This document shows, one piece after another, positions 1-64,000 of a DNA stretch of 64,000 bases. Each line of letters begins with the position of its first letter. Within the stretch, counting starts at the first letter, position 1. Where the stretch lies: assembly GCA_016748015.1 (NCBI GenBank), contig JAAOMT010000599.1, forward strand, positions 372,001 through 436,000. Direction: 5' to 3'. A model generated the notes under the pieces. That model saw only the letters and a list, made by a program, of their open reading frames with translations, did not search any database and was not told the DNA's origin. The position numbers and the translations under genes are program-made. Source of the stretch: Geosiphon pyriformis uo1. Lineage: Eukaryota; Fungi; Glomeromycota.

Positions 1-25
1 TTAATTCTTAATATAATGGAATTAA

Positions 26-60
<35 letters not shown>
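26..60. repeat. (AAT)n microsatellite
   Basis: About 11-12 perfect AAT units. Confidence 0.9.
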
Positions 61-61
<1 letters not shown>

Positions 62-1049
62 TCTCAAAATTAAATCAAAAACTATAAAAGTCTTGTCTTT
101 TTCAAAAGCTTTTGACCAAGAATAAAAAGTATTAAATTTCTTTTTAATTCAACGAGATTTTTTTTTATGTAATAAATTTGAATAATATATGTTTATTAAA
201 TTAAAAAAATATATTTTCTAGATTTTCAAAGTTTCTTGATTTTTAATATATATTTATAATTTTAAAAAAAAAATTTGTTATAATAAAAATTTAAAAACTT
301 GTAAAATTAATCTATATCATACATGATTGTTATTAAGTATAATTTTTTTTTGTATTAAAATAAACTTAAAAAATAAAATATTATTTAATTTCTTATAAAT
401 AATTCTAAAATTAACATATTACTAATCACACCAACCCTATACTTAGATTTTTAATTAATAATTTTATTTAAAAACATATTTTTACTGAATAATTTTAATT
501 ACAAAAAATATTTAATTAAAATAATTTAAACTTAAAAATAATTTAATTGTAATTTTAAAATAATATTTTTAATATAAATTAATAAGTTCATTTTAAATTT
601 TTTATTAAATTTTCTTTTAACTTTTATTATAAATTTGTATTTATATATATACTTAAAAATCCTATCTATATATATTTTTAAAATAATATTTTTTAATTAA
701 ATTAATAAATATTAACTTTTTAAAAAAAATATATTTATTATAATTAATTATTTCTTATTTATTTATTTAACGTATAGTTCAATCACTATCTAATACAATT
801 AATTATATATTTATATTTTTTGTTTTATTTGAAATTTTATTTGAAATTATTTAATTTGTGAAATATCATTTAAAATATTTAAATTGTTTAAATTTAAATA
901 AAATTAAATCACAAATTTATGTTTAATATAATTTAATCTTTTATTAATTATTTTTATATAATTTAATTATTATTTATTAAATATAAATTATATTAAAACA
1001 AATATATAATTAATTATATTAAAATTATATTAAATTAAATATTAAAAAT

Positions 1050-2800
1050 AACTTTTTTATATTTTTTTTATTCTTTTTTTATTGCTGTTTAAATAGTTAA
1101 AAAAAATCAAAATAGTTAAAAACTATTTTTTTAACTTTTTATTATATTTAATAATAATCTTTTTAAAATACCAAAAGATTTTTTTTTTGGTGTTTTGGTA
1201 GTTTTAATATTTTAGAATTAGCTTCTCTTCTTATGAAAAATAAAGCTTTGATTTTTTGTTTTTTTTTGTTTTTTTGATTAATTTTGTATTATTAATACTA
1301 ATTATAATATTTAATTTTATTATAATTATAAATAAAAAAAATTTTCTGTTCTAAATAATAATAATAATAATTTTAGTTTAAATTAATTTTTGGTTGTGTT
1401 TCTTAATATATTAATTTTTGGTTGATTTTTATTAGTTTTAAAAACAAAACAAAACATATTTTTATATGTGTTTTTTTCTAATTAAATTATTAGATTACTT
1501 AATTATAAAAATAAAATTAATTAAATAAAAGCATAATTAATCTTTTTCTTTTTGTTATCTAATATTGTTTTTAATAATAATTAAAAAATAATTACTAATT
1601 ATTAAAAATTTATTAAATAAATAATTTTTATTTTAATATTTAGTGCTTTTTTTAAAATTAAATTGGTTTTTGTTAAGATTGTATTTTAGTTTATATATGG
1701 TTTTATTAATATTAAATTTGTATTTAAAAATAATATAAAGCTTTTTGGTATAAAATTTGTTTTTTAAGTTTTTTAAATATTGTATTTTAAGCTAAACTTA
1801 CTGATTTTGTTTCTTTTATTACTCTTAAAATTGTTAAATTTTTGAGTTTTTCTTCTATTGTTGTTATTATTTTATATAATATACTTTTAATATATATTTG
1901 TAATATTAAAATAGTTTTTGGTATTTTTAAAAAAGTTTTTAAAATTATATTAAAGTTTATTAATATTTAATAATATGTTATTATTTATTTTAAGTTCTTT
2001 AATATAATTATATCTGTTTTAATATATTAGTTGGTTTTAATAAATAAAAACAATATTAAGATTTTTTTTTGTAAATTAAAAAAAACTATTTTTTTTTTTT
2101 TTATATTTAAGACCAAATTAATTAATCTTTTTTTTGGTTATACAGTTTTTAAAATAAACAAACTGGTTTTATAAATTAATAATTAGACTTGTTTTATTGT
2201 CTGTTTTTTAATAATTATAATATATTATGATTATTTTTGATTTAAAAACAAATTTAAATATTGTTATTATTAAAATTAATATATTAAAAAAATATTATAT
2301 TTAATAAAAAACTTTTAAATATTAGTACTGCTTTAAATAATTATTTAATTTTAGATTATGTTTTTTTTTAAGTTTTTAAATTTTATTATGTTAATATTTA
2401 ATTTTATATTAAAATCTTTGTTTTTATTCTGTTGGTTTTTTTTGTTTCTGGTTTTTTAACTGTTATTATTACTGTTAACTTATAATTGGTTTTTAATTAA
2501 CTTTTTTAGAATTTAATTTAGCTGTATTAATTTTATTAGTTAAATTTATTGTAAAGTTTATTGGTGTTTTTATTGTTTTAATTACTAAATTACTTAATAT
2601 TTTTTTTGCTTTATATATTTAATTAGAAAAAAAGTGTTTCATAATTAAAAAAAATTATTATAATTTTTGATAATAAGTTATATAAAATAAATTTAAAGAT
2701 TAATAAGCTTTATATTAGGTATAATACTAATAATAATAATATTATTATTAATTATAATATATTTAATTTTACAATAACTTTTTAAAACTATTAATTTTTT
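1050..2800 (+). pseudogene. Extremely decayed LINE ORF1 relic (C>T/G>A hypermutated); boundaries approximate
   Basis: Around 2025-2200 it translates as Y*LVLINKNNIK...KTKLINLFFGYT...NN*TCFI, colinear with ORF1 KWSILIEKDAVR...KALLYILPMDT...GGKTCVI at 4094-4270. The tract is almost devoid of C/G. Confidence 0.5.
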
Positions 2801-3253
2801 TTGATTAAATTAATTACTAAAATTATTATTAAGTAAATAAATAGTATAATTAAAAATAATAATATTTTAATTATATATATAAGCAAAATATCTGTTTAAA
2901 ATAAGTTTTTTTTATTAGTTTTAATATAATTTAATCTTAATTAAATTTAAATTATATATAAAATATATTTAATAATATTTAATTTAAAATATATAATAAT
3001 TTATATTATATTAAATATTAATTAGTATGTTTAAAAAAAATTTATAAAAAATTTGTAAATTTATTATATTATAAAATAATATTACTTAAATAAAAAAATA
3101 AAAAAAATACAAAAAAACTTCTTTTTTTTATTCATTTCAAATTTCCAAAAAAAGTCAAAAAGTTTTTGAAAGAAGTTTTTTTTCAACATTCAATACAATA
3201 AATTCAAATTATTTTTCGATTTTGAGGCCACTATTGGCCTTAGTATTGCTGTT

Positions 3254-6034
3254 ATGAAAAAAGCTACAACAAATTCTGGCTCAGATGGAGGTTTCAAGTC
3301 TGTTTTGTCAAGGAAAAAGAGAAAAAATGTTGCTTTAGAAGAGAGTGTTAGTGAGAAAAAAGTTCCAACTAAAATAACAGGTGGTTGTTCATGGAATTCT
3401 GAGACTGGCAACACCACTGAGTCTGAAAGCATTGATATAGAGGAAGAATGTCTAGTAGAGGAAACTAGCTTTGACTATGGTGAAAGCGGAACTATTGCTA
3501 ATGGAGATCTTGATCAGATGTCTAAAGGACCAGGTGTTAAAACTAAAAAAGCATTGGGCAAGCCATTGGGAAGAATAGATTTCTCAGATCATAATGATGT
3601 TAATGATGATGTCCTCTTGGATATTTCCTTGGAACTGCCCCCTTCTTTAAAAAACTTGGTTGCTGTTTCTGTTAGGAAATCTTTTGCTTTGGATATCAGC
3701 TTAGATAAAGTGGTTGGGAAATCCTTTCAAGAGAAGCTAATAGTGGTTAGAAATTTGTTCTCAAGAGTTAATGGTTTTGGGGAGGCCTCTACCTCTTCAA
3801 AATTTTCAGAGATCATCTGTGCTTCCTTTATTTCTGAATCTAGTCTGGCACAGGCTACTAAAAAGGCAAGAGCAGCAAATATTTTAGTGAACACTGATCT
3901 CAAAAAATCATCTAGTCATTTAGATCGGGCTGTGATGGTTAAAGAAATTCTAGTTGGAACATCAGCTGAGGCTGTGCACACTGTGCTTACTGAATTTGGT
4001 TCTGTTGTGTTGATCAAAATCCAACTGGTAAGGCTATGGCAAAAGACTGTGGTTGAATTTGCCCAATCAGATTAAGCTGATTTGGTCACAACTAAATGGT
4101 CCATCTTAATTGAGAAAGATGCTGTGAGAGTGGCCAAGGCTAATGCAGACAAGAAATCATGGAATACAAAGGATCAGCATAAGGCCTTGCTCTATATATT
4201 GCCAATGGACACTAATGTTTATGATATCTGGGACTTTATTGGCTCTGTGGGTGGAAAAACTTGTGTCATCAATTAACATCCTGTTACATATATCCAGGCG
4301 AGGTGTGCTGTTGTTTGTTTTGACTTTGCTGCTTTGATTAATGCTGTTATGGAAACTACACCTGTCTTAAAAAGTGCCAATTTGCATTGGTCTTACATGA
4401 ATTTTGCTAAGTGTACTAAGTGTGAGAATTTGGGTCATACTTCTCTGAATTGTTTTGTGGGTGAGAAAGTTTTTCCTGGTGGCACAACTCACAGGATGTT
4501 GTCAAATGATGATAAAAGCAGACTGGCTTCCATTTATGCTAGATGTTTTGCTTCAATCTCCCATCCAGTTTCTTTTGGTAGTGTCTCTTGGGCCAATATT
4601 GTTGATAGGTCTTCATTCCTTTCTCTCCTTATATGCTATGGCTTAGCTGCTTCTAGTTCCTTTTCAGTGTTACCGGAGGTTTTTGGTCTCTTTTTAGCTT
4701 TTGTATGTTTGTTGTAATGCTGCTAATTCACGTTTATAGAAAGTGTTTGAACCTCCAATAACTGAATTTTTATTTCTTCAAATCATCTCCTATAATTCAA
4801 ACTGCTGGGCTTATAGTGGAATGGCCAATTCCGTGCCAGTTACTTTATGTAGTTATGTTGTAATAAACGTCAACTCTTTTCCAGGAATTGCTTATCTGGG
4901 AGCTCACTAAAAAAATGTGTAGTTACTTTGCTGTAAAAGTCAACTCTTCTACAGAAATCTCGTCTGTAGACTACCCTAATGATTGTAATAAGAAAATACA
5001 AAAAAATAAAAGAATTATAAAAAAAATAAAATTCTGTCAAGGGAAACGTTTTCTATTCAGGCCTGGAATTACTAACAGTTTACTAAAATTGGTAGCTAAT
5101 CAATTTCAAAATGTTAGTTGGGTTTTGAGAATTTTTCAAGTGCAATAATTAAAAAATTTGGTTTTTTAAATTATTTAATATTTATTTCTTTTTGTGTGTA
5201 TAGGAATGGTTCTAAGTGATAAATCTAAAGTAAGATACATTTTCTCGAAGAGAAAAAATCTTCTTTTATACAACTTGTCATAATACTATTCTATGAACTT
5301 GAACTTTGCTCTTTTCTACAATTTTGCTGAACTAAAAATACATTTCGGCAAACTACAAGTTATTTCTACAAACTATTAGATATTTCGGTGAACTATTAAT
5401 TATTTTGACAAATTTCTACAAATTTTGGCAAACTTTTGAATGTTACATAGTTCAGAGTATTACATGATTGATCATCACAATTATGTTATATTTGTGTTAT
5501 GTACAAATTGGGTTATTAATTAAATGATAATTTCGGATATTTTGCTAAATGTAATAAGTAATAATTGAAATGATAATATATGCTAATTAATGATAGGAAT
5601 TATAAGAGTAATTTCATGTTAAATAATATCTCTAATTTTGTTTGGTAACATCAGAGATGAAACCTATTCCAATGATGTCTATGAAATTGAATGATAGATT
5701 TGCCACTCTTGAGCATAGTTTTGCCAGCCTCGCAGAACACATTGACAAGTTGGCTAAGAGGTTGGACTCATTTGAGCCAACAGTTTTCCAGTCTAGTCTT
5801 GGATGTTAGCTGTTGGTGATCCCTTTATTACAGAATCAGGGGGTGGATATAATAATGAGTAAGGGTTCAGGTGTGGCCACTAGTGATGAAACTATTGTAG
5901 AAGTGGCAGTTTTTGATTCTTTGGTTGTCTCTAAGATGGAAGAAACTCTGAAAAATCTTTCAGTTACAGTTATGGGCCTCTCAGCCAAAATTGACAATGC
6001 TGGTTTAGTTCCTATCACTCTCTTTTCTTAATGA
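3254..6034 (+). pseudogene. LINE L-1 ORF1 (RRM-like region, CCHC knuckle, coiled coil); premature stops; split by solo LTR 4668-5650
   Basis: ORFs 3254-4075, 4082-4276, 4334-4667 and 5655-6031. Knuckle CTKCENLGHTSLNC. Homologous to 44997-45818 plus 34086-34589. Confidence 0.88.
4668..5650 (-). mobile_element. Solo LTR, Gypsy family A (beta subtype), with perfect 4-bp TSD TCAG
   Basis: TGTTACC...GGTAACA termini; TCAG at 4664-4667 and 5651-5654; homologous to the LTRs at 7478, 10088 and 18971. Confidence 0.96.
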
Positions 6035-7477
6035 TAGAGCTAGTATGGAAGTTTGCTGCATGTAATATTTGGGGTCTCAATGTCCCTGCTAAGCAAAAAA
6101 ATGTTATTTGATGGCACAAGGAGTCTAAAAATATAGTATCTATAGTTATGGAAACAAAATTGAGATCTAATGTTAGATTATGGATTATAACAGATTTGAA
6201 GGAGTGTGCATTTTCACATTTAGGCTAATTGATGGATATCTTGGGGCTGGGGTTGTAATAGTTATGAACAATTCTCTGGTTCGACATGTTTTCAAAGTAG
6301 AGAAGGTCCCTGGTTGCATTATTTTAATGCATCTTCTTTTCAAAAGCAAGGTTTTGGTCTCAATTATTGGTTTGTATGCTTGTGCCTTTCCTGGTGACCA
6401 GTTTGAACAGGCACCCAGAATAAATTTTTTTATAGCTCAGGTGGTCAATTCTAGTAACTTCATTGTTTTGGGGGTAATTTTAATAAGGGCAAGTCAATGA
6501 AAAATACAAGTTTCGGGTTCTGTTTGAATATAGGTTTGGTTAATTCTTTTGGTGGGCATTCTTTGGCTGGAGCTTCTATGTGGGACAACTCAAGAGACAT
6601 TGAAAAAGTCATTGATCATGTCTTTGTTAGTGAGAGCCTAATTTTGGCTGTGGCTGGCCATAGAATAGAATCTGTGACTGAGTTCTTTGACACTGATTAT
6701 AGAGCCATTTTAGTCTCAGTTGGCTTGAGTGGTCTTTTGGATATGCATTTGGCTGGCATACATAGGCATGCTAATATGAATCACTGAAAATTCAAGCTGA
6801 AAAATGTGGATACCGATGACTAGGGGCGTTTTATAAAGTGCTTTTCAGACAAGTTTTTGAAGAAATTGGCTGTGTTTCATAATACAGAATGTGATAGTAA
6901 TTTGGATGATATATGAGATGTTCTCAAAAAAATAATAATTGATTTTGCTGATGCGATTTTCTCTAGAATTTGATATTGTGAATTTGATAGTATAAGAAAC
7001 AAGACTTCCTCAAAATTTCATGAGTTAGAATTACTAATGTCTAAAATTGTCAATAGTATGAAAACAGGCCTAAGCTTAGAGATTAACTGTTTAGTTGACA
7101 CTTAGGTGGGCTTGGACAATGATGGGGCATCCAAGATTTGAGCTATGATTAATGAAGGTGCTAGGATTGTGGATATTGTACATCACATTTCAGTTGTCAA
7201 GAAAGGATATTATAGGTCCAAATATCATGAATCAAAGGTTGCCAGAGATGAGTTCATCAGAGCAGCTGTGGCAAAACATATGGAAAATTTTTACTTGGAT
7301 AAGGAAAAAATAATAAAAAGCATTCTGGATTGGCCCTTCAAGAAAATGGTTCTCAATTATTTGGTTGTTGATGAAAAGCTTATCTTAGAGCCTCAGGCTG
7401 TCAAGTTTTTAGTTGATACTATAATGGAAGGTTGGACGAAAAAGCATTTGGTCTCTGGTGTCCTCCCAGCTTGGTAG

Positions 7478-8457
7478 TGTTACTGGAGGTTTTTGGTCTC
7501 TTCTTAGCTCTTGTATGTTTGTTGTAATGCTGTTAATTCATGACTATGGAAAGTGTTTGAACTTCCGATAACTGAATTTATTCTTTCAAATTATCTCTTA
7601 TAATTTGAATTGCTGGGCTTATAGTAGAATAGCCAATTCCATGCCAGTTACTTGTATAGTTATGTTGTAGTAAACATCAATTTTTTTTCAAAAAATGCTC
7701 GTCTGGAAGCTCACTAAATTGGTGTAGTTACTTTGCTGTGAAAGTCAACTCTTCTACAGAAATCTCATCTGTAGGCTACCTTTAATGATTATGATAAAAA
7801 AAAGAAAAAAAAAGAAGGAAAATGTAAAAAAAAATGAAAGATAATTTATGAAAGTCATTTCGGATCCAGGTCTGGAAGTGTTTTAACAGTTTACTGAAAT
7901 TGGTAGCTAGTTAATTTCAAACTGTTAGTAAGAATTGGTTAATTTTAAGAGAAAGAATTAGGAATTTGGTTTTTCAAATTATCTGATATTTATTTCTTTT
8001 TGTGTATATAGGAACAGTTCTAAGAGATAATCTAAAGTAAGATACATTTTTTTGAAGAGAGAAGCTCTTCTTTTATACAACTTGTTGTAACACTATTCTA
8101 TGAACTTGAACTTTGCTCTTTTCTACAATTTTACTGAACTAAAGATACATTTCGGCAAACTACAAGTTATTTCTGTGAACTATTAAATATTTTGGGGAAC
8201 TATCAATTATTTCAGCAAATTTCTACAAATTTTGACAAACTTTTGAATATTACATATTTCAGGGTATTGTATAATTGATCATCGCAATTAAGTTACATTT
8301 GTGTTATGTACAAATTGGATTATTAATTAAATGATAATTTCAGATATTTTGCTAAATATAATAAGTGATAATTGAAATGATAATATATGCTAATTAATGA
8401 TAGAAATTATAAGAGTAATTTCATGCTAAATAATATCTCTAATTTTGTCTGGTAACA
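7478..8457 (-). repeat. 3' LTR of Gypsy A (alpha subtype)
   Basis: TGTTACT...GGTAACA; preceded on the minus strand by PPT GAAGAGGAGG. Confidence 0.95.
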
Positions 8458-9103
8458 TAACCTCCTCTTCAAGACTGAGCTCCATTGAAGTCCAAGTACT
8501 GTCTGTAATTTCCAGATAGTAGTCCAAGATTATTGAAGAAATTTGGTCTGAAAATTGTTGAAATTTCAGTTCTGTGAGCTTTCCAATATATTGGATCTTC
8601 AGGGGTTGTAAAATTGGGTTTTGTAGGACGTTTTCACAGGTGTGAAATAGGTCATAAAGTCTAAGGGCAGCTCTGAGCTTGTAGTGACTATTTGTTGGTC
8701 TAACTGTTGTCTTAAATTCGTTGTGGAGTTGTTTCTGAATAGCTTTTTTTGTGAGGTTTGCTGTTGTAAGTTCCAGTTTTTGTTCATAGAGTGTTTTTCC
8801 AATGTGAAAATATCTATAAATTGGAGGGTATTCAGTGCTTTTCTCATTGAAACACAGTTGAAGTCTTTGTTGAATTGTAGCATTTGGTGGAATACTAATT
8901 GAAGTGAGCATTAAGTTTTCTCTTAAAGCAAGCTTTAAAAGTTTTGGCAGGTGAATTCCAGAATAACTTCTTATGTTCTTCTTATAAGGGTGATATTTTC
9001 GTGAATTTGGGGCTAAATTTGTAACTACTTCTGTTTGGGTATAATTAATGTAGTTTTTAGTAACAGTAATAGATAATTTGGGTATTGTTTTTAAAGCTAA
9101 CAT
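8426..9103 (-). CDS. Gypsy A ORF3, 225 aa, unknown function, sense orientation between integrase and 3' LTR
   Basis: Uninterrupted ORF running through the PPT into the LTR. Homologous to 11027-11704 and to the degenerate ORF at 43299-43928 in family C. Confidence 0.75.
   Translation of the reverse strand: MLALKTIPKLSITVTKNYINYTQTEVVTNLAPNSRKYHPYKKNIRSYSGIHLPKLLKLALRENLMLTSISIPPNATIQQRLQLCFNEKSTEYPPIYRYFHIGKTLYEQKLELTTANLTKKAIQKQLHNEFKTTVRPTNSHYKLRAALRLYDLFHTCENVLQNPILQPLKIQYIGKLTELKFQQFSDQISSIILDYYLEITDSTWTSMELSLEEEVMLPDKIRDII
8461..8470 (-). other. Polypurine tract (GAAGAGGAGG)
   Basis: Lies 3 nt upstream of the LTR on the minus strand. A second copy is at 11062-11071. Confidence 0.85.
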
Positions 9104-9307
9104 TAGTTTTTGAGATAATTGTTGAATGTTTTAAGGGATAGTTATTATAAGGGAATTGAATTAAAAGAAAAATAAATTGAAATTATTTTTGGTGTGTGGG
9201 TTTTTATGTTTATTTTTGATTTTGTTTTCAGTGTTTTTGTTATGTTTTTGTGGAATTGTTTCTAAATTATAAGGGAATAACTATAGTAATATATATTATT
9301 TAGGTGT

Positions 9308-10087
9308 TCAAGTTGGAAGATTGTTAATGACAACTATTGGTTCTAAATTTTGGGGAATATCTTCAGGATTAATTAAAGGGGAATGTGTACCAATTTGTGA
9401 AATTAATGATTCAGGATTGTTTCTGGAATGATAGTGTTTCAAATGATCTCCATGTACAACTTTTGCTAGGATTTTGTCATCAAATCTTAACTTGTATGAT
9501 CTATTGCCTAGAATTTCATGGATAAAGAATGGTCCATCTCATTTATTTTCAAATTTTCCACTCTATTGTTTTTCAGCCTTAGTTCTATGTAAGAAAACTT
9601 TGTTTCTAACTTTAAATTTGTTGATGACTGGTGGCAATTTGTTGTCATGCCATTCTTTTTGTTGAGCTTGGGAGTATTCAATGTGAATTGCTGCTATTTG
9701 TCGTTTTTCTTCCAATGTGCTAAGCAGAGTATAAGCTCTTTGCTGTAGTGTTTCCTAAAAGTTGTCTTCATTAATTGGTTGTACTGGGTATGTTTCCACT
9801 GTGAAATTAATTAGTAATGTTGCTGTTTTTCCGTAGGTTAAATCAAATGGTGTGTGTTTTGTGGTATCTTGTTTTAGTGTTCTATATGCTAGTAACACTA
9901 ATGGAATAAAGATATCCCATTCTTGCTCAAAATTGGTTGAAACTTTGGCTAATGATTCACACAATGTTCTGTTGAAACATTCTACAAGTCCATTTGTTTG
10001 TGGATAGTAGGGCGAAGATAATGGTCTTTTGACATTGAATTGTTCACAAAATGTGTTCCTTGATCAAATAAAAGTTCAATTGGGCAT
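9308..10087 (-). pseudogene. Truncated integrase C-terminal half (first copy), cut off by the middle LTR
   Basis: Duplicates 11879-12692; GPF motif (WDGPF); ends LEPIVVINNLPT*. Confidence 0.9.
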
Positions 10088-11058
10088 TGTTACCAGAGGT
10101 TTTTGGTCTCTTTGTATGTTTGTTGTAATACTGTTAATTCATGACTATGGAAAGTGTTTAAACCTCCAATAACTGAATTTATTTTTTTGAATTATCTTCT
10201 ATAATTCGAATTGCTGGGCTTATAATGGAATGGCCAATTTCTTGCCAGTTACTTTATGTAGTTACATTGTAGTAAATGTCAACTCTTTCCCAGGAATTGC
10301 TCGTCTGGAAGCTCACTAAAAATGTGTAATTACTTTGCTGTAAAAGTCAACTCTTCTACAGAAATTTTGTCTGTAGGCTACCCTAATGATTATAATAAGA
10401 AAATAAAAGAAATGTAAAAGAAATGTAAAAGAAATTAAATTCTGTCAAGAGAAACATTTTCTATCCAGGCCTGGAGTCACTAACAGTTTACTGAAATTGG
10501 TAGTTAATCAATTTCAAGACATTAGTTGGGTTTTGGAGATTTTCCAAGTGCAATAATTAAAGAATTTGGTTTTTCAAATTATTTGGTATTTATTTCTTTT
10601 TGTGTGTGTAGAAATAGTTCTAAGTAATAAATCTAAAGTAAGATACATTTTCTTGAAGAGAGAAGCTTTTCTTTTATACAACTTGTCATAACACTATTCT
10701 ATGAACTTGAACTTTGCTCTTTTCTATAATTTTACTGAACTAAAGATACATTTTGGTGAACTACAAGTTATTTCTGCAAACTATTAGATATTTCGGTGAA
10801 CTATCAATTATTTCGGTGAATTTCTACAAATTTTGGCGAACTTTTGAATGTTACATATTTCGGAGTATTGCATGATTGATCATCGCAATTAGATTACATT
10901 TGTGTTCTGTACAAATTGGGTTATTAATTAAATGATAATTTTGGACATTTTGCTAATGTAATAAGTAATAATTTGAAATAATAATATATGCTAATTAATG
11001 ATAGGAATTATAAAAATAATTTCATGCTAAATAATATCTCTAATTTTGTCTGATAACA
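10088..11058 (-). repeat. Internal (middle) LTR, family A beta subtype; 3' LTR of a nested copy
   Basis: TGTTACC...GATAACA; adjacent PPT at 11062-11071; diagnostic segment (ttctgtcaagagaaac) shared with solo LTR 4668 but not with 7478 or 18971. Confidence 0.93.
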
Positions 11059-11704
11059 TAACCTCTTCCTCAAGACTGAGCTCCATTGAAGTCCAAGTAC
11101 TGTCTGTAATTTCCAGATAATAGTTCAAGATTATTGAAGAAATTTGGTCTGAAAATTGTTGAAATTTCAGTTTTGTGAGCTTTCCAATGTATTGAATCTT
11201 CAAGGGTTGTAGAATTGGGTTTTGTAGGACGTTTTCACAGGTGTGAAATAGGTCATAAAGTCTAAGGGCAGCTCTGAACTTGTAGTAACTATTTGTTGGT
11301 CTAGCTGTTGTCTTGAATTCGTTGTGGAGTTGTTTCTGAATAGCTTTTTTTATAAGGTTTGCTGTTATAAGTTCCAGTTTTCGTTCATAGAGTGTTTTTC
11401 CAATGTGGAAATATCTATAAATTGGAGGGTATACAATGCTTTTCTTATTAAAACACAGTTGAAGTCTTTGTTAAATTGTAACATTTGGTGGGATACTAAT
11501 CGGAGTGAGCATTAAGTTTTCTCTTAAAGCAAGCTTTAAAAGTTCTGGCAAATGAACTTCAGAATAACTTCTTGTGTTTTTCTTATAAGGGTAATATTTT
11601 CATGAATTTGGGGCTAAATTTGTAATTACTTCTGTTTGGGTATAATTAATGTGGTTTCTAGTAACAGTAATAGATAATTTGGATATTGTTTTTAAAGCTA
11701 ACAT
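11027..11704 (-). pseudogene. Gypsy A ORF3, second copy with CGA>TGA and CAA>TAA stops
   Basis: Same 678-nt length as 8426-9103 and colinear with it. Confidence 0.85.
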
Positions 11705-11878
11705 TAGTTTTTGGGATAATTGTTGAATTTTTTGAGAGATAGTTATTATAAGGGAATTGAAATGAAAGAAAAATAAATTGAAATTATTTTTGGTATATGG
11801 GTTTTTATGATATTTTTGTTTTGTTTTTGTGAGATTGTTTCTAAATTATAAGGAGATAATTATAATAATAAATTTAAA

Positions 11879-13261
11879 TTAAGTGTTCAAGTTGGGAGGT
11901 TGTTTAATGACAACTATTGGTTCTAAATTTTGGGAAATATTTTTGGGATTAATTAAAGGGGAATGTGTACCAATTTGTGGAATTAATGATTCAGGATTGT
12001 TTCTGAAATTATAGTGTTTCAAATGATCTCTATATACAACTTTTGCTAGGATTTTGTTATCAAATCTTAACTTGTATGATCTATTGCCTAGGATTTTGTG
12101 GATAAAGAATGGTCTATCTCATTTATTTGCAAATTTTCTACTCCATTGTTTTTCAGCTTTAGTTTTGTGTAAGAAAACTTTGTTTTCAACTTTAAATTTG
12201 TTGGTGACTAGAGGCAATTTGTTGTTATGCCATTCTTTTTGTTGAGCTTAGGAGTGTTCAATATGGGTTGCCGCTATTTGTCATTTTCCTTCCAATGTGC
12301 TAAGCAAAGTGTAGGCTCTTCGTTGGAGTGTTTCCTGAAAGTTGTTTTCATTAATTGGTTGTACTGGATATGTTTCTACTGTGAAACTAATTGGTAATGT
12401 TGCTGTTTTTCCATAGGTTAAATTAAATGGCGTGTGTTTTGTGGTATCTTATTTTAGTGTTCTATATGCTAGTAACACTGATGGAATAAAGATATCTCAT
12501 TTTTGCTCAAAATTGGTTGAAACTTTGGCTAATAATTTACACAATGTTCTGTTAAAACGTTTTACAAGTCTATTTGTTTGTAAATGATAAAATGAAGATA
12601 ATGGTCTCTTAACATTGAATTGTTCACAAATTTCTTGGATTAGATTGTTCACAAAATGTGTTCCTTGATCAGATAGAAGTTCTATTGGGCATCTATGTCT
12701 ACAAATAATGTCTTCATAAATGAAGTTTGCTACTGATTTTGCATCTGCTTGTTGAATGGCTCTGGCTTCGGGCCATTTAGTGAGATAATTTACAGCTACT
12801 ATGATATAATGGTTTCCTTGGTTTGTGATAGGTAGTGGTCCGATTAAATCAATACCAACTCAGTCAAAAGGCTGTCTAACTTTGATTGGGTTTAAAGGTT
12901 CTGTAGGGTGAGTTCCTCCTCTTCTTTGACAGCTATTACAAGATTCAACATACTTGTGAATGTCTCTTCTTATTCGGGGCCAAAAATAATGTTCTAATGT
13001 TCTTTAGATGGTGCTATCTTTTTCTAAATGTGCCAATGTAGAGTCTGAGTGCATGTTGTATAAGACAGTTTCCTTTTCATTTTCTTGTATTAATCTGAGT
13101 GGTTTGTCTGGGTTTCTGAAGTTTTAATAATAGATGATATTATTGTGTAGAAAATATTGTTTGGCTTGTTGTAATCAATGTTTTTCATCTGAGGACCAAT
13201 TTGTTGGGATTGTTAATGTCTTTAAATATTGTTTAAGATTGTTGTAGTTTTCAGGGTTCAT
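11879..13261 (-). pseudogene. Gypsy A integrase (HHCC, DDE core, GPF, no chromodomain), Met-initiated
   Basis: MNPENYNNLKQYL...H...H...CNSC...GIDLIGP...SDQGTHF... Confidence 0.88.
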
Positions 13262-15149
13262 TGTTTGCTGTTTTGTTGCTGTTAATTCAAATGGGTGTTG
13301 GTTTTGTGTTCTAATCTTGCCTTATTCTTGAGAAACAATTAACATTGGTGTGGAGCTTTCCTGGTTTGTGGTGTACAATGTAATGGTAGTTGGCTAAAAA
13401 TCCTGTCCATTGGATTTGTTTGGCATTCAGCTGAGTGTTTTTGTTCTGAAGCCATTTGAGTCCAATATTATCAATGATAATATCAAATTCTTTTGGTCTA
13501 AGATAAAGGTTGAAATGATGTAAGGCCCATATTACTGCTGCTGTTTCTAGTTCAGTTGCAGGGTAATTCTTTTTAGTGGGTTTCAATGTCCTGCTAGCAT
13601 AAGTAATTACTTGCTCATTCCCATTGTCATCCAATTGTAATAGGATGGCACCAAAGGCAGTATAAGAGGCATCTGTTGCTAATCAAAATCAATTGCTAAA
13701 ATCTGGGTAGGCAAGAATTGAAGCTGTCATTAGTTTTTCTTTGAAGATTTCAAATGCATTTTGGTGTTCAGTAGTTCATTTGTATTCGATGTTTTTGGTG
13801 GTAAGTTGGTTAAGAGGTTTTGCGATTTCTGAGAATCCTTTGATGAACTTTCAGTAATAGGAGGCTAACTCTATAAATCCTCTTAGTTTTGTCATGTTTC
13901 GAGGAGTTTTGAAGTTTTTGACAGCACTGATTTTTTCAGGGTCCAGTTTGATTCCATCTTTACTAACAATATGACCAAGAAAGGCCAAGCTTGTTTTTCC
14001 AAAATAGCATTTTTCGATGTTGAGTTTCAGTTCTGCTTTTCGTAATTGTTGAAAAACTTCTCACAGGTGTTTTAAGTGTAATTCGTATGATGGAGAATAA
14101 ACATCAGTATCATTAAGATAAATGACTACTGACTTTCAAAGGAGTTCTTTGTACACAACATCCATTAATTTTTGAAATGTTGCTAGTGCATTGCATAATC
14201 CGAAAAGCATTACATTGAATTTGTAATTTCCTCCTTGGATTGTGAAGGCTGTTTTGGAACAATCTTTGGGATCTATGGCAACTTGCCAGTATCTGTTTTC
14301 CAGATCTAGTGTTGAAAAGTATTTGGTCTTTCCAAGAGATCCAACATATCATCAATTTAGGGAAGGAGATAGGCATCTCCAATGGTGATACTGTTGAGTT
14401 GTCGGTAATCAACACAAAATCATATCTTTCTATTTTTCTTTTTAACTAAGACTACAGGTGAGTTCCATGGACTCATTAACGGTTGAATAAGCCCATTGTT
14501 AAGCATCCGTTGTACTTTTTCTCAGATAAATTGGTAACTTTCTAAAGCAACTTGGTAGGCTTGTTGTCACCTTGGTTTGGCATCTCTTGTATAGATTTGG
14601 TGTTGAACCAAATTGGTTCTTCCTAAGTTATTGTTGTTTTCAGCAAAGATGTCAGCATATTCTGCAATTAGCTCTTTGAGCTGGTTCTGTTGTTGTGGTT
14701 CAAGTTGTCTTATGTTGATTCAGGATAGTTTTTCCATAACAACATGGTAGTTTTTGGAGCTAGAGCTTAAGTTGATTTTTGGTAGTGAATGTTCAATGAT
14801 TTCAGAGAAATTGGGGACTATTTGGGGTAATTCTTGTTGAAAGATATTACTGTGAATAACTCCAATTTCTAAGTTATTTAATAAAACTATGGGGTAATTA
14901 TTTGGATTGTAAAAAGTAACTTGGACTTTCTTTGTTCCTTCTGGGATGTAAATATTTGGGATCAAGATATTATGTTCCAAGTAGATTTGTTCATTGGACT
15001 TAAAAATTTGTTGTGTGGTTGTTGGTTTTTCGCAAGTGTAAATTTTGGGATGTTTTCCAAAAGGTGAAATAGTAATTGGTTGGGGAAGGCATAGAATCTG
15101 GTAAGATTCATTTTGAGTATTAAGAGCTACATTAACTGACATAGTAAAT

Positions 15150-15535
15150 TGTCCAGTTGAACCAAAACCTTTGGTTCCTCTTTTGCTTTGACCTAATTGT
15201 TTTTTTTGGCTGACTAGTTGTAAATCTGAAATGTTGATCAAGAGTAAATAGATAGCTTAGGCAATTTTCTCAGTATGTTCAATCCTAAATGGCTTATCAG
15301 TCTCATTTTGGAGCATTACTGTTATGTCTCTAGTATATCCAGCGTCAATTATTTCTCTTCTGATATTGATTTTTTTGCTTGCCAAAGAGGACCGGGAAGC
15401 GATTTGAACCATCGCTCCAGGTGGAATTTTGAAAGCAATTTTGAGGTTGATTTTTATAAGAGATTTTGGTTGAAGAGTGAGAGTATCTTTTCCTGAATAT
15501 CTCAGGTCATATCCAGTATCAATATCATGAGCTTT
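15150..15535 (-). pseudogene. dUTPase domain of Gypsy A
   Basis: All five trimeric dUTPase motifs: TGYDL, ASRSS, IIDAGY, KIA(Q), RGTKGFGSTG. Confidence 0.93.
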
Positions 15536-18500
15536 TTCAGGTTTTATTTCTTGACCATTATTGTTGAAGTATTTGAATTGTAAAGTAGGCTGATTTTCAA
15601 TGAGATAAATAGACATTGTTTCAATTTCTTTTGTTACTTCAGATTCTCCAAATTTGATTTCATATTCGTCGTTTTCACTGGGCAGGGGAATGCTAAGAGC
15701 ATAGCATTCAGGACACCATTGTTCATCACAAGGCATTATGCATTCTTCACATAATTTAATGTTTATTTGCTTTAGCCATTGAGCTTGAGCTTCTTTGGTC
15801 GGGTAAGTGTGACTTGCAATTTGGTGATATGCTTCTACTTCATCTTTGTAGTTGTATTCAGTGATTTCAAAGGTGTATGCAATATATTCTGATTTTTTCA
15901 TTTGGCAAATATTTTCTTGAGTGGCTCCATTGATTAAAGCCATTGCTAGGTCAAAAATCATTTTAGTATTATAAGGGTAATGATATAGTTTGTTGAGGGT
16001 GCTGTTGTAAGCAGCATCAAAAGGAGTTCCTCTTATTACTTTTTCTGAGATTAAAAAGGCATATTGGCATGTTTGATCACAGACTCCCCCTCTGAATGCA
16101 ACATCAATCCAGTTGCATTCATCAGGTAATCGTTCTCCACAAGTCAAACAGAGCATTCCATCCCATTTTCTATTTCTTTTGACTAGATGTCCCTATCATT
16201 CTCAGTGGCAGGATTTGCAATAGTAACAGGTGTGACTTTCATATTCTTCTTCAGGTAAAATACAAGCTTCCATTGATGATAGTTTCTTGTGGCAGTCCTT
16301 ACATTTAAGAGGAATGTAAGGGCGTCATTTCCTTGGCTCAGGCTTTGAGTAAGGGATATTCCATCTATGGGTTTCGGGTTTAGAGTGTGGTGTAAAATGT
16401 TCTTGTTCAGTTTTATCAGCCCAATTGGATGTTGATTCAAGAGCCATGAATGTTTTGATTAGTGGTTTTTCTGCTTCTGGTTTGAATTTAAAAGCCGGGG
16501 CTTTTTCGGAGCATTTGTTGAATGTATCACAAGTGACAGGTACTTGGGTATGTTGTCCTTGATAGGAGATTTGTAATTCTTGGGTTTCCCAGTCTAATTT
16601 TGTATTGGCTTTTTGGAGCCAATTGTTTCTAACAAGGGCTTAATACTAGGGAGCATCTATTACAAGAACTTTAACTGGAATGGTGATTCCATCAAGAATA
16701 AATGGAAAATTGTCAATTTCTCCAACTGGAGTCTTTTTTATGTCATCGGCAGTGACAATTACTGTTTGAGCTGGTTAGTTGACATTTCTTTTTAACTGTT
16801 GCATTAACTGGTAAGTAATAATACTTTCTGCTGATCCACTGTCTAGAATTAAGTGAATAGGCTTTCCTTCGACTTCAGCTTTAGTGTACATTGCAGTGAT
16901 GGCTTTTTGCTTGTTAGCTGCTGCATTGTTAAGCAAAAATGGTGATTTATTTGCTTCAAATTCGAAAAGAAAAATATCAGAGAAATTGGCATTTTCAGCA
17001 ATTCTGGTTGGTGGGATAGTGGTGTTGTTTTTAGAAGGGTTTTGTTGTTGTGCTGTAGCTCTATCTTCTGAGAATGCAGTATGATGAAAATCCTGTTTTT
17101 CTGGCATTTTTAAATAACTGGGTTGAGTGTGGTAATGATTAGGTCTTGTTTGGACTGGATTTTGGGGAACCAATTGGTTATTTGGGTTGATTTTGTTGTT
17201 GTTTGTTGTGAATCAGTTTTGTGGTACAAATTGGTTTTGTTGAACTAATCGTTGAGCAGATACTTGGTAATATTAAATGGGGAGTTGTTGATATGGTTGT
17301 TGCATTGGCTGTGGAGTAGGTTGATAATAGTTGTTTTGATATTAGGGTCTTGATAGATAGTAAGCTGATGGTGGTAGTGATTGGTAATAAGATTGTTGTG
17401 GTGAAGGGTAACGTTGATTACTCCTGTTTTGTTGGTTTTGTTGTAGCTTTCTGCAATCTTTTTTCCAGTGGCCAGGAATTCCACAGTAATGGCAATTCTG
17501 AGACTGGTTATTAGAGGATAAGGTAAAGCTATTTTGATTTCGTTTTTGGAGTGGTTGATACTTTTGGGGTTGCTGTTGTTGTTGATTGGTGAAGTAGTTT
17601 TCAACTTTCTTTGTGAGTTGGTCAATTTTTTCCTTAGCTGCTGAGCTGGTTTCTCCAATGGCTAAGTTTATAAGTTTTGTACGATTGGCTTCTTTCATGG
17701 CCATTTCATATCTCTTTGCATGCTAAATGGCAGAGTTTAAATCTTCTGGGGCATGTGGGCAAACCTTTTTAATCAATTTATTCTTTAAACCAGCAATAAA
17801 TTGATCCAAAATTTGAGCATCGGAATAATAATCATTAGTTTCAAGTTGGCAAATTTGTCTGAGAAGTTTGTTGAATTTCCCAATATAAGTCATGACAGAT
17901 TTGGATGGCTTTTGTTTGATATTTCGGAAGCAATTCTGGAGAGTGATAGAAGTGTTGTTGTCGGTAAACTGTTCTAAGAAGGCAGTTTTCAAGACTGTCC
18001 AGTTATAAAAAGGGGTGGTCAAGTTTTCGAACCATTCGCCTGCTGTTTCTTTGAGAAAGTAGAAAATTGTTTTTAACATTCTGGCAGCATTTCATCCATT
18101 TGCATCTCCAGCTTTAGTAACTTGGTCAAGCCATTCTTGGAGACTGGTCTCAATGTCTTCTTCATTAAATTCAGGGATTTTTGCAATGTATGCTGTCATT
18201 TTGTTTTCTTCGTTTTCACTGTCTATTGATTTTTCTTGTTCTGATTCAGTTTTTTCACTTTCCAGACTTTCTGAATAATTACTTTCATTTTCTTGTAAGT
18301 AATCAATGATATTGGCACTTGTTGATATTGGTTCCTGCTGTTGAGTAGGATTTCTAGGTGACTGATAATCTTCTGGTCTGAAGAAACATTTAAGTAGTAA
18401 ACTTGGCGTTTGTGAGTGAACAAGTGAAATTGAAAATGATGTAATAGAAAGTGGTAATTTGACACTGGTTCTTTGTTCAGGTGTTTGCAAGTATTTGGCA

Positions 18501-18950
18501 GTTGTTGTTGGTAGTATTGGAGTATTTGGGGTGGTTCTTGAATATTGTTTCAATTTTTGTTTGCTTTTGTTGCTTGTTTCTGTCTCTGATTCAAAATCAA
18601 TAAAGTATTAAGATTGTACTGGATATGTTTCTTCACAGTACTTGATAATGTTAAAATTAAGTTCATGAAAGTAAGTGGCAAGTGTTTCACTATTAAGGTT
18701 TTCAGTTCCCAACTGTAAATAGTGCACTAAATTATTGTAAAAGTTGCTTCTAACTTCTGAGATGTTGTAATTTCCAAAAAGATAATTGTTGATGTGATTT
18801 TCAATATATTGGTATACTGATTTTTTGATAACTTCAATTCTATCTGGAATGTTGAATCTTTGCTTGCAGTGGGTATAAATTGACTGGTAATATTCTAGAG
18901 TTGTTGTGTCTGGTGTGGTTGCCACTTTGAAGTTGTTTTTGCTGTGTTGT

Positions 18951-18968
18951 TTCCATGAGAGAGCACCA
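18951..18968 (-). other. Primer binding site of Gypsy A (TGGTGCTCTCTCATGGAA)
   Basis: TGG start 2 nt after the 5' LTR; complementary to a tRNA ending GAGAGCACCA. The tRNA identity was not determined. Confidence 0.8.
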
Positions 18969-18970
18969 AA

Positions 18971-19951
18971 TGTTACCGGAGGTTTTTGGTCTTTTCTTAG
19001 CTCTTGTATGTTTGTTGTAATGCTGTTAATTCATGACTATGGGAAGTGTTTGAACCTCCGATAACTGAATTTATTCTTTCAAATTATTTCTTATAATTTG
19101 AATTGCTGGGCTTATAGTAGAATAGCCAATTCCATGCCAGTTACTTGTATAGTTATGTTGTAGTAAATGTCAATTCTTTTCCAAAAAATGCTTGTCTGGA
19201 AGCTCACTAAATTGGTGTAGTTACTTTGCTGTGAAAGTTAACTCTTCTACAGAAATCTCATCTGTAGGCTACCCTTAATGATTATGATAAAAAAAAGATA
19301 AAAAAAAGAAGGAAAATGTAAAAAAAAATGAAAGATAATTTATGAAAGTCATTTCAGATCCAGGCCTGGAAGTGTTTTAACAGTTTACTGAAATTGGTAG
19401 CTAGTTAATTTCAAACTTTTAGTAGGAATTGGTTAATTTTAAGGAAAATAATTAGGAATTTGGTTTTTTAAATTATCTGATATTTATTTCTTTTTGTGTG
19501 TATAAGAACAGTTCTAAGAAATAATTTAAAGTAAGATATATTTTCTTGAAAAAAGAAGCTCTTCTTTTATACAACTTGTTGTAACACTATTTTATGAACT
19601 TGAACTTTGCTCTTTTCTACAATTTTACTGAACTAAAGATACATTTCAGCAAACTACAAGTTATTTCTGCGAACTATTAGATATTTCAGAGAACTATCAA
19701 TTATTTCAGCAAATTTCTACAAATTTCGGCAAACTTTTGAATGTTACATATTTCAAGATATTGCGTGATTGATCATCGCAATTAGGTTATATTTGTGTTA
19801 TGTACAAATTGGGTTATTAATTAAATGATAATTTTGGATATTTTGCTAAATGTAATAAGTGATAATTGAAATGATAATATATGCTAATTAATGATAGGAA
19901 TTATAAGGGTAATTTCATGCTAAATAATATCTCTAATTTCATCTGGTAACA
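18971..19951 (-). repeat. 5' LTR of Gypsy A (alpha subtype)
   Basis: TGTTACC...GGTAACA; followed by the PBS on the minus strand; pairs with 7478-8457. Confidence 0.95.
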
Positions 19952-22900
19952 GTGGCTTGATCAATACACTCTTTTAAAGTATGTTGTTAATAATGTATTT
20001 TTGGAGATCATGTGTGATATCAGTCTGAATGAACTTTTGGTAATTGTCAAAAAATTGCCTGATAGCAAGGCTGCTGGGCTTTCTGAAATTCCCAATGAAC
20101 TTTGGAAGCACAGTGGGTCTCTAGTTCTCAATGGTTTTCTGAGTGTTTTCAATAGGTGTTTGAAATCTGGTAGTGTTTCCACACAGTAGAGGAAATCTTG
20201 GGTCTTTATGATTCCTAAACCATATGATTGGAAGAGTACTCTTACCAACACTAGGCCAATAGTGCTGGTTAAGACTGTTTGAAAGATCTTGTCTAAAATT
20301 TTGTCAGACAGAATTTTTTTGGTTTGCAGCAGATGTAATGTTTTGTATGGTGATAACTTTTCGGTGTTGAAAGACACTTCCACACAATCCCCTATTTTTG
20401 CTGTTGGCTTGATTGTTAAAGATGCTTTGGAGAAAAATAGAGAGTTATGGTTGGTTTTTTAAGATATACACAAGGCTTATGACTTTGTTGGTTGGACCCA
20501 TTTGTGCAACAGTCTAGTTAAGATCAAAATATGCCCCTGCTTTATAAGCTTCTTTGATAATATACACAATGAAAGATTTAATCAGGTTATGATGGATTTT
20601 GGTCTGTCTGATAATTATATTGTGCATGATAGTTTAGATCAAGAGGAGGTGTTCTCACCACTTCTGTGGCAAATTTTTTATAACTCATTACTCTGTAAAG
20701 TCAAAAAACATAAACAGTTGTATGGCTACAGAATGTGCTCAAAATTTTATACTAAGTTTGGTAGGCCTGATATGAATAGTGGCAGTACTTCATTTTTTGC
20801 AGCAGGTGCCTTTGTTAATAATACAATTTGGATTAGAAATTGCTTGATGGCAATGCAAAACATTTTGAATATAGCTAGTGAGTTCTTTTCTATTAATGAC
20901 ATCTCCATAAATACTGAAAAGACTGTTGCTATTCCTATTAACCAAGGTGTCCAGAAAGCTAATCTATCTATTAGTGGATCAAAGATTTTAGTGGCTAAGA
21001 GGAATGAATCTTATCATTATCTGAGAATTTTTTTGTCTACTGAGAGCTTGTTCAAGCTGAGTCTAGCCAAGACCCATGCTGATGTCAGATTTTTTTTGAA
21101 TGTGGTTCTGAGAAAAGCCATTACTGAGAAACAATTTTTGTATTTAGTTTCTGCTGTTTTGCAGCCTATTATTTGCTACAGACTTCAATTTAGCTTTGCA
21201 TCCAAGAATATTTGTGAAAAATGAAACAGATTGCTGAGAAGAAGACTTAAGCTCAAAGCAAATTTACCTAAAGACTTTTCTAGTGTGGTATTGTATCATC
21301 TCGAGTTGTATGGCCTGAAGTCTTTTGAACAGGTGCTCACTGAAAATTTGATGGCCAACCTGGTCAACTTTAGTAATATGGGTGGAACTCTTGGCAGATT
21401 TTTTGATCACAGAATGATGAACTTACAAGCAGCCAGCTAGATGCCCTAGCACCTTCTCTGTTTTCTGATTATGTTACCTATTAGTCCTTTGAATTGTTTT
21501 TTAGCTGGTACTACACATGTTCTCACTTTGTGCAACACTTTCTTAGATGGTGCTTTTCATAATGTTTTTAGAGCTGGATTTGGTGTGCTAATCCTGAACA
21601 TGTTAGGTGTGAGTGATTATCTGGGTGCAAGAAAATCTCTTAGAAAATATGGCCTCATTTTTGCCAACCAACTGTTAGATCATTATGGCAAATGTTTCAC
21701 TTGGAACACTTTTTGCAAATGGAAAAGGCTTAATTCCAGAGGTCTTATTTCTACCTGATTTGTCTCCATTTCTGATTTTATCAAGTGTAGTGGTTTGGAC
21801 AATAACATGGTTATGGCATTTTGTCCTGCTTCTTCTGATGTTGTTTGTGATATTGATTTTGTTTTTGAATAGTTGCTTGCCACCAAGTGTGGCTCTATTG
21901 ATGTATATACGGATGGTTTTGTCAAGAGTTTGGGGTTTATTGATGCCTGTAGTGATGCTACAGCTTATTTTCCAAAAGCCAATGCAAATATTGGTGTAAA
22001 GATTCTTGGTTTGTTGTCTTCTATGCTGGTGGAGCTACAAGTCATTGCTTTGGCATTGGAATGTGTTCTTGATTTTAGTACAGTTACTTTGTTTACGGGC
22101 AGTTAGACTTTGCTAGATATATGCAAGTTCGAAGTGGATGGTTTTGGTTCTGATTTTTGACACAAATGCTGGATTGAGAAAGAGCATATTCATCAAGCTA
22201 TTTCAAATAAGAATTTATCAGTCACATGGAGAAAGGTCAAAAGACATTCAGATGTAATCGAGAACAAACATGTGGATTTTTTTGCAAACATGGTGACTTT
22301 GTCCAAGTCTGTGTTGTTCTTGAGCATACCATGTTGCTTTCTTAGTGTTGAGAACAGATCTGTTTCTGGAAATACACGTTATTTCTTTAGGAATTTGTTT
22401 AAAGCCATCAATTTTGTCAGTTGGGAGTTTAAATTTGGTGCTGACATTGTTGATATTGGTTTTGCTGGCAATATTAACTCTTCCAAATCTTTCAGTGTTT
22501 GGCACCTTGATGGTGGGATTTGCTCTGGTTATATTGGCTTATTTTCTGCTTTTCTGCGATTTTACCTTATGAAATTTCTGCATTGTCATCTGCCGGTTGC
22601 TGTAAGAAAAAGATTATATGATCTTAAATATCCTAACATGGTATGCATTAAATGTGGTATGATTGAAAACTCTGATCACTTGTTTTTGTGTAAGCATGAC
22701 AATGTTGCCAGGCTGAATATATTGTTAAATATTAGCATGAAGTGGTGTAAGATGGCTGGTGAATTTGCTGAAAGAAGTAAAATAATGCAATTCTTGAGTG
22801 AGACTGAGTTTTCTAATGGCCTGTACATATTGTTGGCCAAAGGGTTTGTACTGAAAAGCTGGGTATCAAATGCTATCCTGTGCCTTGGTTTAGTTTCTGG

Positions 22901-23340
22901 CAGTGGCTTAATAGTCAAGTTGGTTTGTAATCTTGCTGAGAGTCACAGATCAGATATCTGGTTGCCTGCTGCTAAATTGAGAGCTTTTTATGAAAAGCAC
23001 AATCTTCTGCCATGTGATGGATTTGCTGTGCCATTGATTAATAGTTTGTCGAATTTGTGGGATACTAGTGTCATCTATGGCTTTGGTTTCAGGTTGGGTG
23101 TTTATTTGTGTTTTGGTTTATGTTCTTGCTTCACTAAGCTGGGCTTTGGTTTCTTGAATAGTATACCTTTAACAGATCCTGCATATGTGTAGTGCTGCTT
23201 TGACTGGGCCAAGTATCTGGTCATGTGTAGAAAAGGCATAAGCCACATTTAATTTGAAATTTTTTTTTGATTTTATGTATTTAGGTAGTGGTTAGACTGT
23301 ACTTGTTAAACTTACAATAAATAAATAAATAAAAAATAAA

Positions 23341-26300
23341 TGCATAGTTTTTTTTCTTTTTAAATTTTATAATTACAATTAAAACAAAAAATAAAAAAGT
23401 TTTAAATATTATTTTTTTTATAATAATTAATAAAATTTCAACAAAAAAAAATTTCTTTGTTATTAAAACAATTAAGCAAAATATTTTAACAATATTTTTT
23501 TTAAGTATTAATAATAAAAAACTGTTTTTAATAACTTCTATAATATTTTTTTATTTTTGGCTGGTAGTTTTTTTTTAATCAAAGTTTTTTCAAAAAACAT
23601 ATTAAAATTAATCTTAATATTGTATTTATTTTTTTAAAAATTTTAAAGTTTTTAATAATAGATTATTTAATAAGCTAGTTTTCTTTGCTTTTATTACTAG
23701 TATTACTATTACTATTTTATAAATAACCCAAAACTTAAAAACTTAAAAAAACAATAATAATTACTTATATCTGTTATTGATATATCAAATTTTTTTATAA
23801 TTTTAAATAAAATCTTGAAAAAAATTTTTTTAACAGCAATTAGTTTTTTTTCTAATATAAACAACAATAATAACAACATATTTTTTAAAATAAACCAAGA
23901 TTAACTATTAATTATATTATCAAATATAATGTTTTTTAGCAGATTATTGTCAGTTTTTGAAACAAAACAACTTATTAAATTACTTAATCTTAAAGATTAA
24001 ATTAATTAAATAAAAACAAAATCAATATTTTTTTCATTGTTTTTTGATACTGTTTCTAATAGTGTTTAAAAAACAATTTTTAGTTGTTAAAAATTTTTTA
24101 AATAAATAATTTTTATTTTAGTATTTGGTATTAGAATCTGATATTGTCTTTTTACTCTTTTTATAAATTAATAAGATAAAGTTAATTAATACTTAAAGAA
24201 AGCTTCTTCTTTTTATTAGACTATTATAAAATTTAATCTTAAGACAGTTAATTTTTAATATTATTATTCTACAAGAAAAAAAATAAAAATAAAAATTAGT
24301 ATTTTATTAATTGCTATAATCAAAAACAATTAGTTTAAGTTATTAAAGTTTTAAAAACATTTATGCTAATTATATTTGATTTAAAATAAAAGTAAAAGAG
24401 ACAATCAATTAAATTTTGATAATTAAAGAATTAAAATTATGTACTTGTAAATTGAATAATAGTATTTTATTTAATTAATAAAAAATAAAAATCAAAGTTA
24501 AAAGATTATTAAGCTAAAGATAAAATATTAAAAGAAAGTTAATTTTTGTCTGTTTTTTTTTATCTGCTAAAACTATTTGTTTTTATACATATTTTCTAGT
24601 TCTATAAAATTGTTTTTAATTGCTTGTTATTATTAGTTATTATTTACTATTTTAGTTATTATTTACTATTTTAGTTATTGCTTTAATTTTTATATTATTA
24701 TTAATTATTTTATATTATTATTAGTTATTTTGTGCTATTTTATATTATTTTGTGTTATTTTATATTATTTTATATTATTTTGTGTTTTTATGTGATATCA
24801 CGTTTTTTAATAATTTTTAATCAGTTTTTTTACTTGAGTAATATTGTTTTTATTTAACTGGTTATTTTTATCATCTTGAATATTTGTTTTTTTTGTATAG
24901 TACAACCAATAAAAGTATCAAAAAATATACATTACAAATAAAATAACAGATATAAATATAATTATTTGTAATTAAAAAACAATCTATATTATATTTAAAT
25001 ATTTTTATTTTATTACAATACTTTAATATATGAAGCAAATTTAAATAATAACTATCTTTTTATATTATTTAAATAAACAACAGAAAGTATTTTTATATTT
25101 TTTAATATTAAATAAATATTAACATATTTTGATATAATTTTTTAGTTATTGCTAAGACACAAATTTATTGGTATTTTTTTTATTATATTTTAAAAATATA
25201 ATATCAGCAAAAAAAAGTTTTTTTATCAATATATTGTATTATAATTGTCTTTTTAAAAATAAAATTTTATTTTTAAAGAGTAAATAAGATCTTTTTAGCA
25301 TAATAAAAGTTTTTTATTACAAGCTTTAAATCAATTACTTGGCTTTAAGAATTAAGATAAAATCATATTTTTTAATTAATAATATTATTTTAACAATTTT
25401 TTGAAAAAGTATTGTTATACTATATTCAACTGAATTATATATTAATTAATTTAAAGCATATATTCTAACTGAAAAATAATTAAAATTAAATACATAAAAC
25501 ATTTTATAATATTCAAAAAAAAAATTTATATGGCGAAAATTTTTATTTAGGCTTTTATTAATTAAAAAAATTCAGATAAATTTAATTTAATTATTAATTT
25601 TTAATATTTTATCAAAGTAAATATTTTGTGTTAATAAATTTAAGTTATTTATATAAATAACAAAGCTTGTATTAACTTTATATTATGAATGAATAAAAAT
25701 TAATAGTTGACTATTATGAAAAATATTATTGGTATTATTTGAGTTTATTGGTAAATAAACTGATAAAATTAACTTTTATTGTATGTCAATTGAAAAATTA
25801 TAATCTAATAATATAATTGGCTCTTTATAATTTGAAAAGTTTTTTCAATTGTAAAAATACTAAAAAGAATCTTAATTTTATTATTTTATAAAATAATTAC
25901 AAATTAGATAAAAAATAAGACTGCAAATTGTTTAGCTTTTTTTATTAAAACAAAACAATAGTGTCTATTAAAGTATTTTATTTTATTTTATAAAACAAAA
26001 GCAATTGCAATATTGACTGGATGATAATGAGTTTTTGCTAATATTATAATTAATTAATATAGTAATAAATAATTATTCAAAGTAGTATAAAAAAAATATT
26101 TAATATATTTTGAATTTAGAATTTTATAAAAATAATTAATAGTTCTAATTTTAATAACTTTTTTTTTTCTTTTTTTGTTTATAGCTCTAAACTTAATATA
26201 TTTGTAAATATGTTTATGTAATTTTGAATATTAAATTAAAAGAAATAAATAATTAGATAAATTATATTTTATAATTTCTTAATACTTTTTTAATATATTT

Positions 26301-29065
26301 GCTTTTTTTGTTTAACTTTTACTTTAATATCTTGTATAATGCTTTAATTTTTTTATTTTTTAATCTTATTATGTAAAATTTCCTTAAAATTTGTAATATA
26401 AATTAGAAAACTATGCTGAATTTCTAAGTTAATAGTAAAATTATAGATTTGTTAAAGCTCAAAAAGTTTTTTATTACTTATATTAATGATTTTTACAGCT
26501 TTTTTCTGTGTTAAAACATTAGAAAAAATTATATTATTTACAACAATCTTTTTAATTGCTTTTAAAATAATTGAAATTAAAGTGGTTTAAATGGGTAAAA
26601 GTTTTAAAATAATAGTTTTAGTTGTAAAAAATACAAAAAATTTTGAATTAAAATCGAAATTGTCAAGTATTTTTTATTTTTTATTTTAATTTCTTGTAAA
26701 AATTTATGCCAAATTTTTTTTTATGTATTAATATATTTGGTACATAAATTAAACTTTAGTATACTGAATTTTCTGTGTTTACTATACGACTATATTTTAA
26801 TATTTTACAAAATTTTTAATGTTAATTTATGAAAATTTTATAAATATAAAACTTATTATATCATAATATAGTTAAAAAAACTTATATATTAAAAAAGTTT
26901 AACAATAAATATAATTAAAAATACAATATTAAAAATGTGATAAATTAAAAAATAAAAAATACACTAAATCAAAAAATAAATGTATTAAATTAGAAAATAA
27001 AAAACATATTAGATTAGAAAATAAAAAACACAAATTTATAATTATTTTTATATAAATAAAACAATATAATAAGTTAAAATATTTAAGTTAATATATTTTT
27101 ATAATAATAATATATTATAATTATATATTATAAATAACATATTATTATAATATAAAATAATATTATTATAAAATATCTAATTATATTTTTTATTAGAAAG
27201 AAAAAAAATAGTTTTATAATAATTAATAATAATGTAATATATGTTTGTTCTTTAAGCTTATAACTAAATTAATTAATTTAATATATATACTTAAAGTAAT
27301 TATAATATAGTATATAAACTTTATATAATTTAGCTATATATAGTCTTTTTATAAGTTAAAAAAAATATTTGTTTTATATTAATCCAATTTTTTTTATAAT
27401 TTTATAGTAAATAGTTAGTTATTTTTTTTAAAGCTCTAAATACTTTTATTAATATTTAAAATATATTATGTATTTATTATTAGTTTTCCAAATTTTTTAT
27501 TATTTTTAGTTCTTTAAACACATATTATTAATATTTTATATTATGTTTTATTTTATTAAATAAATTGTTAATTTTATTATCTAATTTTGTTTTTATTATA
27601 GTGTTAATTAAGTAATAAAAAGTGTTATGTTATTAGAAACATAATTTTAACAATAGTGTTTAATTAATTAATTATTTTAGTTATGTTTTTTTTAAAAAAC
27701 TTTTTTATAATTTCTTTATTTTTGCTTTTAAAACTAAATTTTTAAATCTTAATAAAAACTTATATTAAATTAATTCTTACCAAAAATAAATAGTAATAAC
27801 AATATTTCTTTACTTTAATAATTTGTTTAATACTTTTTTTACTTTCTTAAAGCTAAAATAATTTATACAGTTATATATATATTATTCAGAAAAAGCATTA
27901 TTATTATTAAGAAGATTCTAAATCTGTGCTTTTTTGTCAATAATAATATTTATAAGTAATATAAATACAAATATATAATCAATTATTTTAACAATTTTTT
28001 TTAAATTATTATTTTAATTATAAAGCTATTTAATAAAAAGTTAACTAAATTAAAATCAGAGTAGTTTTTAAAACTAGTACTTTTTTTAATTCTATTTTTA
28101 AAAAGTTGATAATATTAACTTAAATAAGTTTTTTTTAAAAAAAAACATTTAAAACTAAAACAAAAAGCTTATTTTTAAATAGCAATTTAATTAACAGAAA
28201 TTATTTAGTTATTTTAATAATTTAAGATTTAAATTAAACATAAAAATTTTTATATTTTCAAATTTGTCTTTAATTTATAATCTAACTTAATTTTTTAATT
28301 TTGTTTTAATAATAATAAATATAAAATTATTAAATTCTTTGTGTTATTTTATAATGTTTTTTTGCTTAGTAAAATTGTTTATTTTTTTATATTACATATA
28401 ATAATTTTTTAAACTAAATTAATTATTAAAAAATAATCAAATTTAATTTATTCTTAAAAATTATTTTATTTAATTTTAATATTATTCTAACAACAAAACC
28501 CAAAATCTTAAACATTTTGTTTTAAAACTATTTAATTAAAAAAAAAAATATTTAGAAGTATCAATATTCACAAAAAATATATTAATAATTATTTTAAAAA
28601 AATTATTTAAAATTATGTCAAATTCAAATATTGGTTTTACAAAAAAAATAATTTGATTTAATAATTTAATAAAAATTATAAAATTATATAAAAATATTTA
28701 ATCATAATATAACATAATAATAATCTTAAAAATATACTAATTAATATAATAATAATTACTAAATAGTATTAGCAATAAGCATTATCTTATAATAATAGCA
28801 GATATTATAATATAATAATAGCAGATATTATAATATAATAATAATAAACATATTAAAATATTAAAAATAAAGTATTACAATATTTTTTTTTAGAATTATA
28901 TATATATATATATAATAGTTTTAATATTAAGAAAAATTATTATTTATCTTTTATATAAATTATTTTTTAGTAATTTTTTTAAAAAATATCTAAATAAACT
29001 TTTTTAATTAAAAAAAATCAAAAATAATATTAAATACTAAATTATAAATAGTAAAATATTAAAAT
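23341..29065. other. Extremely AT-rich tract, probably decayed transposon relics, with short tandem arrays (~24630-24800, ~28790-28840)
   Basis: No ORF >=60 aa in the track; very few C/G; local 10-20 bp tandem repeats. Confidence 0.55.
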
Positions 29066-29208
29066 ATTATTTATTTATTTTTTTTATTAAAGATTTTACA
29101 AGTGCAGCCCAACCACTACCTAAGTACATAGAATACACAGAATCTAAATTAAGCATGGTTCATGCTTTTTCTACATGTGACTAGCCACTTGGGCCAACCA
29201 AGGCAGCA

Positions 29209-32200
29209 CTACGCATCCAGAATTCCCGCTACAGGAAAACCACTCAAGAAACTAAAGTCGAATTTTATAAGACACGGGTGCAACCTGAAGCACATGTGAA
29301 CACCCAACCTGAAACTAAAATCTTGGATTGACCCAACAGACCACAAAAAAAACAGACCAGACACCGAAGAAAAGAAGGAGCCATCTTATAGCAAAAAGTT
29401 ATGCTTTTTATAATAAGATCTCAACTTAGCCACTGGTATCCAAATGGCTGACCTGTAACTCTTAGCAAAACAACAAACAAAATCAACAACCAATGTGTCC
29501 TCACCAAAACCAGCACCCAAACAGCTTATCATGTCAGCCACCCAGTTTTTCAACACAAAACCTTTAGCCAGTACTATGAATAGGTTGATAGAAGATTCAG
29601 TCTTATGCAGTAACTTAGCAATTGCATTTCCATTGGCAGAAATTTTCAGTGCTACATTCCACTCCATAGAAGCATCAGACAACAAAGTTTCCCAAACATT
29701 GGCATTATGAGCACAAGAAAACACGTAATCAAAGTCCTCCACCAATTCACACCTAATGTAAGCAATACTTGGATATCTCAGATTGTACAATCTTTTTTTT
29801 TGGCCACTGATAAGTGGTGGTGGAGCACTTTCATGAGATATAACTGAAGTGTCGCTGATGCACTACTGGTGTAGCCAGATTTGATCTTGTCATCAGGATG
29901 CCAAACACAAAAGGTTTTGGCCTTATCAAAATGGTTACAGAGACCTGCACTAATGAAGCTACCAATACATTTGGCTTCCCAACTAACAGAGTGAACAGCA
30001 TTAAACAATTTTTTGGCAATGTGACGAGCATTTCCAGAGACAAGCCTGTCTTCAACCCTGAGAAAGTGATAAAAAACCACAAGAGGCAGAAAGAACTTAG
30101 AAGCAACAGTGGCATCAGCATAAAAATTAGCACATTCATTTCTAACAACACCAGAATGACTCTTGACTTTGTTCCAAGTAATTGACAAGCCTTTTTTAGA
30201 GATGACATGACGAATATGTTCCTTTTTAATCCAGCATTTGTCATGAAAATCAGGACTAAACACACCATTGCCAGATTTGCACAAGTTTAGCAAAGCCTGG
30301 TTGTCAGTAAACAAATTAACAGACCAAGAAGTGGGCACACACTCTAAAGCAAATGCAATGGCTTACAGCTCCACCAGAATTGAGGACAACAACCCATCTA
30401 TCTTGACCCTAATACTAACATTTGCATCCGGAAAGTAGACGGCAGCACCACCACAAACACCCAATGAACCCAAATCTTTGACAGAACCATCTGTATAGAC
30501 AGTTACAGAACTCAAATCAGAATCCAGTAAATGCTTATTAACATAACCAAAGTCACAAAGAGAGTCAGCAAGAGCTGAACAATAAGACAATGCCACACGA
30601 TTTAACAAACCACCCCCATTGATAAATTCAACCAATAAGACAAACCAGACAGGAACTGGGCCTCTAGGGTCCAGCTTCTTCCACCTGCAAAAAGTGTTCC
30701 ACTCAAAACATACACCTTGGCAGTCCAAAAGCTGATGAACAAACACTATGCCGTACCTTCTAAGAGACTTTGCCATATGCAAATAAGACTCTAAACTGAG
30801 CACATCCAAAACTGCAATATTATTTTTGGCCCGAAAAACATCAGACAGATCACCACCCAATGAGAGGTTGCACAATTTGAGAGCACGTGTTGCACCAGCC
30901 AAAAAACAATTTGTGGGATCAATCAGCAAATTGATCGGAACTTTTAGAGGATGCCAGAGCATCCAGTTAGTGGCCTGCAACTTCATGGCTCTGTGCTCAA
31001 ATAGCTTACTGAGGATTCCATCAGCATTTGCGAACACAACCAAGCCAGCCAATATATTCTCAGTCAGCATCTGTTCAAAAGTCCTTAAACCATATAATTC
31101 TGGATGATACAAAGCCTTATTTGAAAAATCTTTGGGTAGATTGGCCTTGAGCTTTAACCCCTTCCTCAACATTTTGTTTCACTTTTCACAAACACTCTTA
31201 GAGATACAACTAAACTGTAGCCTGTAACTAATTATGGGCTGCAGAACAGCAGAGACCAAATACAAAAATTGCTTCTCAGTAATAACTTTCCTTAACACTA
31301 CATTTGAAAAGAACCTGATATCCGAATAGGCTTTGGCCAAACTTGGCTTAGATAGGCCATCTGTAGAAAGAAAGATCCCTAAGTATTGGTAAGACACATT
31401 CTTCTTGGCAATAGAAATCTTAGAGCCACTGATTGACAAAAAAATCTCTCTGGCCTCTCAATTGATAGAAATGACAACTGTCTTATCTGTGTTGATAGCA
31501 ATATTATTAATTAAAAAAATTCACTCATAATGTCCAAAATGTATTGTGTGGTTACCAGACAATTCCCAACCCAAATAGTGTCATCTACAAAGGCACCAAC
31601 TGCAAAAAAAGAGGTTCTGCCACCCTTAGGGTTAGCTCTACTTGTTCTGGTAAAAAATTTAAAATCCAACCTATAGCCGCATAATTGTTCATGCCTTTTG
31701 ACCTCACAAAGCAGAGGGTTGTAAAAAATTTTTCACAACAATGGTGAAAAAACTTTCCCTTGATCCAACCCATTATGAACAGCATATCCATCAGTTAGAC
31801 CAAAGTCTGTCATTATCTGATTGGTTCAATTATTGTGTATATTTCCAAAAAATTCAATAAAATGGGGGCACATTTTGATCCTAGTTAGACTATTCCACAG
31901 ATGGGGCCACTTGACTGAGTCATAAGCTTTTCACATATCTTAAAGCACCAGCCACAGCTTCCTGTTCTTTTCAAGTGCATCTTCAACAATAGAACCAATA
32001 GTGAAAATAGAAGTTTAAATAGATGTATTCTTTAACACTAAAAAATTGTCTCCACAAAGAACATCAGAAACACTACAAGCCAGAGATATTCTGTCAGACA
32101 GAACCTTAGACAGTATCTTCCTGGCTGTCTCAATCAAAGCTATTGGCCTGGTATTGGTAAGTGTCTCTTTCCAATCATAGGGCTTTGGTATCATGGAAAC

Positions 32201-33894
32201 CCAGGCTTGCCTCCACTGTGAAGGAACTGCCTCAACTTTAAGCACACATTAAGAATGTCAAGCAGACCATCCAGAACCTGAGCATCTCCATGCTTTCAAA
32301 GCTCATTAGAAATACCAGACATGCCAGCAGCTTTTCCATCAGGCAGTCTTTTGACCACTAAGAGAAACTTATCCAATTTAATCATATTCATGACCTTTAA
32401 GAATGCATTATTACTGACATGGTCCAAGGGAGCATATTGATTAGACCAACGAACAGGCAAAGAGACAGGAGCAATCTGTTTTCTCATTCATTCCTCCATG
32501 ATTTCATTAACAGCAGACTTAACTTTCTTGGACTCCAAAATTAACTCATTGTCCAATATTAGATGGTCCAACACAACTTTTTTAAATGGCTGATCCAAAA
32601 CACTCTTGATCATAAGTTCCTTATCAGAGCTAAAGTTTTCCATTTATTTGTCTATTGCTCTCCTGATTGAAATATCTCTGGTCACCCTAGACTCATAGTA
32701 TTTAGACTTTCAGTACAATTTTCTGACTCTTGATAGGTGTTGAAGAATGCTTACCCTGCTCTCATTATCATCAAACATTGTGCACGCTTTGGAGGCTCCT
32801 TTACTATCAAGATTAGACCATACCTTAAAGAGACAAACAGCATCTGATTCTTGATTCAAGCTCAAACATTTTACCAACTTGGCCACCAACAATTCCAACT
32901 TGAAAAACTTCAAAGACAGCTTATTTCTTGAACAGTCAAACTCACTAAACCAATGTCTAGAAAACACCTTATCTGCTAAGTTTAAGACCACATCCTTAAG
33001 GATCCTTCACATGACATCCAAATTTCCATTAACTTTTATATCATTGAATAAAACCATGTTTTCCAAGAACTTGTCTAAAGAACATTCCCTAAAGTGTGAC
33101 TACTTATTAGCATCCACATCCTTAATCTTGAATTTCCACTTATCTTTATTGGCCTGTTTACGCTCACTATTGAGACGGAAATCTAAGAGACCATCCAAAC
33201 CAATAGAAACCAGAACAGTATTATAATCAGTGTCAAAAAAATCAGAGACAGAAGTGACTTCATGACCAGCCAAAGCAGATGACAGACTCTTGCTCACAAA
33301 AATGTAGTCAATAATCTTCACGACACCCTGAAAATTGCCCCAAGTGAAAGCTTTGACCAGAGAATGTCCACTAAAGGAATTGACCAACCCCAAATTCAAG
33401 CAAAACTTAAGACTAGCACTCTTCCTAAATCCATCTTCATTGAAGTCACCACCCAGAACCATAAATGTAGAAGAATTAGCAGCCTTGGCAATAAGAGAGT
33501 TAATTTCGCAAGCTTAGCCAAATCTAGTCTTGGCAGAAGCACCTACATATAGGCCCAAAATCACTACTGACAACCTGCTCTTAAAAAGGAGCTGAACAGA
33601 GAAAAGATGACCAGGTACCTCTTCAACCTTAGAAACATGACGAGTAAGAGAATTGTTTACAATAATCATCACTCTAGCACCAAGAAACCCATTGTCCAAA
33701 CCAGAAGAGAATATTCTCACTCCATCGAACTTGTTTATAATCCAAGGCCTAACATTAGACCTCAACTTTGTTTCTGTAACAATAGAAACCATATTCCCAG
33801 AATCAATGTGCCAACAAACAACATCTTCCTGCTTGGCAGGGACATTGATATCACGAGCATTGCATGTTGCAATTTTTCAAACCAGCTCTATTAT
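29209..33894 (-). pseudogene. LINE L-2 ORF2 (APE-RT-RNaseH-CCHC) with premature stops
   Basis: Colinear minus-strand ORF fragments from 33514-33792 down to 29386-29790. Confidence 0.9.
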
Positions 33895-34669
33895 TGAGAA
33901 GAAAGAACATTGGGAACCAAATCAGCATTGTTAACTTTGGCCAAGAGGCCCATAACTGTAACTGAAAGATTGCGTAGAGTTTCCTCCATTTTAGAGACAA
34001 TTGAAGAGTCAAAAACTGCCACTCCTGTAATAGCCTCACCACCAGTGACTACACCCAAACCCTCACTCATCACTATATCTGCCTCTTAATTCTGTGATGA
34101 AGGGGTCACCAATAGCTGACATCCAGAGCTAGGCTGAGAAACCATTGGCCCAAGTAAGTCCAATCTCTTAGCCAACTTGTCCATGTGTTCCACGAGGCTG
34201 GCAAGACTATGCTTAAGAGCAGCAAATCTATCATTTAATTCCACAGACACCAATGGAGTAAGTTTCATCTCCAAAGAAGAGCCAAAAGAAACTGAGTTAT
34301 CACATACAGAGAGAGGAGAAAAAAAAGACCCACCAACAATATTGGCCCATGAAATACCACCAAAAAACACAAGATAAGAGATTTGAGCAGAGCACCTTGT
34401 ATAAATAGAAGCCAGTCTGCTTTTATCATCCTCAGACAATATTCTGCGAGCTAGTCCACCAGGGGAAGTTTTCTCACCCACAAAACAACCCAGAGATATA
34501 TGACCCAAATTCTCACACTTAGCACACTTAGCAGAACCCAGGTGAGCCCAACACAGATTAGCACCTTTTAAGACAGGTGTAGTTTCCATAACTGCATTAA
34601 TTAAAGCAGCAGAGTTAAAACAAACAATAGCACATTTGGTCTGAGCATATATAACAGGGTGTTAATCAA

Positions 34670-35542
34670 TGTTACTTATAGAAATATAGGAAATATATTA
34701 GCATAATTATTAGCCAATCAGAAGTAAGCATAGTAAATGTGGAATTCCAGGATTCCTCTCAGGAATTGCAGGATTCCAGGAATTTCAGGATTCCCCAACG
34801 AGAAATTACAAGATTCCAGAATTCCAGGATTCCTCTCAAAGGAATCACAGAATTCCAGGAATTCCAGGATTCTTGTCATAAAGAATCAAGGAATTGAAGA
34901 ATCTCAATTATCAGTAGTATTAAAAACAGAAAAGACAGAATTGATACTACAGAATCCTTAGCAAAGAAACTATTCATCAAATAAATAATTATTCCATTTT
35001 TCAATTCACTCTCCACTATCAACACTTCATGTTGATAGTAATTGATACTTAACCACGCTGGAACAATAGCTTTTGATCACGGCTATTGATGAGATACTAA
35101 CTGACCACATTGCCTTGGCTTATTTTATTTAATTTCTTTATTTTTCCTTTATTTTATTTTCTTTCTTTTTTTGATTTTGTTGTTGTGTACTAATTGATTA
35201 AAGGATTAAGCACTAAAGTTATTGACGTCAAGGATAGCCTGGTAAAAGACCCAGAAATAAGGGTAGGATTTATATATTATCGGATAGCTTACCAGAAGGG
35301 CATGACTGCCAGACTAAATCCGGCCACCACATTAAGAAAGAAATTGGAAAAACTATTTGAAAGATACACCTACTATTGACACTATTGAATCTCTGTCTAT
35401 TATACAAAGAACTCCATCAAACCCTTCAGATACAAAACTTTCAGATACCATACCTTCCACACATTATCCACGAAAGTAGCTTTTGAGTACCAAGTTACGG
35501 GTTTGTTATTCAATACAACAGCAGAAATAATCATCTGTAACA
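34670..35542 (+). repeat. 5' LTR of Gypsy C, with GGAATTCC/ATTCCAGG tandem array in U3
   Basis: Direct repeat of 43942-44799; followed by the PBS. Confidence 0.95.
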
Positions 35543-35544
35543 TT

Positions 35545-35562
35545 TGGTGCTCCCTGTGAGAT
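35545..35562 (+). other. Primer binding site of Gypsy C (TGGTGCTCCCTGTGAGAT)
   Basis: TGG 2 nt after the LTR; shares TGGTGCTC with the family A PBS. Confidence 0.8.
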
Positions 35563-38500
35563 ATAATCTTACAGAGAACCAGCACCAACAACACCAAACC
35601 AAAAGTGGCAGAATCAGAAATTATAGGAGCAAACCATTTAGGATTCACAAAATCTTTATTTTAACACTATTGTCAATACTTGGGATTAAACCACAATCAT
35701 ATATCTGCCGAATCAGTCTTCAATTTCTACATCAACAAAAAGATTTTCTCTTTATTAGAAACACCAGTGAATACTGAATCAGCAAGAAAAATTTTCTATA
35801 AGGAATTAATTCAAAACACCAACCTACCAACAAACCATAATTTTGCATCCATTATCACTGAGATCAACAAAGAAATTGAACACCACACTCAACAAAGATA
35901 TCCAATTACATACGCTAGTAAAGGCAAGGGGAAATTACAAACCCCAGCAGTAACACCCTGAAAAATACAGCCACCTGCTTGGAAGAAAAACAGAGTTGAA
36001 TCCTCAAGCAACCCATCATACCACTATACATCTGGAAGCGCCATCAACATATCATCAACTAACGCGTTTCCATCAACTGTGACATCAGCATTTGGATGAT
36101 TCCCATTCTAAAATAGACAAAGGAAAACAGAATTGTTAGAACCATATGGTGAATACTTTGAAGAATTTAATTCGCAATCATCAACCCCATTAGAACTTTG
36201 ATCACCACTACCTTCACTAGATTTCGGAATCTCTAATCCATGGAAAGCAGCAGAATCAGAAAAGGAGGAAGAAGAATCAGAGGATCAAAAATTCACTTAC
36301 CTGCACCCGATCACTGAAAACCCGGAAGTTGAAACCCCGAACATTCAAACTCAGCAACAGTTAGAAAATCTGGAAATCAAAACTCCAAATATTTGAACAC
36401 CGCCAAATCAAAAAAATCAAAACCCCAAATTAATTAATCAGCAAAACTTACCTCCGGTAATTGTCATTAATCAACTGCCAATTAATCCCATAGCCAAACC
36501 CATACAGCAGCCACTTCAGCTACCACTCCAACAGCCAGGACAATAACAACTGCTTCAACAGCCACCACAACCACCTAACTTAGATCCAATGGCCTATGCA
36601 CCAATCGCAAAACTTGACAACTTTACGGGCGAAGAAAATGACACTCAAATATGGCTGAATGATGTAGAAAAAGCCATCGCAGCCAACGGATGAAATGACG
36701 CTTGAGCAATGCAAGCCATTCCCTACTTTCTCAAGAATACTGCCAATTCATGGTACTAGAGCTTGATTAATAAACCACAAGATTTTAATGCCTTCAAAAC
36801 AGAATTCCTAAGATACTTCAGCAACAATAACAGCATCAATTGCCTAGTCAATGCATTTACTACCATGAAACAAGAAGAAACTGAAACAGTCACCACTTAC
36901 CTGGGATGCTTCCATTGAAACCTATGCCAAATTCAAGCAATTAACGCCAACTATTTCACAGCACCACAGATACTCAATCAGTTTATCCATGGCCTGCGCA
37001 GCAGTATCTTACAACATGTATGTCCATTGCATTCAGGCACCCTTTAAAATGCAGTCACATGCACCAGAGATTTTGAATCCGCTGAGTCAGAGGCTAACCA
37101 CGCCCAAGCCGTTAATCTAGTAATGAACAGATCATCTGAATTGGATTCCAAATTGGAGAAGTTCAGTGAATCAATCAATAAGAGATTGGAAGAATACTTA
37201 GCTGACAATTATGCCATATATCAGCCTCCACAACGATGCAATAATCAAAGAAACTTTAATTGTGCTTAAAATCAATCACATCCATCTTCATCAACCAATC
37301 AACAGTGGCAACAGGAAACGCGTATTTGCCACTATTGTGGTAAACAAGGACATATCCAAATTGACTGTCACCAGCAGTTAAATAACCAACAATTAGGAAA
37401 TCTATATTGAAACCTCGATTGCTGGTTCCAAACTCTGAATCAGTACCCAAATCAAAACCCACCTGCTTACCTACTAGTGATACAGTCATCAGTCTATCAG
37501 TCTCCAGTATATCAACCTCCAATTTATCAGCTGCAGCCACAAGTAATATATCAACCGCAGCCACAAATAATCTATCAACCCTAACAGATCCAAACACCAC
37601 CCCAAAGCTTACCACCCAATGGAACCCAAAGACCGAGAATGACTCAACAGAGCTGGAGATCGGCAATGGTAGTCCATCAACCAATCCCCAGTTCTTTACA
37701 GCAACCATCTGGATTACGCCAGTGGAATTTGGGTACCAGTCAACTCCAAAACCTGAATTCCCAGAACTATTTAAGTCTCTTGGTCACCCCAGAAGACACT
37801 TCAACCAATAACCCAGCATTTACCCAAAAACAACTACTCACCAGTAATATCTCACCTGCTACCATTACCAAAGACAAGTCATTGGCCGCTATCTTCCCAT
37901 TTGAATTTGAAAAAACAGCTGCAATGCCATTATTTAGTGGAGCCGCTATTGAAGCCAAACCAATTACCGTGATATACACTGACACCAAAGTAGAAAGACA
38001 ATCCATCAAATTGATTCTGAACAGTGGTTCCGCAGGCAGCATAATCACAAGACAACTCATGGATCAATTAGGTCGCCGAGTTGATCGAGCTGCCAGCGCC
38101 AGAATCATCACAGCTGATGGAGCAACCAAAACTCCAATTGGCAAAATTGATAACTTTTCTTTTAAAGTCAATGGTATTATGACTCCTATTAAAGTTCTAG
38201 TGATGGAAGCCACTCAATACCAAGCTCTCGTTGGTAATAACTGGCTATCCAAAGTCAATGCAACATTAGACTGGAACACCCAGGAACTCCAGCTAACATA
38301 TCAAGGCCAATATATACATGTTCTGGCCATGTGTGGCCACTTCAAAACTCCTCCAAAAAAGAAACTATTGATCGAACTGGAGGAAGAGAAAAAAAAGCCT
38401 ACCTGGGAAGTCTACCAAGTGTCATGGACGGACGAAGAGCACAACAAACTACCACCAATACTCTCCTGGGATGACAGCAACAAGAGAAAAGGGAAACAAA

Positions 38501-39585
38501 CAGAAGAACTTACCTGGGAAACTGATGACCTGACATGGACTGACAACAACGAGAGTGAACCGACTTCAAGCTGGGAATAGGAAGAGGACAAAGAAAATAA
38601 AGGAAAAGGGAAAGAAGAAGAGACCACCCAAACCACCATTATTTATAATACCTACACTATACCACAATAATCTACCTATCGTTGACCTAAGCTTATATGT
38701 GTTGATTGTGGCAAAAAATTGTCGTCAATGGGCGCATGCTGTGGGGACGATGAGGAATATTCAATGGCAACTAGGTTCTATTGCCACTTATGTGTCCTTG
38801 AACGCTTTGGAAAATCCAAACAAGTAGGGAAATAGGACAATCAGCCATGCTTAGCTTGTGGAGAGACTCTCTTGGACGAAGGAATGTGGCATGACATTCC
38901 TGGACGTGGAGGAACGTGTGACGTAGAGTGTCAATACACGATTCTGATCAGCGACTGAGTTAAAAAGGAGACACCAATCGAAGCCACCTGGCAAAGAGCA
39001 GTGCGACAATTAGACAGTTGTCCACATGATGACGACAAAATTTGGAGAATGGCAACTGCCAAAATTAAAGGCGCATTGCCAGAAGAAATCCGGACAATCA
39101 AAAACAACCCACCAGAACCTATTGAGCTTGACTGGGATGCAAAGCCAGTTATAAATTTTCTAGAACCAGAAGAGTTCCATGAACACTACCAAAACTTGGC
39201 ACCCACTAGAGAAGAGCAAGAACAACGGCTAGTACAGTTAAATACAAAACTGTGTCGTCATTGTTTAATTCCCAGTGACTTTGAATATTGTGACGATTGT
39301 GACCTCATTTACAATCCACCACCATGCATGATTTACTCAATCCCTGAAGAAGAAGAACCAATCAGCAGCTGTGCATCGGAATCAGAATTGCTGATTAATC
39401 GCGATCCAGACTCCGACGATGACAATGAAAACACTGGTTCCAGCTCCATTCAAAATGGCAATGATGACGAAAACAATTCAGACTCAGATTCAAAACCCAA
39501 TTTAAACTATGAACAATACATTGCACTACCAGATCTCTCTAAGGAACAAGAGTTAAAATAGTATAGTGACAATGGGGAAGGTATT

Positions 39586-39981
39586 ATGCCAGAATTTGTG
39601 CATAATACGGATGTAGAGTTTGATCTAAGATATTCAAAAAAAGATGCCATCAAATTAGAACCGCATTCACGCACCTGCATTGATCTGAAAATAGCACTAG
39701 AGATTCTAGCAACAACAATGGTTCAATTAGCATCTAGGAGTAGTTTAGTGAAAAGAGGGATCAATATAAGAGGAGGAATAATTGATGCAGGATATGTAGA
39801 AAATATTATCGCCATGCTACAAAATAACTCAGAAAAGGCCTATATAATAGAGCCCAATGAAAAGATAGCACAGACAATATTCCTGCCTCTGATTAGAGTA
39901 GCTCAGTTAGTGTCAGTGGGAAAGAGGGAGGAATTAGGAATAACAGCGAGAGGAATACAAGGATTTGGATCAACGGGTAGA
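39586..39981 (+). pseudogene. dUTPase domain of Gypsy C
   Basis: Motifs EFDL, ASRSS, GGIIDAGY, KIAQ, RGIQGFGSTG. Confidence 0.94.
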
Positions 39982-41871
39982 ATAGATATATCAGTTAATA
40001 TGGCAGAGGAAAAAATTGTTGGCCAAGGAGAAATTATCTCAACCGGTCAAGCTATTTCCATTCCACCATATAGCCAGTACATGTTAGCAATAAAAAGGAA
40101 GGAAAAAGAGCAAAAACAGATTTTTGAAGTGGAAACAACCCTTTGTGAATTAGGAGAAATTGGGTTGATCAATCTCCACATACCAGCCAAAAGCTATAGA
40201 AGCATAAAAATTCCCATCTACAACAACACTGACAATATCATCAACATACCAGAAGGAACCACTATCAGATATTTAACCACAGAAATAGAAAACCAACCAC
40301 CAAACTCCATTCCAGACTTTCCACAACTTTGTGGATATGTTGACATCACATCACAAACAATCTATGAATGAGACAAATGTTATTTGCTCCAACCAGAACA
40401 ATTGGAACAAATGAACATGGGAAACTTAAATCCACTCCAATGTATGCAGCTCAAGATGTTACTCAACAATTTCAATGACATCTTTGTCAGCGAAAATGAG
40501 TTTGGCCGAACTGATATCATCCAGCATCAAATCAAGACTGAAGATACAATGCCAATCAAACAAAGAGCATACAGAGTGCCACCAGCCAGCCACAAGATTA
40601 TTCGTCAAAAGATAAACAGAATGCTTGACAATGGGCTAATTCAATCATTAATGAGTTTATGGTCATTACCAGTGGTACTCGTCTGTAAGAAAAATGGAAA
40701 AATCCAGTTTTGTGTAGACTACAGGAAACTTAATGATGTAATTTGTGGAGACAGTTATCCAACTCCACAAATACAGAAATTATTCGATGCTTTCGGTGAG
40801 AACAAATGGTTCTCCACATTAGATTTGAACAGTGGTTACAGGGAAATAGCCATGAATCCAGCTGACAAAAAGAAGACAGCATTTATTACTAGAGAAGAGA
40901 ATTTTGAATTTGAAGTAATGCCATTTGGGTTAACCAATACCCTTGCAACTTTTCAATAGCTAATGGAAATTGTTTATATTGGTTTATTGTGGAAATCAGT
41001 AGTTGTATACTTGGACAACACCAATGTATTCTCAAAGACATTTGATGATTATTTTCATCATCTTCAACAAGTGTTCGAAAGACTAAGAAGAGTAGGACTA
41101 AAGTTAAATGTGACAAAGTGCTTTTTTGGCAAGACAAAACTCAAATTTTTGGAACACATAGTCAGCAAAGACGGCATCAAAATGGATCCAGAGAAAATAG
41201 AGATAGTAAAGAACTTTCCAGTGCTGACTAATATAACAGAACTGAAATCATTCTTAGGATTTGCCAGTTACTATCGTCGTTTTATCAAGAACTTTTTCAA
41301 GATAGCACAGCCACTTAATCAATTGCAAAACAAAAATGCAAAATATAAATGGACAGAAAGTTAACAAGAAGCTTTTGATATTCTAAGAAAAAAGCTTATC
41401 CAAGCTCCAGTACTGATCTATCCAAATTACAGCAAACCATTCATCATCACCACTGATGCATCCGGCCAAGCATTGGGAGCAATATTATCTTAGAGAGGAC
41501 CAGACGGCAGAGAACATCCAGTAGCATATGCCAGTAGAGGTTTAACACCAGCCGAAAAGAACTATAGAACACCAGAACAAGAACACTTAGCAATATACTA
41601 CATTATGAAATGGAAAGAATACTTGAGCCAGAAGTTTGAAGTATACACAGATCACAAGGAATTAACATCACTTCAAAAACAAGAATTTGGAGATGGAAGA
41701 CAGTCAAGATGGAAAATAGCACTTGCACCATACAATTATACTATACATTACAAAAAGGGAAAAGACAACAGAAATGCTGACAGTTTATCGTGAATAAGAC
41801 AAATCTAAGAACATTTCAACCCAAAAATATAATAAAACCAGAACAATACCAATGGAAAAATACAACAAAAG

Positions 41872-43244
41872 ATGAACATACAAAAATATCAACAATTGCA
41901 ACACTATCTAAACACTCAACAGTTCAAGGAGAATTTATCTCATATGGAATGAAGGAGTATCAAACAATAATCAAAATATTATATTACTTACCAAAATATA
42001 CTTTATTGGAAAAATAAAAAGGATCCAGATCAACCAACCAGAGTAATTACGGAGCCAGAAAAAGAGACAATATTATTCAACATGCACTCAAATCCAACAG
42101 CAGGACATTTTCACAAAGAAGCAACCATGAAAAGAACTAGAAAAAGATACTATTGGCCATCAATATACCCAGACATCATTCAATATGTTCAAAATTGTGA
42201 TGCTTGTCAGTGAAGAAGAGGAACAAGATTCAGTGAATCATTAAGACCAATCAAAGTGGGACAACTATTTGACTGTATGGAAATTGATTTAGTTGGACCA
42301 TTAACAATTACCAGCAGAGGAAACAGATACATAGCAGTAGCTATGGACTATCTCACTAAATGGCCAGAGACGAAAGCAATTCAAAGAGTGGATACAGAAT
42401 CCATTGCCAAATTTGTTCATTAGGATTTGATTTGTCGACATGGATGTCCAAAAGAATTATTATCAGACCAAGGAACTCATTTTGTGAACAGAACATTAAC
42501 AGAATTGAGCCAAAGATTCAGAATCAAGAGACCATTATCATCACCATATCATCCACAAACCAACAGATTAGTAGAAAAATTCAACAGAACATTGTGTGAA
42601 ACAATAGCCAAGCTCAGCCAAAAAAACCAGAACAATTGGAATTTGTTCATACCATCAGTACTATTTGCTTATCGGACAACGAAACAGGATACTACACAAG
42701 CAAATTAGTATATGAGAGAATAGCAATGTTACCAGTAGAGAGAGAAATTAATACATATCCAGCTGAACCAATAACAGAAAAAAATTTTCAAGAAACATTG
42801 TTGAGAAAAACATATGACTTAATAAAAACATTGGAAAACAAATGAAGAAGAGCAGCTGATAATATCTAAAAGTCATAAGAAACACAGAAAAAAAGACACG
42901 ATAGTCAACTACCAGACAAACCAGTTAAATTCAAGATCGGAGACAAAGTATTATTACATCGTACCAAAGTGGAAAAACAATGGAGTAGAAAATTTGATCC
43001 CAAATGGGATGGACCATTTCACATAGAAGAAATTCTAGGAAATGGAGCTTACAAATTAAGATTGGATAACAAAATTTTAACCAAAGCAGCACATGGAGAT
43101 TGACTGAAATCATATCACAACATCACACTACCATCTACCAGTAATATTTCACAATTAGGAGTACAGAGAATACTAGTCTAACCAGATGAGATTCTTCAAG
43201 ATCTGGAACCAATCATTATTATCAACAACAACATGTTAAATTGA
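41872..43244 (+). pseudogene. Gypsy C integrase, Met-initiated, GPF domain, no chromodomain
   Basis: MNIQKYQQLQHYL...HSNPTAGH...CDAC...IDLVGP...SDQGTHF...WDGPF...LEPIIIINN; small frameshifting deletion at ~42700. Confidence 0.9.
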
Positions 43245-43298
43245 TTCATCAAAAGAATATATAAAGACATGATAGACATGACAGGAAATATCAGAAAA

Positions 43299-43928
43299 AT
43301 GGAAATTACAAACAACATTCACGCATTAGCACAACAACTCTTTTAATTAATCCAACACCAGGAAATGGAGATTACAATCAATCAACAAACCATTCAATAT
43401 CAAGATACTAGAAAGACATTTCAACTCAGAACACAGAAGAAAACTGAAAATACTGTAGACAAAATCATGGCAAAAGTAAAATTAGCAATAAAAAAATCGA
43501 CAAAAGAATCACTATATCAAGAGTTGACTAAAAAAACTTGGAATTGGTGGATACAACAATTTCCATGAAACTATTGTTATTTTTACTTGGGACAACACAT
43601 AAATATCCAGAATCTATATACAGATAAAACAAAGTAATTATTTGACAAAAGAATACTACAACAATTAGAACATTTTGTGGGAAAGAACAACTTATTCATA
43701 CAAGCCTGAGCCATATACCGAATACACACAGTATTTTAGAATAAACCAGAAATATTGCTCAACAGAGCAATGGATATGATTACCAGTAATCAATTGGGAA
43801 AAATCACAAATGCTCAATTTGAAGAATTACAGACCCAAATAACACAAGTAATTCTTGAAAACAAAATCCAGGAAATACTTCAAAAGGGGGAATTACATAA
43901 GTTAGATTTCGACGGAGCTCAATATTAA
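43299..43928 (+). pseudogene. Gypsy C ORF3 (homolog of family A ORF3), several C>T stops
   Basis: YCYFYLG...A(R)AIYRIHTVF...LGKITNAQFEELQTQITQVILE aligns with family A YRYFHIG...RAALRLYDLF...IGKLTELKFQQFSDQISSIILD. Confidence 0.75.
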
Positions 43929-43938
43929 AAGGAGGGAA
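43927..43938 (+). other. Polypurine tract AAAAGGAGGGAA
   Basis: 3 nt upstream of the 3' LTR. Confidence 0.85.
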
Positions 43939-43941
43939 TAA

Positions 43942-44799
43942 TGTTACTCATAGAAATATAGGAAATATATTAGCATAATTATTAGCCAATCAGAAGTAAG
44001 TGTAGTAAATGTGGAATTCCAGAATTTCTCTCAGGAATTGCAGAATTCCAGGAATTTCAGAATTCCCCAACGAGAAATTGCAGGATTCCAGAATTCCAAG
44101 ATTCCTGTCGTAAAGAATCAAGGAATTGAGGGATCCCAATTATGTATATATAGCAGTAGTGTTAGAAACAGAAAAGACAGAATCGATACTACAGAATCCT
44201 TAGCAAAGAAACCAATCATCAAATAAATAATTATTCCATTTCTCAATCCACTCTCCACTATCAACACTTCATGTTGATAGTAATTGATACTTAACCACGT
44301 TGGAACAATAGCTTTTGATCATGGCTATTGATGAGATACTAACCGACCACATTGTCTTGGCTTATTTTATTTAATTTCTTTATTTTTTCTTTATTTTATT
44401 TTCTTTTTTTCTTTGATTTTGTTGTTGTGTACTAATTGATTAAAGGATTAAGCACTGAAGTTATTGACATCAAGGATAATCTGGTAAAAGACCCAAAAAT
44501 AAGGGTAGGATTTATATATTATCGGATAGCTTACCAGAAGGGCACAACTGCCAAACTAAATTTGGCCACCATGTTGAGAAAGAAATTGGGAAAACTATTT
44601 GAAAAATATATCTACTATTGACACTATTGAATCTCTGTCTATTATACAAAGGACTCTATTAAACTCTTCAGATACAAAACCTTCAGATACAAAATTTTCA
44701 GATATCATACCTTCCGCATATTATCCACGAAAGTAGCTTTTGAGCACCAAGTTATGGGTTTGTTATTCAATACAACAGCAGAAATAATTACCTGTAACA
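43942..44799 (+). repeat. 3' LTR of Gypsy C
   Basis: Direct repeat of 34670-35542. Confidence 0.95.
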
Positions 44800-46255
44800 T
44801 TGATAACACATGTTTTTCTACCTACAGAACCAATAAAGTCTCAGATATCATGTGCATTAGTGCCCATCAGCAGTGTGTAGAGCAAAGCCCTATGCTGATC
44901 TTTTGTGTCCTATGATTCCTTGTCCAAATTAGCCTTAGCCACTCTCACAGCATCTTTTCCGATCAAGATGGACCATCTAGCTGCGACCAAATTAGCCTAA
45001 TCTGATTGGGCAAATTCAACCACAGCCTTTTGCCATAGCCCTACCAATTGCATTTTGATTGACACAACAGAACCAAATTCAGAAAGTGCAACATGCACAG
45101 CTTCAACTGATGTTCCAACTGGAATTTCCTTTACCACCACAGCCCAATCTGAATGATCAGTTGGTTTCTTGAGATCGGTGTTAACCAAGATTTTTGCATC
45201 TCCAGCCTTTTTTGAAGCCTGCACCAAGTTCAATTCAGAAGTGAACGTTGCTCTGATGATCCCAGCAAATTTTGAGGAAGTAAAGGCTCTTCCAAAACCA
45301 TTGATTCCTGAAAATAATTTCCTGACTGCAGAAAGTTTCTCTTGAGAGAATTTCCCAATCACTTTTTTCAACCCAATATTTAGAGCAAATGACTTTCGAA
45401 CAGAGACATTAACCAGATTTTTCAAAGGAGGAGGAAGTTCTAAATGACCACCTAATAAAACATTATCATCATCATTGTTGCCCAAAAAATTAATTTTGCC
45501 CAGAGATTTACCCAAAGCTTGCTTAGTAACCACTTTAGGCCCTTTGGGTGTTTGGTTAATGTCTTTTTCTTTCAAAAGATCACTTTCTCCATAATCTACA
45601 CTAGTTTCCTCGATCAAAAACTCCTTTTCCATGTCCACACTGTCGGATTTAGTAGTATTCCCAGCCTCAGACCCCCAAGAACCACTAACTGCTTTATCAG
45701 ACACAACCATTTTTTGAGCAGCACCATTCTTTAGAACACCACCTTTTCTTTTTTTCCTAGAAGCAATGTCCTTACTAACAGTATTAACACTAAAGCCTTT
45801 GGTAGACTTTTTCATCACAACAACACTGAAACCAACAATGGCCTCATAATCAAGCAGAAACAGTTTGGATTTATCGTACTGAATTGTAAAAAACTTCTTT
45901 TTAAAAAAAACTTATGACTCTTTTTCAGGAATTTGGGACAAAGGAAAGAAAGAAGTTTTTTTTTATTATTTAAATTATCTATTAAATAAAATTATTATTT
46001 AGCAGTTGAATTTTTTAAAAGAATAATTTTTAATTAAAATTATTTATATTATTACTAATTAATAAAAGCTTTATTATTAAAATTAGAAAAAATACTATAA
46101 AATTATTAATATTTTATGTTTTTAGATTAGAAAAACACTTTAAATAATTACAAAAATAACTTTAATTAGCTTTTGGAAAAAAATACATAAAAATACACAA
46201 CAATTAAAAATTAAAAAATAATTTATATTATGATATTAACAAGAAAAGCTTTTGT

Positions 46256-46539
46256 TATTTTTTTATTTATTATTGTTTTATAAGTGAGGTCCAAATACTG
46301 CCTATAACTATACATTAAAAAAATAATCTAAAATAGGTGTGAATTATGCACTTTCTATACGTGACCAGTTACTCAGGCCAATCAGAACAACACTATGCAG
46401 TTATATAAACTAAAACTAAGCCACCAACACCCAAAAAAAATAAACAAGATTTGCAAAAACCAAAACACATGCCAAAAACCTCAGTAATACCAAACAATTT
46501 GACCACATTAGCAGAAAATTCTGAAGCCAAACCAGACAC
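46256..46539 (-). mobile_element. 3' end of a LINE (same subfamily as 49265-51745), cut off by an LTR
   Basis: A-rich tail, conserved 3' UTR (aagtgaggtccaaat on the + strand) and ORF2 C-terminus. Confidence 0.8.
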
Positions 46540-47367
46540 TGTTACAAGTGATTATTTAGGGTCTTAAATCAAATAACAAATCCATAACTTGGTGCTAATT
46601 TGCTTGATATTAGTAATATTTAAAGGTTTTGATATCTGAAAGTTTTGGGTTGAGTTTTTTATGTAATAGACAAATATTTAATTGTTGTAATCTATAGCTT
46701 TCTGGAATCACAATTCCATCAAATTTCTTTTTTAATGTGATGGCTAGTAATCCTTCTGGTAAGCTATCCTCAATTGAGTATTTTATCCTTATTTCTGAAT
46801 TTTTTACCAGTCACTTTAATGTCAATACTCTGCACATTAATCCCTAATTCAATTAGTAAACAACCAAAAAATACAAACAAAAGAAAAAAAAAGAAATAAA
46901 GAAAATGAAGAAATTAAGCCAAGATAATTAAGTTAGTATCTCATTAATAGCTGTAATTAAGAGCTATTGTTTCAGTAAGATCAAGTATTCATTACTATTA
47001 ACACTTTATATTGATAATAAAAAGTGAATTAAGATAGCAAATAATTATTTATTGATATTTGTGATTTTAGAAAAATTGTTTAGATAAAATCTAAACTAAG
47101 AAGTCTGTTTTTTTTGCTTTTAATACTACTGCTATATATACATAATTAAGATTTTTCAATTTTTTAATTCTTTACATTAAGAATTCTGGAATTTCTGGAA
47201 TTCTGCAATTTCTTTGAGAGGAATCTTGAAATTCTGGAATCTTGTAATTTCTCATATGAGAATCCTACAATTTCTTTAAGAAGAATTCTAGAATTCTATA
47301 TTTACTATGGCTACTTCTAATTGGCTAATTTATATGCTAATATACTATCTATATTCTAATAGTAACA
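46540..47367 (-). mobile_element. Older LTR related to family C, minus orientation, no matching TSD
   Basis: TGTTACA...AGTAACA; decayed GGAATTC array at 47180-47295; flanks ACAC/TCAG differ; possible decayed PPT on the right. Confidence 0.8.
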
Positions 47368-47399
47368 TCAGTATTTTTTTTGATTTTTAACAAATAAAG

Positions 47400-48000
47400 A
47401 AAAATTTCTTCACTTTTTGTTTTATTTTTAATCAAAAAAATTAATCCAATAAAATTACCAATATTTAATCTTGACCAAATTTGTATAAAACAATTAAACT
47501 TGATGGTATTTTTTAAAAAAAAGTCTTAATAATCTTTAAAACTAAAATCTTTAATCTATAGAATCTAAAAAACTACTTATTTCTAAAATTACCAAAATTT
47601 TTGAACCAAATCCTGGAAAAAACTTTGTCTGTTGATTTAATTATTACTATTTTTAAATAATTTCACATTATATTTAAATTATTTTGCCTTTTTACATCCT
47701 AAAACTTGCTAAATATACAAGATATTCTCTCTAATAAGCATTTTTTAAACCAAGTTTATTTTAAAATATTTGTATTTTTAAAATCAAATTTTCATTAATT
47801 TTTATTAGCATATTTTCAAATAGCATTTAGATATTTATTAAAAAAACCACTCAAGCCAAAAAAACTACAACAGCTAAATAATTAGTATCAAAAAAATCAG
47901 AAATATTACTAATTTTTTATTTAATTACAGTCATCAAAAGATATTTACTAACAAAAATATAATCAATAGTTTTTTTTATATTTTTTGATTTAAGATTACT
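47400..48000 (-). pseudogene. Highly decayed LINE ORF2 fragment (end of endonuclease region)
   Basis: Minus strand reads FFDTNYLAVVVFFGLSGF...YANKN, similar to FFDTDYRAILVSVGLSGL...HANMN at 6682-6780. Confidence 0.55.
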
Positions 48001-48549
48001 TAGTCTAATTCTATATATTAAATAGTAATTAAATTGTATTTGTTAAAAAAAAATAACAATAATAATAATAATAATATAATTAACTAAATATATAATTAAA
48101 CATGTTTTTTTGATTATTTTAATTTAATTATTATTAAAAATATGCAATTTTAATTTTTGTTATTTAAAAAATTCAAAATATTATTGTTATTAAAATTGAA
48201 AAATTGAAAAAAAATAATATTTAATAAAAAATATTTGGTTATTAATATTATTACTTCAAATTATTTAATTTTTATATATAAAACAAGTTTTTTAAAATTT
48301 AATTAAATACTTTTATTCAAAAATACTATGTTAATTTAATTACTTAAATTTATTTTATATGTTTAAATTTGGTTAATTTGTTAATATTATTGTAAAATTT
48401 AATAAAAAAAATTTTGAATTTTGAATTTATAGTTTAAATAATATTTATATTATTAATTATTATTAATTATTTTATTATTATTTTATATTTTAATAAAGTA
48501 TAGTTTTTTAATAATTTATATATAAACAATTATAAAAATAAATTATAAT

Positions 48550-49180
48550 ACTAGGAAAAATTTGATCTTGATAACTGTTGAAGCTTGGTCTGAATTGCTG
48601 AATATTTATGCTATTAACAGTATAATAATAAAATCTTTACATGAAGCTGAATTCTCAGATTATTTATATATATTATTAGCCAAAGAGTTTGTAATAAAAA
48701 ATTAAGTGGCTAATATAATATATTTACTAAGTGATGGCTTTGATAGTGTATCTCTAGTTATCAAGTTAGTCCAGAGTTTTACTGAAAATTACAAATCTAC
48801 CATATAATTGCTGATTGCCAAACTAAGAACACATTATAAAAAATATGACCTCTTACTGCATGATGAATCTATAATACTGGTTGTTTCTAATTTGGCATCC
48901 TTATAGTTTTTTGGTATGATTTTTGATTTTAGTATTAGGCTAGATATTCATATTTGTTTTAGTTTACATTCTCATTTGTCTAATGTTCATTTCAGTTTTT
49001 TGCATGATTTTCCTGTTATAAGTAGTTTAGATGCTTAGTGTTATTTTAATTGGTCTAAATAACTGGTTATATATAGAAAATATATAAGTTATACTTAATA
49101 TAAGAGCTTATATAATTCTATAGTTTTAGATAGTAGTTGAATTACACTTATAAAACATGTAATAAAAAAAATAAAATAAA
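48550..49180 (+). mobile_element. Decayed LINE 3' fragment, tail-to-tail with the next LINE
   Basis: LAKEFVIK...AKLRTHY...CFSLH...LDA* followed by the conserved 3' UTR and an A tail. Confidence 0.75.
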
Positions 49181-49264
49181 AATTATGTATTTTTAATATA
49201 TAAATAATTATTTAAACTTATGTTAAATTTTTATTTTTATTTTATTTAATTAATTTTTTAATAA

Positions 49265-51745
49265 TTGTTTATTTTTTTTTATTTTTTTAATAAGTGAGGT
49301 CCAAATGCAACCTAGTACTATACATTATACTAATGATCTAAACTAGGAGTAAATCATGCACTTTCTACACATGACCAGCCACTCAGACCAGTCAGGACAA
49401 CACTATACACTTATATGCACAGAGACCAAACCCCCAACATCTAAGAAAAATAAACAAAACTTACAAAACCCAAAATCAACTCCAAAAGCTTCAGCTACAC
49501 CCAGCAATCTTACAATGCCAGCCGAGAATGCTATAGGCAAACCATAAATTAATGCAGAAATGGAGCTGTCACAAAGAATCAAACTATGCTTCTCTATAAA
49601 GGCCTAGTGTTTGGCACAGACCAACCAGATATCATCCCAAAATGTGAGGCACAAAGTCCACAATCTTTTTAGTCCCAACCTTAAAATCTTTAAAAACCAA
49701 GACAGACTCACAATACCAATCATTAAAAACAAAGCTCTTATACAGAGCAACATTAACTCCAACCTCGAAAACACAAGAAGCCAATAACTGTGAAACACGT
49801 GAGAAGAATCAAAACAAAACAGAAAAAGCCTCCCAAGCTAAAGCATAAGTGTCCAACAACTGAGCACAATCAGCAGCATCATGGGGACAAGAAAAGATAT
49901 GATCCAAGACCTCAATATTACTACAGTACAAACACACCACATTAGGATAATCTCTATCATACAAACGCTTATAAACAGCAACCAAAAGCCAATAATAGAG
50001 GGCTTTTATGAAGTATGTCTGACAACTAGCTGTATACACACTAGTGAAACCAGCAGCCAAGTGAAAATTGAGGTGCCAAACCAGAGAGAACTTAAACCAA
50101 TTAATATCAACATGCAAACTATCCACCACGACCTGAGAACCAGACCCAACCTCCCACTGAGCATGATGAACAGAATGGAAAACATCACACATAAAGTGTC
50201 TAGAGTTACCAGAAACCATGGCCCTACCAGCACTAAGAAAACGTTCACTGACCAAGTGAGACAATTGCCAAGCAGAGAGGGCAGCATTCTTGGCAAGTGC
50301 ATCCACATGCTTATTGCTTGAGATGCCTAAATAACCCTTGACTTTAATTCAATTCACATCCAAATTTTTACAACAAATGACGTTAGTAATGTGACAATGC
50401 TCGATCCAACAATAGTTTCTAAAATCCAGACAAACCAGCAGAGACTCTGACCTGCATGCATCCAAAATGGCTTGACTGTTTGAAAACAAGTCAACCGAAC
50501 AAAAAGAAGGCACACACTTAAGAGCCAAAGTAATGGCTTGCAATTCTGTTAGAGTAGAAGAAATCAAACCAGATACTCCTACACCCAAACCTGAGTTAAT
50601 GTCCTCAAAAAAAATGATGGCGCCAGCCTTCATGTCAACAGTGCTCAAACTACACAGAGACCCATCCATATAAACAGAAAGGCAAGAGGCATCAATGGTC
50701 AGCAGAGTGTCACAAACTGCACCAAAATCATGAAAATGACAAACATCAGAATCAACATGCCTATCCAAAAAGGAAAAACAAATAGAAGAAGGAAAACCAC
50801 CACCAAGAAAGCAAATGGAGAGGTCAAACCAGAAAGGGACTGGACCATGAGGGTCCAACCTCTTCCAACACTTGAAGATACTCCAACTGAAGACATCACC
50901 TTTATGGTCATGAAGCTGTTCCACAAAAGCAATCCCATATTGTCTGAGAGAAGAGACACATTTGAAAAAATAGGGTTTACCAAGAACCAGAGACATAGGA
51001 GTACCAATCTGACAGCAAAAAGCACAAGCCAAAGAGCCGCCCAAAGACAAATCATACTCGGAAAAAATACGAACCACACCAGCCAAAAAATTATTCGAGG
51101 AGCTGACACCAACATGAGCTGGAAACAGCAAAGGATGATGAGGATGCCAGCTGAGAACTTAAAGGTCATAAAACCTGTAAGAAAACAAGCGACCCAAAAC
51201 ACCAGTGGAATTTGCAAAAACAACAATGAAAGCAAATTTGCCCTCAGCCTAAATCTGTTCAAAAGTTTTTAAACTGTACAAAGAGGGATGATGAAGTACA
51301 TTATTGGGGAAATCATATGGCAGCCCAGACTTAGACTTTAAAATCTGCATACCAGAGTGTTCCACTTATTACAAACACTAATAAGAACAAAACTAAACTG
51401 AGTTCTATAGCTGATGATAGGAAAGAGAACTACAGATACCAAATAAGCACACTGTTTGTCTGATATTGCCTTTTTCAAAACCAGATTCACAAAAAACCAC
51501 ATGTCAGATTAAGCCTTAGCCAAGCTAAACTTTGAAAGACTCTCAGAGAACAAAAAAATATCCAGATAATGATGAGATTCCTTCTTCTTGGCAATGGAAA
51601 TAGGTGCACCACTAATAGTCAGACAAGAACTCACAATCCAACAGTTAATAGAGATGGCTACTGTCTTGTCATTATTTATCGAAATATCATTAAACCTGAA
51701 AAATTCACTAGCAACATCAAGAATGTGTTATGTAGCAGCTTAGAT
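49265..51745 (-). mobile_element. 5'-truncated LINE (end of RT, RNase H, CCHC, 3' UTR)
   Basis: ORFs 50349-51131 (YMDGSL, ELQAI) and 49809-50306 (CLYC...HIFSC); A tail at ~49265-49290. Confidence 0.88.
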
Positions 51746-53086
51746 TGTTTATTTAAATTTAAATTTTTTAATATATTTTATTAAATCATAAATATTTAAA
51801 AAATAAACTTTGTGTTTATTTTTGAATTGATTAAAATTTTTAAATAAATTATTAATCAATATATAAAGTACATAAGCCATATCTTATTTAGAATACTTAA
51901 TTATTGTATTATATTAAATAGTAATTAAACCTTACTTATTAATTAAATTAACAATATTTTTAATTTAAAGAAATTAAGTTTTTATATTTATAACAGAATT
52001 AATATTGGTAATTAGTAAAAAAAAATTAAATTTACCAAAGATTTAATTTTTTTAATTACAAATTTTACCAAATTTGACAATTTTTATAACTTAAATTTTA
52101 GTAAACACAATTTTGTTTTATATATTTTATTAAAAACTTCAAATTAAAAAATATTACAATTTTAATATAAAATATTAAACCAATAAAATAATTTGTAAAA
52201 GCTTTAAATTTTATTAAAAACTTTAAAAAAATCTTTAATAAACCAAAAAAACATTTATAATTAATAGACATATAGTTTAAAATAATAATAATATTTAAAA
52301 TTTTTTTATTAAATATAACTTTTTTCCAAAGTACTTATTTTAACAATTGCAATATTAAGAGTTTTTTAAAAACTAAAAAACAAAAATAATCATAAACTTA
52401 AACAAATATATTACTAATTTCAAAAATAATAGCCAAAAAAAATTTATTTAATATATTATGAAAAATAATTATCTTGTTCTTTTACTAAAACAAGTTAATA
52501 AAGAAGAGCAGTTTTAAAAGTTTTAGAATTTTAATAATATATTGTTATTAACCAATAGACTTTATTAAAAATTTTAAAATTTATCTTTATTGATTATTTT
52601 AATAATAATTAATCTAGATTTTATTAGCAAAAAATTTTTTAATATCAAAAAATTTTAAATTTTTATATATTTTATTAAAAAATACTTTATTAAAATTATT
52701 GTAAAAGATGAAAAACAATTGTATTAGTTTAAAATTATATAGCAATAAATTACCTAAAAATTAAAATTAACAATAATTATTTATTCAATTATTTTGATTA
52801 TCAACAAATTATTTTTATTTGTTTAAAGTTTATAATTTTGTTTGCAACTTTAAATTTCCTAGAACATTGTTTTTACGAATCATGTATCTGATGTAGACAT
52901 GGCTGATACTTTATTGGGGTCAATGAATCTGAAGTTTTCAATAGTTCCAAAAAGACAGTAAACCACATTATCATAATTTGAAGACTAATGCATTCTAATC
53001 GTCATTGCCCAAAAGATCTTAAGCACTGAGTAAATTTGGCAAGGTGATTATGCAGCTTTCAATATGTTTTTATTTACATCCCAGGC

Positions 53087-55558
53087 TTAAACAAGAATTT
53101 TTGAAATTCTTCGATTTGAAATTGTCTTTTTTCCCGGCTCATTTGGCTGATTATTACTTGTGTTCGGATTGTCATTTGCTCGATTTTTTTTTGTTTTTGC
53201 GTTAACGCTATGTTGTGTTTTAATTTTTCTTTCCCTTATTCGATGCAAGGCAAAATAAACGTTTTTGGAAACTTCCTCAACGCCTGCGACATCAGAGAAT
53301 TTAATTGTCAAGCGTTGAACATCAATCAGGATTGCCCTTGCTTTTGCAAAATCGTCAAGTGAAGCAAAGAATTTTAAGATTTCATCATATAACCTCGCGG
53401 ATAAATGATAACCAAGAGTTTTCATATCTTCATAAAGCATCCATAAGAGTTGAGGATCTTTTTCTGCCAAGGCTCCTCGTACGAGTATAAAGTAGGTAGG
53501 GGGTCCAAATTTCAGAAAATTGAATTTACGCTGTTCAAAAAAGAATTCAGCGGCTGTGCGGACATCAGCCTCTTGCACAAGATTTTCAAGAATCACGTTA
53601 AATATTTCAATATTTGATTTCATTCCTTTTTCTTTCATTTCAGTGAATAACTTAAAAACTTCGAGATGTTTGCCCGCTTTGAAAGAAGCGTTAATCATTA
53701 TTTGATAGGTGGTCACGTTCGGTACGACGTTGGATGAAGCCAAGCCTTGATATACAGTGAATAAGCGTTCATAGCCAGATATACTGTATCCTCTTAACAT
53801 AATATTGTAATCTTCAATTGATGGTTTAAACCGATTTTCAAGCATGACTCGGAAAACATTGTTGGCACTTGCCATATCTCCAAGATCCGCGAATCCTTGC
53901 AAAAGGTGTCGGAAAGTCAAATGTTCAATTTTAAAACCGGTTTTTAAGAAATCAGAAAGCAAATTTCTAGCAGCTTTTTTATCCATTTCGGCTGAGGCCA
54001 ATTTCAAAAAGGTATGATAAATTTCTTTGTTAGGCAGTTTGTTGGCTTTTTTTAAATCATCAATGATCATATTTCGGACTTCTTTGGCTGCATGATTTTT
54101 ACAAATTTCCTCCAAAATAGCATTGTAAGTCCTTGTGCCAACTTCAATTTTGGTAAGTTTCGCGTATGAGTAAATTTGAAGTGCATCATCGATAAGAGAT
54201 TTGTCAATATATCCTATTATCAAGGTTGTATAGACCCTTCGAGGTAAATGAATACGCGTTTCCCTTCCTTGTATAAACATCTCCCGAGCTTCTCTAAGAT
54301 GATCATTTTTTACACAATGTTCAATAACTCTCGCATAAAAATGTCCACTGCTATGAGTACTCCTCGCTGTATAAAGCAACCGCTTGGCAAGATCAAATTG
54401 GGAACTTTCGATGCACGCGTCAATCAGAATGTCCAGAAGCAAAATATTTGGTCGATTGCCAATCTTTTCTTGGTAAAATATATAAAATCTGCCAGCTCGT
54501 TGAATCTTGTCCCGTTGAATTAATGTTCTAATTAATAAATTATATATCGTTTCGATTAACGTCGTTGAGTCTTTATTGAGAATATCTGCTTTAGTCGGGG
54601 TGTATTGAAACTGAAGATCCCCAATAGCCTTCCCTTCACTAACCATTTGTTCACAGAACTTGCGGGCGAGATCATATTCACCTAATTCAACTAATTTGTG
54701 AATGATGTCACAATATAAGGGGAACCGAATTTCATGATTTTTAGATCGCATCTCTTCAAAATACTTGAGGATACGTTCCAGATCTCCTGATCTGAAACGT
54801 TGAATTTTGACTCTAACTAAGTTATTATACTGTAATTGATTAAGTTCAATTCCACGAGATTTCAATTGTTCATATAATTTTTCTGCTTTATCACTATTGC
54901 GCGTTTTAAGGTATGAGATGAGCATTTGTGTATAACCTGTCCTTGAAAGTTCAATTCCTTCATTAACCAGTAATTCATAAAGTCCAAGCCTTGCCTTCAC
55001 TCCTACATGCATCATTATTTGCTCAACTTCCTCTGGATGAACCTTCCGAAATAAACGTGGAACACCCAGTATATCCAAAGCAATATTCATGACAAGGTCA
55101 CCTTGTGGCTTTTCCCTAGGATTATTCAGAACTAACCGCAGCCTTAGAATATGAGGATGTGACCTATCAAATTGAACTACCTTGTCAGCTGAAATTGGCT
55201 CAATTTGAACGTTGGAAGTTGATTTAATGAAAACTGCTTGGTCAGTTGGGACTGATTCCGAGTAAACCTTAAAGTCTAAGTCATCAGAGTTTGCTTTTTC
55301 AGTTAGTACTGACTTCACTTGGGATTTAGAGTCAGATTCAATAGGCTCTGTTAGGTGAGAAAATAGACGTAATCGTGCTTTACATGAACCGTCTTTGAAA
55401 CACGGAAAAAAGCCGAGGAAATGTGTAATTTGATGTCTTTCAGCTAACAAAGAGCCCGCGATTAGCGGTGAAGTAGAATTTGCGATAAGCCCCTTGTATG
55501 ATTTCTGCCGTGAAATCGAAAAACGCCTGTTAGATTGAACAAGAGTCTTAATAAACAT
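53087..55558 (-). CDS. Pentatricopeptide-repeat (PPR) protein, 823 aa from the first ATG, intronless, likely mitochondrial
   Basis: Intact ORF with repeated 35-aa PPR motifs (e.g. PNVTTYQIMINASFKAGKHLEVFKLFTEMKEKGM); Arg/Ser-rich N-terminus without acidic residues; CpG retained. The track start at 55630 is GTG. Confidence 0.92.
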   Translation of the reverse strand: MFIKTLVQSNRRFSISRQKSYKGLIANSTSPLIAGSLLAERHQITHFLGFFPCFKDGSCKARLRLFSHLTEPIESDSKSQVKSVLTEKANSDDLDFKVYSESVPTDQAVFIKSTSNVQIEPISADKVVQFDRSHPHILRLRLVLNNPREKPQGDLVMNIALDILGVPRLFRKVHPEEVEQIMMHVGVKARLGLYELLVNEGIELSRTGYTQMLISYLKTRNSDKAEKLYEQLKSRGIELNQLQYNNLVRVKIQRFRSGDLERILKYFEEMRSKNHEIRFPLYCDIIHKLVELGEYDLARKFCEQMVSEGKAIGDLQFQYTPTKADILNKDSTTLIETIYNLLIRTLIQRDKIQRAGRFYIFYQEKIGNRPNILLLDILIDACIESSQFDLAKRLLYTARSTHSSGHFYARVIEHCVKNDHLREAREMFIQGRETRIHLPRRVYTTLIIGYIDKSLIDDALQIYSYAKLTKIEVGTRTYNAILEEICKNHAAKEVRNMIIDDLKKANKLPNKEIYHTFLKLASAEMDKKAARNLLSDFLKTGFKIEHLTFRHLLQGFADLGDMASANNVFRVMLENRFKPSIEDYNIMLRGYSISGYERLFTVYQGLASSNVVPNVTTYQIMINASFKAGKHLEVFKLFTEMKEKGMKSNIEIFNVILENLVQEADVRTAAEFFFEQRKFNFLKFGPPTYFILVRGALAEKDPQLLWMLYEDMKTLGYHLSARLYDEILKFFASLDDFAKARAILIDVQRLTIKFSDVAGVEEVSKNVYFALHRIRERKIKTQHSVNAKTKKNRANDNPNTSNNQPNEPGKKTISNRRISKILV

Positions 55559-55944
55559 AATCCACTCTAGTAGGGGAAACGAAACTTTGTTTATAAACTT
55601 ACCAGGACACAATCTTTTCCGATCTACCACCTAACTGGCTAAGCTTAGATATCGGAAAATTAATGCTTATTATGATTCGTGGTGAGTCACACTTTTAAAT
55701 TCTGGATCTAAATGATAATTATATCCAAGAAATTTTTTTGGACGGGCGAATAAACCTCTTGGGATCAATCAAATCAAAACTTGTCGATCCGATTATATAA
55801 AAATGCTTAAATATTTCATTGCGGACAACACATTGACTTTGGAAATCGTAGACTCGAATAAAACCACTTTAAGTGTTTGACGCTAAAAATTCCCGCGAAT
55901 ATCACAATTCAGTCCTGAGGGTGAAACCATGATTTTTCTCTTAA

Positions 55945-57563
55945 TCATGTTAGCATAAACTTTGCGTTTTGATAGTACATTAACATAGGATTTTCTCCAC
56001 TCCTCGTCCGAGTTCTCATAATATCAGCATAAGTGGCTAGAAACTCCTTATGAGAAAAAATCCGGATTTCTTGGCCAGAGGTAGTTTTAATTTCCTCTTG
56101 TTCTTCTTCTTCTTCTTCTTCACAAGCCAATTGATAAATAGCTTTGAGCAAATCAAAATTTGTTGGAAAAAATATATCAAAGTAACCTGGTTGCACCATA
56201 TATGTTGAACAAGGCACCATTGAACGCTTGAATCTGGTTTGAACAACAGGGGCGTCAACTCCAGGTATTGTGTGGGGAAGTTCATAAAAATCTGATATAA
56301 TTAACCGATGTTGTGGAAAATATTTTTTGAGAACCTCTAGGAATAATAAACATTTGGTCGGTATAAATTCGGGCAAGGTTACAGTTGGGGGATAGGGTAA
56401 TAATTGGCGTATTTTACGTAAGATTTGTCCTTTGTGCAATATCGGAGTTTTATAAGTGGTTTGACTACGCAAATATAAGTATCTTTGAACAAGAGGATCG
56501 CTGATTGGTTCATAAACTTCTTCATATTCTCCTTTCTCATCAATTATTACAACAGCTTGTAATGGTTCCTTGGTCTCGTGATCATAACAAATGATATCAT
56601 GTGAAAAATTATCCTGTTGATAGGACAAGATTTTGTAATAGAGATTGAGTTGGGAACAATCAAACAGAAAAAATATTAAGACAACTTAAGAGCATTTATA
56701 CCAATACTTCAAATGCCAAAAAAAAGCAAGGATCTGGCACCACCTCATTCCACTCAAAAATACTTTTATTAATAATTTCCACGCAATCATGATCATGTTT
56801 TGCTTTTTGAATTTCCTTCCTTTTTGACTGTAATTCTGACAGTTTCTCGCTTATCTCGATCATCCGATAACTTGTCTGCCGGTATATTGAAGGTTCATAT
56901 TTTTGTATATATTCAAGAATATTTAACATTAAAGTTCCGTTTCCAGCTCCAACTTCATAAACTATCAAATCTGTGTGCGGATAATTTTTTATTTTATATT
57001 GTTCAACGATATATTTTGCAACCGCATATCCATACCAAGGCTGGAGCAAGATGAAAATAGAAATTAAGCAAGTAATTTAAAATAAATATTCCAATAAAAT
57101 GTGATAAATCTACCTTGAACAGTTCAGCAGGTGTATGCCAAACCTGCCGTGCAAATTTATTTGTCGCATCAAGCTCATCCTCGATTTTTTTGTATGCATT
57201 ACTCAAAATCTTCAAAAATTCTAAATTATCTTTCATTTCATTAAAATTAAAATCTGTCTTTGATGAAAATATCATAGCCTGTTTTGAAAAATAGCCATAG
57301 TGGGGGTTGTAGAGTGAATTATCGATAAAATCTCGAGAAAGCATTACTGAACTTTTGGGTGTAGTCGACTCCTTGGCAGCATCTGCCGCTGTCAAAACTG
57401 GGTAGTTAGCCGAATATTCAAGACTTCTTTCCTTGTCAAAAAAATCTTCGAAAACCTTTATGAAAGGAAGCACTTGAGTTGTAGAAAATTCTCGCTTTAA
57501 ATGGGTTAAAGACGTTCTTTTCAAAACAACCATAAAAGGGACTTTAACAAATGTGTGTAGCAT
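55945..57563 (-). CDS. NDUFAF7/MidA-like (DUF185, Methyltransf_28) SAM-dependent methyltransferase; exons 57563-57114, 57040-56702, 56613-55945 (485 aa)
   Basis: RDFIDNSLYNPHYGYF, HTPAELFK|PWYG, YEVGAGNGT, IEIS, EVL|DNFSHD; GT-AG introns at 57113-57041 (73 nt) and 56701-56614 (88 nt) keep the frame. An upstream in-frame ATG at 57611 is an alternative start. Confidence 0.9.
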
Positions 57564-57663
57564 ATTGAAAGGGAACGACGAACAACCTGAACAAAAATTT
57601 GGGTCATACATAGATTGAAACAGCCAATCAATTTATCAGTAAAAAAATATAATCTGTAATAAG

Positions 57664-57702
57664 TTTTTTTATTGCTTAATAAAGTGTGGCCCAACCACTA
57701 TT
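57664..57702 (-). mobile_element. Tiny 5'-truncated LINE tail
   Basis: aagtgtggcccaaccacta matches the extreme LINE 3' end (aagtgcagcccaaccacta at 29100) and lies next to a T-run. Confidence 0.5.
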
Positions 57703-57716
57703 TACAAAAATAAAAC

Positions 57717-58560
57717 TACAGTCAGACCTCCATAAAAGAACCCTCGATAAAAGAACAACCTCTTACAAAGAACATTTTTTTATAGAACCAATTGATTAAT
57801 TAACAATTTTCCCTTTATATAAGAACAATCCATAAAAGAACAAGAACATAATTTTATCAAACACTTATTTAAAATTTACCTTTATATAAGAACAAATATT
57901 ACGTGCTAGATGTTAATTGGTAATTGAGAAAAGAGTTAGAACATATTAAATTGATTTTATCCTAACTTTCTTTTAAATCAATTTACATTGGAATTACTCT
58001 TTTTGTTTTTACGTACAGTTATTTAATCTCTATTGTATTCCAATTCAGGCTTGTTAAAACCAAATTTAATATTATTATTATAGGCACATTTTCTAACAAA
58101 CTTGCTAAATTATAACAATGTCAGAACTTTTATTTAAAAAACAAAAACAAAGCAGCAGTTAATAATACTCTTTATAAAAAAATTTATCAATATTCCAAAA
58201 ATTACTATGATATGAAACATAATATTATTATAGTTTACTTTAATCATAAATATTTAAAACTTCATATTTTTTATCTAACTGTTTCCAAAATAATTAAAGA
58301 ACATGCAAAATAGTTGAATATTAAAATTAATAAAATTTCAGAAAGATTTATTTGACACAAAAGTGTTAAATTCTTATTATTAGATCAAGTTTTAAGTTAT
58401 TAGATAGAACAAATAATTGCAGTTATTATTAAATTCAATAATTAATTAATTAAAAAAAAAAATTTGTTAAACTTCTTAATATGCATGAAAATAAAATACA
58501 ATTCTTAAATAAATGGGTTCAAAAATTCAAAAAATAAAATCAGTTACATATTTACTAATT
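57717..58560 (+). mobile_element. pogo/Tigger-like (Tc1-mariner) DNA transposon relic: left end plus decayed CENP-B-type HTH; right end not found
   Basis: TA|CAGTCAGACCTC terminus; repeated (A)TAAAAGAAC subterminal motif at 57731-57893; decayed TVSKIIKE...LLDQVL...WVQKFKK at 58278-58535. Confidence 0.65.
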
Positions 58561-59664
58561 TTATAATATTATAAGTAAATTTTTAATGTCAATATTAGTA
58601 ATTTTCATAACTTGATATTCAAATTTACTATTATAAATTTTAAAGATTTTTTGAAAAATTTAAATTAAAGTTTTTTGTATAATAAACAAAAATTTAGTTA
58701 ATAACAATTAATTATTGATTTAATAATTTTTTTATTTAATAATCAGTTTATTTTGGTGTTTGTATTTTTTTGGTAAATAATCTTAGTTTTTTAATTATAT
58801 CTATATTCTTTTTTGGTATTTTTTTATTAAGCAATTTTTAATGTTATAATCTCAATACTTTTTTTACAATTAATTAGTAATCCAAAATAAATATAACTAA
58901 TAAAATAATAATATAATAATTAGTATTCTATTAATAACTATAATTAAAAATTATTGTTTTAGTATTATTAAGTAATTATTATAGATATTGATAATATTAA
59001 TATTATAATAATATAAGTTTTAACATATTAACTTTAAATTTATTAATTAATAAATAAAATAGAGAGTTTTTTTATTAAATAGTTTAATTAATTAGTAATG
59101 ATTAATAAAGTAAAAATAATTAAATTAATTTCAAAGTAAGTTTGTTTTGTTGTTTTGTTTAAAAAATAATTATATATAAATCTTTATAATACAAGATTTT
59201 TAAAATTTTTAAAATTTTTTTATATTATTGTTAAAATTTTTGATATTTATGAAATTTTTAGTATTTTTGTCAGTTTTTCTGTAATTCTTGGAATTTTTAT
59301 TAATAATTTTAAATTTTTAATATTATATATCTTAATAATTTTTTATTTTATTATTGGCTATTTATATTATTATTGGCTATTTATATTATTATTATTTCTT
59401 TATGTTTTTTTTTTATAAATAATATTATTTTTTCTTTTTTTAATATTAAGCTTTTATAAAATTTTCTATGTTTTTTTTTTGAATTAGTTTACTTACTTTT
59501 TTTTTATTATAATTTTAAAAACTTTTGTTTTTAGCTTTTTAAATTATAAGTTAATTATTTTTTTTAATTGATTTATTATTTAGTTTTTTATAACTAAATA
59601 CAATAATATTTTATTGTATTTATAAAAAATTATATATAGTTAATAAATTATTTTTAAGTAGATT

Positions 59665-62600
59665 ATTTTTTATTTATTTATTTATTTAATAAGCACAGTC
59701 TAACCACTATCTAGCATATAGAAACAAAGCAAAATAAATTGAACTAAATATGACTCATGCATTAATAACACATAACCAGCCACTCAGACCAATCAAGACA
59801 ACACTATACACTCATGACAATCCCTTCACCAATATCTAAACTTGAGAAAAACAAACACCACTTCCACATACCAAAACTAACAGCAAAAGATTCAATTACA
59901 CCAAGTATATAAACCATACTCTTAAAAAGCAAGGCAGGTAGGCTGCATATCAGACAAAAAAATCTATCTGTATTACAAATCAGACTGCATTTTTCCATAT
60001 CAGACCTAAACTTAGATCTTAATAACCATATTCTATTTCAATAGTCCTCAGCCATGTGATAAACAAAATCAACAACTGATAACACAGCCTTCTTTTTATT
60101 ATGAAACATAGAAATTGCCTTTTTAATCCAACTCTTAAATACAAAGTCTTTGCATAAGGCAGTATACACACCAACATCAGTGGCTTTAGAAAGCATATTT
60201 AATACTAGAGAAAAAACAGAGAGACAATTCCCTATTAGTGACTTCTACAATTCAACATAACAAAAAATAATATCAGAATGTACTAAGGCATCTGTAAGCA
60301 ACAAAAAACATGATTAGACACTTTCATATTTTCACACATTAAACACAAAACATTCAGATAATTTTAGTCATATAACTGTTTTCATTTAGCTATAGGCAAT
60401 TTTCTGTGTATAGCTTTTATTAGGTATGTATGCAAAGAAGCAGACTTTTTATTAGTATATCCAGCTAATATATGAAAGTTCAGATGCCAAATTAAGACAA
60501 TACATTCCCAATTTATGGCTCCAATGACTAAACCAGCCAAAACATTCACACTAGGCCTAACCTTCCACATAGTACTACTTATAGTGTGGTAAACATCATA
60601 GACAAAATGATGAGCATTATCTAAAACTAGTAGTCCATCAGCCAAAAAAAACCATTCACTAATTCCAATAAGGAGAAAAACTCCTAGCTGTAAAGCAGCA
60701 CAAGCAAGAATGTCTGTTCAGTCATTGTTAGGAATGTCCGAGTGCTCTTTCATCTTTACTCATCTAACCAAAATGTTTTTAGATTTGATTAAATTAGCTA
60801 TATAATGTCTCTCTACCTAAAACTTATTCTGAAAGTTAGGCTAGTTCTGCTCACTTTCTAATAAACATATGGCTAAGACTGTCTGGCTGTCAGTGTGCAA
60901 GATGACTGAACATGATAAAGAAATGCACTTCAGTGCTAGAGCAATTATTTGAATCTTAGATAATATAGATAATAAAAGACTTTGCACTTTAACACCAATA
61001 TTCAATTCAATTTCAGGAAAATAAGCAGCCACACATTTTTAGTATTCAGGCTCCTCAGAGAACCATCAGTGTAAATATTAATTTTTCCTGCCCAAATTTC
61101 ATACAACTGTTCATGAACCTCCAAAAACTTGGTAGATTGGAGGAAATCAAATCTTTTCAGGTTAAGAGCCAACCTATTAGAACCCAAAAGCTAATAATTC
61201 ATGTACACAAAAGTCTTATCAAACCAAACTGGAATTGGGCCTCTAGAACTTAATCTTTTTCAATGCCAAAAAATTTTCCAATCCATAACAAATCCATACT
61301 TGGACAGTAAACAATCACCAAAAGCAATGCCAGAACACTTCAAAGAATAAACTACTTTAAAATAGTAGGCATTACCCAAGATAACTGATATAAAAAAACA
61401 CCTCAAACCACAAAATACATTAGGTAAGTTATTGGCAAAAGATATTTTTGCATTCCGAAAAATTCTAACAACATCTGCAAGGAAATTATTTATAGAGTTG
61501 ATTTTTAACTTAACCAGATAACATAATGAATTCAAAGATGTTTAACCCAAAACTTACAAATCCAAAGTCTGGTGTTCAAATAATTGGCCAAGAATTTCAG
61601 ATGTATTAGAAAATCCAACCATTAAAGCAATCTTGGTCTCAGCCTGCACCTGCTCAAAAGACTTCAAATCATATAAACACAGATAATGTAAAGCTTCACT
61701 AGAAAAATCTTTTGATAAGTAAGCTTTAGACCTAAGTCTCTTTCTTATTACAATGTCCTATTTTTGACACACACACTTAGCAATAAAATTGAACTGTATA
61801 CAATAACTGACAATAAGCTGGAGAACTACAAAAACCAGGTAACAAAATTGTTTGTTTAATACCACTTTCCTCAGAACCATACCCAAAAAAAACCTAACAT
61901 TTACATGTGCTTTTACAAAACTTGGCTTAGAAAGATCTTCTGTTAATAAAAAAATGCTTAAGTATCTATAAGACTCACCTTTTCTTGCTATGGAAATAGG
62001 TTGACCACTAATATACAAGAAAACATTTACTACTTTTTGGTTAATAGGAATTACTACCATTTTGTTATTATTGATAGAAATGTTATTAATCCTAAAAAAC
62101 TTGCTGGTAATATTCAGGATATATTAAATTGAAGCCTGGCCATTGCCCACCTATATTATGTTATTAACAAAGACACCAGCAGCAAAAAATAAAGACATAC
62201 CTCCACTAACCTCCAATATACTAGTTTTTGTCACAAAGTTAGAGTTGATCCTGTATCTGCACAATTGCTCTTGTCTTTTAATTTCACACAACAAAGAATT
62301 ATAAAAAATTCTCCAAAAGAGAGGAGAGAAAACTTCTCCCTTATTCAAACCATTACAGACTCTGTACTTATTTGAAAAACCGAAATCAGTCATAACTCTA
62401 TTAACCCTGTTTTCATGAATGTTACCAAAAAACTTTATGAATCTACCACACATCTTGATATATTCCAGATTAGATCTCAAATGATGCCATCTAACTGAAT
62501 CATAAGCTTTGTGTATGTTCTACAACACCAACCATATTTCTTGATCCTTTTCTAAGACATTTTCAATAACCAATCCAACAGCAAACACAAGAAAATGAGT

Positions 62601-63751
62601 TAAAGTGCTTCTTAACACCGAAAAGTTGTCATCATGAAGAATATTTTGATTACTATATACACACAAAATTTGATCAGATAAAATTTTTGAGAGAATTTTT
62701 CTTGCAGTTTTGATCAATACAATAGGTCTGGTGTTTGTAAAAATGTCATCTCAATCATAAGACTTGGGAATTATAAAAACCCATGCTTTTTTTCAAAAAA
62801 CTGAAATATCACTAAGTAACACACACAAATTCAACAACTCCAAAAAACAAGCCATTATGTTATTACTATTGTGTTTTCATAATTCATTAGATATATCAAA
62901 AAGACCAGCAGTTTTGCTATTAAGTAATTTATTAACAACCAAAGACAACTTACTCAAACTAATGTTATACATCATCTTTGAAAAAGCATCATCATTCACA
63001 TGATCTAATGGAACATATTGTTAGACCCATAAGTCAGACAAAGCTGTAAAAATTTTCTGCTTATGAGTTTAATTCACTATAATCTTATTCACCTTAAACT
63101 TAACTTCATCTGGTTCCAAAATCAACTCATTATTAATTATCAAGTAATTAAGCACAACTTTGTGGAACAGATGCTCCAAAATGCTTCTAATTATACCACC
63201 TTTATTTGAATTAAAATCACTCATCTTTTTTTCTATTGCATTCCTAATTGATTTACTTTTGGCTATCTCTAATTCATAGTACTTTGACTTACAATAACTC
63301 TTCTTAATATTTGATAAATATTCAATTAAATCTGCTGATTTTGTATTGTCTAGAAGCATAACTACGACCTTAAAAGTCTTAACATTATCAAGTTTTAACC
63401 AAATCTAAACAAGTCAATCAAACTCAGATTTTTTACTCAAGTTTAAACACTTTATAATCTTAGTAATCAGAACCTCTAATCTAAAAAATTTAGAAATCTG
63501 CTTGTTTTTTGAGCAGTTAAAATCACAGAACCAATGTCTAAAAAAAACTTTATCAGCTAAATTACACACCACACTCTTTAGCACATTCCATATTATTTTC
63601 AGATCTTTTTTTCCACTTGCCATCTTGAAAGATAACAGAGCTTTAAACAACAAAAATGAAAAATATTTTGAGAAATGTGTCCATTTAGTCTCATCTGTGT
63701 CTTTAAATCAAAACTTCTACTGATTATAATTAGCTTGTTTACAAATGCTGT
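59665..63751 (-). mobile_element. Older LINE copy (ORF2 from after the endonuclease to the 3' tail), cut off by an LTR at 63752
   Basis: Colinear ORF2 fragments (GVFVNN, IYTDGSL); conserved 3' UTR; (AAAT)n tail. Confidence 0.88.
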
Positions 63752-64000
63752 TGTTACAGGTGATTATTTGGGGTCTCAAGTTAAATAACAAATCCGTAAC
63801 TTGGTGCTCAAATCTAATTGCAATGAATAGTGATCTGAAGGTTTGTATCTGAAGGTTTTTGGTTGAGTTTTTTGTATAATGAACAGAGATTCAATGGTGA
63901 TAGTTTTATCTATAGCTTCCCGAAACTGCAGTTTTGTCAATTTCTTTCTCAGCTTGGTGGCCGGTATTCCTCCTGGTAAGCTATCCTCAATCAAATGTTC
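63752..64000 (-). mobile_element. End of a family C-related LTR; continues beyond the window
   Basis: TGTTACAGGTGATTATTT matches 46540 and the reverse complement of the Gypsy C LTR end. Confidence 0.85.

What the first reader, a model, noticed from the sequence alone, without database searches (positions are those of the whole stretch)
7478..44799. Two diverged Gypsy families share an unusually complex, virus-like gene set (candidate undescribed lineage or system)
Seen in both A (7478-19951) and C (34670-44799), whose LTRs show no evident similarity beyond their termini: long N-terminal gag extension, capsid, CCHC, protease, a Cys-rich domain with three C4 clusters, a complete dUTPase, a dUTPase-like remnant, RT, RNase H ending in a stop, Met-initiated integrase with a conserved PxVxI tail and no chromodomain, a conserved ORF3, a TGGTGCTC PBS and a 4-bp TSD. 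Established: dUTPase between PR and RT is rare in LTR retrotransposons (known from Tuber Tmt1). Inference: this accessory set could be a module for surviving in and targeting a methylated, hypermutating repeat compartment. I do not know this combination as a described clade.
Basis: partly seen in the sequence, partly recalled or inferred. Interest (0 to 1): 0.8.

Follow-up and report, generated by a model that had tools for sequence, protein, structure and literature searches.

The report
Gene-rich fungal retrotransposons, separate integrase
These are two dead, long-diverged jumping genes, likely of the fungus Geosiphon, from an apparently unnamed branch in which the insertion enzyme sits in its own gene, and they carry extra parts (a uracil-removing enzyme, three zinc fingers and an unknown third gene) that likely help them copy themselves rather than shield them from host mutation.

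Summary
The anatomy is largely real. A and C are decayed Ty3/Gypsy LTR elements; all listed close relatives are Geosiphon pyriformis proteins. Both have gag, protease, three C4 clusters, dUTPase, RT, RNase H ending in a stop, an ATG-started integrase without chromodomain, ORF3, the same PBS and 4-bp TSDs. Corrections: A is a three-LTR chimera; the tail is PxVxI only in A; the gag extensions barely align; the dUTPase remnant is only weakly supported. The stop after RNase H is clade-wide: A, C and 17 metagenome relatives form one branch (98/93) apart from chromoviruses such as Tmt1. That branch uses the protease-RT interval as a cargo slot (dUTPase or a zinc finger); the triple finger was seen only in Geosiphon. 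Zinc fingers and dUTPase are about as conserved as the core enzymes. The 'survive methylation' reading is not supported (dUTPase cannot undo methyl-C deamination), but insertions do centre on CpG (6 of 6). This scan had already noted the separate integrase (another genome) and the CpG targeting (this genome). New variant of a known kind.

The parts
18971..19951 (-). A: 5' LTR (94.5% like 7478-8457)
18961..18968 (-). A: primer binding site TGGTGCTC
18200..18970 (-). A: open, Met-free N-terminal gag extension (1 stop in 257 codons); not clearly homologous to that of C
17447..18199 (-). A: capsid (first in-frame Met at 18199) and CCHC knuckle
16568..16921 (-). A: aspartic protease
15680..16324 (-). 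A: Cys-rich domain (two C4 fingers, helical bundle, third C4 finger)
15143..15547 (-). A: trimeric-type dUTPase, damaged
14813..15142 (-). A: post-dUTPase segment (weak, indirect dUTPase-fold likeness)
13311..14812 (-). A: RT and RNase H, frameshift near 14339, terminal stop ending at 13311
13262..13310 (-). A: 49-nt A/C-rich spacer between RNase H stop and integrase ATG
11879..13261 (-). A: integrase ORF (H2C2, DDE core, GPY/F-type SH3, LEPIVVI tail, no chromodomain)
11027..11746 (-). A: ORF3, first copy (2 stops), running through the polypurine tract into the middle LTR; start approximate
10088..11058 (-). A: middle LTR, 3' LTR of a copy nested in an older integrase
8426..10087 (-). A: 3' part of the older copy: integrase 3' half and stop-free ORF3 (8426-9130)
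7478..8457 (-). A: 3' LTR; TSD GTAG (7474-7477) / GTGG (19952-19955)
34670..35542 (+). C: 5' LTR; TSD TCAA (34666-34669) / TTGA (44800-44803)
35545..35552 (+). C: primer binding site TGGTGCTC
35560..36588 (+). C: Met-free N-terminal gag extension (343 codons)
36589..37368 (+). C: capsid and CCHC knuckle
37963..38298 (+). C: aspartic protease
38683..39330 (+). C: Cys-rich domain with three C4 clusters
39583..39987 (+). C: dUTPase, damaged in motif I
39988..40314 (+). C: post-dUTPase segment
40315..41808 (+). C: RT and RNase H, terminal TAA at 41806-41808
41809..41871 (+). C: 63-nt spacer with two further in-frame stops
41872..43244 (+). C: integrase ORF (frameshift near 42700; LEPIIII tail)
43299..43928 (+). 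C: ORF3 (broken by stops), 24% like A-type ORF3
43942..44799 (+). C: 3' LTR (93% like the 5' LTR at aligned positions)

Best explanation
A and C are dead copies of two long-diverged Ty3/Gypsy LTR retrotransposon families, likely of Geosiphon pyriformis, from a non-chromoviral branch in which pol stops after RNase H and the integrase is likely translated from its own ATG, with the extra domains likely serving the element's own replication. Shown: gag-protease-cargo-RT-RNase H is one frame; a stop, a short A/C-rich spacer and a family-conserved ATG precede the integrase; ORF3 follows and overlaps the polypurine tract. Inferred: the protease frees the cargo inside the particle. The dUTPase keeps uracil out of the cDNA when reverse transcription happens where host dUTPase is low. 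The C4 fingers bind nucleic acid or a partner protein. The integrase is made by reinitiation after the pol stop (or from a subgenomic RNA) and itself prefers CpG-centred 4-bp targets, which piles the elements into existing repeats. After insertion, copies decay by cytosine deamination regardless of the cargo.
For: RT-RNase H trees: all 40 of 91 rows that stop within 25 residues of RNase H, plus A, C and P0276, form one branch (SH 96); IQ-TREE on 41 rows gives 98/93, with chromodomain-bearing loci outside. Independent assemblies give identical lengths for these stop-ended proteins. The stop, extra stops and ATG are invariant across C copies; the spacer differs by 14 nt between A and C, and 32-nt skips occur. 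The dUTPase is 42-48% identical, with the same lead-in, to that of branch members P0291 and P0325; 10 of 27 checked relatives carry a C4 finger in the same slot. A-vs-C pN/pS is 0.39 (dUTPase) and 0.48 (fingers 1-2) against 0.40-0.51 for core domains and shuffled means of 0.74-0.93. ORF3 has 28-30% identical metagenome relatives with the same tract-encoded C-terminus. The dUTPase role is by analogy to retroviruses (PMC4531489 passages; PMC2864245 section 5).
Against: No intact copy and no RNA holder were available, so translation of the integrase, the extension and ORF3 is not observed. For the other branch members no downstream DNA was obtained (L040 ends about 115 nt after RNase H), so their separate DDE integrase is inferred. 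Synonymous sites are saturated; post-dUTPase (0.75), ORF3 (0.88) and the gag extension (0.91) do not beat the shuffled ratio, and finger 3 (0.51) does not beat the shuffled minimum (0.49). Within family A, ORF3 pN/pS 0.39 is inside the neutral simulation (19% as low). The bootstrap had not fully settled (0.986). Host assignment rests on protein hits, not a held genome.
Confidence: 0.7

Rival explanations
1. The accessory set (fingers, post-dUTPase segment, ORF3, integrase tail) is a module that reads methylated or HP1-marked chromatin, directs insertion there and counters silencing or mutation.
For: 6 of 6 insertion events have a CA or TG centre at one end or both (chance 1e-5 to 1.4e-4); all placed insertions are nested in other repeats; TEs are CG-methylated in Rhizophagus (10.1101/2021.03.30.436303, passages); non-significant Foldseek rows for the Cys domain include LIM and MYM-type fingers (E 1.5-9).
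Against: Copies are not protected: CpG sites differ in 47-62% of cases against 7-29% for other cytosines. dUTPase acts on the nucleotide pool, not on methyl-C in DNA. The tail is PxIxI in C. CpG-centred TSDs occur in Ginger1 transposases, Gypsy-integrase relatives with other C-terminal domains. Many branch members lack the triple finger.
Confidence: 0.15
2. The integrase is made as part of a Pol fusion by stop-codon readthrough, frameshifting or splicing, so the separate ORF is only apparent.
For: In C the integrase is in the same frame as RNase H; readthrough between gag and pol is proposed for Tj1 (PMC5911963, passage); no RNA was seen.
Against: Three in-frame stops are kept across C copies; in A the integrase is in another frame; both have an ATG at the homologous position; branch members end 0-25 residues after RNase H. 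Splicing is not excluded.
Confidence: 0.12
3. The branch is an already catalogued non-chromoviral group (Ylt1, SN_1006, or families in Repbase or the AMF repeat libraries), and the gene set has simply not been remarked on.
For: LTR elements cover 41.2% of the Geosiphon genome and most of its TEs matched known sequences (PMC11952901, passages), so consensus sequences likely exist in libraries; Ylt1 and SN_1006 are fungal non-chromoviruses.
Against: The fungal elements surveyed in PMC2864245 mostly had one fused ORF or two ORFs, gag and pol; ten searches found no clade with this layout.
Confidence: 0.2
4. Post-dUTPase segment, gag extension and ORF3 are functionless passengers.
For: A-vs-C ratios of 0.75-0.91 match the shuffled control; the within-family test is neutral-compatible.
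Against: Alignment scores of 56 (shuffles 12 or less) and 106 (9 or less) survive although synonymous sites are saturated; ORF3 is full-length in dozens of copies and has distant relatives. The gag extension remains open to this reading.
Confidence: 0.1

Closest known systems
Fungal dUTPase-bearing Gypsy elements: Tmt1 (Tuber), Phanerochaete elements, PosPlaTy3-5 (Postia)
   Same: Ty3/Gypsy order of domains; dUTPase between protease and RT in PosPlaTy3-5 (PMC2864245, section 5 read; the Tmt1 and Phanerochaete papers were not seen).
   Different: Tmt1 has a chromodomain and is a chromovirus (PMC12581995, passages), and the PMC2864245 dUTPase tree is of chromodomain-bearing elements; A and C lack the chromodomain, branch elsewhere, and have a separate integrase, a triple C4 domain and ORF3.
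Rotifer Juno/Vesta/TelKA and planarian Burro elements
   Same: Non-chromoviral, dUTPase (or dUTPase-like) between protease and RT, an extra zinc knuckle in Juno, extra ORF3s (PMC5408684, PMC6431247, passages).
   Different: Their ORF3s are env-like, GDSL esterase or DEDDy nuclease; ORF3 here matches no Pfam family. No integrase split was seen in the passages read. Phylogenetic relation not tested.
Ginger1 DNA transposons
   Same: Stand-alone Gypsy-type integrase with GPY/F module, TGT ends, 4-bp CpG-centred TSD (PMC2836005, passages).
   Different: Ginger1 are cut-and-paste elements with inverted repeats and no gag or RT; A and C are full LTR retroelements.
IN-fused Ty3/Gypsy elements among the RT hits (named ones are animal)
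   Same: Nearest RT outgroup; their segment before RT aligns weakly with the post-dUTPase segment (hhalign 57%, E 1e-4; shuffles score 16 or less against 31), and one of them hits Pfam dUTPase at E 0.0045.
   Different: Integrase is fused to RNase H; no full dUTPase, triple finger or ORF3 match.

Membership tests
Ty3/Gypsy (Metaviridae) LTR retrotransposon | Direct LTRs with TG...CA ends, PBS, polypurine tract, short TSD | tested here: met
Ty3/Gypsy (Metaviridae) LTR retrotransposon | Order gag-protease-RT-RNase H-integrase with DDE integrase | tested here: met
Ty3/Gypsy (Metaviridae) LTR retrotransposon | Integrase within the Pol polyprotein (the usual layout, not required for the family) | tested here: not met
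   stop, spacer and own ATG in both
Chromoviruses (incl. Tmt1) | Chromodomain at the integrase C-terminus | tested here: not met
   no Pfam Chromo in A or C, while control loci L043 and L048 score E 1e-16 to 1e-18
Chromoviruses (incl. Tmt1) | RT groups with chromoviral RTs | tested here: not met
   chromodomain-bearing loci L012, L043, L048 lie in a separate 100/100 branch; Tmt1 itself not in the tree
Ylt1 / SN_1006 fungal non-chromoviruses | RT-integrase phylogeny with Ylt1, Tca3, LacBicTy3-15 | not testable with these tools
   no reference sequences could be fetched; clades read in PMC2864245
Errantivirus / env-bearing elements | ORF3 is a membrane fusion glycoprotein | tested here: inconclusive
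   no Pfam or significant viral fold match; predicted core helical, mean pLDDT 53; nothing points to env
Homotrimeric dUTPase | Five conserved motifs in order | tested here: met
   Pfam E about 1e-15, PDB dUTPases E 2e-11; motifs present at family level, damaged in single copies
Homotrimeric dUTPase | dUTP hydrolysis | not testable with these tools
   needs an assay
dUTPase-fold remnant (post-dUTPase segment) | Detectable homology to dUTPases | tested here: inconclusive
   direct hhalign 0.4%; indirect 57% via the pre-RT segment of fused elements; not folded
HP1 chromoshadow-binding PxVxL motif (motif recalled) | PxVx(L/I) in both families and binding to HP1 | tested here: inconclusive
   PIVVI in A, PIIII in C and in one C-type annotated protein; binding not tested

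The most novel reading that the evidence does not exclude
An unnamed, widespread soil-fungal Ty3/Gypsy clade has turned the integrase into a separately translated gene with CpG target preference, and its Geosiphon sub-lineage, part of an LTR load of about 40% of that genome, added a three-finger domain and ORF3 that read methylated chromatin or suppress host silencing: a replacement for the chromodomain, and a living model for how Ginger1-type DNA transposons could arise from retrotransposons.
Probability: 0.15. Interest if true: 0.8.

Novelty: new variant of a known kind. Interest (0 to 1): 0.5.

Why it matters
Separate translation of the integrase departs from the usual LTR-retroelement layout and raises a testable question: how is integrase made and packaged if it is not part of Pol? 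The branch also shows a cargo slot between protease and RT that has taken up dUTPase and different zinc fingers. Practically, hundreds of Geosiphon 'hypothetical proteins' (at least 207 and 209 clusters, the 120 listed in each all from Geosiphon) are fragments of these elements, so gene-family counts for dUTPase and similar domains in that genome are likely inflated by retrotransposons. Each single part (dUTPase, extra ORF, fingers) has precedent, and no function for the unknown parts was shown.

Tried and rejected
No whole genome is held, so no copy census or tRNA match for the PBS; no tRNA in the window; the priming tRNA is untested. No RNA holder listed. Viral-contig scans with RT, integrase or motifs found nothing of the branch (one search gave 2 generic loci), nor did prokaryote-genome scans. 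Fold searches gave no significant match for ORF3 (best Z 5.2, rmsd 3.2, 62 aligned; viral E 0.15 or more) or the Cys domain (best Z 4.8, rmsd 3.2, 61 aligned; Foldseek E 0.65 or more); this does not show new folds. Atlas hits were weak or unnamed. Pfam gave nothing significant for fingers, post-dUTPase segment, ORF3 or gag extension, nor PHROGs for the first three. The hhalign hit was an artefact of overlapping columns and vanished after trimming. A recalled likeness of ORF3 to an expanded mycorrhizal protein family was not borne out: none of the 11 profile hits looked up was named from Rhizophagus or Gigaspora. RIP-type CpA mutation is rejected (CpA 7-19%). Wrong-frame slips (integrase C-terminus; protein 8) were discarded; the first two were redone. 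The Geosiphon genome paper is not held and may mention these domains; bioRxiv supplements and the AMF repeat libraries were not seen. Literature searches. No complex was predicted, because no host HP1-like protein was at hand.

Full report
Setting. The window is a stack of nested, decayed repeats (CpG observed/expected 0.09-0.36) with one gene block at 53-58 kb (0.91). No genome is held. All 120 listed relatives of a piece of the Cys-rich region (207 found) and all 120 listed relatives of ORF3 (209 found) are Geosiphon pyriformis 'hypothetical proteins' at up to 89% identity, so the host is very likely that fungus, whose genome is 41.2% LTR sequence (PMC11952901, passages).

Anatomy. C (34670-44799, plus strand) is a simple element: LTRs 93% alike, PBS, one gag-pol frame from 35560 to a TAA at 41806, a 63-nt spacer, integrase from ATG 41872, ORF3, polypurine tract. 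A (minus strand) has the same genes but three LTRs. The outer pair is 94.5% alike; the middle one (10088-11058) is about 85% like them and is followed directly by sequence from the middle of an integrase. The simplest history is that one copy inserted into the integrase of an older copy and recombination between their internal parts removed the rest (inference). A and C LTRs are unrelated apart from their ends. The TSD is 4 bp, shown by an empty site in a sister host repeat and by contigs of run X1 that skip 10,134 nt. Both elements are dead.

The accessory parts. The three C4 clusters are real and identically spaced in A and C. AlphaFold (pLDDT 69) predicts two small fingers, a helical bundle and a third finger, with no significant structural match. 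The dUTPase is of the trimeric type with five motifs at family level. The segment after it is 23% identical between A and C. It does not align with the dUTPase itself, but weakly with the pre-RT segment of 34 integrase-fused Gypsy proteins (57%, score 31 against 16 or less for 30 shuffles), one of which hits Pfam dUTPase at E 0.0045 in that stretch. It is thus more likely an old degenerate segment shared with other Gypsy lines than a fresh duplicate. ORF3 is full-length in dozens of copies, occurs in several Geosiphon variants, and of 91 profile hits among 1.84 billion representatives, 11 were looked up: 8 Geosiphon, 3 unnamed metagenome proteins. Two of these are 28-30% identical and end in the same stretch that in A is encoded by the polypurine tract and LTR start. 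The gag extensions are open but hardly align, and are depleted of ATG (7 seen against 23.7 expected; 0 of 600 in-frame codons against 41 of 2403 downstream, p 2e-4); how they would be translated is unexplained.

Selection. Between A and C synonymous sites are saturated (pS 0.58-0.81). pN/pS is 0.39 for dUTPase, 0.48 for fingers 1-2, 0.51 for finger 3 and 0.64 for the helical part, against 0.40-0.51 for capsid, protease, RT, RNase H and integrase, and 0.74-0.93 as shuffled means. Post-dUTPase (0.75), ORF3 (0.88) and the gag extension (0.91) do not differ from the control ratio, though the first two keep alignment scores far above shuffles. The two A-type ORF3 copies in the window differ as neutral transition decay would allow.

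Where the elements belong. An RT search gave 1137 hits, 120 listed. Of the 91 with enough RT-RNase H, 40 end within 25 residues of RNase H, 50 go on for 40 or more, 1 is intermediate. All 40, with A, C and P0276, form one branch, and a 41-row IQ-TREE run supports it at 98/93 (bootstrap not fully settled). Chromodomain-bearing loci lie outside, so these are not relatives of Tmt1, a chromovirus (PMC12581995). Members come from metagenomes; one cluster includes a Paraglomus brasilianum protein. Their protease-RT interval varies: 6 of the 120 carry a dUTPase, the two that could be placed lie in the branch and are 42-48% like those of C and A, and 10 of 27 checked carry a different single C4 finger. 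None of the 120 matched the triple finger, the post-dUTPase segment or ORF3 by BLASTP at 1e-3. The full set is therefore a Geosiphon elaboration of a wider design whose constant feature is the stop after RNase H.

How it likely works. Shown: stop, spacer, ATG; in C copies the stop, two more in-frame stops and the ATG have no variant at 8% or more; in A the integrase is in another frame. Inferred: integrase is translated separately, most simply by reinitiation across the 49-63-nt G/T-poor spacer; splicing is not excluded, as no RNA was available. The dUTPase likely lowers dUTP during reverse transcription, as in non-primate lentiviruses (PMC4531489) and as proposed for fungal elements (PMC2864245). 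It cannot prevent the decay seen here, which is CpG-biased transition (47-62% of CpG sites against 7-29%). All six insertion events have a CA or TG centre at one or both ends (chance 1e-5 to 1.4e-4; the right flank of the solo LTR at 4668-5650 is TCAG, read after an off-by-one). I had noticed this for C before reading an earlier scan note on it, and ran the count afterwards. Ginger1 transposases, integrase relatives, show the same preference (PMC2836005), so the integrase alone may explain it.

Known or new. dUTPase between protease and RT is described in fungi, rotifers and planarians. Ten searches found no description of this branch or gene set, but the Geosiphon genome paper was not held, and Repbase, GyDB and the AMF libraries could not be searched. 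Earlier notes of this scan report the separate integrase in another genome and CpG-centred TSDs in this one; they are unchecked AI notes, and I tested both points here.

Noticed in passing
window 7478-19951: Element A has three LTRs: a copy nested in the integrase of an older copy, followed by loss of the intervening part, leaves two ORF3 copies in tandem.
   Followed up: yes
window 35560-36588 and 18200-18970: The long frames before the capsid Met are ATG-depleted in all frames and Met-free in frame. In C the frame reaches into the 5' LTR, where an ATG near 35302 matches the start of one annotated copy (P0019); in A no in-frame ATG was seen. Suggests leaky scanning, a non-AUG start or splicing.
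   Followed up: partly
window 4668-5650, 46540-47367, 63752-64000: A solo A-type LTR with a perfect TCAG TSD, a C-type LTR (74% to C) with unmatched flanks, and a cut C-type LTR; all flanks have CA or TG at the centre.
   Followed up: partly
window 2958-7473 and 19956-23400 (+); 29000-34665 and 44804-46117 (-); 49500-52000 and 60300-63750 (-): The hosts of A and C are decayed LINE-like elements (an ORF1, then RT and an RNase H by Pfam) of one repeated family, 64-81% alike between copies.
   Followed up: partly
P0276, P0283, P0284, P0318: RT relatives with other cargo: a NUDIX domain before the protease in a branch member (P0276), and Dam-type adenine methyltransferase (one with a PHD finger) in elements outside the branch.
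   Followed up: no
window 53087-55630 (-) and 55700-57700 (-): Two ordinary host genes in a CpG-rich island: a pentatricopeptide-repeat protein and a Methyltransf_28 methyltransferase split across frames, likely by introns.
   Followed up: no
window 29040-29220, 46255-46534, 49115-49544, 59575-59905, 23186-23381: A short repeated element of about 280-350 nt lies at or near the 3' ends of the LINE-like copies and also apart from them.
   Followed up: no
P0245-P0258 and similar: Many branch members are 460-510-aa RT-RNase H proteins with no protease in front, at identical lengths in independent assemblies, hinting at a second break between protease and RT in some families.
   Followed up: no
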